Source: Octopus vulgaris (Eukaryota). Taken from it: DNA of 64,000 bases. Positions 1 to 64,000 of the stretch are shown one piece after another. The notes below the pieces were generated by a model, which saw only the letters and a list, made by a program, of their open reading frames with translations, had not been told where the DNA came from and made no database searches. The stretch spans positions 38,006,001-38,070,000 of the forward strand of contig OX597833.1 of the NCBI GenBank assembly GCA_951406725.2. The letters run 5' to 3'. The translations under genes and the position numbers were made by a program. Positions within the stretch are counted from its first letter, which is position 1. Every line of letters starts with the position of its first letter.

Positions 1-61
1 GCTGATGATGGCTGCAGTTTTCCTTGCGGAAAATAACAGCTGAAACTAAGTTAGTACATGG
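1..61 (+). ncRNA. Type I hammerhead ribozyme, copy 1 (5' strand of helix I cut off by the window edge)
   Basis: g-CTGATGA-t-ggctg...cagct-GAAA-ctaagttag-TA-catgg. Confidence 0.85.
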
Positions 62-501
62 GTAATTATTTTATTTCGTATATTTTTCACTTGTTTATTG
101 CTAAGGTTTTGTGTTGAGTTTGATCTGAGAACATAATCTTTTGTGGAGAATGACGATTTGACGTCTATATCTAGCATGTTGACTGTCCACTTTTCGTGTT
201 CAGTCCTTAATTGGTATATATAAATATTTTAATCTTCGGATTCTTTTTTAATATGCTAGACCACTGGTCTTAATTGATAAATATCAATTTCTACCCTTAA
301 TTAATTTTATATAAATAAATGTTCTCTAACCGATAAATTAACTGCTGCTAATTATTAGCTGCAGGCTAGTTTTCTCGGGTCTCAACGCGCCAAAGTAAAG
401 GCATTTGAAAGATATATTCAAATGTAATAGGCTGAACTCCATGCACGCGATATTTCGGTATCGTGTTTGCATTTAGTCCAGCAAATTACATTTATAACGG
501 A

Positions 502-566
502 CCATGCTGATGATGGCTGCAGTTTTCCTTGCGGAAAATAACAGCTGAAACTAAGTTAGTACATGG
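502..566 (+). ncRNA. Type I hammerhead ribozyme, copy 2; predicted cleavage after GUA (A561)
   Basis: Helix I ccatg/catgg; core CTGATGA (507-513) plus an extra U; helix II ggctg/cagct extended by ttttcc-ttgc-ggaaaa; GAAA (547-550); helix III A-ctaa-g-ttag-T; H17 = A. Confidence 0.9.
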
Positions 567-1006
567 GTAATTATTTTATTTCGTATATTTTTCACTTGTT
601 TATTGCTAAGGTTTTGTGTTGAGTTTGATCTGAGAACATAATCTTTTGTGGAGAATGACGATTTGACGTCTATATCTAGCATGTTGACTGTCCACTTTTC
701 GTGTTCAGTCCTTAATTGGTATATATAAATATTTTAATCTTCGGATTCTTTTTTAATATGCTAGACCACTGGTCTTAATTGATAAATATCAATTTCTACC
801 CTTAATTAATTTTATATAAATAAATGTTCTCTAACCGATAAATTAACTGCTGCTAATTATTAGCTGCAGGCTAGTTTTCTCGGGTCTCAACGCGCCAAAG
901 TAAAGGCATTTGAAAGATATATTCAAATGTAATAGGCTGAACTCCATGCACGCGATATTTCGGTATCGTGTTTGCATTTAGTCCAGCAAATTACATTTAT
1001 AACAGA

Positions 1007-1071
1007 CCATGCTGATGATGGCTGCAGTTTTCCTTGCGGAAAATAACAGCTGAAACTAAGTTAGTACATGG
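1007..1071 (+). ncRNA. Type I hammerhead ribozyme, copy 3
   Basis: Identical to 502-566, shifted by 505 nt. Confidence 0.9.
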
Positions 1072-1511
1072 GTAATTATTTTATTTCGTATATTTTTCAC
1101 TTGTTTATTGCTAAGGTTTTGTGTTGAGTTTGATCTGAGAACATAATCTTTTGTGGAGAATGACGATTTGACGTCTATATCTAGCATGTTGACTGTCCAC
1201 TTTTCGTGTTCAGTCCTTAATTGGTATATATAAATATTTTAATCTTCGGATTCTTTTTTAATATGCTAGACCACTGGTCTTAATTGATAAATATCAATTT
1301 CTACCCTTAATTAATTTTATATAAATAAATGTTCTCTAACCGATAAATTAACTGCTGCTAATTATTAGCTGCAGGCTAGTTTTCTCGGGTCTCAACGCGC
1401 CAAAGTAAAGGCATTTGAAAGATATATTCAAATGTAATAGGCTGAACTCCATGCACGCGATATTTCAGTATCGTGTTTGCATTTAGTCCAGCAAATTACA
1501 TTTATAACGGA

Positions 1512-1576
1512 CCATGCTGATGATGGCTGCAGTTTTCCTTGCGGAAAATAACAGCTGAAACTAAGTTAGTACATGA
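1512..1576 (+). ncRNA. Type I hammerhead ribozyme, copy 4 (G>A at 1576 shortens helix I to 4 bp)
   Basis: Same core; 3' strand reads catga instead of catgg. Confidence 0.88.
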
Positions 1577-2016
1577 GTAATTATTTTATTTCGTATATTT
1601 TTCACTTGTTTATTGCTAAGGTTTTGTGTTGAGTTTGATCTGAGAACATAATCTTTTGTGGAGAATGACGATTTGACGTCTATATCTAGCATGTTGACTG
1701 TCCACTTTTCGTGTTCAGTCCTTAATTGGTATATATAAATATTTTAATCTTCGGATTCTTTTTTAATATGCTAGACCACTGGTCTTAATTGATAAATATC
1801 AATTTCTACCCTTAATTAATTTTATATAAATAAATGTTCTCTAACCGATAAATTAACTGCTGCTAATTATTAGCTGCAGGCTAGTTTTCTCGGGTCTTAA
1901 CGCGCCAAAGTAAAGGCATTTGAAAGATATATTCAAATGTAATAGGCTGAACTCCATGCACGCGATATTTCGGTATCGTGTTTGAATTTAGTCCAGCAAA
2001 TTACATTTATAACGGA

Positions 2017-2081
2017 CCATGCTGATGATGGCTGCAGTTTTCCTTGCGGAAAATAACAGCTGAAACTAAGTTAGTACATGG
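2017..2081 (+). ncRNA. Type I hammerhead ribozyme, copy 5
   Basis: Identical to 502-566. Confidence 0.9.
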
Positions 2082-2232
2082 GTAATTATTTTATTTCGTA
2101 TATTTTTCACTTGTTTATTGCTAAGGTTTTGTGTTGAGTTTGATCTGAGAACATAATCTTTTGTGGAGAATGACGATTTGACGTCTATATCTAGCATGTT
2201 GACTGTCCACTTTTCGTGTTCAGTCCTTAATT

Positions 2233-2276
<44 letters not shown>

Positions 2277-2362
2277 GCTTAGGAGTTCAGTAGAAGAGAC
2301 TGCTAAAAAAGTACCAGGTTTAAAAAAGAAAGTACTGGAGTTCATTTTTCAACTGAACCCTT

Positions 2363-2419
2363 CATGGCTGTGCACTAGCATGGCTGTGCACTAGCATGGC
2401 TGTGCACTAGCATGGCTGC
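2363..2419 (+). repeat. 16-bp tandem repeat (CATGGCTGTGCACTAG, about 3.5 copies) inside a SINE 3' fragment
   Basis: Read directly; flanks match the SINE tail (CAGCATGGC...AATGACTAAAACAGGTAAAAGA). Confidence 0.85.
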
Positions 2420-3029
2420 AGTTCAATGACTAAAACAGGTAAAAGATACAAGATACACCCAATACACACAAAGCTCACATTCAGGTCCTTAAATACAATT
2501 AGCAAACACTTGCACAAATATTTGCAAATAAGCTGGTTCAAATCCTGCCATAAGAATAATTTGGAGATGAAGTAGAGGCTTCCACAAGTAGAGGCTGCAG
2601 CACTAAATTCTTTATCACAAAATACCAATCCCTTTTGAATGCATCCACAACAAATGATACTGTCACCAGGGCCTTAGAATAACACCCATGCAAATATTAA
2701 AACAATATATTCAAAACAATCACCACAAGAATTTAATCAGAACAATTTCAATCACTACTATCATCCACAAGGAGTCACTTTTAGGTCAATTGACCATTTA
2801 AGTGGATTCCATCAGCATCCTGCTACTCTGGCATTGTTGTTGTTAAACTCAGGTCATGTAGAACTATAGCTAAAGGTTTTCTTGTGGAGTTTCAGAATTG
2901 CTCACCCACATAGGTTGTACTTTCTCCATTTGCGCTGGGATTTTTCATTTTTTTTTTTTTTGCACCATGCACTTCAAAATGAGGGTGGGAAGTCTTTTCT
3001 AAAAAAATTTTTTTTAATCTTTTCTTTAT

Positions 3030-3440
3030 TTTACTTTACTAGTTTCAGCTCAAGAGTTGTGGCCATGCTGGGGCACTGGCATTAGCTTTGCTAAACTTTC
3101 ACATCTTTTACTTGTTTCCCATCCTGGGACACTGCCTTGAAGAATTTTTAATCAAATGAATCAACTGGGTACTTATTTTTTTCTTTTAAGCCTGATAGTT
3201 ATTCTATCACTCTCTTTTGATGAACTGCTAAGTTATAGGGATATAAACACACCAACACTCATCAAGTGAAAGTGGGGGACAAACATAGACACATAATCAC
3301 ACACACACACATTCATACACACACGTACATACCTCCATCTACCAAATTCACTCATAAGCTTTGGTCAGCCGAGGTTATTGTAGTGGTATTGAACCCAGAA
3401 CAGTATGGTTAGAAAGCTTCTTACCACACAGCCATGCCCG
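3030..3440 (-). mobile_element. tRNA-derived SINE (major family), degraded
   Basis: Matches 42920-43436 in head (GGCTGTGTGGTAAG) and tail. Confidence 0.8.
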
Positions 3441-3804
3441 ACCATAGTTTTTAAACATTGCTCACCCCCATACCTTCATAACAGCCCTCACTTTTAGAAA
3501 ACATTTTCCTCCCTCACTTGTTATTATATTCCATATTCTGAAACAAATGTAATCCAAATTTTTTAGAGGAAGAAAAAAAAATTAAAATCCATGATTTTAA
3601 ACATGTCTTCTTCCTAAAACAGAAACCACCACTGAAATATTTTTTTTTAGCATTTTTTTCGTCATTCTATTATATCCTACTTGGAAATCTCATTTAAAAT
3701 AAAACAAAAATTCTTACTTCCCTTTCTTCATCATACAATTAAAAAAAATGTCAAACACTACAAATTGATGTGAGAAAAATTAAATTTGAATTTTGAAAGA
3801 AGTA

Positions 3805-4170
3805 CCGTATATACTTGAGGATAGGTCACACATATTTTACCAAAAATTTTGATAAAAATCAGGGTTGCAACCTTTCCACTCGACATCACAGGGATCTGAA
3901 ATAAACAGTGGTGTAGCAATAGTCAAGTTTTTTTATCAATTGGGTTACTTTCATAAAGCCACTTCCACAGAAATGTTTTAATATTTGCAAGCAAAGTTTT
4001 GAAATAAAGGTGAACATTTGATACTATTTAACAAATATTAGTTATATTTATGTTATAAGGGGGCCATTGTAACTCCCCAGAGTATAGTGCGACCTATGTG
4101 CAAGTCAACAACAAATACCTACTTTGACAACCCCAAACTAAGAGTGCAATCTATCTGCAAGAATATACGG
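3805..4170. mobile_element. MITE of the Tc1/mariner-pogo (Tc2-like) type
   Basis: TA|CCGTATATACTTGAGGATAG ... CTATCTGCAAGAATATACGG|TA: imperfect TIRs of about 20 bp with TA target duplication. Confidence 0.8.
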
Positions 4171-4682
4171 TACCTATAAAATGATAATTCTGGTCATTTA
4201 AAATGTAGAAAAGAATATTTTTGATAAAATATAATGGGATCAAAAATATATCTTGTTTTCCTTTCTCTCTATCAAATAACAACAATTAATCACAGTAGCC
4301 TCTTATTCTAAGTAAGATAGTTATATTTATTTTGGCTAATTTTTGGTTTGTGAGGAAGATAAAAAATTGGTTTGTAAAATTAAATTTGATTGGAATTATA
4401 TCAATGTAAATAAAGCCAGTGTTAATCAAGTCTTGCTTTTCTCTAATTTTTATGTCAAAGAAAAACGTTTTAACAGTACAGCAATAGTATAAAAGAAAAA
4501 CAACAAAAATAAAACACAAATATAAAAAAATTATTTTAATAAGGTAAGGTATAATGAAAAGATGAAGTTAAGAATTTTTTTTTGGTTTAAATATAAATTC
4601 TAAGTATTTCAAAATACGGAATATAATAAAATGGTGGGTTGGGTGCAGGGGTTAAAATACAAGTATTTTTCAGATCATTCCA

Positions 4683-4900
4683 TTTTACTCTTTTACTTGT
4701 TTCAGTCATTTGACTGTGGCCATGCTGGAGCACTGCCTTTTAGTCGAGTAAATCAACGCCAGGACTTATTCTTTGTAAGCCTAGTACTTATTCTATCAGT
4801 CTCTTGTTCCGAACTGCTAAGTTACGGGGACATAAACACACCAGCATCAAGCGATGTTGGGGGGACAAACACAGACACACAAACATATACACACACACAT
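4683..4900 (-). mobile_element. SINE 3' half (major family)
   Basis: TTTTACTTGTTTCAGTCATTTGACTGTGGCCATGCTGGAGCAC... is shared with the other copies. Confidence 0.85.
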
Positions 4901-5707
4901 GCAAGCAGTGGACTATTTCAAAGACTGTACGATGGGTTTTGAGGGAGATTAGGATGCAATTTTGAGTTGGATGAATGGCTGTGTAGAAGATCCCCTATTG
5001 ACTCATAATCAAAAGGGGTGTAAGATTTTATTCTCTCAGCATATCCCTATTACAAAAAAGCATTATTGTTGGAAATAGCAAAGTGACCAATAGCTGCACA
5101 TTACAGATGACCCGTCATTATTTTATAAGCAAAAATCAACATGGTATTGAAGAAGACAAAGCTTTAATGCATGAAGGAAACTATGGGAAAGAAAGAGAAT
5201 TGTGTTTGGACTTAATAGAAATAATAAGCAGTAATCAGCATGCAAACACCACCACAATTACCTCCCTTATATTTGTTTACTGGTTTATTCATACAAATAC
5301 AGGAAAACAGACAGAACCAGCAGTAGTTTATACTTTTAATAAATCAACTGGTCAGTAAGCATATCTCATTAACTCTATTTTGGTTTCATTTACACATAAA
5401 TGTTCAGGCAAGTTAGTTATTTCAATAACTTTATAATCAAATATTTTTCTGTAACTCATAAACAAGCAAAGTTGTCATCAACCACTATTATCTAATGAGC
5501 AAGCCTCTAGATGGTTACTGGCTTTGCTAGAAACAGTAGCCAAATCTCCCTCAAATCATGCTTTACTGGAGTATAAAATGGAAAGCCATATTAGATAATG
5601 CATTCCGTGACATCTCTCAAAAAGAAAACTGACCCCAACAGGAATGTATTTGATCAGCCTGTTCAAACACTAGCCATATCTCTCACAAATTTCACCTTAC
5701 ATATTAA

Positions 5708-5919
5708 CCCTTTAGCATTCAGATTACCCTGTCAAATGTAGCACTTATTTATTCACATCATTATCCTGCATTATCTCATAGCTTTGAGGTTTCAATGATG
5801 TGACAACATATTTTTAGAATGACATTGTATGGTAGGTGTGAAAGGCCAGATCTGGCAGGCTTGAACATAAAATAAGTAGAATATTTTGGCCTGGTATGGC
5901 TGGTTTAAATGCTAAAGGG
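5708..5919. mobile_element. piggyBac-type MITE, family A
   Basis: TTAA|CCCTTTAGCATT ... AATGCTAAAGGG|TTAA; further copies near 22190-22420, 44975-45414, 46642-46861, 46866-47081 and 55347-55560. Confidence 0.88.
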
Positions 5920-6214
5920 TTAAGGAAAAAAACAACATAGCTAAAGATGATGCAGTCTATCTGAATATAAGACAGGATGGACAAGATTGGAATGTTTGAA
6001 CAGGGCTGATCTGGGGCTAATCCAGAATAACCATTAACTACTTGAAGCCTTTCAAGTCAATAAGAAAATCACATTATGGTCACTCAACCTGCTGGGAATA
6101 ATAGCCAAATTCCTTCCCACAGTCTTAGGGAAGGATATGCTAGATAACGGTGACTTCAGTTACCTACATATTATAGGAAGGCAACAGGGCTGACTTGGAT
6201 TTAAAACAACCATT

Positions 6215-6670
6215 ACTTACTTTTATTCTTTTACTTGTTCAAGTCATTAGACTGCAGCCATGCTGGAGCACCACCTTTAGTCAAACAAATCAACCCCAGG
6301 GCTTATTCATTTTAAGCTTAGTACTTATTCTATCGGTTTCTTTTGTTGTACCACTAAGTTACAGGGATGTAAACACACCAACATCAGTTGTCAAGCGATG
6401 GTGGGGGGACAAACACAAGCACACACACGCACAAACATGTACATACATACACACACACACACACACACAAACATGTACATACATACATACACACACACAC
6501 ATATATGCAGCAGGTTTCTTTCGGTTTCTGTCTACCAAATCCACTCACAAGGCTTTGGTCAGCCTGAGGCTATAGTAGTAGATACTTCCCCAAGGTATCA
6601 TGCAGTGGCACTGAACCTGGAACCATGTGGTTGGTAAGCAAGCTAGTTACCACACAGTCACTCCTGCACC
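6215..6670 (-). mobile_element. tRNA-derived SINE (major family), full length with internal CA microsatellite
   Basis: Minus-strand head GTGCAGGAGTGACTGTGTGGTAACTAGCTTGC...GGTTCCAGGTTCAGT; shared tail. Confidence 0.88.
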
Positions 6671-7029
6671 TATACTACTAACATTATCTTTCTATAAGCT
6701 AGAACTTTCATTGCTCGTTCATCATATCATTTGCATATCACTTCTATTAAGTAACATTTGATATTCTTCTGATTTAATCTTAATCTATCATTTAGAGTCG
6801 CATTACCTACACCAACACCAAAAAGAAAAAAAGAAAGTCTCATCTTACTTTTCTCCTGAACCTTCAAAATAACACATAGTTAATAAATCTGTCAAAAACT
6901 GTGGCAATTCAGTGAGGAAGTATAGTAGTGCGTTTGTGTGTTTGTGTTTGTGTTTGTGTGTGTGCGCGTGTATGCATACATATATATTATTTCTTTATTG
7001 CCCGTGTATGCATATATATATATTATTTC

Positions 7030-7243
7030 TTTATTGCCCACATAGAGGGGAAAAACAAGGACAGACAGAGGGATTAAGTTGATTAGATCGACCCCAGTGT
7101 GTAACTGGTACTTTATTTATCGACCCCAAAAGGATGAAAGGCAAAGTCGACCTTGGTGGAATATGAACTCAGAACGTAACGGCAGACGAAATACCGCTTA
7201 GCATTTCGCCTGGCATGCTAACGTTTCTGCTAGCTCACCGCTT
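7030..7243 (-). mobile_element. Second SINE family with a Nin/Deu-like central domain
   Basis: Minus strand GGTCGACTTTGCCTTTCATCCTTTTGGGGTCGATAAATAAAGTACCAG; related copies near 21090-21280, 40155-40300, 40358-40570, 45880-46010 and 48750-48900. Confidence 0.75.
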
Positions 7244-7277
7244 TATGCATACATATATATGCATATATACATACATA

Positions 7278-8345
7278 CGAGATTGTATCAAAAAGTACCT
7301 GGACTAGATCTGTAGCACACCAATACATGGCAGCACATGATTGTGTGTGCAGTGAGAGCTAGCAGTGACCTTCATGAGGCAGTGTGCCAAGTGACATCAC
7401 AGTGTTTACTTGGCAAGTTATGAAATTTGGGTTTTTGTGATCACATGTAAGCTGTAATCTGCAATTTTGTCATCGACAAGAAGTGGGGACCATGAAATTT
7501 TGCGTTAAACTTGAGAAGTCTGCTACAGAGTGATTGAGTATGCATCAGCAAGCTTACGGTGATGATGCAATGAGTCATATGCAAAGTTTTGATTGGCACG
7601 ATCACCTCAAAAGTAGAAGAACATTGTTGGAAAATGATGAGTGATCTGGATAACCTGCCACAAGCATCACCCCTTGTTGTTTGTTCCTTCTCGAGCCATG
7701 CCTGGCTCATAAGGGCTGGTTTCCCAGTTTCCTTGGCATATAGGTTCCCCACCTGGATGGGACACCGGTCCATTGCAGGTGAGCTGCAAGATGCAGGAGG
7801 AAAGAGTGAGAGAAAGTTGTGGTGAAACAGTCAGCAGAAGTTTGCCATTACCTTCTGCTGGAGCAGCATGGAGCTTAGGGATTTTACTCATAAACACACA
7901 CATAGCTTGGTCCGAGATTCGAACCCGTGATCCCTCAACTGCAAGTCTGCTGCAACCACTAGGCCATGTACCTCCACAAGCATCACCCTTGGAAATGTGA
8001 AAAAAATTCATGAGCTTGTGCATGAGGATTGTTAGAGGATATTCAACAACGTTTTTAAACATTTGATGTAGGACATTCGGCAAAAGTGAACAGACCTGTA
8101 GGGCACAAAGAAATGGATTCTCCATGATGACAACGCACCCTGTCACCAAGCTCTCCTCACTCGTGAGTTTCTCTCTACCCTATTCACTAGATTTAGTTCC
8201 TGTGGACTTACATCGCTTCCCCAACAGGAAGATGAAGCTCAAAGGTCACTGTTTTATTGAAAACAACTTCCAGGCTGGATTCCAAAAGGGGCAGGAATGC
8301 TGAGACCAGTGTATTGCTGTGCAAAGTGACTATTTCAAAAGAGAT
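7278..8345 (+). mobile_element. Degenerate mariner transposon, interrupted by a SINE
   Basis: TA|CGAGATTGTATCAAAAAGTACCTGGAC end; translated remnants KFCVKLEKSATE..QQAYGDDAMS, HDDNAPCH and PYSLDLVPVD (mariner HDNARPH / YSPDLAPxD motifs). Confidence 0.8.
7672..7977 (-). mobile_element. tRNA-headed SINE inserted into the mariner, with target-site duplication
   Basis: Minus head GTGGAGGTACATGGCCTAGTGG...GGTTCGAATCTCGG (A/B boxes); flanking direct repeat CCACAAGCATCACCC at about 7658 and 7974. Confidence 0.8.
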
Positions 8346-8867
8346 GATGATAAAAGAATATTCTCACTTATGAGAAAAAAACGATGTAAAAACACCATAT
8401 CTGTCCAGTGGTGTCCCTTGTCAGATTCCCAGATGTGTTTCTAGCTCTTTAATCATTATCAACAGGAAATACTAAAGAGAGGAAACTTTGGTCAGACTTA
8501 ATTAAAGACATAGCTTTATATATATATATATATACCTAGTATATATAAATCACAGTATTTGTGTATATATTGACAAATGCATACATTTACACAATTCTCA
8601 ACTGATTTTCACCAAACTTAACACACACACACACACATTACGTATGTCCCAAGGATGATCAAGCACTATAACATTTTGCCCAGAGCTCCCACATAAATGG
8701 ACAAACTGGAAAAAATGGTGATTTACATGGGTTTTTCTATAATTCATTGCATGTACATAGAATTTTTGTATTTAGGGTCTTCCATACTTTTTTAATCTAT
8801 ATGGTCATATATTGGCATTAGAGAATATTTTTCAGTAGTTTTCACATTTTTGAGATATTATTTACAT

Positions 8868-9058
8868 GTTGTAAATTGCGTATTATTACTTGGTTAGAGA
8901 ATATTATAAAAATGAAAGGATTTTGCTTATTTATATATTTCAACTGGCCACCTGTTATCATTTATTTATATGTTGTAATTGTATATTACTACTTGGTTAG
9001 AGAATATTATAAAAGTGAAAGGATTTTGTCTATTTATTTATTTCAACTGTCCACCTGC
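8868..9058 (+). repeat. Imperfect tandem duplication of about 105 bp
   Basis: TACTTGGTTAGAGAATATTATAAAA..GAAAGGATTTTG...TTTCAACTG.CCACCTG occurs twice. Confidence 0.8.
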
Positions 9059-9704
9059 GAGGGTGATTAAATTGACTAGGAACACTGTATGTGATGAATA
9101 TCCAATACCAAACAATCTCAATCTCCATATTTAAGCTGCATTAAACTTTGGTAAGCTTACTTTTACCTATTCTGAGTTACTTGAAAGGTGATGTTCCATT
9201 TCCTCTCTTCTATTTGTTGATACATTTGTTTACCTAAAAATGTGTTATTTCACCCATCCATTATGATATTTTGAATGCGACATCACTGTGAACTGGTAAA
9301 GATTCAAAACAGTATTCATGAGCTGAAGCCAAACTCTTCATGTCTTCATTTTTCATTACCTGTAAGCACGGAGCAAATACATTACTTTAACTCTACGTTT
9401 TCAAGTAGGTATTATATTGCCATTTTTGAATGTACCAATCATACTTCTCCCGAAAAAAATAGCTCCCTTTGCTGTTGAATAAAATGAACTTGCAGAGGGG
9501 AAGTTTCAACGTCTTCCTTCAATTTCCTTACACCATTTATGTGGCTGTTTCTGACAGGAAATTTCGCTTTCATGTAAAACAACTATATTTTGTAATTATT
9601 ATCCGTAATCTACTCCCAAAACACTTCAGTTGCTCTATTTTGCATCACTTGCAAACTTATATGTTCTATGATCAAAAAAAAAAGAATGACTTCACTGGTA
9701 GTAC

Positions 9705-9740
<36 letters not shown>

Positions 9741-9844
9741 CATACACACATACATACATACATACAATGTGTATATAAATATATATACTTTTATTCTTTT
9801 ATATGTTTCAGCCTTGAGGCTGTGGCCATGCTAAGGCACCACCA

Positions 9845-10990
9845 GTGTAATCACCTTTTAACTGGCCAATTCTATGGGATTGGCTTTTGGTGAAGGAGGG
9901 AGTTCAATAGCACTGCCCTCTTTTGAGTTTCCTGCCTTGATATTGGACAGCAAGAGGTCTAGCTGTTTCTTGAAAGCATTTACTCCCTTGAATCCGAAGC
10001 TACTTCAGTACATGGTCCTCACCTTAGATGAGACAGCTGGGACTTTTGGAACAGTTCAATGACATCCATTTGGAGAGCTGGTATAACTCTCAATTCCAAA
10101 GTTTGGTGGCAGCCCCTCCAGTATCTTCCACACATATCACTGCATACCTCTCCCATCTTCACTTCAGGGAGTAGAGTCATAGCTCTTTCAGTCCCTCCCA
10201 GTAGCTCAGCTGTTCCACAGATGCAATCTTCCTTGTGTAGTATCACTGAACCACCTCAAGTTCTGCTATTAATCCTACACTGTAAGGTGACCACAGTTGA
10301 GAGCAGTAGTCCTGATGGCTGAGGACAAATGTCGTCCATAAGACCAGCATAGTTTCCTGGTCTCTTATTCTGAAGGTTCTCAGAATCCATCTGGCCATTC
10401 ACCTCCACACTGCCACCATCTTCATGACATGCATGTGAAACAAGGCATTGTTGCTTGTATCAATCCCAAGATCATGCACCATATGTTCTTCTAGAACTAC
10501 CGCTCCTTTTGCTCCAAGTGTCGTTGTTGTGGTTTTTGAGCACCAATTAGCTGGTAGCGGAGGGCTTGGAATTAGCCTGCATTAAATTGCATGTTGTTGT
10601 CCTCAGCCCATTTATATATGGCATCTAGGCCTTTCCATAGAAAATTAGCATCAGAAGGTTCCTTGACTGCTTGTACTACTTTTGTGTCGTCTGCATAGCT
10701 AGTAAGTGTGACTTTCTGTGTCCGCTCTGCTACCTCCCTTATGGATAGGGCATATGATGCCTTCTTTTAATTTTGGGGGAAGTCTCCCTGTAGTGAGGTA
10801 ACTCTGAAAGAGAATCTGAAGTGGTCTAGCTTGAGCCTCTTTGCATTTCTTTAGGAGGATTGCTGGGAATCTGCCAGAGCCTGTTGCTGAGTTTTGATCT
10901 CATCTCATTAATGGTTGATATTACATCAGTTTCTTCTATGCTGATGCTATCAATAATTGCCATTTTGTTGTGTAGATCTGTGGAGCCAAA
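9845..10990 (-). mobile_element. Degenerate CR1/L2-group LINE, reverse-transcriptase and C-terminal fragments
   Basis: Minus-strand translation near 10575-10715: VTLTSYADDTKVVQAVKEPSDANFLWKGLDAIYKWAEDNNMQFNAG; C-terminal FKKQLDLLLS near 9950. Confidence 0.8.
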
Positions 10991-11511
10991 GAACTCATCA
11001 GGCATTGCAAGTGTCCCAGTGGAGTTGTGAAAGCACTCTTGTATTGCACATTCAGTATTTCATAAATTCTAAAATAAAATTTGGGATTTATGGAGGGTCA
11101 AGTTGGGAACAAAAAAATGACAGTGGAGACATACAAGAAACTGAACAAAAATAAAGAAGGAGGGTCGTTAGACCAGAATGAGAGGAAAATAGTGAATGCT
11201 GGGAGAAACATATTTTTGAAAAGAGAAAAGATAGAAAAGAGAGAGAAAAACACGTCCGCTCGTTTGAATGTCCGTGCAGGAAAAAGAAAGATGGATGATG
11301 GTCATGTGTGAGCAGTGAGAGAGAAAATAAAGAGAAAGAGGGGGAGAGACAGAGACAGATAGAAAGCAGTGAAGGAAGGGGGTCAAAAAAGGGAATTAGA
11401 GAAGGATGGAGAAAGAAAACAGTATAGAGAAGACAGTGGCATCAAAAAGGTGAAGATAAACTTATTGAGAAATGGATGCGTCGTGTTCAATTAAATAATA
11501 AATAATAAATA

Positions 11512-11544
<33 letters not shown>

Positions 11545-11909
11545 TCTCTATATATAAACGGCAGTTTGTCTGTGCGTGTTTCTGTTTGCTTGTACCCTCA
11601 CCCTGACCACGGCTTTCGACCGATTCTGATGAAACTTGACACACACATAGCCCAATGTCATAATTCAAAACTAACGCAGAGAAAATTTTGAAAAGTTCCC
11701 CCACTTCTGAAAAAAATCGATCAATTCGACATGGGGTCGGGAATCAGAAACACGAACCACAAACTGTCTAGGGGACGCAACTCCACCTTTTTTAAATCTC
11801 AAGAAAAAATTTACCATCATTTTTTTCCCATTTTTTTGCTATAACTCTCTAAAAATGCTTTATAGTTATTTCCCTTACAAACCTGAGCAACGCCGGGCGA
11901 TACTGCTAG
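11545..11909 (+). mobile_element. Non-autonomous Helitron
   Basis: 5' TCTCTATATATAAA; 3' GC-rich hairpin CCTGAGCAACGCCGGG followed by CTAG; inserted between A and T within (TA)n. A related degraded copy lies near 8537-8700. Confidence 0.8.
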
Positions 11910-12128
11910 TATATATATATATAAATAGATGAGTGTATTTTACCTTGTTAACAATTAACACGGATAAATAAATAAATAGTTACCAGGGCAGCAAAAATCT
12001 CACAAGTAAAGATGTTGTAACTCCTTGTTTATAAAGCTATTGCTAAGAATTTTCCAAACAATTCTAGATATTACTCTATAATTAATTCACATAAGGTTAG
12101 GATAGGTTTTTCAAACACAAAAAATCTC

Positions 12129-12668
12129 TTGCAAATTATATCTTCTCATAATAACAAACTGTTAAATATTAATACATTTACTAATACTAACATTAATTTA
12201 GCTAATACCATCCAACCCTCTAGAAATATTAATAACAAGGTTATTGTATCTGAAGTCAATTCCAATAGAATTAAATTTATGTCAAGTAACTCTAAGATTA
12301 AAAATTCTATATACCAGTGTATAATCAGTACTCGTAATAAAGTACGATTTTACATTGGAAGCACATCGTTAGAGTTATCTAAAAGAATTTCTATCCATTA
12401 CTCAACATTTAGGGATAGAAATAAACGGAATAGTACCAGTCTCAGCAAACTGATTTGGGATTTAAAAGACCACAATGAACAATTTCATTTAGAATGGTTG
12501 ATCCTCTCAATTTCGATACCATATGACAAAGGCAAGAAATTCTATCTTCTCTGCAATTCTGAGCTATTTTTCATTATTTTTTCTAAAAATACTCTAGTAA
12601 ACACGGTTATAGAACGAGCATACAGATGTAAGCATTGGCAGAAACATACTTTTAGTGCATATAAGTAG
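12129..12668 (+). pseudogene. Penelope GIY-YIG endonuclease C-terminal fragment
   Basis: NSIYQCII...FYIGST...KRISIHYSTF...STSLSKLIWDLK...EWLIL...LCNSELFFI...CKH; no RT domain upstream. Confidence 0.88.
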
Positions 12669-12868
12669 TCTCTATCATTATATATAGTTTAAACTTTAAT
12701 TTCCTTTATATTTAACATTCACTATTAATATCCCTACTCTTTCTGTTAGCTACTTATGACGTTATATCATATAACGTTTTTTTAAACAATATTAATAGCG
12801 TTCTGTCTATCGCTATACGAATCCATCATTTTTTGCTAAAATGTCGTATTGACGAGTTTCGTTTTTTC

Positions 12869-12954
12869 ACTTTCCTGAAGAGAAGATTGCATTGTTTATA
12901 CCTTTTATTCTTTTGAATAGTATCAGTGGAATTTTCGAAACATATGTAGAAAGT
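12869..12954 (+). ncRNA. Type I hammerhead ribozyme (CUGAAGA core)
   Basis: actttc-CTGAAGA-gaagatt...aattttc-GAAA-catatg-TA-gaaagt; 6-bp helix I; palindromic helix III ACATATGT. Confidence 0.88.
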
Positions 12955-13014
12955 AAAAATACTTGTTTAAACCTGCGTTAACTCCATTTTTTATTCATAT
13001 ATATATATACATGC

Positions 13015-13063
<49 letters not shown>

Positions 13064-13609
13064 TACAGGATGTCACCAGTGGTGCAAATAACATGAAATA
13101 CATAAACAACAAGAAAAAAATGTAAAAAAGGACATATACATACAATGTATATATATATATATATGTACATAAAATGTGTATATATGTATATACACACACA
13201 CACACACATATATATATACATAATTTTTATTATTGTATAATGTGTAATGTGTTTATTGAATAAAGTATAAAGTATAATAAACCCATTACACCTTATACAA
13301 TAATAATAATAATAATCATTATAATAGCAGCTGAGAAACCAAGAACCAAAAAACGAATTAAGCGTAATAGAATACCTCTACAATAAAACAAATGGAATAA
13401 TAAACTTTTAATAATAATAAATCTACATAAACATTCAATCTAGCCATGACCTATTTTTAAGACTGTTTCGCTTCACATACCACATTTAGTAGGCGTGAAC
13501 ATTAAGTTTAGATTCCTATGACTTAATAGGAGCACCTCTGCCTCACACAAAACACTTTAGTCATTCAGTTTTTGATTCCTTCAGTTTTACTTCGAATCAG
13601 CTGAGGGCA

Positions 13610-13692
13610 AGGACCCTGATGAAATTGCACCCGGCCATGATGCCAGGTTCCAAAAGTGTGCAGTCACTGCAGTTGAGACACACGTACGTCCT
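13610..13692 (+). ncRNA. Degenerate hammerhead ribozyme
   Basis: aggacc-CTGATGA-aattgca...tgcagtt-GAGA-cacacg-TA-cgtcct; GAAA changed to GAGA and helix I/III mismatches. Confidence 0.6.
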
Positions 13693-14483
13693 GAAAAGAT
13701 GCTGTAAATAACTGTTAAATAAAATTATGGATTTGAAAAATCTCCGTTCTCCTTATCATCATTAATACTATTACTTGCTCTATGGAACATATGCAGTCCT
13801 GAACAGGAAACTTGGATTCACCCAGCAAGGAAAGTTACCAGAGCCTAAAAACTTATTGTTAGTTTGGATACCACATAAGGACTATTGTGTTTAGCTGGCA
13901 TCTGAAACTGACTTGAGAGGAAACACAATCACCACCAAGATAATATATCCCTTTAAACTCATTTTGAAATGTATACATACATATATACACATTATATATA
14001 TATACATACATATATATATATTATATATATACATACATATATACACATTATATATACATACATATACATACATTATATATACATGCATACACATATATAT
14101 ATACAGGCACAAGCATGGCTGTATAGTTAAGAAAATTTCTTCCATGTTCAGTCCTAAGTGTCTCCTACTATAGCCCCAAGTCTAACAAAGCTTTGTGAAT
14201 GGAATTAGTAGAAGCTGAAAGAAGCCCTTTGTATATGTGTGTGTCTGTACACATGTTAATGTGTGTGTGTGTATGTGTATGTTTGTGTGCGCATGTGCAT
14301 GTGTGTGCACACACATGAATTGGTGTCTCCTTGTCTTGAGATCATATGATGGTTGTGGCCTTCAGTGGAAATAGATGAGGACTGGTGACAAGAAGGGCAT
14401 TGGGCTATAAATAGAAAATCTGCCCCGACAAATTCTATCCAACCCATGTAAATATAAGTATACAATAAAACAACAATAATAGG

Positions 14484-15200
14484 CACAGCCATGGCTGCAT
14501 GGTAAGAAGCTTACTTCCCAACCACATGGTAGCAGGTTCAGTCCCACTGCATGACACCCTGGGCAAGTGTCTTCAACTATAGCCTCAGGCTGACCAAAGC
14601 CTTGTGAGTAGATTTTGTAAACAAAATCTGAAAGAAGCCCATTGTATGTATATATATAATAGATTGAATAAAACAGAGTTAACAAGAAGGAGTACAATTA
14701 GACATCTATTTAATAAAAACTACACATTTCGATACAACATATATCCACAGGATTTAAATTAAGTAAGTTTACCTATATAATGGGATCCAGTTGTATCTCC
14801 TCAGGCGATATAGAATTGCTATCCCCATTAGTAAACCTTTGACTTTGATGCTAACACATCCAACTGGCTTGTTTGAATCTAGTAGACGCCAGCTATTTGG
14901 TAATTCTAAGGGTAAACGAGCTCTATTTTGTACTTTACTACATTCCTAAAGGAATACACCTTAAATATATTTATATATATGTATATATCTATCTGTGTGT
15001 TTTTGTGTCTGTGTTTGTCCACCCCACCACCATCACCATTTGACAACCAGTGTTGGTGAGTATGCATTCCAGTAACTTGGCAGTTCAGCAAAACAGACTG
15101 ATAGAATAAGTACCAGTCTCAAAAAATAAGTACTGGGGTTGATTCATTCCCAGCATGGTCACAGTCTAATGACTGAACCAATTGAAAAGAAAAGATAAAA
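14484..15200 (+). mobile_element. Major-family SINE split by a Penelope-like pLTR fragment inserted in its internal TA microsatellite
   Basis: SINE head 14484-14645, tail about 14995-15200; the intervening 14650-14990 contains a minus-strand hammerhead. Confidence 0.78.
14716..14808 (-). ncRNA. Degenerate hammerhead ribozyme
   Basis: Minus strand gc-CTGAGGA-gatacaac...gttgtatc-GAAA-tgtg-TA-gt; perfect 8-bp helix II; helix III looks like CpG-decayed cgcg; helix I is weak. Confidence 0.65.
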
Positions 15201-16740
15201 GATATATATATTGCTGGGGAAGGCCGGTTTATGGGATTACTGAGTTTCCCATCCATAAAAGGCTTAACTTTATGGTGTATTGTCAGACCCAAAAATCTGT
15301 TAACCTAAGACCTCTTCAAAATATGGAGGGGGAAAGACCTCGTTGCAAATGTAAATGAGCGGATTATCTCCCTTCGCTATTGGCTATCAACTATTGAGTT
15401 CCAGCTGTGCTGCCATCATGCAGTCTCCAAAAAGCTACAAAGGTATACAATAGGGGATTATCTCCCTTCGCCATTAGCTATCAATTTCCAGCAGTGTCGC
15501 CATCTTGCGGATTCCAAAACACTAGTAGGAATTTCCTAAAATTTGCATCCTTAACTCCAGAACAGAGATTTTCAGGCCATGTTTGCAATCCATTGGCACC
15601 AATACCAGCAGCTCCAGCATCAACAGCAGCAACAACAGCCATCCAAGAATTTGGACCTGGAGATCTCAATTTCCAGCGACTTCGAGGGCCACCTCCCAGC
15701 AGTGTTGGGCATCAATGCAGAGCCCTTGACTACAACAAGACGACCAAAGTTTTTTTTTTCCAAGGTCTGGGGTCTCCCGCCCCTAAGCCCTAGACCATCA
15801 CCTAATCACCCTTACCGGTCTTGTTGCTTAACAACAACAACAACAACAGCAGCAACAACAACAGCACCATCAGTGACAGCAACAACAACAGCAACAGTAA
15901 CAGGTGAAGCACCAATATCACGTGCCCATCAGAAGAATTACAGTGGGATTGCTCACACTAAGTGATCTTTGATGTTTCTCACTACTTGATGTGGTTAGCC
16001 ATAATCTATACTATATGTGAGAGCTTACACATTACCCACCTGGGTAATCTATCCTTATGTATACATTATATATATATATATATATAATATGATGAGTATA
16101 TAGGGATGGATTACTCAGGCAGTACTGTAAGAGCTCTCATGTATAGTCTAGATTACGTGAGAGCTTTAGCAGTATCCACCTGGGTAATCTATGCCTGTAC
16201 ACTCATCATATTATATGTGTGTGTATGTGTATATATATATATATATACACACATATAATGTGTGTGTCTGTGTGTGTGTATATACACACTCACAGTATAA
16301 AATTGTGTGATTTTCCTGAAATAAAGGGGGCTGAAATATATAATGCTATAAAAAGAAACTGCATAAATGAATAAAACATGGGAGGAAGAGATGACAAAAC
16401 AGGTTTAAAATAGGTGGAACTGAAATAAAACTGGAAAATTTTTTTTTTAAATTAGCTTTTATGATTTGGGATTTAAAAAGTAGTTTGTCCACATTACATG
16501 AATGAAATAAATAAAAAACGTCATCACAAACACTAATGCTTAACAGTGTTAAAACCTTTTAAAGTGTGATTGCTTTTATCCTGATTTACCATGCAACATA
16601 GAAATTATATTTACAGACTTGAAATCATGCATGAAACAATCGTAGTAATGGTCTTGTGAATTATATGTGTGTGTGTGTGTGTGTGTGTATACACACACAA
16701 GTTCATGCATTCATTATCACAACACAATGGGGTTTTTTGG

Positions 16741-16830
16741 AGAGGAGGAGGAGGAGGAGGAGGAGGAGGAGGAGGAGGAGGAGGAGGAGGAGGAGGAAGG
16801 AGGAGGAGGAGAGGGAGGAAGAGGAGGGGG
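16741..16830 (+). repeat. (GGA)n polypurine microsatellite
   Basis: Read directly. Confidence 0.95.
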
Positions 16831-17294
16831 TAATTTGAAATGTATTGTAAGATATTCATAGCCAACTTGATTTGTTTGATTTACATAACAGAGCATGCAT
16901 TAACAATGTAGTTTTTTTTTTCCAGCAGAGTCTTTTAGATAATTTAAAATGAAATACAAAAAGGTGTGACTCTATTTTTTTTTCTTTTCCTTTTTGATAA
17001 GCATTCATAACAGTTTGATAAGTATTTGCTGTGTTAACACCACAGATTTTTATCTCTCTATGGAGAAGAGGATCAATATGTGAGATCAATCTAAGTGGTT
17101 TCTAGTCTTCTTAGACCTTTATCAGAGAAAGAATATCCATCTTCTGTCCTCAGAGAGATTTATAGTTTATTGCTTAGACAAACTCAAATCACAGCTAAAC
17201 TTGTCCAACTAAATTGGAAAAGAGTACATGCACTGACAATATGGTTAATTAAAATAATTAATAATATACTAGACATTTTTTTTATTGCTATTTC

Positions 17295-17712
17295 TTTTAT
17301 CTTTTGCTTGTTTCAGTCACTAGACAACAGCCATGCTGGGGTGCCAATTTGAAAGGTTTAATCAAACAAATTAACCCCAATACTTTTCTTAAGTTTGGTA
17401 CTTATTCTATCAGACTACTTTGACAAACTGCTAGGTTACAGGGACATAAACAAACCAAAACCAGTTGTCAAGTGGCAGTAGAAGAAAAATACAACACAAA
17501 CACAAAGACACACGCACGTAGTTACATACATAAATATGTATGTGTACAATGGGCTTTTTCAATTTCCTTCTACCAAATCCACTCACAAGCCTTTGGTTGG
17601 CCTGGTTGGGGTTACAGTAGATGCTTGCCCAAGGTGCTGTGTAGTAGGACTGAACCCAAGACCATATGGTCAGGAAGCACGTTTCTTAACAACACAACCA
17701 TACAATGTGCCT
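17295..17712 (-). mobile_element. Major-family SINE, diverged
   Basis: Similar to 42920-43436. Confidence 0.75.
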
Positions 17713-17831
17713 GTTGATAATTTGAAGTGTAATGTAAGGGGGGAGGGTTGTTTTGGTTTTTTTTTCTTCTTTGATAAATAAACAATTTTATTGTTGTATT
17801 TCAATTTTTTTTTTTTTGGTTTCTTGCCATA

Positions 17832-18132
17832 CACTATATGTTTTTTTTTCTTCACTTATTTATTACTGTTCTTATTTTATCATTCTAACTCATGTCCATT
17901 GTCTGAAAATCTTTCATCATACATCTGTGACCTCTGAAGAACAGAATGTGACCTCTGAAGAACAGAATGGAGTAAGTAAGAACAGAATGGAGTGTGTTTT
18001 CTTATAAACGAAAACAAAAAGTGTCGTTGAAGAGGTCACAGATGTATGACGAAAGATTTCTGGACAATGGACATGAATTAGAATAATAAAATAGAAACAG
18101 TAATAAACGAGTGAAGAGAAAAATATATAGTG
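17832..18132. repeat. Inverted repeat with arms of about 100 bp, from a dispersed repeat family
   Basis: 17832-17934 is the approximate reverse complement of 18031-18132. The same family occurs near 32250-32395, 41300-41520 and 49095-49140. Confidence 0.85.
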
Positions 18133-18674
18133 CATGTGCTCATTTGGGAAAAAGAAAAAAAATGACCATCCCCGAAATACAACAATATCTGTTTCAACAC
18201 ATGATTTCACATCAGGAATCTTACAAAACAAATAGATAAACAATTTTAGTTTGGCTGTAGAAACAAAATAAACTAAATGTTAACACTATGGATGTTTATC
18301 TCTCTCTATAAGCAGAAAAAAATGGGATCAATCTGAATAGTTTCAAGTCTCCTTCCACTTTCACCAAACAAACAGTACCCATATGCTGTACAGAGACGGA
18401 GATCAATTAATCAAACTGTATACGTTATACAAATATCTATACGCTTTTAACCTCTCCATGGACGTAAGATGAGTATTCAAAATGAGAGTGAATGGATATA
18501 AATTCCACATTTTCTACACACACAGATATAAAAACTTGTGGTGTGACCAGTTTGTTTGATCTAAACAGCAAGGCTAAAACAATATGTTTATCAACAAAAT
18601 ATACCACACAATGCATTTCATATACTCACACACACATAAATATACATATATCCATTGTATATATACATATATGC

Positions 18675-18707
<33 letters not shown>

Positions 18708-18727
18708 TATGTACATACATACATGTA

Positions 18728-18799
<72 letters not shown>

Positions 18800-20824
18800 A
18801 ACATGCAAGCATGCATGCTCATACATACATGCATCCATCCATCCATCCATCCATACATCCATACATACATACATACAGTGAGTATGCCCTTAAGAATAGA
18901 ATTACTATATGTTACAATTTAGCTGTATTGCAATGAGTTTTAAGCAATGAATTCAAAATGAATTATCCAAACAGTACTTTGTAAGGAGATGCACATAAGC
19001 CAAGAGACTCTTAAAGCAACTTATGTATGAAAGAAACAAGGTGAACTGATCTTTATATGGATGGTAAGCTTATCTTTATACGATAAGCTTGTCTTTATAA
19101 GCTGGTCTGTATATGATAAGCTTGTACAACACCATATAACATAAATACTACATGTTTAAATACAGTTATAATATATAGATACATATATGTATGACAGAGG
19201 ACATTCAAGAGATGTAGGTATGGTGAAGAAGTATTTTAGTAGCACAGCTTGGGAATAAAGACTTGATTGGAAAGCAATAGCATGAGAGAAGGCAAACAAA
19301 AAAAAACAACAAAACTCACACAATACGTCTGTGGTTATGGTCACATTTATGAGGGTATCTGTAAGAGGATGGAGTTATTAAACAGATAAGAAGTGGATTG
19401 AGCAAAAAACAACCAAAAATAATCAAAAACAACAAATCAAGAGATGGTTATTAAACACAGCAAACATGAAAATTAGAACAAAAATTAATATGTATGTATG
19501 TATGTATATAATCTAAACATTATTTGATCCATTTACGAAGGTATGTGAATGATTTAGAAATATTTTTATCGGCAGTGCAGCAACAGGTATTGAACTAGTT
19601 TAGAATAAATTTGGAGTAGCTACCAAAGTATGTATATAGATATATATGTATGTATATATTATAGACAAGTGTGTGTGTGTGTGTGTGTGTGCGTGCCTGT
19701 ATGTATGTATACACATGTGGTATTATAATGTTGTTAGTAAAATATCAAAGCAGAGAGTAAACAATAAACATGGCCTCAGAGCGTGCACAATTAGATAACA
19801 TTATTAACAAGAGCAGTAATGTGTGTGTGTGTGTGTATGGATGGTTATGTATGCATGTTAAAATTTATGCAAATAGCCACAGCAGTAGCAACTACAACAA
19901 CAACAGTAACAACATGAGATTTGAATATCCAGAATCATTTACATGAAGATTTGATAGATTCAAATTAAAGCCTCATTAAAAACATCATTTCATTAAATTT
20001 ATCATCGTAATCCATTTAAAAACAACATTATGATTATCATCAAAACAGACATCATCATTATCATCATCAAAATCACCAGCATTGTTTCCAAGCTCATATT
20101 TTTTATGCATATGGATTAGATGGAAACAATTGATCCTGAATTAATAGAGCCACAATCTATTGTGTTAATTCTTATGGTAACACATTTATTTACTAGATAT
20201 TTAAATCTATAAACGCTGCATAACAGAACAGAACCACAATGAACCAACAAAACAAAAATATATTTAAACAATAAACAATTCAACAATCAAAAAAGCAATT
20301 AGTATCTGAACATGTAAATGTAAGTTTTTTTCAAATTTTAATTTATTCAGAGAAAGATGGGGGAGGGCAGAACCCATAAGTTTCACAGACCCTCCCAAAG
20401 AAAGATGTGGGAGATGAGGGAAGCGTTCATAAACTTTGCAGGGTCTTTCAAATAAAGAAGTGGTGGGAGAGAGGTAATACTCATGAACTGAGCAGGTCCT
20501 CCCAGAGAAGGATGGAGCGGTGAAGTACTAAACATAACAGGTTGTTTCAAATTGATGTGGTCAATATGGTTTATTTTCAGCTCAAACTTCTCTAGGTTGA
20601 TTTCTGTATGGGAAACAAGAACAGACATTTTTGGAAGAAAATTTGTGGAAAGAGTTTTTGTACAGGTTTTGTGAGCGTGAGATTCAATAGAGATGACAAG
20701 AGAAAATAAGTTTGGTGTATCAGTATCAGACAGATTTGCAGCTGGTCAGCTGCCATTGTTTCAAAATTTGCAATTACAATTACAAAGCCTCTTCTTGAGA
20801 TCAAGAATGATTGGCCGGCACAGA

Positions 20825-20903
20825 CTGAAAAATACTAATATTGCATAAACAACTCACTGAAAAATACTAATATTGCATAAACAACTCACTGAAAAATACT
20901 AAT
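20825..20903 (+). repeat. 32-bp tandem repeat, about 2.5 copies
   Basis: ACTGAAAAATACTAATATTGCATAAACAACTC repeated. Confidence 0.9.
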
Positions 20904-21639
20904 AAAATAGACCCTTGTTAAACCATACTCTGTTATTCTAGTTATTAGATAAACCATACAATGTCTGAATTAAAAGGGTGATTGTCAGTGTGGATTTTCA
21001 TAGCCATCTTTGAGTACCAGAGTTATAGGAGGCCTTATTCTGAGTGTGCTTGCTGAATACTGTACACCACCAAAGATGGTAAATCCTTTCTCCTATAGAC
21101 ACAAGGCTTGAAATTTTGGATGGACAGAGTAAGTTGATTACATTAACCCCAGCACTCGCCTGGTACTTATTTCATTGACCCTGAAAGTATGAATGACAAA
21201 GTCAACCTCAGTGGCATTTGAACACGGAACTAAGCATTTTGTCCAGCAAGCTAATGATTCAACCAGCTAACTGCCTTATAATCAAAGATCATAATGGGAA
21301 CTAATTTTTCTGTTCCATGTTTTAAAATATTGCAGCAGTTGTTCTGGGATAGCACTGCACACCTCACAACTGAATGCATTCTGATTTATAATAGGTAAAT
21401 GGCAAAGTAATTGCAAAGTAACAAAAATAAAACTGAAGATGAATAACATTTTACCAATTCACATCCTACTTTGCAGTCCTTTCATCCACTTCTCTAAGAA
21501 ATAGATTTTCTTTGTAGCACTCTGCACTTCCCTCTAACTAGTGAGCCTCCTAACACAACTACTCTTTGAATTCATTTGTCCTTCCTCTTTGTGTGCTTCT
21601 ATCTACACCATTGCTTCAAGGGAGAATAATAATCCAAAG

Positions 21640-22070
21640 AAGCATGTAGCCCTTTCTGTGAACTAGAAATAACTACAGGCTGATGTTTCAATGGTGAGCA
21701 TCTATGAAAGGTATGATGTTAATAAGCAAGCAGTTTCAGAATAACAACAAACCCACTGTACATTCTTTGAAATGAATGCGGATGCAAATTCTAAAGCATT
21801 GTCTATTGGAGCAAGGAAGTATACAATAGTTACAGAAGATACAAATCTTAAGGAGGCAGTGAAGTAGTAGTTTATCCATCAGTGAAGCTGTAGTAACAAC
21901 ACCCATGATATAGAAACCTGAAGTACTGTTGCCAAGATAGCAAGATATACAGGCATATAGAAATAGGAAGTTACAGATAGTTGACTGAGGTAATTTAGAA
22001 AATGCCAAGGAATGAGGAAGAAAACTAACCATGATGAAGCAGGCAGCACACCATTCAGGAAGTGGTTACA
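21640..22070 (+). pseudogene. pogo/Tigger transposase N-terminal (CENP-B-type HTH) relic
   Basis: Stop-riddled frame DTNLKEAVK**FIHQ*SCS...AKIARYTGI*K*EVTDS*LR*FRKCQGMRKKTNHDEAGS resembles the Tigger pattern WF.QQR...S.GWL.RF.KRHG...HGEA.S. Confidence 0.65.
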
Positions 22071-23129
22071 GTAAGTGTGAATGGTTCCTAATTTCCCAAG
22101 TGTATTATGAGGTTGTATTGATAGCAATTATCTTGAAATACCCAAAATTTTAAGAATGAAGTCACTATATCTGGCAGTAAATTCATTACCCCTTTAATAT
22201 TCAGATTATCTTATCAAATATAATGTTTATTTATTTACAGCATTTTGCATTAATCCTGCATTAGCTCACAGCTTTGAGATTTCAGTGATGAGACAAATAA
22301 TATATTTTTGTAATGACATTCTAGTGTAGGCATGAGAGGTCAGTACCAGCCAGTTTGAACATAAATAAGACAAGTAGAATGTTTGAGCCAGATATGGCTG
22401 ATTTAAAAGCTAAATAGTTAAGGGATATTTTTCAGTGTTGTATTGTGTGAAAGCAGACAGTGAGCACTTTTTGAGAGGTCAGCACAGCTGTGTGTTTTCA
22501 AACACATAATGTACCTACTACCAGTACATTGTTACCATTCCAAGAAATGTGATTCAAGATGCTTAACTTTAATGACTGGTTTTCTTTGCAGTTTTTTCCT
22601 GCAATGTGTAAATAACAAAACAAAGAAAAACATACTCAAAATTTTCTGTTGATGAAATGAAGGTGTTACTAATTTTGGACAACATGTTTAATAAAATAAA
22701 TTGGCACTTGTTCTTGCCTTTGAAGGTAACTCCATAATCTAACCAATGGATGAAGTTATAATTGTAAGAGATTATACCAATGAAGATATTTCAATGAGGT
22801 TTGTGTGGTGATAGAAAAGGATGAGCTTAAGAAAGATACACAAGGACAAATAACTCTCAGTAACATCAAAACTACAGCCTCAAGTCTGCAATACTGAACT
22901 TAGCAGCTTCAAGGAAGGCAGTGAAGACAACTAGTATAGGTAATACTCTAAGAAAATGAGGACAAGCAATTACATATCTCGTGGTTGCTGTTGCTTTTTT
23001 TTTTGAGTGCTTTTCTTTTTTCCAATATGGATATGACAAATCCATTTGGTGAGTAAATAAGCTACTTTAGACAGTTTATAGTTGAAAATTCTTCAGAAAA
23101 TATCAATGGAAGTATCATCAGTTCTGATC

Positions 23130-23460
23130 ATTTATAAATACTGCAAAAGGTTGCAACAGAATGTTATACTTCTCTGACACAAAGATTGCATTTTCTGATG
23201 CTATTAATATAAGGGGCCACGTGTTCTATGATGGACTGATCAATTTTTTTGCAATTACTAAGATCGTCATTCTTTAAATTCCAGATACATTCAGGGAATG
23301 ATGTAGAGAGGTGTCTTTCTGAGAGTCTGAATATATACAAATCTTGCAAGAATTTTTTAAAAAGTAATTTTCAGTAAGCCCTAAATAACGTTTTGTTGCA
23401 TTGTCAACTGCAAGAGATTTCAGCTCAATAAACTAATGCTTCAGAAAGACTTGTCACTGA
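23130..23460 (-). pseudogene. Degenerate Penelope GIY-YIG fragment
   Basis: Minus remnants ALVY...KRYLGLTEN...STSFPECIWNLK...PYINSIRKCNLCVRE. Confidence 0.7.
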
Positions 23461-24534
23461 GAATTACAATTAGATGCACACACATACATATAGATACTGG
23501 CATATATGCACACATATAACCTGTCACCTGCATTAACATATATAAAGATATATGCACAAACACTTGTATACACATGCATGCACACACATATATCACAGTT
23601 TATCAATTTAACATCTACTTTTTCATGCTAGCATGGGTCAGATGAAATTTGTTGGTGCAGATTTCTTACAGCTAGATGCTTTCCTGTTGCCAACACTCAT
23701 CTGTTTCCAAGCAAAGTAATATTTCTCTATGGCTGGACATGTTTCTCCAGGAGACTGTGTGAGGTCAAGACAAAGGGATACAAATACACACATACACATT
23801 TGCACACCACAACAGAATGGAGATCCTAAAACCAAAGTGTCACATAAAAAGCATTGGTGGGGGTGCTGGTGCTATGTAAAAAAACACTATGTAAAAGCAC
23901 TATATAAAAAGCATTAGGAACAGCATCCAACCATAGAAACCAAGCCAAAACAGACTATGGAAACAGGTATGGCCCCTAGCCTTGCCAGTTCCTGTCAAGC
24001 CATCCAACCCATGCAAGCATGGAAAATGGACAAAATATGCTGATGATGATGATGATTGATGATATACACACACAACACATGACAAGCTTCTTTCAATTTC
24101 CATCTGCCAAATCAATTCATAAGGCTTTAGTTAGCCCAGGGCTATAGTAGAAGACACTAACCCAAGGTGCCATGCTGTGAGACTGAACCTGAAATTACAT
24201 AACTGCGAAGTGAACTTCTTAACCATACAGCTATGCTTATGCTTATCACCATCATCCACATCATCAGTTTAATGTTCACCTTTACATGTTTTCACTTTAT
24301 TCAATTCTAATACGGCTTCAGCAACCATTTCTAACAACCATTCATCCTGCATCAAATCAGTGCATCAGCTCATGTAATACCATGTAATAACTGCTCTCTT
24401 CTTCCTTTGGTTAGTCCAGGGCTATATCCAGAAGACAATTACCCAAAGTGCTATGCTGTGGGACTGAATCTGAAATAAAATTCAGCCTTTCCAGGTTTTC
24501 GACTATATACTAAATGAACAGCAAATGTAAACTA

Positions 24535-24934
24535 GGATCTTTTCGGTTTGAACGGCAGTTTTTTCTAGCGGTGTCATGACATTGTCACCCATAATTATGA
24601 CCCTAGTATCGATCTATTACATTTCAATCAGTTTTAGGGTTAGGGGTGGGGGGAAGGTATCTTTTTTTGTTCAGAAATGTAAATAAACCCAATCTGTTTC
24701 TTAAACGAGGGACATATTCATACAGCACAGAATGTTTTTTTAACTCAATAGGCGTATATGATTGGTTGAAATTGCAGAAAAAGAACAACAAATATCTTAC
24801 AAACTATAGAATTTTCTCAATATAGCCAAGAGAAAAAGATGTTTTATAAACACATTCTACCAGTATACGAAGTTTAAAATTTTTTAGTTACCTACAAATT
24901 ATGTTAAAAACTGCCGTTCAAACCAAAAAGATCC
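24535..24934. mobile_element. Non-autonomous DNA transposon, Merlin-like
   Basis: TIRs of about 29 bp, GGATCTTTTCGGTTTGAACGGCAGTTTTT / AAAAACTGCCGTTCAAACCAAAAAGATCC; 8-bp flanking duplication GTAAACTA/GTGAACTA; GG termini. Confidence 0.82.
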
Positions 24935-25703
24935 GTGAACTATATTATATACACTTCACCAGTGGTTATTCAATGTTTCCCTTATTATCAAACATTTAAT
25001 GCTGTCAACTCGCTGTCTCGTCATTTCAACTAGCACCAACTATAAATTCCTTTCTACATTAAATTTGTCTAACAAATTCACTTGATGCATGCATATATCT
25101 ACATAATTAATATAGCAAATACATACAGCTGGATCATACACACAGTTTATACATAACAGATATGGCAGATACATTTATACACATACACTGTCTCATATAT
25201 ACAAACACAAACTTACACACACACACATATGTACACAAACACACTTTTTTCCACATTTCACAGCTGTGTCCTTTTTCCAATCTTATCAATGATTGGACAG
25301 ATTGTTTACATGTCTGTTTAACACCTGGCTACCCTATTTTAATGCTGACAGCTGAACCATGACCTGTGAATAATAGAGAGAGGTGGGGGGTCATTTAGGT
25401 TAGCTGTATTGTTTAAGATAGAGGCAGTGAAGATCTCTCAGCATTCAGCTGCTGTGCTTCATAACCTTTCTCAAAACATAATTGACTGGTATTATATAAA
25501 TGTAGCTATTGAAAAACCTAACAGATGCATTACACCAAATTTAATACTGTAAATCATACAATTCAATTGACAAATGATAGAACAAATGAATTTATAGAAA
25601 TCCCCACTTCATAAGAACTCCATCTTTTTGTGACACCATGCCAAAGAAACGTTTATTAAAATTCAATTTTATTAGATTACTGAACAAAAATTAAATTTCC
25701 CCA

Positions 25704-25739
<36 letters not shown>

Positions 25740-25897
25740 CACACAAATGTTTATTTTTTATATTCAGTTATAATAAAAACAATTTTGCATTACTCTGATG
25801 GCTTACTCTATACTTTTGTAGAGTACAAATTTATTATTCTTATACAAGTAAGCCATAGACAGTGACTTCGAAGTTTCAGCTAGCTAAACTATTGCTG

Positions 25898-25944
25898 GAC
25901 AGTCCAATGATGGCTTAGCTGTGCAAAACTTCAAAGTCACTGTC
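25898..25944 (+). ncRNA. Decayed hammerhead ribozyme inside a fold-back
   Basis: gacagt-CCAATGA-...c-AAAA-cttcaaag-TC-actgtc; the inverted upstream copy keeps GAAA-cttcgaag-TC-actgtc. Confidence 0.6.
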
Positions 25945-27434
25945 AACAATATTCTTGTATAAGAATAACAGATAAATAAATAAATGTGTGTGTGTGTATG
26001 GTTGTGTTGGACTTACAGAAGAAAAGTATTTAAAGCTTCTTTAAGAAATATAATACAACCATTTCAACTGGTTATGTTACAAATAACTTCATAACCCTGG
26101 CCTCTAGTACAAACAAGACACCATAATATTTAGCAGCACAATAGAAGCAGATGTAACGTTATGTGTATCATAGTCTTTGTGATGAAAAAAAAACTGAGTA
26201 GACAATAGAGGGAGAGAGAGAGAAAAGGGAGAACAGAGTGGAAAGGGGTAGAATTTAGTAATAATACTCTATATGATGAACAAGTTTTTTTTTTGTCTGT
26301 TTGTTTGCTCTCAAACTACATTTGAAAAATAATGTAAAATTACAAACTTCCTTTCATTTCATAGTCTAGAAAAGATATTAATAATGAAAGGCACTATCTT
26401 TTTATCACTTGTCTTTCACTTGTTTCATTCATTACTGTAGCCAAGCTGTAGTACTGCCTTGAAGGGTGTAGTCAAACTGGCCCCAGTACTTATTTTTGAA
26501 GCCTGCTACTTAGTTTATCAGTCTCTTTTTACTGAACCACTAAGTTACAAGGGAATGAAAACAATCCAACACCAGTTGTCAAGTGGTAGTGTGGGACAAA
26601 CACAAACACACACACAAAGAACTGTCATATTAAGTATATTGTGGTGAATAAGGATCAGGACTTCTAAAGAAAATTTCCAGAGACAGATTTTCCAGGAGGC
26701 TTTATCATTCATCCGGTTAACACAATAGAATAGAGCTTTACAGAAGGCTTATATGAAAGAATTTACTTTAAAATTCCAAATTCTCAAAATGCCACAAACC
26801 CACTCACTTTGAATAACGAATTTACATTGCAGGCAGCCAGAAAAATTATGTTATTAACTGTTTGTTATCCAACCTCTGTACATACACCTATGCAAATATA
26901 CTTCTGGTACATATCTTGTACAACTAACCTGTTTATGTGTGCATACACAAGTCGTTGTTGCCGTCATCATTACCATTGATGTCATCATTATATTCACCAC
27001 TGAAGTAGTGGTTGTCATTATCATTGTAATCATCATCATCATCATCATCATCAATATTCCATGTTGGCATGAGTTGGACTGCTGGTATGGTATATGTGTA
27101 TTTATTTTACAGTCAGAAGATCTCAAATTTGACTATATTTGGCCAAGTGTCTTCTATCATAACTTTCATCCAACCCATGGCCTGTGTGTGAAATTAGGTT
27201 GAGTAAAACAATGTAGTATTCAGTGATAACATCCTTCACTCCAGACTTTCCTTCATCCGCTCATTTCAGATGTGATCTCTCAAGGAGATTCCCAGTATTG
27301 ACTTTACCATGGCTCTTTGCACCATTACCTAATACGTACCTAACATCAATACAACAATGACAACAGCTACATACTGAATTGTAATACTAGAATAAGGAAA
27401 TGTGCTTCAAGAGGACACAATGAATTTTCCCTGC

Positions 27435-27465
<31 letters not shown>

Positions 27466-27469
27466 CTGC

Positions 27470-27690
27470 CTTTGGTCATGAATGAACCACCAACATTATC
27501 CAAGGGAAAGGCAAAAGCCGATACATTTTGGCACCAGTGACATCGCAATTCATTTCAACAAGCAGAGTGAACTGGAGCAACATGAAATAAAGTGTCTTGC
27601 TCAAGAACATAACACATAGCCCAGTCTGGGAATTGAACTCACTATCTCATGATTGCAAGCCCAATGCTCTAACCACTGAGCCATGCGCCT
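27470..27690 (-). mobile_element. tRNA-headed SINE (third family)
   Basis: Minus head GGCGCATGGCTCAGTGGTTAGAGC...GAGTTCAATTCCCAG, then GTTCTTGAGCAAGACACTTTATTTC; a related copy lies near 52320-52515. Confidence 0.78.
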
Positions 27691-27701
27691 TTTCTTTTCC
27701 T

Positions 27702-27750
<49 letters not shown>

Positions 27751-27769
27751 TTAATATGCAAAAAGGGAT

Positions 27770-28237
27770 ATACTTCATGAACTCCTCTGCAAGTTCTCTA
27801 AATGTTATATTTTGAGTTTTCTTTGATTTTAGCCTTCAAAATATCTTCATCCAATTTTCAATGTCTTCTACTGCGACTGTCATCTTCCAAGCTAAACTCT
27901 CCAGCTTTAAATTTTGCAAATCACCTTCAAACAGTTGATTCAGCTACAGCATCATCACCATAAACTTTGCAAATGTTTTTGGAAGTCTTTGCAGCATTTT
28001 CTTCTTTTTTAAAAAAGAATAGCATTACAACGCAAATATGAAATTTTTGGTTATCCATTTCAAATGCCAATAAAGGATAATCAAAATGAAAGATAAATCT
28101 ATTTTAATCAGGAATGAAGAAGAGATGCACTACCACTTCAACTAAGCCAAAGTTTTAACTGTGTTACATTTCAGGAGTGTTCAATGAAGTGTTAAAAGAT
28201 TTAGCTTAAAAACACTCAGATTTTCCAGACAACCTAA
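27770..28237 (-). mobile_element. Mariner 5' relic (N-terminal HTH region)
   Basis: Minus translation MDNQKFHICVVMLF..EENAAKTSKNICKVYGDDAVAESTV..FAKFKAGEFSLEDDSRS; TIR-like TTAGGTTGTCTGGAAAA next to (TA)n. Confidence 0.78.
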
Positions 28238-29352
28238 TATATATATATATATATATATATATAACCCATGCCAGCAAGGACAATGGGCATTAAATGATGA
28301 TATATGTATATAAACATATGTCATATATTTACATAAATTTGTCCCCTTCCTGCCTCTAGCCCTCACCAGTTCCCACACAATGTAATATTTTACCATGGCT
28401 GAACATGTTTCTACGAATGACTGGAAACAAGTACCACCTTCTGTATCATGTGATACTCATTTATAACCATCAGGCAATTGGTGGTGGCATCATTTGCTTC
28501 TTCATCATCACCAGCATGACCATTTTGACTGTATGTAATTATATATAAAGTAATGTATATATCACAGTATCATCATCATCATCGTCATCATCTTCAACAT
28601 TAATTTTCCCATGTTTGCATGTGTAGGACAGAATTTGTTGAAGTGGATTTTCTGTGGTCAGATGCCCTTCTTGTCACCAACCCTCACTTGTTATCAAGAC
28701 GTGTTCTCATAGAATAATAGTAACAAAGGACACTGCTTGCATGAAGGTGACATTCATTTACAGCTATCATGCAATTCAAAACAGGGAGACAACACACACT
28801 AAATCCATTTACAAGGCTTTTGCTGACTTGGAGCTATGTTAGAAGGCACTTGTCCAAGATGCCACACAGTGGGACTGAACCTCAAACTGTGTTGTTGGGA
28901 AGCAAACTTCTTATCACACAGCCATGCCTACATATATGTGAGTTAATTTATGTATATATGGTTATACTTGGGAATGGCCATTTGTTGCCATAGTGAATGT
29001 ATTACTCTGTAGGGCAGGGTGTTGCATGTATAAGTACAGATGACTCGTTTTATTCACGTTAGGTCACAGATGAATATTCTTTGCCGTTAACAATTGTGCT
29101 TCAGCAGCTTGCAGTACAATCAGCTTTTTGCCTTATTTCTAATGAATGACAATGTATATGTTTAGAAAGGGTGAAAATACAGAGGCATAGCAGTGTGAAT
29201 CATTAAATATTTAATAAATACATTTTAATTAAGCCATTAAAAAAATCGTTAGTGTCTGTTATCTGATCATATTAACCTTCATTGACATTCCTCGGACATA
29301 CTTCAAATAACAGATTTATTTGTGTGTGTGTGTATAAATTATGTATGTCTGT

Positions 29353-29402
<50 letters not shown>

Positions 29403-29594
29403 ATATGCACATATGCTTGTGTGTGTATATATACACATACAAATATACACATTTAGGTTTGCAAACAGGAGGAAATTTACTCAACGTAAGTAGCAGAGTT
29501 TATTTATTCATCCAAAGAACTTATTCATTCACTCCATGATGAGCATTCCTCCACTGTCACATGAATAAAATATACATACAAGAAAGAGAATTGG

Positions 29595-29985
29595 AGTGAA
29601 TCATCCCAGTTGTATAAAGATGTGTCAATCACTTAAAATGCAGGGATGTTGTGGAAGAGGGAGACCCAGGAAGACATGGGACAAAGTATTGAGAGCCAAT
29701 CTCAAAATGCTGAAACCTTACAAAGGAGATGACAGGATTGAGATATGTGGCACAAAGCTCTACTTGAGAAGACCTGTCCACCAAAATAGAGTTGAGATAC
29801 TAAAACCAAGATGCCACATAAAAAGCACCCAGTACACTCTGTGGAGTGGTTGGTGTTAGGAAGAGCATCTAGCCATAGAAACCACGCCAAAACAGACTAT
29901 GGAACCCGGTGTGGACCCTGCCCCTACCAGTTCCTGTCAAGTCATCCAACCCATGCCAACATAGAAAATAGATGGTGATGATGTT
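29595..29985 (+). mobile_element. RTE LINE 3' fragment
   Basis: GCCGRGRPRKTWDKVL motif plus the 3' UTR shared with 33900-34430. Confidence 0.8.
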
Positions 29986-30183
29986 TTACATATATATATA
30001 CGTATATATATAATGTTAATTGATGTAAAAATTCCACTAGTTATTAAGACAATGAGCTGACACTACTATCATTACACAACACTAATAATTTCTTTATGCT
30101 GTTGATTGTTTCATATATATCAAAATAAGCAACAGGATATCAAGAGGTGATACAGTAAAACCATTTCAAGTGGCTCCATTTAA

Positions 30184-30625
30184 TTGAACAATGCAATCAT
30201 TAGTAGGATTAATATTAATAGTGATATTAATAATAATAATCATGTGAATATCAATAATACTAATAACAGTAATTCTCCTAATTACAATTGTAGAGTTAAA
30301 TCCCACCGTCCGTTATTAGGCCGATGTCTAACCCAAAACATAATCTATAAGTGTACAATCACAACTGTAGCTGGTTACTTTATATATATATATAGGATGT
30401 TCAATAAATATCAAAAAACGTATTGATGACTATTTTTTATCTTTTAGGCTCAAACATAAGGTCGATTGTACGTCCTTATCTAGCAAGATTTGGGAACTGA
30501 AGGAAAGCGGAATCGAATTTAGCCTTAAATGGGATATTATAAGGAAAGCGCAACCTTATAGAGATAGTTGATACAGGTGCGAGCTATGCTCTATGGAAAC
30601 TTATGAGATTACATTTTCACTCACC
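30184..30625 (+). pseudogene. Penelope GIY-YIG fragment, frameshifted by a TA expansion
   Basis: NCRVKSHRPLLGRCLTQNIIYKCTI...YI/GCS..IKKRI...TSLSSKIWELKE...KWDII...PY...CELCSME. Confidence 0.82.
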
Positions 30626-30628
30626 CTG

Positions 30629-30683
<55 letters not shown>

Positions 30684-32126
30684 AAAGCCATAAGTCTTGT
30701 GAAATACAGCAACTTAGGTTTATTTGGCTAAAACATTAATTTATTTCACCATTTTTCAAGCTGAGAGCAAGAACATTAGTCAGTTGCTTTTTTAAGCAGG
30801 GAACACTCATAAGGAAGAAGACAAATAGCAAATAGAAAAACAACTGTGTGTGTGTGTATAAAACTATGTATATATGTATTTATGTATGTGTGTGTATATT
30901 ATAATTTATATGCATGTACATCATAATAAAATAACATTGTTAGTGTTCGCTGAAATGGTAAAATTACAGTTTAGGCATTGTTTTCTAATAACATGTTCTT
31001 AGTGTAATCATTAACTACTTAAATGAAACAGGTTTGGTTTTAATTCAAAGTTGGAATTTCAAACACTGCACACTTGTCAAAAACAGAAATAAAAGAAATA
31101 AATAATTTTTTTAAATGATTTTGCAGATAGCAATTATAATTCAAACAAAACTAAATTTCTATGAGTCTAAAAACCTGACCTGACATTTTTCTCCATACCT
31201 GAAACTTGATCTGTCAAAAATATAAAAAAGCAAAAACAAAAAAAATAAATAAATACAAAATGCACAGAATCTGATCTGAAACTAAAACAAATTATTACAA
31301 ATTTGTTTTAAATGAAGCCTGTACTAAGCAACAATTAAATAATGTTGCCTGATTATGGAAATTAAAAAGATAATAGTTTTATATTTTTCCATATATTTCA
31401 TATTGCTTTGTTTTTTCATCTTTTATTCTTCCTTTAATTATACATCAGTGAAAAAGAAAACTAATTAATAAAATTTATAAAATATTTAAATTGTTTAAAC
31501 TATATTTTGTTGTGATTTGGGTATTTTGGGGAATTTTTATTTTTCCTGGTTTTCTTTTTACGTTGAAGACCATCAGTATCTTCCCTTGAATTCTTGTTTT
31601 TAGTTTCTTTTTTTGTTGTTTCCATTATTGCTTTTTTATTCTTATCCGGGTCAAGTCCGATTGAATAAACCTATAATCAAACGCCTTTTGGTCTTGTCCT
31701 CCCTTATTTTGTTCTTATACAGAATTAATTAATTAATTAATTCTCACACAGTGTGTTTATGTTATGGAATGTATTGATCAATTGATTTCATTTTATAACA
31801 CAATTTCAAAATAACAACACCATTAATTATAGGTTTCCAATGAACCAATCACTGGCTCACAACATTTCTGACAGCGATAGTAACAAGGGAGAGTCTATAA
31901 GCCAGTGCACAAGACTCTGTTCTTACAAAAGATTTCATTCAAAGAGTACTGGTTCTTCACTGAGTTTTCTATCCTACACTGACCTACCTTGTTTAAAGAT
32001 ATACATTTACATGCATATATCTTTATCATCATAAACATATATAGTTAATCCAAACACGAAAACACAACGTGAGGACGTGGAACAAGCATAGTGTTATTGG
32101 ATGCTCAGGAAAGGAAAGAAAGGAGA

Positions 32127-32161
32127 ATTTAACGTTTCAAGCGGAGCTCTTCATCAGAAAC
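32127..32161 (-). ncRNA. Minimal type I hammerhead (Penelope-type)
   Basis: Minus gttt-CTGATGA-a-gagc-tcc-gctt-GAAA-cg-TT-aaat; loopless palindromic helix III ACGT. Confidence 0.72.
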
Positions 32162-32410
32162 ATAGGAAGAGGAAAGATCCAAGGAAGGGAAGACGGAGGA
32201 AAAAAAATCGCCATACACACACATATTTCATATATTTCTAGACGGTCTTTCTTTTTGCCAAATAAACATACACACTAAAAACTCGTTCTTCACTTCACCA
32301 TTGTTATTATCCTTATTTTAGTATCCTTTCTCTAAACTCTTTTATCACACATCCTGTGACCTCTTCAGCAACTCTCCATCCCACACGTCTCCTGTTTGTT
32401 TAGTTCACAT

Positions 32411-32461
<51 letters not shown>

Positions 32462-32542
32462 TTTATATATACATACATATATATATACGTACATACACAG
32501 AAAGAAACAAGGAGAGAGAAAAATGTGTGTAATGGATACCAA

Positions 32543-32580
<38 letters not shown>

Positions 32581-32684
32581 AATAATAATAATATGAGGGA
32601 ATATTATTCCAAACTTACAGGGAAAAATTCAATTTAGAAATACTAAATCAAATTTCACAAAATATAATATATATATATATATAT

Positions 32685-33303
32685 ATAAATTAGAAAAAAA
32701 AACCCACCTCTTATCAATTAGCATTGTGTATTACTTAACATCAAGGTTTTTAGCATAAATTGCTTAATGGGTATTAGACTTTATTTGGATGTTTATTAAA
32801 TATATATATTAATTAATAATTTGATTTAATGTATATAGTTTAAAGTGTTGTATTTAGTTTTCACTTAATGTATATTTTTTATCTTATATATATATATATA
32901 TATATATTAAATATTTTAATTAATTGTATCTTATTTTTTTAACAAGAATATATTTGTTAAAATATTTCGTATTTTATAAGATTATTTAAGTATATTTATT
33001 AATTTATCTAATTAATTAATTTATTATTGTTGTTATCTTTAACCTGAAGAGTGGCTATATTTATATTGAAGTGATTTTACTACTACTACTATTATTTTTA
33101 CTATTATCATTTCTTAAATATAGCCACGAAACATGTGTCGTTATTCTACCAAATATATACGTCTTATTTATTATCTTGCACATTACTTAATCATAGTTAT
33201 ATGTTTTATCTTATATTTAATCTTTCTATAATATGTAATTTTCTAGATGGTATAATTTAATTAATTATTGAATTGATAAGAGGTGGGTTTTTTCTTTAAT
33301 TTA

Positions 33304-33304
<1 letters not shown>
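32685..33304 (+). mobile_element. Penelope-like pLTR fragment with inverted terminal segment and hammerhead
   Basis: AAACCCACCTCTTATCAATT (about 32700) is inverted relative to AATTGATAAGAGGTGGGTTT (about 33270); (TA)n on both flanks. Confidence 0.75.
33040..33143 (+). ncRNA. Type I hammerhead ribozyme (CUGAAGA core, GUC site)
   Basis: taac-CTGAAGA-gtggctatattt...aaatatagccac-GAAA-catgtg-TC-gtta; perfect 12-bp helix II. Confidence 0.85.
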
Positions 33305-33351
<47 letters not shown>

Positions 33352-33370
33352 TATACACACATATATACAA

Positions 33371-33417
<47 letters not shown>

Positions 33418-33421
33418 TACA

Positions 33422-33465
<44 letters not shown>

Positions 33466-33472
33466 TACAAAC

Positions 33473-33505
<33 letters not shown>

Positions 33506-33572
33506 TACAAACATATATATATATATACACACACATATAAACATATATATATATATACACACACATATAAAC

Positions 33573-33605
<33 letters not shown>

Positions 33606-33608
33606 AAC

Positions 33609-33641
<33 letters not shown>

Positions 33642-33686
33642 TACAAACATATATATATATATATCTATATACACATATATACAAAC

Positions 33687-33717
<31 letters not shown>

Positions 33718-33877
33718 TACAAACATATATATATATATATATCTATATACACATATATACAAACATATATATATATATATATACACATATATACAAACAT
33801 ATATATATATATATATACACACATATATACAAACATATATATATACACATATATATACAAACATATATATATATATA
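33305..33877. repeat. Compound TA/CA minisatellite (ACACATATATACAAAC(AT)n)
   Basis: Read directly; the same unit resumes at 35727-36035. Confidence 0.95.
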
Positions 33878-35726
33878 TCATCATCATCATCATCATCGTT
33901 TAACGTCCGCTTTCCATGCTAGCATGGGTTGGACGGTTCAACTGGGGTCTGGCAAGCCCGAAGGCTGCACCAGGCCAGTCAGATCTGGCAGTGTTTCTAC
34001 AGCTGGATGCCCTTCCTAACGCCAACCACTCCGAGAGTGTAGTGGGTGATTTTATGTGCCACCGACACAGGTGCCAGACGAGGCTGGCAGACGGCCACGC
34101 TCGGATGGTGTTTTTTATGTGCCACCGACACAGGTGCCAGACGGGGCTGGCGGACGGCCACGCTCGGATGGTGTTTGTTACGTGCCCTAAGCACGGAGGC
34201 CAGTCGTTGCGGTACTGGCTACGATCACGTTCGGATGGTTTTCTTATGTGCCACCGGCACTGGTACCACAAGGATACAAATTCCATTGATGTTCATCTAT
34301 TTTGATTTGGTTCGATTTGATTCGATCCGATTCTCACTTGCCTCAACAGGTCTTCACAAGTGTCACAAGAAGGAAGGTATGCACAGGTGGACTGACTACG
34401 TCCCAGGTAGGGGCCACGGATTATGGCTTCACTAGTCTTGCCGGGTCTTCTCACGCACAGCATACTTCCATAGGTCTCGGTCTCTAGTCATTTCCATGGT
34501 GAGACCTAACGTCCGAAGGTCGTGCTTCACCACTTCGTCCCAGGTTTTCCTGGGTCTACCTCTTCCACGGGTTCCCTCAACTGCTAGGGATTGGCACTTT
34601 CTCACACACCTATCTTCATCCATTCTCGCCACATGACCATACCAGCGCAATCGTCTCTCTTGCACACAACAACTGATGCTTCTTAGGTACAACATTTCTC
34701 TCAAGGTACTAACGCTCTGTCGAGTAAGTACACTGACATTACACATCCATCGGAGCATACTGGCTTCGTTCCTCACGAGCTTACGCATGTCCTCAGCAGT
34801 CACGGCCCATGTTTCACTGCCATGTAGCATAGCTGTTCGTACACATGCATCATACAGTCTGCCTTTTACTCTGAGCGAGAGGCCTTTAGTCACCAGCAGA
34901 GGTAAGAGCTCCCTAAACTTTGCCCAGGCTATTCTTATTCTAGCAGTTACACTTTCAGCGCACCCGCCACCACTACTGACTTGGTCACCTAGATAGCGGA
35001 AGCTATCAACTACTTCTAGTTTTTCCCCCGGAAAGTGACGGAAGTTGTTTTCTGCAGATTTTCGGAGGTCAATGCTCCAGAGCATCTGCCACATACAAAA
35101 ACTATCTTCCCAGTTAGCCTACCTTTGACATTGCTGCACCTCTTATGTGTCCATAGCTTACACTGGGTACATCTTATAGAGTTTCTACCTACACCTTTTC
35201 TACAGATCGAGCAGGGCCATCTTCCTGAGGATATTTGTGGATTTTCTAACTTTCTACTTATTAGTACTTTGGTTTTAGCTAGGTTGACTCTAAGGCCCCT
35301 CGATTCTAAACCCTCCTTCCACACCTGGAACTTCTCCTCCAGTTCTGATAGTGACTCAGCGATTAGAGCGAGGTCGTCAGCATAGAGGAGCTCCCAGGGG
35401 CAACCTGTCTTGAATTCCTCCACAATTGCCTGGAGGACTATGATAAATAGGAGGGGCTGAGTACTGAACACTGGTGGACCCCAACCTCTACCTTGAATTC
35501 TTCTGTGTACATGCTGCCAACTCTAACCTTACTTACGGCATCTCTGTACATGGCTTGCACAGCCCTCACCAGCCATTCATCTATCCCTAGTTTCCTCATT
35601 GACCACCAGATGAGGGATCGGGGGACCCTATCAAAGGCTTTCTCCATGTCAACGAAAGCCAGGTACAGGGGCTTATCTTTGGCTAGGTATTTCTCCTGCA
35701 GCTGCCTTACCAGGAATATAGCATCA
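33878..35726 (-). mobile_element. 5'-truncated RTE-clade LINE, young copy, with (GAT)n tail
   Basis: RT motifs [34 protein letters not shown] and VNLAKTK; C-terminal RRLRWYGHVARM and GRGRPRKTW; internally repetitive 3' UTR. Confidence 0.96.
34432..35725 (-). pseudogene. RTE reverse transcriptase (partial, two frameshifts) with an inserted PHD-type zinc finger
   Basis: ORFs 35438-35992 (3' part only), 35016-35471 and 34432-35094 join into one RT polypeptide across frameshifts near 35455 and 35030. Confidence 0.93.
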
Positions 35727-35949
35727 ATATATACACATATATACAAACATATATATATATATACACACATATATACAAACATATATATATATATATACAC
35801 ATATATACAAACATATATATATATATATACACATATATACAAACATATATATATATATATACACATATATACAAACATATATATATACACACACATATAT
35901 ATATATATATATACACACACATATATATATATATACACACATATATACA

Positions 35950-35991
<42 letters not shown>

Positions 35992-36035
35992 TACATATAT
36001 ATATATATATACATACATATATATATATACATACA
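35727..36035. repeat. Compound TA/CA minisatellite (same unit as 33305-33877)
   Basis: Read directly. Confidence 0.95.
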
Positions 36036-36049
36036 TGTGACCATGCTGA

Positions 36050-36590
36050 TGCACCACTGTTTTGCTACACTGTTATTACTAAAAGCCTCCTCTAATATGT
36101 GGCATTTGGTGAAGATTGGAGTTTGATATAGCTACCCTCATTTGCACCTCTTGCTGTGAGGTAGCTTCATCTGGGACTCTCGACAGGAAGAGGTCCAGCT
36201 TTGATTTAAAAACCCCTACATCTACTTTGTGCAAGTTCCTCAGACTCTTTGGGAGAATATTAAAAAGTTGTCAGCCCTTGAAACCCAGGCTGTTGCAGTA
36301 ACTGGTCCTGAAGCGTGATGGCTTTGCTGGGATCTTTGGCACTATGTAGTGTCATCCTGTTCTGGCATTGGTGTAGCTTTCAATGCCAAAATTTGGCACA
36401 ATTCCTTCCAGGATCTCCCAGATATATATTACTGCATACCTCTCCCATCTTCTCTCCAGGGTGTAGAGTCTTAGCTGTTTCAACCTTTCCCAGTAGCTGA
36501 GCTGTTGCAATGAGACGATCTTCTTTGTGAATCTTCTCTGTGCACTATTTTTAGGGGTTAAGCTTTCTCTCTTATCTCCCCTTGGCCAAT
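36050..36590 (-). mobile_element. CR1/L2-group LINE 3' fragment
   Basis: AQRRFTKKI..LSYWERLKQLRLYTLERRWERYAVIY...FKSKLDLFLSRVPDE. Confidence 0.85.
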
Positions 36591-38096
36591 CTAGATATGT
36601 CTGTGGTTCAGTAATGCAGTTTATAATAATAATAATAATAATGAAATTATTGTATACAGTGATCAGGTGCACCGTATCTGAATGAAGCTTCTCAGGAGTA
36701 TACCTGACTGAAAGTTGAATGCTACAGTCACCACATTTGTTGATGGGTATGTGCGCAAATATGTGTCTGTGTGCATGTGTGCAAATGTGTGCGCGCAAAT
36801 ATATGAATGTGCAAATGTGTGTGTGTGTACATGCACATGTATATGTGGGTACACATGCGTGCTCTTTAGTCTATCTGCACTAATCTGGTGTTTTGTATTC
36901 AGATGGAAGTGCTATGAATTTATGAAGGAATGTACTCATGGAATGCAATAGCCTAAAGGAAGCTTTGATAAATACATACCTCTTAAAGTGACACACATTT
37001 GAGATGCATGGAAAGGTGCTGTTTTTTAGACTAGGTTAACTCGCATGAATATGACAAGGGCAGATGTTACAAAAATTGTACTAACAGAGTTGATGACTTG
37101 CACACATGCACGCATACATACACATCCACAGACAAACATATACACATATATAAAGAACCATATTTATGGGATGCTACATCTTGGACTATATCCAAAAGAA
37201 GGCCTTCAACAGACTCAGTAGCCAACAGTCTTCGACTTCAAGCTAAATACAAGCGATGCCTTTTCTTCTCTCTTTCCCTCAGAAGGGCTGCTGATCTTCT
37301 GAACTAGCTATCTCTGCACACTCTCACTCTATCAAAACTCAACCATCTTTTCTCATGTCACCCCACCCCAACCCACTTAGTGTTCTGGATCCAGTATTAC
37401 CAACTTTCCTTCTGACAACTGCAATTTCAGGAGAGAATTCTTCTTGGGGTCACTAACAGGCTCTCGACATCCTTTTATCGTTTACTTGTTTTAGTCATAG
37501 GAGTGCAGCCATGATGGAGGAGGGGACCACCTTGAAGTATTTAGTCAAATAAAGCCTGGTACTCATTCTATCAGTCTCTTATGCCAAACTGCTAAGTTAC
37601 AGGAATGCAAACAACCCAACACTGGTTATCAAACAGTGGGTCGGGGAACAAACACAGTCACAAACATATATATATATAAAGTTAATCCAAACAAGAAAAC
37701 AAAAACAACGCAAGGACGTGGAATATACATACACACACACATACATACATACACATACATACATATATCAGGCCAACATGGCAAAATGATCGTTAAATGA
37801 GGATATATATATAAACAATGAGCATCTTGGCTCTTCTTTAAGTTATCATCTATCAAATCCACTCAAGGCTTTGGTTGCCATGAGGCTATAGCAGATGCTT
37901 GCCTAAGGTGTAAGGTATTCTTAACTCACCGGTCTCTTCTCGATTTGTCACCAATATTGTACCCCCAACTCCACCAACCCTTCCTCTTTTTCACACAAAA
38001 CACTACACCCAATTCTCTCCTATCAAAAATTCCAGCCCTAGACAATTTTTTTCTGCAGCCATTTTTCACAGAAGTAGAATCATGTTGAAAGATTAA

Positions 38097-38317
38097 CTCT
38101 TTCGTTACTATATTTATTTTGAGATGTTCTGTGTTTCTTTCAATTACATTAAATATAACAAAGAATTTAGTAAAATTACTTAGTTATCATTAAGCTAGTG
38201 TTAAGAACATTGAATTGTGACTAAGGTTTGGTGGAAAATTTTAACTCAAAACTTATGAAAACAAGACATTTGTACTCAGAGCCAGAGCCGGTTTCAACCG
38301 GGTTGGTAACAAAAGGG
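38097..38317. mobile_element. piggyBac-type MITE, family B
   Basis: TTAA|CTCTTTCGTTAC...GTAACAAAAGGG|ATAA; copies at 45137-45358, 50042-50264 and 63918-64000. Confidence 0.8.
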
Positions 38318-39160
38318 ATAAGAATTAACAGAGACATCAGTGAAGTGATTATTACAAAAACTGAGGAATTTCTAAGTTTGTACTTTATAGTTCAGTGCTT
38401 TGCACCAGTTCAGCCATCCGTACATGCATCCATGCATCTAGCCAGTCAGCCAGCTACAATACAAACGTTTGTTGTAGAGCAATTTAGTGCTCCAGCATAG
38501 CTTTAGCTGTGTTGGTTATAACCAGGCTATAAAACTAAAAAAAGAACTAGGAAAGTAAGTGGTTAAAACAAACACAAAAGGAAAACATAAAAACCAGTTG
38601 CATTACTATATTCCTTAATAATGTGTTTGAAAGAGTCATACATTTATCTTCTCCAGCTATAAGTAAATATAATATATATATATATATTTATTTATTTATG
38701 AATTCATATATGCGTGTGTATGTATTTATGAATTCATATATATATGAATTGAATTCAAGTTTTGAATGGCATACATAAGTTAAACCAACCTGAATTACAA
38801 TCAGAGAAATTCTAGAAAGCTAAGAAAGAAAAATAACATTCTAAATATCAAAGAGTTCTATTTGAAATTTTTTATATTGGTTATAATTGAATTACATTGT
38901 TCTGTAGGATTTTGTTATATTTCTGGAAAATATGCAACGGAAGCACAGCTTACTGAATCATAAACATTGCATATAAGAAGAATTTGTGCACAGCATTCAA
39001 TTTAAGAAAAGAAAAAGAAAGAACAGGAAGATTTCAAGATATGCTTACAAAAGCCATGCAGTAAGAAGCTTACCATTAGCATGCAAACAATGAACAGAAA
39101 TAGAGTAAAAGTTGACTGCATCTGTGTGACAAAATGTATATTTAATTTTGTTTAAAAACA

Positions 39161-39194
<34 letters not shown>

Positions 39195-39330
39195 GTAATA
39201 ATGATGATGATGATGATGATGATGATGACGATGATGATTTCTTTTATTTGCCACCAGGGTGATGGCTGAGGGGAAAAATACAAAAACAGACATAAAGTGT
39301 GGGTGTTTACATATAAGGAAATGATATTAA

Positions 39331-40132
39331 CCCCTTAATGGATCAATTATTTTGACATGGTGTTTCATTTCAGAGCATATTTTTTAATTTCGTTTTTTAA
39401 TTATATACACTGTGTTTATTACAAAAAAAAAAGTTTTTTATCTTGTTTCCTTTATGTTTTTAGATAGAAATTAAAATGTACTTTTACTCATTTGGATTTA
39501 AACGAGTTAACTCAGACATTGAAAAAATATATAAACTTAACTATCTTTGATTTTTTATAAGATGTATTGCTTTTAAATTAAAGGAAAAGATAGTTTATTT
39601 AGAATGATAATTTTTAAAACAAGGAGTTACAAAGTTATCTTGCAGACATCACATGTGTATCTGCTTTCTCTTCGAATCTTCTTTCCTTTAGCGTCTCTCT
39701 TTTGCACACTGTCTTGTAGGGTTCTTTTTCTTATCACTTGGTGGTATTTCCATGGGAAAGTGACCAGCTGGAGTAAATCTTGTTGGATGTGGGACCGATG
39801 ATGGTCTTCTTAGTTTCATGGGAGGCAATACGAGCCTATATTTATCAATAATCTTGGTGATTATTTGCATTCTAAATTTCAGCGGTTTCATAGCAGAAGC
39901 TGAAGTTTCCAAAGATGCTTTATACAAAACATAAGCATTCCAGATAGCCAAATCCATTAAATGAAAGAATACCTATTTTTTTTAAACAAAGCAAAAATGA
40001 AAAGACACAAAACAAATAAACTCGTTTGAGTGCTAAAATTAAAAGTTAATTTTGACTGAGTATACTCGTCATCTGGTTCTAAAAAGATACATTTGCAATG
40101 CACGAGTAAACTTGGGATAATCCATTAAGGGG
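39331..40132 (-). mobile_element. Internally deleted piggyBac transposon retaining the transposase C-terminus
   Basis: TTAA|CCCCTTAATGGAT ... ATCCATTAAGGGG|TTAA; minus frame VFFHLMDLAIWNAYVLYK...GHFP...PTRQC, then frameshifted RRESRYTCDVC (cysteine-rich domain). Confidence 0.9.
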
Positions 40133-40319
40133 TTAAAAGAAACTTATGAAGTACACACATTCTGAGTTCAAATTGCAACTAGTTCAACTTTGCCTTTCAT
40201 CCTTTGAGGGTTGATGAGTATCAGTCAAGTACTGGTGTCAATGTAATATCCTAGCCACCTCCCACAAAATTTCAAGTCTTCTGCTTATAGTAGAAAGGAT
40301 TATTATTATTATCATCATC

Positions 40320-40351
<32 letters not shown>

Positions 40352-41519
40352 TATTAAAATGGTGAGCTGGCAGAATTGTTAGCGCACTGGGCAAAATGCT
40401 TAGTGTCATTTCATCCTTCCTTATGTTCTGAGTTCAAATTCCACCAAGATTGACTTTACCTGTTATCCTTTCAGGGTGGATAAAATAAATACCAATTGAA
40501 CACTGGGGTCAATGTAATGGACTAGCCCCCTTCCCAAAAATTTCAGGCCTTGTGCCTATAGTAGAAAGAATTATTATTATTATTATGATGATGATGATGA
40601 TGATGATGAAAGCAATGGATTGGCTGAATCATTAGAACACCAAATAAAAGTAGCCCTATCATAGTAGTGATACCATATGCAAGGCCAGCTAAACAGCCTA
40701 TAGACCCCTCAGGCCAAGCAACGCACTGGTCCCCAACATACCCAAGCACAGCATACATATGTTAGCATTAGGCCCCTACACTCATGGAGCACCAGGACAG
40801 CTACCCAGTGTGCCCATGCCCCAAAACAACAGTGATAATAGGAAGAGATATAGCTCAATAGTATTTGTTAAAATCATTCTTATTAACACCGACACACACA
40901 CACACACACTCAAACACACACACACACACATACATACACTTTTTGGTTCCTCCTGGCCTAACTTGTCTTGTTATTTAGTCCCAAATCAGTCTTCACCAAA
41001 CAAACTTGTTACTAAAGGCATTCCATATATGACCACCACCTTTTTTGTATATCCAGGACTACACTGTTCAATATGTCCTTCCATTTAAGATAACAGAGTG
41101 TGATTTAAGGGAGATTGACTGCTATTTCTTATCAGATCAAACGATCCTGTACAGCCCCCTTCACTAACCTGCCCTACTTCTCTTTGTATTAGGTACTATA
41201 TTTCCGGTATCTTCCCCTTGGGAGAGAAAAGTAGAATAATGTAGTTTGATTTGTTTTTCAGACTTAATTAAAAATTAGCAGAATTATGCATAATAAAAGC
41301 TAAATTACATTTATGTCTTTGTTTTGCAAGATTCCTCAGGTGAAATCATATGTTGAAATAGATATGGTTATATTTGGATTTGGGGATGGCTATATTTTGC
41401 CAACTAAACACATGCGCCATATATTTGGTCTTCACTTCAGCTTTATTGTTATTCTTATTTTAGTATGCTTTGTCTGGAAATCTTTTGTCACACATTCTGT
41501 GACCTCTTCACCAACTCTC

Positions 41520-42096
41520 CATCTCATCATGGTGTTTGGAATGATCACTAGTGATGACGACGTTATGCCTCCATTCATCTTCCCACATGGCCTCAGACTC
41601 AACACAGAGGCCTACATCAAGTGCCTGGAGGAGGTAGTGCTGCCCTGGATCAAGAGGGTGGCTGCTGGAAGACCCTAAGCCTGGCAACAGGACTCTACAC
41701 CAAGTCACACAGGCAGGAGAACCCAGTCATGGCTGTCAGACAATTTCTGCCCCCACATCAACCCTAACATCTGGTCATCTAACTCCCCAAACTGCAACCC
41801 ACTTGATTATTATGTGTGGGGCACAGTTGAGCAAGAGACCAACAAAACTCCAAAGATGAACTGAAGGTAAGTATTGTGGCAGCATTCACCAAATTAAACA
41901 AGGAGACCATCCAGAAGAGTTGCAAGACATTCTGGAGGCTGTGGTTAAAGCCAGTGGCAATTTTATTGAATAAATCTACTCTTTAGTATTTCAAGATATT
42001 TTTATGTAATTTTTGTAGATATATCTGTTAAAATGAGATGTCAGTGTTATTTTCATTTTTGCATAATTTAGATGACAGTTTATTCACCGCACCCTG
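41520..42096 (+). mobile_element. maT/DD37D transposon 3' relic
   Basis: IMVFG...MPPFIF...YIKCLEEVVLPW...WQQD-x37-D (NPLDYYVWG); right end ...CACCCTG. Confidence 0.85.
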
Positions 42097-42919
42097 TGTG
42101 TATGACTCCAAACTCCACTACAATATATTGTATAATATATATATATACACACACATGTGTGTGCATTTGTGTGTGTATACATATATATGCACACACACAG
42201 ACACATATATTATACAATATATTGTAGTGGAGTTAGGAGTCATGCTCTTGCCAGGAAAGTACTAATAATTCTTGAAATGAATGATTGTGTGGATGGAGGT
42301 GGTAGTGTGTGTGTGTTTGTGTTTTCTCCCTTTCTATTTTTGTTTGCTTCACTCACTTGTTCTAAAATAAACAACAATCTCTGGAGAACTAGGATAGTTT
42401 TGATGGCCAATGGAGTTTGAGATTCTTTCTACGGTTACTTTGATCTCAGAAGAACAACTCGTGATAGAGGGATGGAGATGAAACTAAACAAGGTAAAACA
42501 AAACAAAAGAAGAACACAAAAAAAAAAAGTAGAAACAACTAGACTAACCAGCTAAACAGTTGTAACAATTGGCAAAACATCACATGAAAAGCAGAAGAAT
42601 CAGTTATGGCGTTTAAGTCTATTGGATAGCTTCCAAATTCTTGTTAGCAGAGACAGAGTTAGTAAAAATGTTTACAGCTTAGGAATATATGACTCAGGTA
42701 AAGCACCAAACTAACCTCAATCTTTATTTCCTATTTATATTTTCTGCTAATTTAAGATTGTCAACCAATCAACCGTAGCCTTGTTAAATACATAATACTT
42801 CGGAAATGAGAAAACAATCAAAAATGATGGGAGGGAAGTATAATTGCATGCTATTCTAAAGAACATCTCTTTATTATAATTCAGGAGAAATAAGTTAAAT
42901 ATTCTCTTTTTCAGTTTTT

Positions 42920-43194
42920 TTTTTACCTTTTACTTGTTTCAGTCATTAAACTGTGGCCATGCTGGGGCACCGCCTTGAAGAATTTTTAGTTGAGTGAATC
43001 ATTACATCAGCATTGCCTTGGTGAATTCTTAGTTGAATGAATTGACCCCCGTATATATTTATTTTTTTTTTTAGAGCCTGGTACTTATTCTATCTGTCTC
43101 TTTTGCCGAACCGCTAAGTGTCGGGGGCGTAAACACACCAGCATCAGTTGTCAAGCAATGCTAGGGGGACAAACACAGACACACAAACATACAT

Positions 43195-43244
<50 letters not shown>

Positions 43245-43436
43245 GATGATGATGATGATATACACATATGTACGACAGGCTTCTTTCAGTTTCCGTCAAC
43301 CAAATCCACTCACAAGGCATTGGTCGACCCGGGGCTATAGCAGAAGACACTTGCCCAAGATGCCACGCAGTGGGACTGAACCTGGAACCATGTGGTTGGT
43401 TAGCAAGCTACTTACCACACAGCCACTCCTGCGCCT
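42920..43436 (-). mobile_element. Major-family tRNA-derived SINE, well preserved
   Basis: Minus head GGCGCAGGAGTGGCTGTGTGGTAAGTAGCTTGC...GGTTCCAGGTTCAGTCCC; internal microsatellite; conserved tail. Confidence 0.92.
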
Positions 43437-43735
43437 ATATATATACACATACGACAAGCTTCTTTCAGTTTCCATCTACCAAATCCACTCACAATGGGAT
43501 TAGAACCTGGCATTTCTTAATCACACAGTTTTAAATGATGCCAGTGTCAAGAGGGGTTATTTGAAGTGTGTCATAAAACTCATGGGAGAGCAGAATAGTA
43601 AATTATGAACCTTTACACCTTTCCTAATAATATTGGGGATATAAATGAAGCAATTCAAAATAAGAATCTACATCCATTCTCAGACATGATTCATGAAGAA
43701 CTTACTATCGTATCACGGCAGCCACTATTTTAATA

Positions 43736-43961
43736 CAGTAATCCCTCACCATATCGCGGTTCACTTATCGCAGTTTATTATTTAAGCTTACGTTGATTCC
43801 TCTATGGTGCTGTTTTACGTTTATAATAAAATAAATATATACAAATTATAAAAATTATTTTTAAAAATATACAGTGCAGTACTGTTTCTACTTCGTGGAT
43901 TTTCCCTTATTGCAGGGGTGGGGGGTGGAATGTAACACCCACGATGATCGAGGGATTATTG
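43736..43961. mobile_element. pogo/Tigger-type MITE
   Basis: TA|CAGTAATCCCTC ... GAGGGATTATTG|TA. Confidence 0.8.
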
Positions 43962-44309
43962 TAATAACTTATCCTACTCCTGGCCATATGTGTGTGTATG
44001 TGCATATGTGAGAGAGAGGCAGGAGAGAAAGAGAGAGACAGACAGACAGCACTAAGCACAGTCTAACATACTTGAGGTAGTGTGCTGAAAATAATTACTT
44101 GAAATTACAGCTTACACATACACACACAGATGGATAGAAATATATTGCACTTGTAAGCAAGAATATACTTAATGTATAAAGGGCTTTTTAGAACTCAAAC
44201 TACAAGACGAAAGTGCTGCCTATTTCTGAGAATTGAAACTTGAAGATATCTTACACTTAAATCTATTTAGAACAGCAAAACACAAACTTGACCATCAAAA
44301 TGTATTAAG

Positions 44310-44311
<2 letters not shown>

Positions 44312-44363
<52 letters not shown>

Positions 44364-44729
44364 TATATACATATATATATATATACACACACATATATAT
44401 ATATATACACACACATATATATATACATATAAATATATACACACATATATATATATACACACATATATATACATATACATATATATGACATATATATACA
44501 TATACATATACATATATATGACATACATATACATATACATATGACATACATATACATATACATATATATATACATATACATATATATATACATATACATA
44601 TATATGACATACATATACATATACATATATATATACATATACATATACATATATATATACATATACATATATATATATATACATATACATATATATGACA
44701 TACCTATACATATACATATATATATATAC

Positions 44730-44762
<33 letters not shown>

Positions 44763-44838
44763 TATACATATACATACATATACATATATATGACATACAT
44801 ATACATATACATATACATATATATATACATATATGTAC

Positions 44839-44891
<53 letters not shown>

Positions 44892-44898
44892 CATATAC

Positions 44899-44955
<57 letters not shown>

Positions 44956-44968
44956 AACATATATATAT
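44312..44968. repeat. Long compound (TA)/(TACA)/(CATATA) microsatellite
   Basis: Read directly. Confidence 0.97.
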
Positions 44969-44974
44969 ACTTAA

Positions 44975-45414
44975 CCATTTAGCATTCAGTTTTCTGTTAA
45001 ATGTTATGCTTATTTATTCATATTCTTTTGAATTAATCATGCATTATCTCATAATTTTGAGATTGTGACGAGGTGATTGTTATTTTTAGAATGACATAAT
45101 AGGATAGGCATGAAACACCAGATCTAGCTGGTTTAACCATTTTGATACCAATCTGCCTGAAACTGCCTCTGGCTCTGTAGTACAAATGTCTCGTTTTCAA
45201 AAGCTCTGAATTAAAATCTTCCACCAAACCTTAGTTACAATTTATGTTCCTAACACTAGTTTAATAATAACTAAGTTATTTTACTAAATTCTTCGTTATA
45301 TTTAAAACCAATTGAAAGAAACACAGAGCATCTCAACAGAAATATGGTAACAAAAGGTTTAAACATGAAACAGAATATTTGGACCAAATAAAGTCCAGTT
45401 TAAGTGTTAAAGGG
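44975..45414. mobile_element. piggyBac MITE A with MITE B nested at an internal TTAA (45137-45358)
   Basis: Outer TTAA|CCATTTAGCATT..TAAAGGG|TTAA; the inner element is flanked by TTAA at 45133 and 45359. Confidence 0.85.
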
Positions 45415-46641
45415 TTAATGCTTATAAACTTGATATGTTTCTAGCATGATACACTTCTGGGAGACTAATAAACCCCTTCATCAGAGGCATCTGATTGAAT
45501 GTCATCATCATCATCAACATTTAATGTCCATTTTCCATGCTAGCATGGGTTAGATGGTTTGACAGGAACTAGCAAAGCCAAAGAACATACCAGGCTCCAT
45601 AGTCTGTTCTGGCTTTTCTAACACCAACCACTTTACAGAGTGCACTGGGTGCTTTTTATGCGACATCATCACCAGTGTTTTTTATGTGGCACCAGCACCC
45701 ACACCAATGCTTTTTACATGGCACCTTGGTTTTTGGATCTCAATTCTGTTGTGGTGGGTAGAATTTCAAGTTAGGATTAGACAATAAAATGAAATGCAAT
45801 GTCTGTTTCAGTTATAACTAGAGAGAGTTGCAAAATTTGTGCTTTATTTTTTTAATTAATGATTTTTAACTTAACTATAAGGCAACACATTTTGGAGGAT
45901 AAGTATAGTTGATTAAATATATACCAATAACTGACTGGTACTTATTTCATCAACCACAGGAGGATGATGGTAAAGTCAACTCCAAAGATGTTTGAACTGA
46001 GAATGCAAAAGTGATAACTATATGTAAAATTGCATGATATTTTGAAAAGAATTCTATGAATTCTACCCTAGTTATTTTGTTATTGTTAAATGACAAAACA
46101 AATTTTAAAAAACAAAACAAAGAATTTAGAATAATGACAGAACATAGAGATAAGTGGGAAGTAAGACAAATTTTAATCGAAATACCATGCAGCTGTTAAT
46201 ATATTCATGCGATAAGAAATGAGTAAGACATTGTAACTATAGGGGAGACATTAGCTGACCAATCAAGCTGTTATGATAGCAGCCAAATGTCCTTTAAATC
46301 ACACAGTCTTACAGTCTTCAGAATGAAAGGACAAGTTAGATAATGTAGGCCTAGTTATACCATGTCTGAGAATAAGAGATAGGATGGTCAAGGGTGGAAT
46401 ACTTTTGTTCATAAATCTGCTCAATCAGGACTGATCTGGGACAAAACAATTACAAAAAAAAAAAACATTTGCAAAAAAATATTTAATCCAGATGAAAAAA
46501 AAAGTATTAATCCAGAATCTATAGAAATGGATTCTCAAACCCAGACTTCTGAAATATAACAGAATCTTTCCCTAGAGGATACACTTGTCTATTACAGCCA
46601 ACTTTCTGAGACCATCCTGATATCAACTTAACAGTCTTTAA

Positions 46642-47081
46642 CCTTTTTAATATTTATACCAACCATATCTAGCTCAAATATTCTACCTGTTTTATGTTCA
46701 AACTGACCAGATCTGGCCTCTCCCACCTACCATACCATGTCATTATAAAAATAAATAATCGTATCATCGAAATCTTGAAGCTACAAGATAATGCATGATT
46801 TATTCAAAACAATGTGAATAAATAATTTTACATTTGACAGAGTAATCTGAATGCTAAAGGGTTAACCCTTCAGTGTTTATACGAGCCATATCCAGTCCAA
46901 ATATTTTGTTTTATGTTCAAATTGGCCAGATCTGGCCTTTCACACCTGTCCTACAATGTCATTCCAAAAACAAACACTCCTATCATCAAAATCTCAAGGT
47001 TATGAGATGATGCATGATTAATTCAAAACAATGTGAATAAATAAATATCACATTTGACAGAAAAATCTGAATGCTAAAAAG
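46642..47081. mobile_element. Two tandem piggyBac MITE A copies sharing a central TTAA (46862-46865)
   Basis: ...AATGCTAAAGGG-TTAA-CCCTTCAGTG... Confidence 0.85.
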
Positions 47082-47980
47082 TTGAATTACTACTTGCAAC
47101 ACTACACTTTGCTATAAATAGCACCACGTAAGGTAATCCATACCAAAGGATCTCAACCTGCCTTTGTCAAGTATCTGACACCATTTCTCTAATGTTGAAA
47201 GTAATCGTTCAATATTGTCTACTTGCGGATCACTTAAAACTCAGTGGTCTATGAATGTGCCAGAAGATAGAATATCAAAGTGAAATGTTTGTGAAATAGT
47301 CTCTCTAGCAAAACTATTTCACTTCCAATAGTTTGATCCACCAAGCTGCAAACATACTGTGAAGAAGAGTGACAGAGTGACAACTTATAACTGGTATCTC
47401 ATCAATTTGCTGCTTTCAGGTAGTCTCAAATGTTATTAACATGTTAACCACCATGGTCAGTTACTGGAACTTACTAGTTATACTACATATTCCCGGTCAC
47501 ACTGCATATTGTTTAATTACAAGGGAATGTAATTTTTTTTATTTTGACATTTTTGCAATATAACATAAACTTTAATATTTAGCACGCATGTTATCTGAAT
47601 ATCCTTGAAACCATGTCAAAGATAAAATACTTTCTCAAATTATGAAAATGTACCACTGGTGGTGCTTATAGGGATTGTGTGAAGTTTGCGATGAACCACT
47701 AACGGTACATGTGGCAGTTAATATGTTAAACATCAGTAATAAAATCATATTTCAAAACATGCTATAAACAGTGCCCTAACTATTCTTCTTAATGGTTATA
47801 GGATCAATTAATAATATGGTTTATTACTGACTCCCTCTTTCCAGATCCTTCTTCCAGTATATTTATTAATATTTCATTTATTATTTAATCCTCTTCTTGC
47901 AAGATGGGAAATAAGATTTTGACAATGAATTGCTATTGAAAATTATCATCAGCAATTCTCTCTCTCTCTCATATATATAT

Positions 47981-48028
47981 AATTTCAAAGTAAGGTGATT
48001 AAAATTTTAATCACCTTACTTTGAAATT
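47981..48028. repeat. Perfect 48-bp palindrome
   Basis: AATTTCAAAGTAAGGTGATTAAAA|TTTTAATCACCTTACTTTGAAATT. Confidence 0.97.
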
Positions 48029-48160
48029 GTATGGATAATACCGTACTAAATTCTGGTACCTCAACTTAAGTACCATATTCATCTGAATATATATATATTG
48101 ATAAAAATGGTAAGACAACAAAAGAATGAGAGACCTCGATATTATGTAAATAGAGGAATT

Positions 48161-48237
48161 TATCTGTAAATGTAATATGTGACGATTATTCAGAGTTTTA
48201 TCATGGCTACCGAATAATCGTCACATATTACATTTAC

Positions 48238-48242
<5 letters not shown>
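48161..48242. repeat. Perfect 31-bp inverted repeat with 20-nt spacer
   Basis: TATCTGTAAATGTAATATGTGACGATTATTC / GAATAATCGTCACATATTACATTTACAGATA. Confidence 0.95.
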
Positions 48243-48281
<39 letters not shown>

Positions 48282-48910
48282 CTCTTTCTTTCTCTCCCCT
48301 TTTTCCCTAGCACTCTCTTCCTCTCTCTACATTCCCCCCTCTCTTTCTGCCTTTTCTCATCTAAGATTCAGTTCTCTCAGCTCACTTTCAATTGTTCAGC
48401 TATCCAGGCTTTCACTTTCCAAGTGGAAACCATCTTAATACTACTTTAGTATCCAATCCAAGTCTATTCAGTGTGTATGGCCAAGCTGTTTGAGCCACCA
48501 GCACTTTAATTCAAGAATCCTAATATTGCAAACAGTTCCACAGTACAACTCCTCTTTTGATACTTTGTTGGGTTGGAAGTTGCAGCAGATTCTGGTTCGA
48601 CAATCAGAATGGGAGGCATTGATTTCATTTGCATCTCTTTTTACCACAAACAAGCTTTCTGAACAATGACTCTGAACAGATTTGATGTTGTTATTATGAA
48701 GTCCAATCTCAGTCCTTAACTTTCAGTATATTACTGCTGTTCAATAACTGATTTCAAATTTTGACACAAGGCCACTAATTTCAGGGGAGGGAATAAGTCA
48801 ATTACATCAACCCCAGTGCTCAAATGGTACTTATTTTATTGACCCTGAAAGGATGAAAGGCAAAGTTGATTTCAGCAGAATTTGAACTAGGAATGTAAAG
48901 AGAATATTTC

Positions 48911-49095
48911 AATATTCTACTGTGTCTGGGGAGAGTCATTTTCTTTTTGTGCCTTATAATTTAAGATACTCACCAGTAAAATTTCCACTTATTTTTATTT
49001 TCCTAAAATAAGAAATAACAGGAAATTTTACCAGCGAGTGTGTTAAATTATAAGGTACAAAAAGATAATGACTCTCCCCAGACACAATAGAATAT
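48911..49095. repeat. Long imperfect hairpin (arms of about 90 bp)
   Basis: ATATTCTACTGTGTCTGGGGAGAGTCATT...AAATTTCC versus GGAAATTTT...AATGACTCTCCCCAGACACAATAGAATAT. Confidence 0.9.
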
Positions 49096-49564
49096 GTTTC
49101 AACACACGAATTCACATAAAGAATCTTGCAAGCCAAAGCCAAAATATATTTTAATTATCATTAATATTTTTAATGTTGTTATTGTTGTTATTATTATTAT
49201 TGTTATTATTATTATTATTATTATTTGCATTCATGATTGTGAGAATGAAGTTTCAATTCCTAGACCAGGTTGAGCAAAACATTTCATCTCATATTGCTCT
49301 CCAATCACTTCCACACCTAACATGTGATATACCATGCACCTGTACAGGCAATGGCAATTTGATGAAGACATCGAGCTAATGTACAGAATATACATCTGAT
49401 CACTATAAACAAATCATTTGTGCAGGTTGTTCAGCATAAGCTGAACACTCATATGCTGTCTTCAATAGGAGTCATCATCATCATCATCATCATCATAGAT
49501 ATTCCTATACTCTTTTAACTGTTCTAGCCTTTAGTCATGGTCAAATGTATCTTTTTTTAAATAT

Positions 49565-49940
49565 ATCTTTTATTATTTACTCGTTTCAGTCATTAGACTG
49601 TGGCCATGCTGGGGCACTGCCTTGAAGAATTTTAGTCAAACTTATCGACCCCAATACTTAATTTTTTTTTTAAGCCTGGTACTTATTCTGTCAGTTTCTT
49701 TGCCAAACTGCTAAGTTACAGCGATGTAAACACACTAATACCAGTTGTCAAGTGGTGGTAGGGAACAAACGCATACAGAAAGATGCACACACACAATGGG
49801 CTTCTTTCAGTTTCCATCGGCCAAATCTACGCACAAGGCTTTAGTCAGCCTGAAGCTATAGTAGAAGACATTTGCCCAAGGTACCACTCAGTGGGACTGA
49901 ATCAGGAACCATGTGGCTGGGAAGCAAACTTTTTGCCACA
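49565..49940 (-). mobile_element. Major-family SINE
   Basis: Similar to 42920-43436. Confidence 0.85.
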
Positions 49941-50041
49941 CAATTTATTTGTAAATTTAGTGATAAAAGGTACTCAAGTTCAGTTTTGTAATTGTTCAGC
50001 AATTTCTCTCTCTCTCACACACACACACATACCTCAGTTAA

Positions 50042-50264
50042 CCCTTTCATTACTAACCCACCTGAAACTGGCTCTAGCTCTGTAGTACAAATGTCTTGTT
50101 TTCATAAGTGTTGAATTAAAATCTTCCACCAAACCTTTAGTCACAATTAATGTTCCTAACACTAGCTGAATGATAACTAAGTTATTTTACTAAATTCTTA
50201 GTTATATTTAAAATAACTGAGAGGAAACACAGAGCATCTCAAAATAAATACAGTAATGAAAGGG
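50042..50264. mobile_element. piggyBac-type MITE, family B
   Basis: TTAA|CCCTTTCATTAC ... GTAATGAAAGGG|TTAA. Confidence 0.88.
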
Positions 50265-50479
50265 TTAAGCAAATAGCAGTGAATGTTATAGAAAAAAACA
50301 GGCCTTGTGAAATGACAAGCAATCACGTATTGGAATGAAAGGAATTTTTGTAAATAATAAATAAAAACTCATTGAAGCAACAAAGTCAGAGGAATATTAG
50401 CAAATTAAAAGGAAGAAAAACACCAAATCAAGCATTGATTCATTCTGCTGAAGACATTTCATGAACAAACTTTACTCAC

Positions 50480-50690
50480 CTTAGTTGACGTTCTAGGTAG
50501 GTCTTCTGTTCTTTCTCTTCAATTGGATACTCTGGTATTTCAAAAGGGGCTGATGCTACTTTGAGAGAATTGGACTGGCTCCGATGAAGAATTGAATCAG
50601 CCACTTTACGGAACTCATCATCAACTGTTTTAGTCACGTGTTTCGACATTTTTATATCACTTGGACACAAAGTATGACTCTCGGGTGAGT
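50480..50690 (-). CDS. AMPD2: Internal coding exon (211 nt, phase 1 to phase 2) of an AMP deaminase 2-like gene, N-terminal region
   Basis: Acceptor tgtttttgacag| and donor AAG|gtgagt. The peptide VDDEFRKVADSILHRSQSNSLKVASAPFEIPEYPIEEKEQKTYLERQL matches, from memory, the AMPD2 N-terminal motif SAPYEFPE..PIEQ.E....LERQIS. Confidence 0.8.
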
Positions 50691-51269
50691 CTGTCAAAAA
50701 CAACAGACAGGCAAATGAGAATACACGAATTTAAAGTGTTCAGAAGATAAGGAAGAAATATTCAAACTCTAATATTTTTACACAATGACTGTCAACTTGA
50801 TTATAAAGATGCTGAATGGTACAGCTTTTAAATGACCTCGTTTCAAACTGAACTTATTAAATGAACTTATTAAAGCAACAACAATATAGCTTATCTCACA
50901 ATCAGGACAGTGTACACAGTGTGGTAATGTGTGTGTATGTGTGTGAGCACACGTGTCTGTGTGTGTACATATATATATGTGTATGTGAGAGCATATATAT
51001 ACTTACACACACACACATATATACATATGTGTGTGTGTGTGTGTTGTTCTCTTAAGGGCCTATACTTATTCTACTTCTCAAACCACTGACTTTGTTGCAT
51101 ACAAAAGCAGTATGTTTTTACCACCTAAAATTTTATACAACACATACTTAGAGAGACATATAGAATTGTGGGGAATGTGCTATGTACTAGTGCCTAGTAT
51201 ATCTAAACACTATCATTCCAGCCATAAAATACCTTGTTGGCCAGGTACTAATTCTGAAATAAAAGGCTT

Positions 51270-51660
51270 GGGTGTGTGATAAAAAGTTTGCTTCCCCAAC
51301 CACATGGTTCTGGGTTCATTCCCAAGGCATGGCACCTTGGGCAAGTGTCTTCTACCAAAGCCTTTTGAGTGGATTTGGTGGACAGAAACTGAAAGAAGCC
51401 CATCATATGTATGTGTGTGTGTGCGCACACATGCATGTGTGTGTTTGTCTTTGTGTCATTGTTTGTCCCCCACCACCACTTGACAACCAGTACTGCTGTG
51501 TTTACAGACCCCCCATAACTTAGCGGTTTGGCAAACAGAGAAATAGAATAAGTATCAGGCTTTAAAAAAAAATAAGTACTGAGGTGCATTCATTCGACAA
51601 AGATTCTTCAAGGTGGTGCCCCAGCATGGCCATAATCTAATAACTGAAACAAGCAAAAGA
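51270..51660 (+). mobile_element. Major-family SINE
   Basis: Head CCAACCACATGGTTCTGGGTTC...GGCACCTTGGGCAAGTGTCTTC and conserved tail. Confidence 0.85.
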
Positions 51661-52534
51661 ATATTAAATACACACAAACTCACAGAAAGAGAGAATGTAT
51701 GAAGATAAAGAAAAGAATCCCAGGTCTGAGGAGCTGAGACAAAATGAGGAGGATTCAAGAAAGGAGATGTTAAATGAATGTTAATTGTAATAGAGTGGTA
51801 GTAGAATAGGAGTGTTAGTGTGAGGTGCAGGAAAGTCAGTTTATAAGATTAAACTGTTTTCCTTTCTCCTTCCCTTTCTCTTGATTTTTCCCCCCTTTCT
51901 GTTATTTTCTTTCTCTTCCTCTTCAGATCTCTCTCTCTCACTCTCTCTCTCTCATTCTCTTATATCACAACACTTATACATACATAAAACACATACACAC
52001 TCACAACTCTCAGATTATATTGTTTAAAAAGTATAAACTGCGAGTTAAGAGTGTGATACAATAGAGCTTTTAAAATTCTTCATTTAAAAATGCAGCTGCA
52101 ATAGTCTGAAAACGTCAAAGATGAATTTTCAAAGTTTGATGTTCCAAAAGCATTGCAAAGGTCTTCAAAAAGTTAGTATACAATTTCAAATACCATGCAA
52201 GACAGAACATACACGCACAGTGGACTCTCATGTCATAGATGACAAATGAGCATTCTGCAATTCTTGGCTGAACAACTTGCATGGATGATGATGTGTTCAT
52301 AATCATTAAATGCATGTGCTATAGCCCACTCTCTCCATCAAATCAACATTGCCTGAACAGATGCATGGTGTGTCGTATGTCAGATATTGTAGTACTCGCA
52401 GAGCGATATGACATGAAGTGTCCAGCTCCAGAGCACAATGGACCACCCAGTCTGGGAATGGAAACCACAATCTCATCACAATCATGAGTGCATCATCCTA
52501 ACCACTAGGCCATGTGCTCTCACTACAATAATCC

Positions 52535-52603
<69 letters not shown>

Positions 52604-52628
52604 CACACACATATATACACATGTACAT

Positions 52629-52668
<40 letters not shown>

Positions 52669-52699
52669 CACACACACATATATACACATGTATATATAC

Positions 52700-53108
52700 A
52701 TATTAATAGTTATCGCCATACTTATATGGCAGTCTTATACATATAACACTAAAGCTGTCGCTGATTAGCTCCATGAAGCCACCGCCTCAAGCTAGCTATT
52801 TGACACACAATCTGCGTCCATTGTAAACCTTCGAACAGGGGAGGTCAGCCGCTTCATCCTGCCAGTCAGACAGCAGCAGACATGTTTCAGGGTATTTGCC
52901 CTTTATCAATGCAGCGTAGTCAGACCCAGCAGGTGTCGCTACTGACTGTCCCTGTTCAAAGAATCTATTTACCTAGTTTCAGTGGAATACATCCACTTGT
53001 TTTCAATAATAGAAATATTAAAATTACTAAGTCTCTCTAAAGGAGATTATAGCAGCGTTACTGGAAATTAATAGTTATCGCCATACTTTAGAGAAACTTA
53101 GTAATTTT
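52700..53108 (-). mobile_element. Penelope-like pLTR fragment with hammerhead, terminal direct repeat and inversion
   Basis: ATTAATAGTTATCGCCATACTT at about 52702 and 53067; AAATTACTAAGTCTCTCTAAAG (about 53021) inverted at about 53086-53108. Confidence 0.7.
52873..52915 (-). ncRNA. Minimal type I hammerhead with variant U3-A8 core
   Basis: Minus gctgca-TTGATAA-aggg-caaata-ccct-GAAA-catg-TC-tgctgc; palindromic helix III ACATGT; GUC site. Confidence 0.72.
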
Positions 53109-53129
53109 GAGATAAGAGAGCTCCCAGTG

Positions 53130-53467
53130 TTTTTAAATATGTGGCTGGGTTGGTGTGTTGGTTGAAGTGTCAATGCTTAAACCCAAGCATGTGCATTGTG
53201 TTCACATAATCTCAGATGGAGAATTTTTGTAATGTCTTACAAATCTTCACTGTGCCATTAATAGACTGGAATTTGGAGGATCCACATCAGTTTCTTTTGC
53301 TCCTTCTCTTTAAAACTAAGTATTTCTAGGATTTTGTGCAAACTTCTTGGTATATAACCTAATGCACCTAAGACAATAAGTACAAATAAGAATTCATACT
53401 CAAAGTACAAGAGCTGTAAGTTCATAAATTTGCCATAAATGTTGTTTTTCACAGATTTTTGATTGTA
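53130..53467 (-). mobile_element. 3' end of an RLE-type non-LTR retrotransposon (R4/NeSL-like), degraded
   Basis: KNNIYGKFMNLQLLY..YEF...IVLGALGYIPRSL...LSF, resembling the C-terminus of restriction-like-endonuclease elements. Confidence 0.6.
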
Positions 53468-53907
53468 CACAGGACTGGCTGTGTGGTAAGTAGCTTGCTT
53501 ACTAGCCACATGGTTCCAGGTTCAGTCCCACTGCATGGCACCTTGGGCAAGTGTCTTCTACTATAGCCTCGGGCTGACCAAAGCCTTGTGAGTGGATTTG
53601 GTAAACAGAAACTGAAAGGAACCCGTCGTATATATATATATATATATGTATATAAATATATATGTATGTATATATATGTATATATATGTGTGTGTGTGTG
53701 TGTGTCTGTCTTTGCACTCCCACCCCCCACGCCACCCCCACACACACAACATTGCTTGACAACCGATACTGGTGTGCTTACGTCCCTGTAACTTAGTGGT
53801 TCGGCATAAGAGACCAATACAAAGAATATGTCCTGGAGTTGATTTCCTTGACTAAAAGTGGTGATCCAGCATGGCCACAGTCAAATGACTGAACAAGTAA
53901 AAGAGTA
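53468..53907 (+). mobile_element. Major-family SINE, full length
   Basis: CAGGACTGGCTGTGTGGTAAGTAGCTTGC...CAAATGACTGAACAAGTAAAAGAG. Confidence 0.92.
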
Positions 53908-54377
53908 TGTATGTATGCATGCATGTATGTGCATGTATTCATGTATAAGTATATGCATTTGTAATATTATTGTTTATGTCTAATCAGAGGCTAAAGATTT
54001 CAGATTTCATACTTAAACTATCACAAAAAGAGTTCATTGTAGCAAATATTTTTAATTCCCGATTTAGTCATCCATTTTATGTATCTGAACACATCATTTT
54101 TGTTTTCTTTATTCATTTTTTTTAATCAGCTGTAAAAATAATCAGTGATCCTTTGCCAAAACTATTAGTAGCAATTAGAAATATCAAATTTTCACTGAAG
54201 TTTTGAGAAATGGTGATTTGATCTAATTCTTAGGTATTTACTCACAAAGAATCCAGTGTCTAAGACCAAAAATTCCAGCACAAATAAACATGTACATTTA
54301 TTGAAGGTTTTTGCTCTCTCTCTCTCTCTCGCTCTGACAGTCTTTAAATATCTACCAATACAGAAGTTACTTCTCAA

Positions 54378-54735
54378 ACTGTATGGTAAGAAATTTGCTT
54401 CCTAACCACATGGTTTTAGGTTCAGTCCCACTGTGTGACTGGGCCCCTACTAGAACCAGTAACTCAGGGCCAACTAAAGCCTTGCAAATGGAAGTGGTAG
54501 ATGGAAACCAAAAGAAGCTTGCTGTGTGTGGGGGGGGGGGTGCATGCGTGCGTGTGCACGCTTGAAAACCGGAGTTGGTGTGTTTACATCTCCACCACTT
54601 GGCAATTCAGCACAAGTGACTGATAGAATAAGCACCAGGCTTAAAAATAAGTACTGGAGATGATTTGTTCAACTAGACCCCTGAAGGTTGCTCCAGCATA
54701 GCCACAGTCCAATGACTGAAACAAGTAAAAGACAA
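54378..54735 (+). mobile_element. Major-family SINE, diverged
   Basis: Similarity of head and tail to the other copies. Confidence 0.78.
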
Positions 54736-54809
54736 AGGATAATATGTTTAAAAATGATAAAAATCAGTAGTTCACTGACAAATCCAAAAGCTGTGACATT
54801 TTCTGGTAA

Positions 54810-55232
54810 TGTTACCAGCGTCGCCTTACTGGCACTTATGCCTGTGCTAGTAGGGTGCCAAGAGCACCATCCAAGCATGATCGTTGCCAGAGCAGCCAAC
54901 TGGCTTCCATACACATGGCACGTAAAAGGGCACCATACGAGCATGATCGTTACCAACGTCGCTTCACTGGCACCTATGCCGGTGGAACGTGTAAAAAGAT
55001 TCGAGCGAGGTCGTTGCCAGTGCCGCCTGACTGCACCCCCCACCCCACCTGCCGGTGGCACGTAAAAAGCACCCACTACACTCTTGGAGTGGTTGGCGTT
55101 AGGAAGGGCATCAAGCTGTAGAAACTCTGCCAGATCAAGATTGGAGCCTGGTGAAGCCATCTGGCTTGCCAGCCCTCAGTCAAATCGTCCAACCCATGCT
55201 AGCATGGAAAGCGGACGTTAAACAATGATGAT
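54810..55232 (+). mobile_element. RTE 3'-UTR fragment or RTE-related SINE
   Basis: GGCACGTAAAAAGCACC repeats and GGAGTGGTTGGCGTTAGGAAGGGCATC...GCATGGAAAGCGGACGTTAAAC(GAT)n, shared with 33878-34430; also near 23820-24055, 45503-45760, 57040-57535 and 59190-59420. Confidence 0.88.
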
Positions 55233-56184
55233 GTAATTTAAATGTTTCAAGAGAGAGAGAGAGTGCCTTGATTATAAAAAAACTGAATTGTACAGGTTTA
55301 GATAATCAAGAGGAAACACTTTATATCTAACACTTCTTAAGTTGAACCTTTTAGCATTTAAGCTAGCCATACACAGCCCAAATCTAGTACCTGGTTTCGG
55401 TTGAAACCAGACAGATCCAGTCTATCACATATATTCTCAACAAAGTCATTCTAAAAATAAACAATTGAAATTCCAACATTACAATATAATGCATGAGATA
55501 TTCAAATCAACGTGAATAAATAAGCATTGCATTTGACAGGGTAATCTGAGTGCTAAATGGTTAAAAGGTCAAGACAACTTTCATAAATTCAATGGATGGT
55601 AATATAAGGGATGTTAGTGTGGGTGGGGGGCTCCATTGAGGACATAGAGACGAGGGACACTGACACTAACAGTATCAATGTAGAGATATGCGCTACCTGG
55701 TCTTTTATGGGGACTAAGGTTTATTCTCTCTCAAGTGCATTCCATATATCTGCATACCTTTGTGAGCAAATAAAATGTGTGAGTGTGTGTGTGGGTGGGC
55801 GTGTGCATGCACGTGCGCACGCACACACCCATCATGTCTTTGTGTGTCTGTGAGAGCATGTTCTTTTAAATTCTGGTTATTGCTTTCCCTTTGCTTCAAT
55901 AGACATTGTATTATCTTTGCTTATCATAACCTTTCATTCTTTAGAGTAAGGGATATCTATTTATGGTGAAATCATCAAATCAGGAAATGTAAATTTATGC
56001 ACTCACCTTTGACCTTAAGATATTGACATATAATCAAAACAATGAAAATTCACACCCTCCTCTCTAACCTACAAATCTACCTACCTATAGACATACATAC
56101 CTATTTATCTATCTATCTACCTATTTATCTCTCTTAGTTAATATCACTAAAACCAACAGGCCACATGCTGTGATACCTTCTCTA

Positions 56185-56700
56185 GCTCAAGCCAGTGGGG
56201 CTAGACAGAGGGGATGGTAAAAGGACTGATGGTATGACAGTTTTCCTGTTCTGTGGCAGCAGGCCTCTCATCTGGGATGCCACATGCAGTGATAGCTTTT
56301 CCAGTGGCAACTTGGTGTGTTCAGCTACCTACCCATCTGCCTACCTATATACATACATATCTATTTAACTATCTATCTCCCTTAGAAAATATCACTAAAA
56401 CCAACAGGTCACATGCTGTGACACCTTCTCCAGCAGTAACCCTGATTCCAATACTCAATCATCAGGCAGAGAAAAGCAAACTGTCAAGGTATCAATCGCT
56501 TATGGTCAAGCCTGTGGTAGTGGAAACCTCTTGCATTCTCCACACACACACCACCACCACATCCCTGCTCACCACTATCAGGGCTAAGATGGCTGTCAGC
56601 AAATGCAAGCCCCATACATTCTGTTCTTGTTCATTTCCCTTGTCATCCTCCAGGCAGCGCCTTTCCCATGTTTTCTGTTGGGACCACAACAGGGTCGGAA
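56185..56700 (+). mobile_element. CRE/HERO-like non-LTR element 3' fragment (RLE domain), copy A
   Basis: DGKRTDGMTVF...LIWDATCSDSF, then KLSRYQSL..KPVVVETS..., similar to the RPDG/WDAT/PxAVETxG restriction-like endonuclease motifs. Confidence 0.72.
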
Positions 56701-56826
56701 ATTGTACATTCGACTCCTTAATGTAAAGTTACTCCATATATTGAAAAGAACTGGTTTCATTTGACATGTCCTTCTAAAGAAGAGATTCTGTAACATGTAC
56801 CTTAGAGTTCCTTTCATACAGTATAG

Positions 56827-56895
56827 CAGTGTTTCTCAACCGGGGTTCCCCAGAACCCTAGAGTTCTGCAAAAGGTTCCTAGGGGTTCCACAAGA
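56827..56895 (+). mobile_element. hAT-type MITE left end
   Basis: CAGTGTTTCTCAACCGGGGTTCC terminus; partner end not located. Confidence 0.5.
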
Positions 56896-59589
56896 AAGAG
56901 TGAGATAAGCTAATGCCAATTTCATGATCATACCACATATCATTGGTTATTGCAATATTGTAATATAGACATCAACCTGTCTAACCTATCATGTTATCAA
57001 AACAATATAACAACCACACACACACAAACATATATATATATTTTTTTTTACGTGCCAGGGGAGGCTGGCAGCAGTCACGATTGGTTGGTGCTTTTTACGT
57101 CTCACCGGCACAGAAGCCAGTCAAGGCGGCGCTGGCATCGGCCACGTTCAGTTGATGCTTTTTACGTGCCACCGGCACAGGTATCACAACTACTATTTCC
57201 AGTGATATTTATTTCGATTGAGTGAAGTACATAAACATCAAAATAAATATCAATGGAAATAGTAGTTATGATACCTGTGCCGGTGGCACGTAAAAAGCAC
57301 CATGACTGGCTTCTGTGCTGGTGGCACATAAAAAGCACCAACCGATTGTGGCCGCTGCCAGCCTCCCCTGGCACCTGTGCCAGTGGCACGTAAAAAGCAC
57401 CCACTACACTCACGGAGTGGTTGGCGTTAGGAAGGGCATCCAGCTGTAGAAATACTACCAGATCAGACTGGAGCCTGGTGCAGCCTCCTGGCTTCCCAGA
57501 CCCCAGTTGAACTGTCCAACCCATGCTAGCAATGATGAAAAAAATATGAGAAAGATATGGTATATAATTTATTTTGTGCTTGAGATACATAATTTATTTT
57601 AAGGATTATGCAAAACATTGGCATCAGAAAACAATAATAATAATAAAGCTCATCTGACTCCCCGTTCCAAGCAATACAAATTCTTTTGAAATACACTGCC
57701 TTATTTCATATAACTTTGAAAATAATGAAGAATTTAGTAAAATAACTTGTCTTATAATAAGCTGGTGTTTGGAACATAGATTAACATTAAATTTTCATGT
57801 TAATCTTTTAAATACCAACATCCCTGACCACCATCATCACCATCACCACTGTCACCGTCACAACCTCAAGCTAATGCAGAAGCACTTTGCATGGTCACCG
57901 ACATGCTAGAAATAACAACCAAATCTCCCTTACATCACACCCCAGCCTACTGTCTTTAAACAGGAAGGACACATTGAATAATACAGCATCTGATAACGAT
58001 TATAAAATAATAAACCAAACAAATATAATGAAAAAAAAAACTTGTTAGCGAGAAAAAAGTACCACATTAAGAGGAATGCTATTTGTGAGTGTGGTTTAAG
58101 AGAGACTTGGTTGCTATATCTAGTGGTTTGAATAACTACACAAAGGGTCCCTTGTTATCACATCTCACTTAGGTTTATACTTAATGTATTGAAGTTTAAG
58201 CAGGTTAAACTTCAAAAACAGCAACATTGCAAACTTAAATAAAGAGCTAATATCCTTATGCTGTTTAGTAGTGGAACCAGAAATTATAAATTATAGAACC
58301 AGATAAGATGCCTCTTTCAAAGTATCTAGCTTGGTTCCTTACATTTCCAGTCTCAAATCCTAACCAAATGAACACTTGACTTTCACGAGTCAATACAATT
58401 AATATCACTAAAAATTTACTAGTGTTTTGTCTCTCTCTATCCAAAAACAATACCACAGAGAAATCAAGATTCTAACATTCGCAAATAAAATAGCTTTTTG
58501 AAGCCAGTTCACCTCAAGGCAATGATTTTTGAAAGTGTTCATCATGAAATAGAGGAATTTCACTGTTTTTTTAATTCCTAGTACTAGAGAAATTTGACAA
58601 GTCAGTGGACAGAAATATGCTGCACAATAAGCTTGTTTGTTGAATGGTTATTTTCTGCAAGAATTGATATAATCATTTCCAAAGATTTTGTCTGAGTCAG
58701 AGGGCAAAGTGCAATGCTCATCATCTTTTTGCAGATCCAAGATGGGAGAAAGGGGAGACATAACTCCCATGTAGGAGACTTGGTCCAAACTATTTGCAAC
58801 TGAGTGAACTCTGCTCAAGGCACTCAATGGCTAGGTAGCAGTGATGACAGCAGCAATGTTAAACTGAGTGTTAGGTTTACTCTATCATCCATGAACATAA
58901 GCAGTCCTGTCAACTGGTTACCACACAGTCTCCACCAATCCAGTTTCACTCACAAGGCTTAGGTCGACTAAAGCTATGATACAAGACTCATACCCAAGCT
59001 TAACAGGCTCAAAAGTGTGCAGCATATATCTGTCCACTGACTTGCCAAATAGTTCTAGCACTAGGAATCAAAACAGAATGTAATTCCCCTATTTCATGGT
59101 GAATGCTTCAAAAAGTCATTTCCTTGGGGTGAACTGGCCTTGAAAGGCTATATGATTTGAGAATGTAGAATCAAACCTGGAATTACCATGGATGGCACGT
59201 AAAAAGCACCATTTGAGCGTGGCCATTGCCCTCGTGCCAGTGGCACGTAAAAGCACCCACTACACTCTCGGAGTGGTTGGCATTAGGAAGGGCATGCAGC
59301 TGTAGAAACTTTGCCAGATCAGATTGGAGCCTGGTGCAGCCATCTGGTTCGCCAGCCCTCAGTCAAATCGTCCAACCCATGCTAGCATGGAAAGCGGACG
59401 TTAAATGATGGTGATGATGATGTGAAGTGAACTTTACTGCTGTACTTCTCCTTTTCCCCTTCCCCTCTGACCCAACCCAATTTCACAAATGTAAATGAAA
59501 TAATTATCCTATTTCTCAGAGAATCTCACTGAACAGACAAGAAACTAGTTACGGATTCTTACATTCTCTTAATTTCTTGTAATTCAAAC

Positions 59590-60140
59590 TGCCCCATGGT
59601 GCCAGCAGACAAAATGGAAAAGGCATTGCCCTGAAGGATGGTGGGGGAGATGCACTGGAACTTCCATTCTGACTCATGGGATTTGAACTTGTGGACAGCC
59701 ATCTCCGCCCTGACAGCAGTAAGCAAGTATATGGTCCAGGGGGTCAAGAACACCAGATGTTTCCACTGCCAAAGGCTTGACCATAAACCTGTCAGAGAGC
59801 AACAAGTAACTGATACATGACAGTTTGTTTTCTAAGCCTGATGAATGAGCAGCAGAGGCTGGGCTGGTAGCTGACAACACAAAGTTGCTACTGGAGAAGG
59901 TGTCACAGCATGTGATCTGTTGGTTTTAGTAATATTTACTAAGGGTGATAGATAAATAGCTAAATAGACATGTAGGTATATAGATAGGTAGATGGGTAGG
60001 TAGGTAAATTAGTAGGTCTGAACACACCATGTTGCCGCTGGAAAAGGTATCACTTCATGTGGCATCCCAGATGAGAGGCCTGCTGCCACAGAACAAGAAA
60101 ACTGTCATACCATCAGACCTTTTACCATCACCTCAGTTAG
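59590..60140 (-). mobile_element. CRE/HERO-like RLE fragment, copy B (inverted relative to copy A)
   Basis: Minus GDGKRSDGMTVFLFCGSRPLIWDAT*SDTFSSGN; DRFMVKPLAVETSGVL; WKFQCISPTILQGNAFSIL. Confidence 0.75.
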
Positions 60141-60794
60141 GCCCTACTATGGCATCTAGGCTGTTTTATGATTTCATTAAGGACAGCATGGTGTGAAAAG
60201 TATAGGGGCATGACAAAGGGTAAAGGCTGAAAAAATCCTCAGTGGAACTACAACAGTATTTGTGAAAGGTTTAAGTGATACAAACATATTTCTTCACATA
60301 AACCCATCACAATCTTAAATCTTCTACTGCCAATCAAATTTAACCTTGTTTGACCACTTTTCACTTTTAGATAGCAACAAAAATATTCAAGTATTTATTC
60401 CAAAATGTTTATAATGTTACTGTAATCAACATTCAATACAATCACACATATTCCTGTTCCCACATTTTGAATCAGCTTGATTCTTCAAATTTTGATTCCG
60501 GGATTCTTGATCAGTTTGTAGGGGAACAGATTGGCTTGAGCTGGAGGTTAATTTATTACAGGAAAGCAGACACCTGTCCTCAACATGGAAGATAACTATA
60601 ATAGATGGTGATTGTGTGGGAGGAGGAAAATTAATAGGGATAAAAAGCAGATTCTGAAAATGGAAGTCTGTTATAGTGGTAGAAGATGACAATATATCTT
60701 TCTTTTTTTTTTTTTAAGATTGGAGGGTGTGATTCAAGGGAGATTTTGCTGCTATTTTTAGCAGATCCAATGACAGTAGAGAAGCTTCCTCCAA

Positions 60795-60941
60795 TGGTTG
60801 AGATTTTTGCTTCCCAACCACACTGTTCCAGTTTCAGTCTCACTGCATGGCACCTTGAGCAAGTGTCTTCTACTATAGCCTCAGGCCAACCAAAGCCTTT
60901 GTGGATGGAATTGGTAGATAGAAACTGAAAGAAGCCCATCA

Positions 60942-60991
<50 letters not shown>

Positions 60992-61185
60992 TTTATGCCT
61001 GTGTTTGTCCACACCCCACTGCTTGACAACCAGTGTTGGTTTTCTTTATGTCCCCATACCTTAGTTGTTCAGCGAAAGAGACTGATAGAATAAGTACTAG
61101 GTTTAACAAAAAAATAAAAATTCTTCAAGGCAGTACCCCAGCATGGCTGCAATCTATCGACTGAAACGAGTAAAAGATAAAAGAT
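60795..61185 (+). mobile_element. Major-family SINE with (GT)n core
   Basis: Similarity of head and tail to the other copies. Confidence 0.85.
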
Positions 61186-61705
61186 CTATTGAAAATTTTG
61201 AACAATCAGACAAATAATTTTTCAAATGCTACCATATTGCAGGTATGAAAGTAATAATATAAGTGGAAAGTTTCTAACAGCTGATGTTACTTTAAGCTAA
61301 TAGATTTGTCACACTAGTGACATTCTACTTATGTCATTGTATGTTGAATACAACTGGTAATTAACAACTTGAAGTTATCAAAAGTTAGAGAAAGCCCAAC
61401 CCAAAACATTAAGCATTTTTTCTCATACAACTCACTTCATTTTTTTTACACAAAATTAACCTTTTGCTAATAAATGTTTATTTTTAAAGAAATTATTACC
61501 ATAACAGTTTTCTATCAATTTCAGCTATTCATGCTACGGTTTGCTGAACAATATTTTAATTGGTTCCATCTGAATTCACCATCACATGCCCTACATTATA
61601 CACGCACACACGCACATGCAAACATACATGCTGGCATAGGTTAGACAAGATTCTTTGAGGCAGTATTCCATAGCTGGATGTCCTTCCTAATAAAACTTCT
61701 TTTTA

Positions 61706-63165
61706 AATCATCATCATCATTTAATGTCCATTGTCCATGCTGGCATGGGTTGGTCAGTTTGACCAGCACTGGTAAGCTGACGGATTATACCAGACTCCAG
61801 TCTGATTTGACATGGTTTCTACAGCTGGATGCCCTTCCTAATGCCAACCACTCTGAGAGAGTAATGAGTGCTTTTATGTATCACTGGCATGAGTGCCAGT
61901 TGTGTGACACCAGTATCTGTCACAGCTATGATTTCACTTGGCTTGATGGATCTTCTACTCAAGTATTGTATGTTGCTGAAGGTCTTGGTCATTTGTCATT
62001 ACCTCTCTGAGGCCCAATGCTCAAAAGTGCTTTTTACATATCACCCGCACAGGTGCTAGTAGCACAACATTGGCCACATTGCATCCATGAGGTCCAAAAA
62101 AGGTGCTTAGTTACATGCCACTGGCACGGATGCTACTTACGCAACACCAGCATTGGCCATACTGCCCCATGAGACCCAACGCTTGATAGGTGATTTTTAT
62201 GTGTCACTAGCATGGGTACCAGCCATGCGACACCGGCATCACCATGACTACAATTTCACTTGGCTTGATGAGTCTTCTCAAGCGGAGCATACCACCAAAG
62301 GTCTCGGTTACTAGTTATTGCTTCCGTGGGGCCCAACATTCAAAGATCATGCTTCACCACCATGTCCCATGTCTTCCTGGGTCTACTTCTTCCACAGGCT
62401 CCCTCCACAGTTAGAGATTGGCATTTTTTTTACAGAACTGTCTTTATCCATATGCATCACATAACTAAACCAGTGCAGTCTCTCTTACATACCACATCTG
62501 ATGCCTCTTATGCCCAACTGTTCTTTCAAGATGCTTACACTCTATCATACATGTACACTGACATTGCACATCCAGTGAAGCATGCTAGCTTCATTTCTTC
62601 TAAACCTATGCATGTCCTTGGTGGTAACAGCCCATGTTTCATGGCCATGTAGCATAGCTGTTCACACACAGTAATCATACAGTCAACTTTTCAGTCTGAC
62701 AGAGAGGCCCTTTGTTACTAACAGAAATAGGAGCTCTCTGAACTTTGCCCTGTCTATTCTCATAGCTACACTCTTGGAACATCCACCTCTGCTACTGACT
62801 TGGTCATCTAGATAATGGAAGCTATCAACTAACTCTAGCTGACCCACCTGGCATTTGATGGAGTCTATTTTCTGTGCATTTTTAGTTTTTATTGTACCTG
62901 TGCACCTTCCACACACAAAGACTATTTTCCCAGTTAACCTACCTCTGATATTGCTGCACTTCTTATGTATCCATAGCTTACATCGGGTACATCTTATGGA
63001 ATTTCTAACCATGCCTTTCCTCAGATCAAGCAGGGCTGTCTACCCAAAGGTGTTTGTGATTTGTCTGCCTTCCTACTTACTAAGACTTTGGTTTTTGACA
63101 GGTTAACTCTAAGGGCCTTCAATTTTAGACCTTGTTTCCACACCTGAAATTTCTTCTCTAGTTCT
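61706..63165 (-). mobile_element. Older, degraded copy of the same RTE LINE (RT C-terminal half, PHD insert, 3' UTR)
   Basis: VRNSIRCTRCKLWIHKKCSNIRGRLTGKIVFVCGRC...VDSFHYL...AKFRELL matches 34432-35345. Confidence 0.92.
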
Positions 63166-64000
63166 GAAGCAGTTCAGCAAAAGAGACCGATAGAATAAGT
63201 ACTGGGCTTACAAAGAATAAATCCCGGGGTTGAGTTGCTCGACTAAAGGCGGTGCTCCAGCATGGCCACAGTCAAATGACTGAAACAAGTAAAAGAGTAT
63301 GTAGTAAGAAGTCTGCTTCCCAACCACAGAGTTCTGCCTGTCAGTGTGTGTGTGTGTGTGTGTGATCATCTCCTTGCCTTGACACCACATGACAGTTGTA
63401 AATGAGTCTCCTGTTCGTGGGGCCTCGAGATTGATGCATGTCATCTGTGTCATACATTTACATTTTTCCAGTTAATCCTGGAAAAATAATTACCTGTTAA
63501 CTATTTTAAGAAAAACTAGAAAAACCCAGAAAATTCACAATTTCTCTCTCTCTCTCTCCACCGCTGCTAAATTGTCGACAGCTCTTTACTCCTTTGTTCT
63601 TACAAGGTTATAATCTTGTATTTATTCCCACTACACAAAGTTGAAGTTAAACAGATCGCATTAACAAGAACAGCTATCCAACTAAAAAGAAAAAAATGCA
63701 AATAAATCCATAAAAAAAAAAGCTTATCTTCACTGCAACACCCCTTACACAAATTCTTTTTGGTTACACCCAGTTTCTGTTCCTTACAAAACAAAACTAT
63801 GGATACAGATATCTCTGCAACTCCCCACCTCTCTCTCTCTTTTACTTTTATTATAAAGAATTGCTTGGCAGAACATAAAGTCCAATAACTGGTTTCATTG
63901 CTGAAGTACAACTTTAACCCTTTTTGTTACCATATTTCTGTTCAAATGCACTGCTTTCGTTCCAATTAATTTTGAAATTAATGAAGAATTTAGTAAAATA

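Follow-up and report, generated by a model that had tools for sequence, protein, structure and literature searches.

A two-armed tandem repeat with hammerhead motifs in (TA)n tracts of Octopus vulgaris: a candidate retrozyme with the insertion layout of Penelope-like elements

A 505-nt unit is repeated at the start of the window

The window analysed here, 64,000 nucleotides of Octopus vulgaris contig OX597833.1 (positions 38,006,001 to 38,070,000, forward strand), starts with 4.4 copies of a 505-nt unit on the plus strand (1..2242), the rest of this array lying upstream. CTGATGA cores are found at positions 2, 507, 1012, 1517 and 2022, that is, at a spacing of 505 nt, and the GAAA..TA ends at 56, 561, 1066, 1571 and 2076. 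The four full units in the window differ from one another by 1-4 nt in pairwise comparisons, and thus the five evenly spaced hammerhead cores in near-identical units, which an earlier note on this DNA had described from the letters alone, are borne out. The match of the last, partial unit runs to 2242, inside a (TA)n tract at 2235..2274, (TA)20, which is the right half of a target microsatellite and overlaps site A (see below) of that unit; the left half lies upstream of the window, beside an inverted arm. Since element and target both have TATATATA at this place, the right end of the element can be placed only to 2235-2242. The earlier note had given an extent of 1..2236 for an array that ends in (TA)n. 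The tract at the right edge is indeed present; however, the array goes on upstream, its right end is 2235-2242, and the tract makes up one half of the site into which a two-armed element was inserted.

In the unit numbering used here, unit position 1 corresponds to window position 562, and the monomer, from cleavage site to cleavage site, is 562..1066 (plus strand, 505 nt). Its GC content is 33%, within the low-GC criterion for non-LTR retrozymes (<45-50%), and the monomer folds into a more stable structure than its shuffled versions (z -5.97).

The unit carries a predicted type I hammerhead ribozyme

Five hammerheads were annotated on the plus strand of the window: at 1..61 (the 5' strand of helix I lies just upstream of the window), 502..566, 1007..1071, 1512..1576 and 2017..2081, with predicted cleavage after A56, A561, A1066, A1571 and A2076, respectively. 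Helix I is CCAUG/CAUGG (5 bp, left at 4 bp in the fourth copy by G1576A), one additional U follows A9, and helix II is GGCUG/CAGCU (5 bp) with a 7-bp extension. Helix III consists of 4 bp and a 3-nt loop and is near-palindromic, the self-pairing of its strand amounting to -8.6 kcal/mol. The predicted cleavage triplet is GUA. All sequence features of a type I hammerhead are therefore found (CUGANGA, GAAA, the NUH core, and helices I-III with helix I open), and the unit has no long ORF, in agreement with the initial description of one type I hammerhead per non-coding tandem unit.

For the 71 nt concerned, the hammerhead fold has an energy of -19.0 kcal/mol and the MFE fold lies 2 kcal/mol lower; the hammerhead descriptor matched only one of 10,000 dinucleotide shuffles of the unit. 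In an Rfam scan of window positions 1-5000, two chance matches only were obtained and no hammerhead family at E<=1, so that the check by Rfam hammerhead models, which had been proposed with the original description, was negative. This silence lowers the case for membership of Rfam families, not that for a hammerhead fold. Judging from the sequence, the 505-nt RNA unit would probably cut itself.

The array is one arm of a 4.5-kb insertion

The whole insertion (locus L021 in our numbering) is 4.5 kb long. Its minus arm of 2.2 units and its plus arm of 6.6 units meet head to head within a (TA)n tract, which is found on both outer sides. The plus arm measures 3346 nt and begins at G000:C20:38004897, which is 1103 nt upstream of the window, and the inverted arm (1118 nt) occupies G000:C20:38003770-38004887; 9 extra nt lie at the head-to-head joint. 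There are nine ribozyme cores, seven on the plus arm and two on the inverted arm, one of the latter with a 2-nt insertion in GAAA. No stop-to-stop frame of at least 80 aa was found in L021 2770-7242, and tblastn of three Penelope-like element (PLE) proteins against this locus gave neither a match nor an adjoining PLE ORF. The ORF scan and tblastn, with no RT or GIY-YIG ORF at this locus, thus uphold the earlier preference for a retrozyme over multiplied pLTRs. A 175-aa frame 2 kb upstream of the element (L021:259-786) resembles, in its motifs, a fragment of a Tc1/mariner transposase.

The family is young and dispersed

We searched the genome (2.8 Gb, 227 contigs) with the 505-nt unit and obtained 218 matches from the 38 candidates scored out of 1706. 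The exact 24-mer of the ribozyme has 379 genomic copies, against 0 for a reversed control; as the first 100 listed matches of this 24-mer belong to 41 loci (grouped by hand), this suggests about 155 loci in the genome. We mapped 58 loci, about a third: the 38 best-scoring ones and 20 from the first 100 pattern matches, these mostly with one or two matches, a sample biased towards long, young copies. A short diverged piece in L061, of a different subfamily, was left out of the counts. The family is young and dispersed, and the 379 exact copies speak strongly against the assembly artefact that the earlier note had named as an alternative.

Contigs from four sequencing runs cover 30, 30, 30 and 27 of 30 unit bins; the RNA origin of these runs is a guess, and the coverage is silent on expression and circles. 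In three of the runs, contigs join the end of the unit to its start, which fits a tandem as well as a circle, and the same is true of a 535-nt (505+30) cyclic contig in run X2, itself only guessed to be RNA. The differences seen in the contigs of these runs are mainly A>G and T>C (23 of 36 places in run X6). Inverted arms would form long duplex RNA, which could be edited; other copies or alleles explain the differences equally.

Insertions have two fixed outer ends, one of each kind

Two inverted arms were found in 41 of the 58 loci and one arm in the other 17. In all 41 two-arm loci, one of the outer ends lies at site A (unit 159-166, TATATATA; window 720..727, plus strand) and the other at site B (unit 252-257, TATATA; window 813..818, plus strand), and there is one tail. 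The tail is the 91 nt between these sites (728..818, plus strand); it stands at the outer end of one arm only and is the equivalent of the Penelope 'tail'. Within it, a hairpin motif (757..778, plus strand) is kept in related families and may represent an RT-binding signal. Outer ends at site A fall at unit 138-171, mostly 165-166, and those at site B at unit 241-260, mostly 257; the single-arm loci have an A end in ten cases and a B end in seven. Both sites are candidate priming sites, and (TA)4 was present within 25 nt of 94 of the 99 outer ends. A and B are both TA stretches of the unit, but no outer end in this set lies at a third TA stretch, of 6 nt, at unit 356-361. With free choice of site, A/A or B/B pairs should occur half the time, whereas A/B was seen in 41 of 41.

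The inner ends of the arms are scattered over the unit, and the 41 arm junctions comprise 18 overlaps (up to 9 nt), 5 blunt joints and 18 fillers (up to 22 nt). The arrays are short, with at most 7.1 units per arm. In the mapped loci the arms consist of the unit only, with no LTR-internal-LTR layout, and in all 58 the unit leads from the tail back to the next ribozyme with no ORF between. The flanking TA runs sum to a median of 59 nt, against a length-weighted background mean of 46 nt; with (TA)n on both flanks, no borders can be drawn for a target duplication, which in non-LTR retrozymes exceeds 4 bp when present. We considered whether the (TA)n is necessarily added by the RT. This is not required, since the site A end of L024 joins (CAT)n directly, with no TA run; 2-3 nt of overlap can be enough for priming, and a TA tract need not be added or present in every case.

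Short repeats of the site B end were also observed: a 13-nt duplication in L021:2770-2800, a 22-nt additional piece behind a TA run in L050:5605-5664, and three stacked tail pieces in L161. They may stem from priming that was aborted and begun anew, as slipping RTs do, or from one target having been used several times.

Related families keep the ribozyme stems with different sequences

Homology to the 505-nt unit is found in a 546-nt family (z 29) and, at a weak level, in a 491-nt family (z 6); further relatives are a fourth family and a 94%-identical subfamily. The related set comprises the 491-nt and 546-nt families, a 504-nt subfamily whose helix III is perfectly palindromic, and an older, abundant family; related copies lie at L107:421-2181, L141, L160 and L165-L168. 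The related families also have two-armed copies in (TA)n, and the tail hairpin motif has 1786 matches in the genome, compared to 0 for a reversed control. Four hammerhead families keep helices I-III with different sequences, and three of them have the same tail motif as the 505-nt unit. Helix I is CCAUG/CAUGG, GAUUGUA/UGCAAUU, AUUUCUUA/UAAGAAAU or GAUCACA/UGUGAUU, and helix II is GGCUG/CAGCU, GGCC/GGCC, AUCUG/CAGAU or GUUGC/GCAAC. The hammerhead descriptor failed on one of the five copies tried (L160). The stems kept across families are the best evidence for selection on the ribozyme.

These data bear on another explanation, namely satellite DNA with a hammerhead-like motif arising by chance, or an artefact of assembly. 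The silence of Rfam agrees with it, and near-identical repeats next to microsatellites are hard to assemble. However, the motif was recovered from shuffled sequence at the low rate given above, the stems covary across families, the 379 exact copies lie on many chromosomes with unique flanks, and contigs of other runs join unit end to unit start. We regard this explanation as extremely improbable.

More canonical hammerhead motifs, in unrelated sequence, were seen in the flanks of L114, L118, L119, L129 and L133, those of L119 being an inverted pair. The genome seems rich in hammerhead families.

Both arms of an insertion tend to have the same variants

Per shared site, there are 0.0018 differences between the two arms of a locus, compared to 0.0080 in shuffled pairs (39 pairs; none of 5000 shuffles was as low). 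Five subfamily markers agree between the arms in 20/20, 23/23, 24/24, 37/37 and 37/37 loci, and in eight loci rare variants are common to both arms. For example, at the locus of the window G is found at unit 48 in both arms, while 88 of 91 arms have T, and a 37-nt duplication is present in both arms of L078. RNA editing as the origin of the shared variants was rejected, as the recurrent changes contain no excess of A>G (6/44). It is likely that both arms were copied from one RNA template.

One way to obtain such arms is a single RNA-primed cDNA, the inverted arm being either a fold-back or the product of LINE-type twin priming on linear RNA with a fixed 3' end. In L1 twin priming, two target ends prime cDNA, resulting in inverted segments joined by microhomology. 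Either process accounts for the common variants, lengths are compatible with copying of one arm from the other in 34 of 41 loci, and the B arm of the insertion described above stops at unit 170, beside site A. Fold-back is impossible for the other 7 of 41, in which neither arm can be a copy of the other; L069, for instance, has non-overlapping arms. Moreover, a B arm ending no more than 20 nt from site A was seen in 4 of 41 loci, against 3.3 expected by chance, and the longer arm may be either of the two (16 vs 25 loci). The octopus insertions differ from L1 twin priming in their two fixed start sites, in the lack of a poly(A) tail, in arms that may both be longer than a unit, and in a first arm whose end is not at the second priming site. 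A single primed cDNA is thus an improbable source of the two arms.

In 20 of 41 loci, each of the two arms is more than a unit in length. The 192 crossings of the cleavage site are free of indels, a result that speaks for a covalent circle or an uncut multimer rather than for template jumps. The main rival of the circle is the uncut linear multimer, transcribed from an existing array and inserted by the same PLE machinery, with the ribozyme being slow or serving another step and DNA duplication enlarging the arrays. The seamless junctions fit it equally well, adjacent units have common variants, and the main substrate of a lizard PLE is uncut RNA (PMC11167929). In six loci (L024, L027, L028, L038, L045, L073) variants occupy two adjacent units or one arm only, which points to later duplication, assembly polishing or different templates. 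However, the subfamily markers and rare variants are found throughout both arms, in each of their units, and with a multimer this calls for a one-unit bottleneck and then amplification at some insertion; inverted arms are not readily homogenised by unequal exchange; and the ribozyme stems are kept across families. Furthermore, one variant alternates unit by unit, fitting 4 of 4 rounds in L041 and 6 of 7 in L057, a pattern that a dimer circle would give. Taken together, we lean towards a covalent circle as the single template, while an uncut multimer is an unlikely, though serious, competitor.

Penelope-like elements of the octopus genome use the same layout

A PLE fragment in the flank of one locus led to its family, which is young, has 4681 candidates and contains open frames of 1310-1312 aa. 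One copy, L098:3291-7220, has an intact ORF of 1309 aa with a long Asn/Ser-rich insert; the family, also found at L096-L097, has thousands of near-identical copies, tandems of about 4585 nt with up to three units, and two-armed insertions in (TA)n. The 1309-aa protein contains an RT (YVDD), a CX4CXXC finger and a GIY-YIG-type end. The RT and GIY-YIG assignments are based on motifs and relatives, a Pfam search with this protein giving no match, and the clade was assigned by the CX2-5CxxC motif, as described in the accessible part of PMC8557442. The pLTR of this PLE has a hammerhead-like motif. Its ends lie at 686 and 742-745 of the 4584-nt unit, 56-59 nt apart and just inside the ORF start. Among 32 stretches, both ends were scored in 13 insertions, all of which have one end of each kind. 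The link to Penelope-like elements made in the earlier note is thereby backed by an insertion layout common to the retrozyme and the 1309-aa PLE.

Two fixed ends in (TA)n, about 60 nt apart, were also seen in another young PLE family of this type (L153-L157, L159), and inspection of its 3' region by eye revealed no canonical hammerhead. A further young family (L117, L121-L135) has an intact 781-aa frame with RT and GIY-YIG, and its 3' region contains a hammerhead-like motif with U and A at C3/G8 and a palindromic ACAUGU helix III. We found no convincing nucleotide similarity of the 505-nt unit to the 1309-aa PLE, the second PLE of this type, the 781-aa family or four fragmentary families, i.e., no pLTR homology to a named PLE among the families sampled. 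Local-alignment z-scores of up to 7.4 (the second hammerhead family against L137; 4.5 for the 505-nt unit) turned out on inspection to be gappy AT-rich matches. The DNA upstream of seven copies of the fourth hammerhead family contained no PLE ORF.

Another conceivable source is an autonomous PLE with its ORF at some other place or overlooked by us, the units being its 5'-truncated ends or its pLTRs in multiplied form. In favour of it, the arms are arranged as in PLE insertions, the loci examined are about a third, and the two ends of the 1309-aa PLE fall just inside its ORF start. On the other hand, none of the 58 loci has an ORF between tail and next ribozyme, no PLE ORF adjoins the arms, and the PLE fragment in L027 is set apart from the array by another insertion. 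We therefore consider this origin very unlikely. A retrozyme driven by a PLE, in contrast, is what we hold to be very probable.

The window also contains old remnants (73-92% identity) of the 1309-aa family or its relatives, derived from the pLTR and the start of the ORF, at 18121-18243, 41306-41461 and 49068-49136. A minimal hammerhead-like motif (CUGAUGA, an additional A, a 4-bp helix II, GAAACGUU) lies on the minus strand at 32110-32165 with its core at 32157; it is of the type found in PLE pLTRs, and tblastn shows no nearby PLE ORF. A weaker hammerhead-like match was noticed at 12875.

Comparison with known systems

Metazoan non-LTR retrozymes, as presented in the available text of PMC7229834 (coral, mussel and axolotl) and of a vertebrate survey (bioRxiv 10.64898/2026.07.22.740005), resemble the octopus element in their short, low-GC, non-coding tandem units, in having one type I hammerhead per unit, in their dispersed dimers to multimers and in the presence of PLEs in the same genome. 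The octopus element agrees with every sequence-level criterion of a non-LTR retrozyme that we examined (those given in the accessible part of PMC7229834). Its 505 nt exceed the approximately 170-400 nt of the invertebrate retrozymes studied; nevertheless, they are inside the 51-972 bp given in the accessible text of the 2026 preprint (bioRxiv 10.64898/2026.07.22.740005), and so the initial view of the unit as unusually long was not sustained. The same text gives a sequence link of Xenopus retrozymes to a PLE pLTR, whereas none was found for the octopus unit, and reports in vitro cleavage for one of nine frog retrozyme dimers. An inverted second arm, fixed ends or a microsatellite target are not described in the portions of the metazoan retrozyme papers at hand (the word 'inverted' is absent from that of PMC7229834). 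Cleavage and circles have been demonstrated for the published metazoan retrozymes, according to the same portions, whereas for the octopus family both are predictions from the DNA.

With respect to insertion, the available part of PMC8557442 lists inverted truncated copies, a tail that is often one-sided, and a microsatellite bias as traits of EN+ PLEs. PLEs start internally at two sites bounding the tail, and in vitro both strands are cut and extended, with a dimer being predicted (PMC11167929). In vitro, the lizard PLE uses uncut RNA, does not need ribozyme activity and chooses start sites with no strand preference (PMC11167929). EN+ PLEs of the Neptune/Nematis type and Poseidon PAc of Anolis have tails of 30-40 nt, as far as the text at hand of PMC8557442, PMC11167929 and PMC4209133 goes, in comparison to 91 nt in octopus; they code for an ORF, whereas the octopus insertion has none. 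The octopus ends overlap the target by 2-8 nt of TA, while the start site of PAc has no homology to the DNA that is cut, and the strict one-of-each pairing of ends in octopus differs from the lack of strand preference of PAc in vitro (PMC11167929). The octopus element inserts like a PLE while not being an autonomous one, as there is no ORF for RT and GIY-YIG between pLTRs.

Arrays of hammerhead units are also known in other contexts. The hammerhead satellites of newts, schistosomes and cave crickets have tandem units with a dimer-type helix III, and the cricket unit is about 500 bp long. Compared to these satellites, the octopus arrays are short (up to the 7.1 units per arm given above) and each is a separate insertion. 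The newt satellite is mentioned in the accessible part of PMC7229834, and 235 Rfam hammerhead matches are given for a squid genome in that of PMC6962438. In the literature searched, which consisted largely of titles and abstracts, outside subscription journals, supplements and Repbase/Dfam, we found no cephalopod retrozyme and no inverted or microsatellite-targeted retrozyme insertion.

A model of insertion

The best overall explanation, which we judge likely, is a young, non-autonomous non-LTR retrozyme that is mobilised in trans by an EN+ PLE. Read-through transcripts would be cut after GUA into 505-nt monomers, by monomer or dimer hammerheads, and part of the monomers would be ligated into circles. 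The RT/GIY-YIG protein of a PLE would bind the RNA near the tail hairpin and cut both strands of a (TA)n tract, whereupon each DNA 3' end would pair with a few nt of UA repeat and prime cDNA. On the same template, one cDNA would start at site A and the other at site B; each would extend to a differing length, in many cases passing round the unit more than once, and the two cDNA ends would finally be joined with an overlap or filler of a few nt. Counted against this explanation are a partner with no sequence link among the PLE families sampled, the silence of Rfam, the 17 one-armed loci out of 58, and the 34 of 41 loci compatible with copying of one arm from the other.

A more specific form of this explanation is a coupled double rolling-circle reaction. 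Here, a dimer of the PLE RT would hold one 505-nt circle at two fixed sites, with one site given to each cut strand; both cDNAs would go round the same circle, sometimes a dimer circle (L041, L057), and would then be joined. We put this form forward tentatively, its chances being somewhat below even.

Implications for retrozymes and Penelope-like elements

The retrozyme class, its size range and the PLE proposal are already in print, and the octopus element is an ordinary retrozyme in a new host group; within the literature searched, the newly described part is the insertion footprint, that is, the paired ends and the common template. Integration of animal retrozymes, including via circles, has been proposed and is undemonstrated as of the accessible text of PMC7229834, and the 2026 preprint, in its available part, builds the case for PLEs on co-occurrence and pLTR phylogeny and leaves the mechanism open (bioRxiv 10.64898/2026.07.22.740005). 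The octopus family itself carries the insertion signature of PLEs, in a genome with intact young PLE ORFs, and this layout, as read from the DNA, lends support to the proposal that PLEs are the carriers of retrozymes. With template, start sites, target and candidate enzymes named, the integration question becomes testable in vitro, and the strict pairing of ends constrains the mechanism of PLEs as well. If the double rolling-circle form is true, the octopus insertions would provide the first footprint in a genome that links animal retrozymes with PLE enzymes, at least four related octopus ribozyme circles would be ready substrates, and the tandem, inverted and tail structures of PLEs would be explained as one reaction.

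Follow-up and report, generated by a model that had tools for sequence, protein, structure and literature searches.

A tandem array of 505-bp units, each with a hammerhead ribozyme motif, opens a 64,000-nucleotide stretch of Octopus vulgaris DNA (the window: GenBank assembly GCA_951406725.2, contig OX597833.1, positions 38,006,001 to 38,070,000 of the forward strand) and raises the question of what kind of element the unit is and on which strand its many hairpins are selected. An earlier note had proposed that the structure is selected in the RNA of the hammerhead strand, as in a compact viroid-like circle rather than an ordinary DNA satellite. The array is laid out as follows.

1-2242, plus strand: right arm of a two-armed insertion of tandem 505-bp units (locus L021)
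57-561, plus strand: one monomer, predicted cleavage site to predicted cleavage site; non-coding, circular RNA predicted
502-566, plus strand: type I hammerhead motif (stem I 502-506/562-566, stem II 515-546, stem III 550-560)
2235-2274, no strand: (TA)20 target microsatellite, entered by the array at site A (see below) of the last, partial unit

This arm begins about 1.1 kb upstream of the window; farther out still is the inverted arm, which is 1.1 kb long and ends at site B. At the left end of the locus a short repeat of the site B sequence closes the inverted arm, perhaps marking a priming restart. Hammerhead cores at window positions 2, 507, 1012, 1517 and 2022 are spaced by the unit length of 505 bp, and the unit copies in the window differ from the copy at 506-1010 at 0-4 positions. 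The unit has a GC content of 33% and is non-coding, with longest ATG frames of 19 and 44 aa and no RT plus GIY-YIG reading frame. Arrays of this unit are pure tandems without terminal repeats.

The hammerhead core consists of CUGAUGA (507-513), GAAA (547-550) and GUA (559-561), in agreement with the canonical CUGANGA, GAAA and UH elements, and cleavage is predicted after A561. An extra U follows A9 and is itself followed by a G-U, leaving the young subfamily with no G10.1-C11.1 pair; G-C is found in some older copies. A search of Rfam at gathering and E-value thresholds returned no hammerhead or other ribozyme match and four chance hits. Stem III is near-palindromic, and a perfect palindrome in several older copies, with a predicted stability of -0.2 kcal/mol as a hairpin and -10.6 kcal/mol as a duplex. 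The two-unit stretch 498-1075 is predicted to fold without constraints into a double hammerhead. In the monomer circle, 507-511 of the core is predicted to pair with 555-559 (p 0.78); with its core blocked in this way the circle would therefore be stable. As modelled, the behaviour of stem III and of the core matches that of the animal and Penelope hammerheads whose control by dimer formation is described in PMC4209133. The complete ribozyme motif occurs on the plus strand only: the minus strand contains one loose core match, which arises from the cUUCGg hairpin read in reverse and has, on inspection, no stems I and III.

Outside the ribozyme we distinguished the following structures, with pairing scored over rows of aligned related copies.

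78-417, plus strand: long-range rod, 78-118 with 381-417; 3 of 33 pairs double-changed, several G-U/Watson-Crick swaps
127-326, plus strand: 'priming domain', a multibranch fold closed by 127-133/320-326 and containing both end sites
143-264, plus strand: helix 143-146/261-264 (GUGG/CCAC), nearly invariant over 39 rows
170-260, plus strand: helix 170-180/250-260 with hairpin 181-205, two pairs of which change on both sides
231-242, plus strand: cUUCGg hairpin, conserved in older copies of the 505-nt family; not UUCG there in two sister families
266-295, plus strand: hairpin 272-289 on stem 266-268/293-295, 87-100% paired over 39 rows, just upstream of site B
342-364, plus strand: hairpin with a conserved outer CUGC/GCAG stem and an inner stem mostly specific to the young subfamily
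420-493, plus strand: 74-nt rod capped by u(UUCG)g, with the strongest covariation (9 of 29 pairs double-changed)

The unusual stability claimed for the unit is borne out, as the circular fold of 57-561 has a predicted energy of -139.0 kcal/mol compared to -98.6 +/- 5.3 for 60 dinucleotide shuffles (z -7.6), far from the shuffles, and 66.5% of the predicted 505-nt circle is paired. Without the ribozyme (62-500) the z-score is -8.05, and none of 100 shuffles folds as well. The reverse complement, the other comparison put forward by the earlier note, is also stable (z -6.8 and -7.16); both strands fold well, so the z-score alone cannot fix the strand, and we rejected it as a strand test. Folding of older monomers of the 505-nt family was attempted for three, one of which gave no unit, and the other two had z -4.2 and -1.8.

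All seven strings checked from the earlier note lie where it placed them, bar one that is shifted by one base. The predicted ensemble gives pair probabilities of 0.82-0.99 for helix 170-180/250-260, 0.83-1.0 for hairpin 272-289 and more than 0.9 for most pairs of the rod 420-493. C-G occupies 171-259 in 15 rows, U-A in 20. The shifted string, agacc-act-ggtct at 258-270, can form a weak hairpin (p ~0.02, a cost of 3.2 kcal/mol), owing to competition from both 170-172/258-260 and the better conserved helix 143-146/261-264, although its pairs are still kept in most older copies of the 505-nt family. That helix has p 0.13 in the window copy, 0.6 kcal/mol off the optimum, is paired as in the window in 35-39 of 39 rows and has a predicted counterpart in the two sister families; the closing helix 127-133/320-326 is paired in 90-100% across 40 rows. 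Both of the supposed UUCG tetraloops are present, but they differ in their closing pair, which at 231-242 is C-G (30 of 37 rows, p 0.63), giving a genuine cUUCGg, and at 454-457 is U-G. The hairpin at 342-364 stands in its outer stem, whereas three of its five inner pairs are broken in older copies. In the fifth full unit of locus L037 the rod contains a 32-nt foreign insert.

Covariation was scored across related copies, so that counts are not independent events and the P values below overstate independence. In the rod 420-493, 86.9% of cells are paired, over the 28 of 46 rows used, versus 34-47% when the alignment is slid, and 34 cells are changed on both sides versus 12.4 after shuffling; its nine double-changed pairs were reached by 46 of 500 shuffles and its cell count or score by 0 of 500, in a control that ignores relatedness. 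With all 46 rows, 7 of 29 rod pairs are double-changed in at least three rows, against 10.8% for a null of complementary column pairs (P ~0.03), and in the hammerhead stems the figure is 7 of 24 pairs (P ~0.002). The priming domain is conserved, not covarying: over 84-311, double changes in 3 of 48 pairs are not above the null (P 0.43), although the paired fraction, 0.85 versus 0.74, does exceed it (P 0.005). Hairpin 342-364 with its flanks covaries no better than the null. Among young copies the recurrent substitutions are too few for a structure test (6 keep a pair, 3 break one and 6 are unpaired).

The strand of selection was read from tolerated mismatches. Among confident pairs, G-U appears in at least 15% of rows in 18 columns and C-A in 3 (P 7e-4), and private mutations show no strand bias (A>G 19, T>C 26; C>T 21, G>A 25). 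Such an excess of G-U on a symmetric mutation background argues that selection acts on the plus-strand RNA. Together with the covariation, this upholds the proposal of RNA-level selection on the hammerhead strand: the z-score of the circle is far from ordinary, and older subfamilies keep most stems by compensatory changes. A-to-I editing was considered as a trace of an RNA intermediate and rejected, there being no excess of A>G (19 versus 26).

We then turned to the genome (2.8 Gb, 227 contigs). Many contigs carry short arrays that match the 505-bp unit at 98-100% identity (38 of 1685 candidates scored), and a 19-mer adjoining site B has 2359 exact matches compared to 1 for a control. Older subfamilies at 60-75% identity are likewise pure tandems, as are two sister families. 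The young sister family, of 493 nt, is 56% alike over 515 columns (score 263 versus at most 213 in 30 shuffles; circular z -5.7), and the older one, of 480 nt, is 55% alike (score 228 versus at most 203; z -1.1 for the single copy folded). Across the three families (505, 493 and 480 nt; 55-56% alike) the domain layout is kept and the sequence changed; the 493-nt family retains the outer GUGG/CCAC helix, the long helix and a hairpin before each site. The 493-nt family (L335:1158-1650) has the core CCGAAGA (U4C) in 24 of 25 pattern matches, taken from overlapping loci, and a double hammerhead is predicted for it; U4C lowers activity in vitro, with viroid infectivity still possible (PMC3088659). 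In the 480-nt family (L379, L360-L388) we noted the shared domain layout, two-armed insertions and, by eye, a hammerhead-like motif that would cut after U.

The insertions end at two UA tracts within the priming domain.

214-222, plus strand: site A, UA tract, end of one arm; putative start of reverse transcription
307-313, plus strand: site B, UA tract, end of the other arm; putative second start of reverse transcription

The two sites lie about 92 nt apart in loops of the domain to which the earlier note had drawn attention, and their UA tracts (215-222 at A, 308-313 at B) are predicted to be mostly unpaired. Site A is the longest alternating UA tract of the unit and B the joint second-longest, the other 6-nt tract (412-417) being paired. 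Arrays sit in (TA)n and their ends run into it, where target-site duplications are unreadable. Among 38 young loci, scored without one short extra match in L049 and without matches below 85% identity, 26 are two-armed, with the arms head to head; 25 of these end at A and B, and the remaining one combines B with an end elsewhere. Of the 12 loci with a single arm, seven end at A and five at B. A fresh sample of 20 loci contained 18 two-armed ones (15 A/B, 1 B/B, 2 B/other), so that the 44 pooled young two-armed loci comprise 40 A/B, 1 B/B, 0 A/A and 3 ending elsewhere. Where both ends fall at a site, 40 of 41 pooled loci are mixed (P 2e-11); L246 is the sole locus with both arms at site B. In a mixed-age sample of 87 loci, picked largely by a motif beside B and after removal of 13 duplicate loci, 42 are head to head, 36 of them A/B and 6 with an ambiguous end, with no A/A or B/B. 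In the 493-nt family, all 6 loci in which both ends can be seen are A/B.

In contrast to these fixed 3' ends, the 5' ends are scattered (n=64), with five within 12 nt of the predicted cut site. The predicted cleavage site is crossed by 61 of 64 arms, up to seven times, and one arm can hold up to seven full units with nothing between them. Arm junctions mostly have a 0-10 nt overlap. Taken as a whole, the arrays have the footprint of Penelope mobilisation, that is, a tandem with an inverted 5'-truncated copy and a tail between fixed ends; PMC8557442 describes tandem, inverted truncated copy and tail as a Penelope-specific signature, and PMC11167929 describes the tail as the stretch between two internal RT starts.

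Host Penelope-like elements show a comparable end rule. In a 781-aa RT/GIY-YIG family the insertions, also in (TA)n, end at two sites separated by 40 nt. The spacing is 160 nt in a hammerhead-bearing 778-aa family, where each arm uses a different site in 9 of the 17 loci listed; for the remaining 8, exact anchors failed to bring both ends into view. The window itself holds a member of the latter, which served as a positive control.

11912-13000: truncated two-armed copy of the high-copy 778-aa Penelope-like family, positive control for the end rule

The 778-aa frame belongs to full copies of the family. This copy lies in (TA)n and includes a GIY-YIG end (12021-12668) and a minimal hammerhead with palindromic helix III (about 12869-12954). 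A partner for the unit was sought with a GIY-YIG family search, the Penelope fragment of the window and two outside relatives as queries, which sampled part of the host Penelope families and yielded families with long intact frames of about 781, 778, 727, 718-722, 838 and 842 aa. In 140 Penelope-like loci (10 further loci left out), blastn and nhmmer found no unit sequence shared, bar nested short insertions, and a partner enzyme for the 505-nt unit was not found among these sampled loci. Raised read depth over 125-310, considered as a shared Penelope end, is explained by short 5'-truncated insertions.

Several observations were made alongside. Minimal hammerheads stand beside four long-frame Penelope-like families and none beside the 781-aa family (L089-L104; L284-L328). 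By eye, the tail of the 778-aa family (L219:2430-2540) has two crossing complementary segments around the first end site, a possible pseudoknot. A 334-aa frame at L108:5308-6312 matches GIY-YIG and, weakly and below the cut-off (E 0.004), Parvo_NS1. On the minus strand of the window, 34432-36064 contains broken reverse-transcriptase frames, interrupted by a TA-rich repeat, that resemble an RTE-type LINE.

In order to rationalise these features, we propose that the unit is probably an animal non-LTR retrozyme. It would rely on a borrowed Penelope-like RT/GIY-YIG protein, predicted from the insertion footprint, to copy its RNA into (TA)n DNA. The array would be transcribed, and neighbouring hammerheads would pair through the near-palindromic stem III and cut out 505-nt monomers to be ligated into circles. 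Judging by the sequence pattern, the rods and the multibranch domain 127-326 appear to be under plus-strand selection, and the domain would display UA tracts A and B mostly unpaired. The enzyme would nick both (TA)n strands, each 3' end priming at one tract, and the two cDNAs would grow outwards-in and join head to head. The product would be a two-armed array with one arm at A, the other at B and scattered 5' ends, which is the footprint observed. A more specific and tentative version, to which we give somewhat less than even weight, is that domain 127-326 acts as a conserved template-presenting scaffold, loosely telomerase-RNA-like, which holds a Penelope RT dimer on two UA loops such that both nicked (TA)n strands prime at once on a small RNA circle. 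Several findings count against the proposal: 140 Penelope-like loci held no autonomous element with sequence in common with the unit, double changes in the priming domain do not exceed the null, 4 of the 44 young two-armed loci are not A/B, six locus-private variants (see below) are not shared by all units of their array, and the hammerhead has neither the usual G10.1-C11.1 pair in the young subfamily nor an Rfam match. In addition, in the one Penelope tested in vitro, anole Poseidon, the RT start is AC-rich and not homologous to the cut DNA (PMC11167929), whereas both putative starts of the unit are UA tracts complementary to the target.

In such a scheme the template could be circular, as a monomer or a multimer, or else an uncut multimer, and the variants within arrays bear on this choice. 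Recurrent variants number 0.13 between units of one arm, 0.18 between opposite arms and 2.7 between loci, and eight private variants are shared by all full units of the array concerned, one of them by the full units of both arms; such uniformity is compatible with repeated passage around a single template. A single monomer circle cannot, however, produce the six locus-private variants that are restricted to part of the units of their array. In L044 and L056 the terminal unit is without a variant carried by upstream units. The partial variants could reflect copying from a multimer, a switch of template or local duplication at a later stage, and within-array variants do not prove a rolling circle. 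More generally, in L056, L043 and L044 variants alternate or run through adjacent units and are missing from the terminal unit. For L056, with a variant in units 1, 3 and 5 of 6, we rejected a dimer circle, the alternation being broken by the terminal unit.

We therefore weighed the possibility that the retrozyme is copied from uncut linear multimer transcripts, like Penelope tandems, with the circle a by-product or absent and the fold serving RNA stability and enzyme binding. Runs of adjacent units that share variants absent from other units (L026, L032, L044, L056) speak for copying from multimers, as does the report that the anole Penelope did not need hammerhead cleavage in vitro (PMC11167929), but later local duplication can explain the variant runs. 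Uncut multimers seem unlikely, though still worth serious consideration, in view of the eight private variants in all full units and the difference of 0.13 within an arm versus 2.7 between loci, and of a cut site that is crossed up to seven times and has 5 of 64 5' ends within 12 nt. Another rival is a viroid-like replicon that copies RNA to RNA and leaves genomic copies as by-products. Hammerhead viroids and satellite RNAs are small, branched or rod-like, non-coding and possess UUCG loops. The compact, highly paired, non-coding and viroid-sized unit with its hammerhead resembles them, also in predicted cleavage of multimers and not of the monomer (PMC4209133); moreover, cloned circles of the mussel retrozyme had no database match, and RNA-RNA replication is one option raised in PMC7229834. 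Yet the complete ribozyme motif is confined to one strand, the roughly 2.7 recurrent variants between young loci are unlike a quasispecies, and every spread event observed has a DNA-insertion footprint, making such a replicon highly improbable. Viroids are independent of genomic DNA, whereas this unit is encoded and spread by the host genome, with thousands of motif matches, and shows no sign of RNA-to-RNA replication or infectivity. The 'viroid-like' label of the earlier note is thus not supported for a genome-encoded element with a Penelope-type DNA insertion footprint and a complete ribozyme motif on one strand.

Two readings would place the unit within DNA or within a larger element. One, in which the unit would be a terminal repeat belonging to a still undiscovered autonomous Penelope-like element and the arrays its truncated ends, is improbable: the footprint and ribozyme type are common to both and the host Penelope families were sampled in part, but up to seven full units per arm follow each other without intervening sequence on many contigs, the ATG frames are no longer than 19 and 44 aa, the 140 Penelope-like loci gave no match beyond nested short insertions, and the older subfamilies and the two sister families are likewise pure tandems. 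Scarcely credible is an ordinary DNA satellite, or a foldback element, in which the inverted repeats would function as DNA; the good fold of the reverse strand (z -6.8, -7.2) would fit it, whereas the tolerance of G-U but not of C-A, the conserved hammerhead core with its covarying stems, and the short dispersed arrays with fixed 3' ends and scattered 5' ends speak against it. The earlier note was right in setting the unit apart from an ordinary satellite, given its dispersed short arrays with fixed ends.

Comparison with known elements points to the retrozymes. The 505-bp tandem units each have a type I hammerhead, are low in GC and non-coding, and form dispersed arrays with a highly self-paired predicted circle; the animal non-LTR retrozymes of coral, mussel and axolotl (PMC7229834) and of vertebrates (bioRxiv 10.64898/2026.07.22.740005) are described in the same terms: their tandem units are poor in GC, lack coding capacity and carry one type I hammerhead apiece, they are scattered as short multimers with highly self-paired predicted circles, and their genomes contain Penelope-like elements. 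By analogy with known retrozymes, circular RNA is expected (PMC7229834). The unit differs in its length of 505 nt, compared to about 170-400 nt for the circles of invertebrate retrozymes (PMC7229834), and in that cleavage and circles are demonstrated for known retrozymes (PMC7229834, bioRxiv 10.64898/2026.07.22.740005) and predicted from sequence here. Homology to a pLTR is given for 24 of 57 Xenopus retrozyme families (bioRxiv 10.64898/2026.07.22.740005), and none was found for the 505-nt unit. The available text of these two accounts mentions neither a fixed pair of end sites nor arms joined head to head, nor any covariation beyond the ribozyme (PMC7229834, bioRxiv 10.64898/2026.07.22.740005), and the word 'inverted' has 0 occurrences in PMC7229834.

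With EN+ Penelope-like elements, the unit shares the tandem with an inverted 5'-truncated copy, the tail between two ends and (TA)n or AT-rich targets (PMC8557442, PMC11167929), but it has no RT or GIY-YIG frame, and its tail of about 92 nt compares with 30-40 nt in Penelope (PMC8557442, PMC11167929) and 160 nt in one host family. Its hammerhead is like those of Penelope in being type I, with a short palindromic helix III working as a dimer and an extra base between 9 and 10.1 (PMC4209133). It has been proposed that retrozymes originated from Penelope elements and make use of them (bioRxiv 10.64898/2026.07.22.740005).

The element class is already known, and the 505-nt family is most likely a member of the animal non-LTR retrozymes. 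Our literature search, which covered publications without their supplements, returned none on the 505-nt family or on twin end sites in retrozymes; the preprint may list the family. What the family adds is the link of RNA structure to the two end sites and the conservation of that structure over three families. The origin of the inverted copy and tail of Penelope, and the mobilisation of retrozymes by Penelope, have been proposed and are, in the sources at hand, unproven (PMC7229834, PMC8557442, PMC11167929, bioRxiv 10.64898/2026.07.22.740005). The 505-nt family offers a short, very young and protein-free substrate with a near-absolute rule of one arm per site, and this rule, together with the covarying fold around both sites, makes the Penelope two-start model testable on an RNA of 200-500 nt. 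If the scaffold reading is true, a 200-nt RNA would be a minimal natural substrate for the question of the Penelope inverted copy and tail, and the domain may be a portable signal for two-armed insertion.

Follow-up and report, generated by a model that had tools for sequence, protein, structure and literature searches.

Type I hammerhead motifs in unrelated repeat families of the Octopus vulgaris genome, with a U4C core in three of them

Seven motifs resembling type I hammerhead ribozymes, together with a tandem array carrying further ones, lie in a 64-kb stretch of Octopus vulgaris DNA (hereafter the window, the whole 64,000 nucleotides analysed), which raises the question of whether they are genuine, which elements carry them and what their predicted self-cleavage may mean for these elements. 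A preliminary description had listed seven type I hammerheads, and a layout of this type does end at each of the seven positions; however, only four (12869, 32127, 33040 and 52873) pass a descriptor requiring a helix I of at least 4 bp with one mismatch allowed, a helix II of at least 4 bp, a CUGANGA or UUGANAA core, GAAA and UH, the other three (13610-13692, 14716-14807 and 25898-25944) being decayed. The C3-G8 or U3-A8 box, GAAA, UH and three helices open at helix I were found in four of the seven motifs and in the array. In the segment 2301-64000, the four descriptor matches compare with means of 0.07-0.13 in four kinds of shuffled sequence; four or more matches were reached in none of 240 shuffles, and the reversed window sequence gave none. 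As proposed earlier, the motifs are unrelated in sequence, since BLAST among the eight motifs (word 7, E ≤ 0.1) gave a single 16-nt match, out of register (E 0.036), and the base at position 7 is U, A or G. Helix III had been called mostly palindromic; it is exactly so in only three of the seven window copies (12869, 32127 and 52873), but exact palindromes are present among relatives of six of the seven families, and the 14716 family and the array have an imperfect one. According to computed energies, folding helix III into a hairpin is unfavourable for the window copies (+0.8 to +6.0 kcal/mol), with no such hairpin possible for family E, and the self-duplexes are favourable (-1.7 to -8.6); helix III of the motifs is short, palindromic and not stable in a monomer, as in the minimal, dimer-type hammerheads associated with Penelope elements. 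Judged by their sequences, the seven motifs are genuine copies of the hammerhead kind known from Penelope-type elements, and self-cleavage after H17 is predicted for them.

Table 1. Hammerhead-bearing features of the window
Feature	Coordinates	Strand	Details
Family A, 5′-truncated Hydra-type Penelope-like element	12033..12996	+	endonuclease part (frame 12021-12668), 3′ UTR, terminal (TA)n
Family A hammerhead, intact type I	12869..12954	+	CUGAAGA core; predicted cut after 12948
Family A 3′ tail, 128 bp, inverted at 5′ junction	11909..12035	-	other copies have this segment after the element's (TA)n
Family B hammerhead, decayed, old family	13610..13692	+	GAGA for GAAA, helix I junction mismatch; extent ~13417-13960
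Family C hammerhead, decayed	14716..14807	-	helix III has lost 2 nt, helix I is 2 bp; family extent ~14640-14889
Family D, old pair of decayed hammerheads, inverted head to head	25708..25985		+ arm 25898-25944, - arm from 25858
Family E, ~235-bp non-coding mini-element in (TA)n	32000..32240	-	minimal hammerhead 32127-32161, predicted cut after 32131
Family F, young AT-rich non-coding element, at least 1.1 kb, inverted copies	32719..33296	+	hammerhead 33040-33143, predicted cut after 33139
Family G, 365-bp retrozyme-like unit with ~22-bp terminal repeat	52702..53088	-	hammerhead 52873-52915, predicted cut after 52879
Retrozyme-like tandem array, 505-bp unit	1..2234	+	hammerhead 502-566, copies at +505 steps

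Each motif marks a separate dispersed repeat family, mostly flanked by (TA)n and with a fixed 3′ end, and the families carry inverted 5′-truncated partners or tandem units (Table 1). The assignment of family A to the Hydra-type Penelope-like elements rests on motifs and homologues. Full-length 778-aa frames, present in three loci (L171-L173), contain the reverse transcriptase (RT) followed by a C-terminal endonuclease in a single frame with the motifs YRDD, DKT, RxRW, CxxC and CxH, as expected of the Hydra type, and the family shows (TA)n insertion, an inverted truncated partner and a one-sided tail. The CxCX5C linker is absent, three cysteines conserved in at least 85% of homologues reading I, N and N, so that the family was filed as Hydra-type and not placed by a tree. 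In Pfam, the 778-aa frame matched no family and the endonuclease part in the window no meaningful one. The descriptor is passed by 40 of 46 family A copies. A second Hydra-type element has family C as its 3′ end, and only the endonuclease part of its frame was found: the sequence from endonuclease to hammerhead is common to three loci (L227, L230 and L232), with both parts ~670-680 bp apart in L227 and L232, and 7 of 17 relatives pass the descriptor.

Families B, D, E and F are likely non-coding riders on the same Penelope enzymes. No reading frame was linked to them in the loci examined, using a profile from Hydra-type proteins that may miss other clades. An RT lies beside one family F copy but could not be assigned to it, frames near copies of E, F and G gave no continuity with these families at the examined loci, and an endonuclease near one family B copy was discarded because a hammerhead and a (TA)n tract of its own terminate that frame before B is reached. 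The descriptor is passed by 3 of 17 family B relatives and by none of 23 family D copies, the + arm of the window copy having a CCAAUGA core and AAAA for GAAA. Positions 4-5 of the family D arms, counted by eye, read CA in nine, TG in eight, CG in one and otherwise in two; this CA/TG mixture is the pattern of a CpG ancestor, and CCGACGA is inferred as the ancestral core. The family E hammerhead has 7,949 exact pattern matches in the genome.

Family G and the array consist of non-coding tandem units, each holding a single type I hammerhead, which is the organisation of non-LTR retrozymes. In family G the hammerhead has a U3-A8 core and one helix I mismatch, 15 of 17 copies pass the descriptor, the unit folds with a z of -4.9 and a tandem dimer was found in one locus (L187). 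The array cores at 507, 1012, 1517 and 2022 read CUGAUGA with a 9-nt, near-palindromic helix III; 80 of 85 copies pass, and the unit folds with a z of -7.5. The array family is dispersed and young, with tandem and inverted copies, its full-length matches listed being 95-100% identical. Regarding possible expression of G and the array as circular RNA, no entry listed as holding the sequences was recorded as RNA, and a contig from runs guessed to be RNA joins the unit end to its start, which fits a circle or a genomic tandem equally; the array unit is likewise covered by contigs of runs guessed to be RNA, from which transcription, ends and circles are not readable.

To place the window in its genome, 120 random 10-kb stretches (1.2 Mb) were searched, as the preliminary description had proposed, against shuffled sequence. 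The 18 descriptor matches stand clearly above the shuffles (mean 2.0, highest 7 among 15), decoy cores giving 0-4 matches, so that hammerhead frequency exceeds composition-matched chance in both window and sample. Extrapolation gives ~37,000 intact motifs genome-wide (95% range 20,000-62,000), or ~42,000 including U4C cores, and the window is ~4 times richer than the genome average (expected 0.9, P=0.015). About 12 sequence types were distinguished by eye among 15 plausible sample matches, only two of which are relatives of window families. The U4C core, with C for U at position 4, had two matches against 0.4 by chance, other single core variants remained at chance level in the 1.2 Mb, and loopless minimal hammerheads (GAAA directly before UH) gave none there. 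These sequence counts support the earlier interpretation of a very large and diverse hammerhead population; its Penelope-derived origin was found for two of the seven families and is probable for the others, and the YUGANRA pattern suggested for the search lets U4C cores escape. Hammerhead populations of this kind are already described in other animals (papers from 2014-2026); the words 'hammerhead', 'ribozyme' and 'retrozyme' are absent from the main text of a 2026 octopus repeat paper. The present population extends the known pattern to an octopus genome in which repeat annotations overlook it, and descriptors fixing U4 undercount such motifs.

Altogether, it is very probable that at least eight unrelated repeat families carry type I hammerheads close to their 3′ ends, two of these families being Hydra-type and the rest likely non-coding riders, with predicted cutting that is slow and mainly of dimers. 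Alignments among copies cross the predicted cut in 47 of 49 cases for family A, 18 of 22 for F, 40 of 44 for E and 16 of 34 for G. An alignment start within 3 nt of the cut was seen in 2 of the 149 and an alignment end in none; element ends coinciding with the cut site were not observed. In the mechanism proposed, the RT/endonuclease of the element would nick (TA)n DNA, and reverse transcription would start downstream of the hammerhead and copy across it, which calls for uncut or re-ligated RNA as template, probably circular for G and the array. Helix III, short and palindromic, would be unstable within one molecule and pair between two copies, and published Penelope hammerheads have low activity and only as dimers. 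Less firmly, the U4C core would weaken cutting and leave more uncut template, being tolerated or favoured in the most recently spreading lineages. The majority of copies in the genome are truncated and solitary, and probably inert.

The U4C core was found in three unrelated families, namely A, E and, as inferred ancestral core, D. Family A has 502 CCG cores vs 421 CTG and 7 CCA, and most close relatives of the window copy read CCGAAGA; among the first 100 of the 7,949 family E matches, 75 are CCG, 21 CTG and 4 CCA. In trees built from short alignments with midpoint roots and sampling biased to the closest relatives of the window, the CCG clade of family A is derived (97/91) and includes all three full frames, and family E has a derived all-CCG clade of 15 (96/90) with four CCG rows outside it. 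An origin of all canonical family A cores by CpG decay of U4C is ruled out by the 421 CTG vs 7 CCA, and such decay accounts only for those canonical copies, the window copy among them, that lie within the CCG clade. Family A is also covered by contigs from four runs guessed to be RNA, with C at 12876 in 426/578, 249/590, 48/51 and 84/126 of the summed depth; such contigs report sequence variants, not transcription, RNA ends or circles. By core counts and trees, U4C appears to mark the younger and more numerous lineage in families A and E. It has to be noted that copy number per lineage is a weak measure of fitness, as one lucky master can found a burst.

Of two citing papers, one describes U4C as without effect on cleavage of a viroid hammerhead and the other as considerably lowering it in vitro; for Penelope-type elements the core was not found in print. 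The substitution likely slows cutting and, the copies being reverse transcribed through the predicted cut site, slower cutting may favour element spread. A tentative possibility is that a slowed U4C hammerhead arose convergently three times in the Penelope-type elements here, since cutting in cis destroys the template that the RT must cross. If this is true, selection would tune the spread of retroelements through ribozyme speed, and the U4 and C4 sister lineages of one active element would constitute a natural experiment on the purpose of Penelope hammerheads. The role of these hammerheads has been called unclear in print, and it becomes testable with a young element that has intact frames and comprises both lineages.

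Rather unlikely, in our judgement, is that the hammerheads are real but idle passengers, U4C having spread through relaxed selection and founder luck and not through a benefit of slower cutting. The predicted cut does not bound the copies, catalytic hammerhead mutants of an anole element were reported to have no effect on insertion in vitro, and Craig et al. suggest that hammerheads may merely parasitise such elements. On the contrary, all helices and the remaining core are kept in the young families, as reflected in the pass rates of A, G and the array; the master-level change is the identical U4C in three families, a substitution reported as tolerated in viroids; and T-to-C creates CpG, presumably opposite to the usual mutation bias.

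Adoption of the population by the host, with self-cleaving RNAs acting as regulators that shorten or destabilise host transcripts, would agree with the size of the population and with family sequences in contigs of runs guessed to be RNA, but is very improbable, given that every tested motif lies within a multi-copy mobile family and that the old families B and D decay without constraint. Scarcely credible is a chance origin, in which a loose descriptor matches AT-rich, hairpin-rich repeat DNA. Three of the seven window copies do fail the descriptor, shuffles yield about two matches per 1.2 Mb and once seven, and an Rfam scan of the window (E ≤ 10) gave no hammerhead family among the matches listed (150 of 239), nearly all of these being microsatellites against miRNA models and each below gathering score. 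However, the shuffle test refutes this reading (4 vs ~0.1 in the window, 18 vs 2 in the sample), two of the decayed copies have intact relatives, and motifs stand at the 3′ end of Penelope-like frames.

As hammerheads carried by Penelope-type elements and their probable riders, the motifs compare closely with the metazoan ones with minimal or small palindromic helix III (Cervera and De la Pena 2014, PMC4209133), with which they have in common type I topology, a short helix I, an extra base after A9, the palindromic helix III, the U3-A8 variant and the occurrence of many unrelated families per genome, mostly solitary and some as inverted pairs. Family E fits that consensus. In contrast, families A, B, C and F have a long loop II, the ~37,000 estimated here compare with 2,000-9,000 per single genome, and U4C is absent from the consensus and alignment rows compared. 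Hydra-clade elements (Craig et al. 2021, PMC8557442), which include a published octopus element with a hammerhead, Hydra-1_Obim, likewise have a single frame of less than 3 kb with RT then C-terminal endonuclease, DKT, RxRW, CxxC and CxH motifs, (TA)n insertion, a 3′ hammerhead, a one-end tail and an inverted truncated partner. The 3′ end of Hydra-1_Obim has, compared by eye, a decayed relative in locus L267; family A is a different family, without the linker cysteines, and its youngest lineage is U4C, whereas all Hydra hammerheads listed there have CUGA cores. Family G (365 bp) and the array (505 bp) resemble the animal non-LTR retrozymes (Cervera and De la Pena 2020, PMC7229834; bioRxiv 10.64898/2026.07.22.740005, a preprint with molluscs outside its sampling) in being AT-rich, strongly folded, non-coding tandem units with one type I hammerhead each; unlike retrozymes, G has a U3-A8 core and both show inverted partners like Penelope insertions, and they are known here from genome sequence, not circular RNA. 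The same U4C substitution is carried by CCGA hammerheads in peach latent mosaic viroid and in a viroid-like RNA (as cited in PMC3088659 and PMC9608096), where it is reported as compatible with function in vivo; there it occurs as rare variants, whereas here most copies carry it in two retroelement families whose copies number hundreds to thousands. What appears new is the U4C core in three unrelated families of Penelope-type hammerheads, the remainder being of known kind.

Inspection of the seven motifs that a preliminary description had located outside the array revealed the type I hammerhead layout in all of them and, as had also been claimed, the eight motifs (array included) had no alignable sequence in common except for one 16-nt out-of-register match. 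The proposal of a mostly palindromic helix III held for relatives in 6 of 7 families, but an exact palindrome was present in only 3 of 7 window copies. Altogether, the earlier observation on the seven motifs was mostly right. A descriptor comprising helix I (at least 4 bp, one mismatch tolerated), a CUGANGA or UUGANAA core, an optional extra base, helix II (at least 4 bp), GAAA, helix III of up to 14 nt and UH had four matches in the window outside the array (families A, E, F and G). The window has a GC content of 35% and abounds in (TA)n and (CA)n repeats; its shuffled versions gave 0.07-0.13 matches on average, with a count of four in 0 of 240 shuffles, and its reversed sequence gave none. 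The window copies of families B, C and D showed defects in core or helices.

Features in and near the window (coordinates without L-number are window positions; L-numbers are fetched genomic loci), and copies of each hammerhead family passing a looser descriptor that permits U4C, the core reading CCGA for CUGA (overlapping loci counted)
Feature	Position (strand)	Copies passing	Remarks
Array	1-2234	80/85	505-bp unit; four whole hammerheads
Family A	12869	40/46	200 bp downstream of endonuclease frame
Family B	13610	3/17	Old, ~80% identity
Family C	14716	7/17	
Family D	25898	0/23	Old, ~80% identity; head-to-head pair, arm lengths unequal
Family E	32127	10/16	Mini-element of ~235 bp within (TA)n
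Family F	33040	9/18	AT-rich, non-coding, at least 1.1 kb
Family G	52873	15/17	365-bp unit
Family D inversion point	25858-25944; L197-L210		Near-constant short inverted repeat in many copies; query favours such copies
Repeat, ~400 bp	~11540-11910		Adjoins family A; a relative inserted into a family F copy (L180), others in L089, L066, L215
Short tandem units	2363-2418; 34045-34203		16 bp and 63 bp, respectively, inside other repeats
Non-LTR retrotransposon	34432-36064 (-)		Broken; RVT_1 match E 8e-9 (Pfam); presumably RTE-like
(TA)n/(CA)n tract	35727-36033		Interrupts the non-LTR retrotransposon
Transposase-like frame	41304-41678 (+)		Resembles Tc1/mariner fragment by eye; no significant Pfam match
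Reverse transcriptase frame	L179:7313-9688 (+)		~7 kb right of window; unbroken, 792 aa; RTE-like by eye
Endonuclease end with decayed hammerhead	L267:1990-2640 (-)		Resembles published Hydra-1_Obim 3' end by eye

Scanning of 120 random 10-kb stretches over 28 contigs of the assembly (2.8 Gb, 227 contigs; each of the 28 was sampled only over the length bounded by earlier search hits, which falls short of the distal end in some) resulted in 18 matches, in comparison with a mean of 2.0 (maximum 7) in 15 trinucleotide block shuffles, one in the reversed sequence and 0-4 for seven decoy cores. Scaled to the genome, this corresponds to ~37,000 intact motifs (95% range 20,000-62,000), or ~42,000 with U4C cores included, and hammerhead density in the window is ~4-fold the genome average (0.9 expected, P=0.015). 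Judged by eye, 15 of the sample matches were plausible and three chance-like, the former representing ~12 sequence types, two of them related to window families. These data support the large and diverse population that had been proposed from the window alone. Further U3-A8 families, with helix III mostly CCGG, were observed outside the window (L061, L131, L149, L176, L180, L278).

Every motif used as a query in the genome search returned a dispersed family. Three fetched copies of family A contain unbroken 778-aa frames with a reverse transcriptase (YRDD) and a C-terminal endonuclease, in which DKT, RxRW, CxxC and CxH agree with the published description of Hydra-type Penelope-like elements, whereas the linker cysteines are absent. 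A Pfam search with this frame named no family, and the best named homologue was an Argonauta protein (35% identity). Many family A copies occur as inverted pairs, with a 128-bp tail on one end. In L227, L230 and L232, family C and a Hydra-type endonuclease form one uninterrupted stretch. A family B copy was seen nested within the (TA)n of the Hydra-1_Obim-like element of L267.

No parent reading frame was found in the fetched loci of families B, D, E and F. Exact matches to a 34-letter family E pattern numbered 7,949; copies at L175:2866-3213 and L010:2338-2800 lie inside (TA)n next to elements of family A, as would fit a common target. In family D, inversion at a near-constant short inverted repeat in many copies suggests either cDNA fold-back at that point or spread as a unit.

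Family G shows a terminal repeat in the window copy and a tandem dimer in L187, and its core is U3-A8 in all the copies that satisfy the looser descriptor. The array belongs to a young family whose dispersed copies form tandems that include inversions. Both units fold more stably than their shuffles (z -4.9 for G, -7.5 for the array). The array extends beyond the left edge of the window, where the strand flips (L176), and copies of its family have one end in common (query 339-346). A 535-nt contig in sequencing run X2 joins the end of the array unit to its start.

Exact 23-letter patterns of family A gave 502 copies with CCG, 421 with CTG and 7 with CCA at the core; of the CTG copies, the first 100 include 80 that also carry G7, indicating that these form a separate lineage. 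Trees of families A and E were midpoint-rooted and built from short alignments, with sampling biased to relatives of the window copies. In that of family A (33 rows, core columns left out), the three full frames fall together with the other CCGAAGA copies in a derived clade (97/91). The window copy, whose canonical core probably arose by C-to-T reversion, is nested within this clade. Among the first 100 family E matches, 75 were CCG, 21 CTG and 4 CCA; its tree (42 rows) shows CTG copies as an older star, to which the window copy belongs, and groups 15 CCG copies in a derived clade (96/90), with four further CCG rows outside that clade. Positions 4-5 in 20 family D arms read by eye CA in 9, TG in 8, CG in 1 and other in 2, as expected if the ancestor was CpG.

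The effect of U4C on activity has been described in two ways: considerably lower in vitro, with viroid infection still possible (Perreault et al. 2011, PMC3088659), and cleavage unaffected according to PMC9608096. We hypothesize that U4C slows cutting and might thereby aid element spread; neutral drift with founder bursts would be a fair alternative explanation of its abundance. Of 149 alignments from families A, E, F and G, 121 run across the predicted cut site; two begin no more than 3 nt from it, and no alignment terminates at the site. Computed energetics of helix III were unfavourable for a hairpin and favourable for a self-duplex. Reverse transcription would begin 3' of the hammerhead and run across it, so that the template would be uncut or re-ligated RNA, and cutting would be slow and require a partner copy. 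Such behaviour agrees with the low, dimer-only activity reported for Penelope hammerheads (PMC4209133) and with the normal in vitro insertion of hammerhead mutants of an anole element (PMC11167929). For G and the array, cutting may release units and circularise them, and the non-coding families might borrow Penelope enzymes.

Hammerhead populations of this kind are already known. Animal genomes are reported to carry thousands of such motifs each, in many families, U3-A8 among them (Cervera and De la Pena 2014, PMC4209133), and up to 120,000 retrozymes are given for axolotl (Cervera and De la Pena 2020, PMC7229834). A 2026 preprint, the available part of which covers no mollusc, derives retrozymes from Penelope repeats (bioRxiv 10.64898/2026.07.22.740005). 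Only the repeated U4C core was not found in print: we did not find it for Penelope hammerheads in the published literature, and Luense et al. 2017, the largest variant survey, may cover it. The catalogued Hydra elements with hammerheads, one of them from octopus, have CUGA cores throughout in the available part of that catalogue (Craig et al. 2021, PMC8557442), whereas the CCGAAGA clade of family A carries the U4C core.
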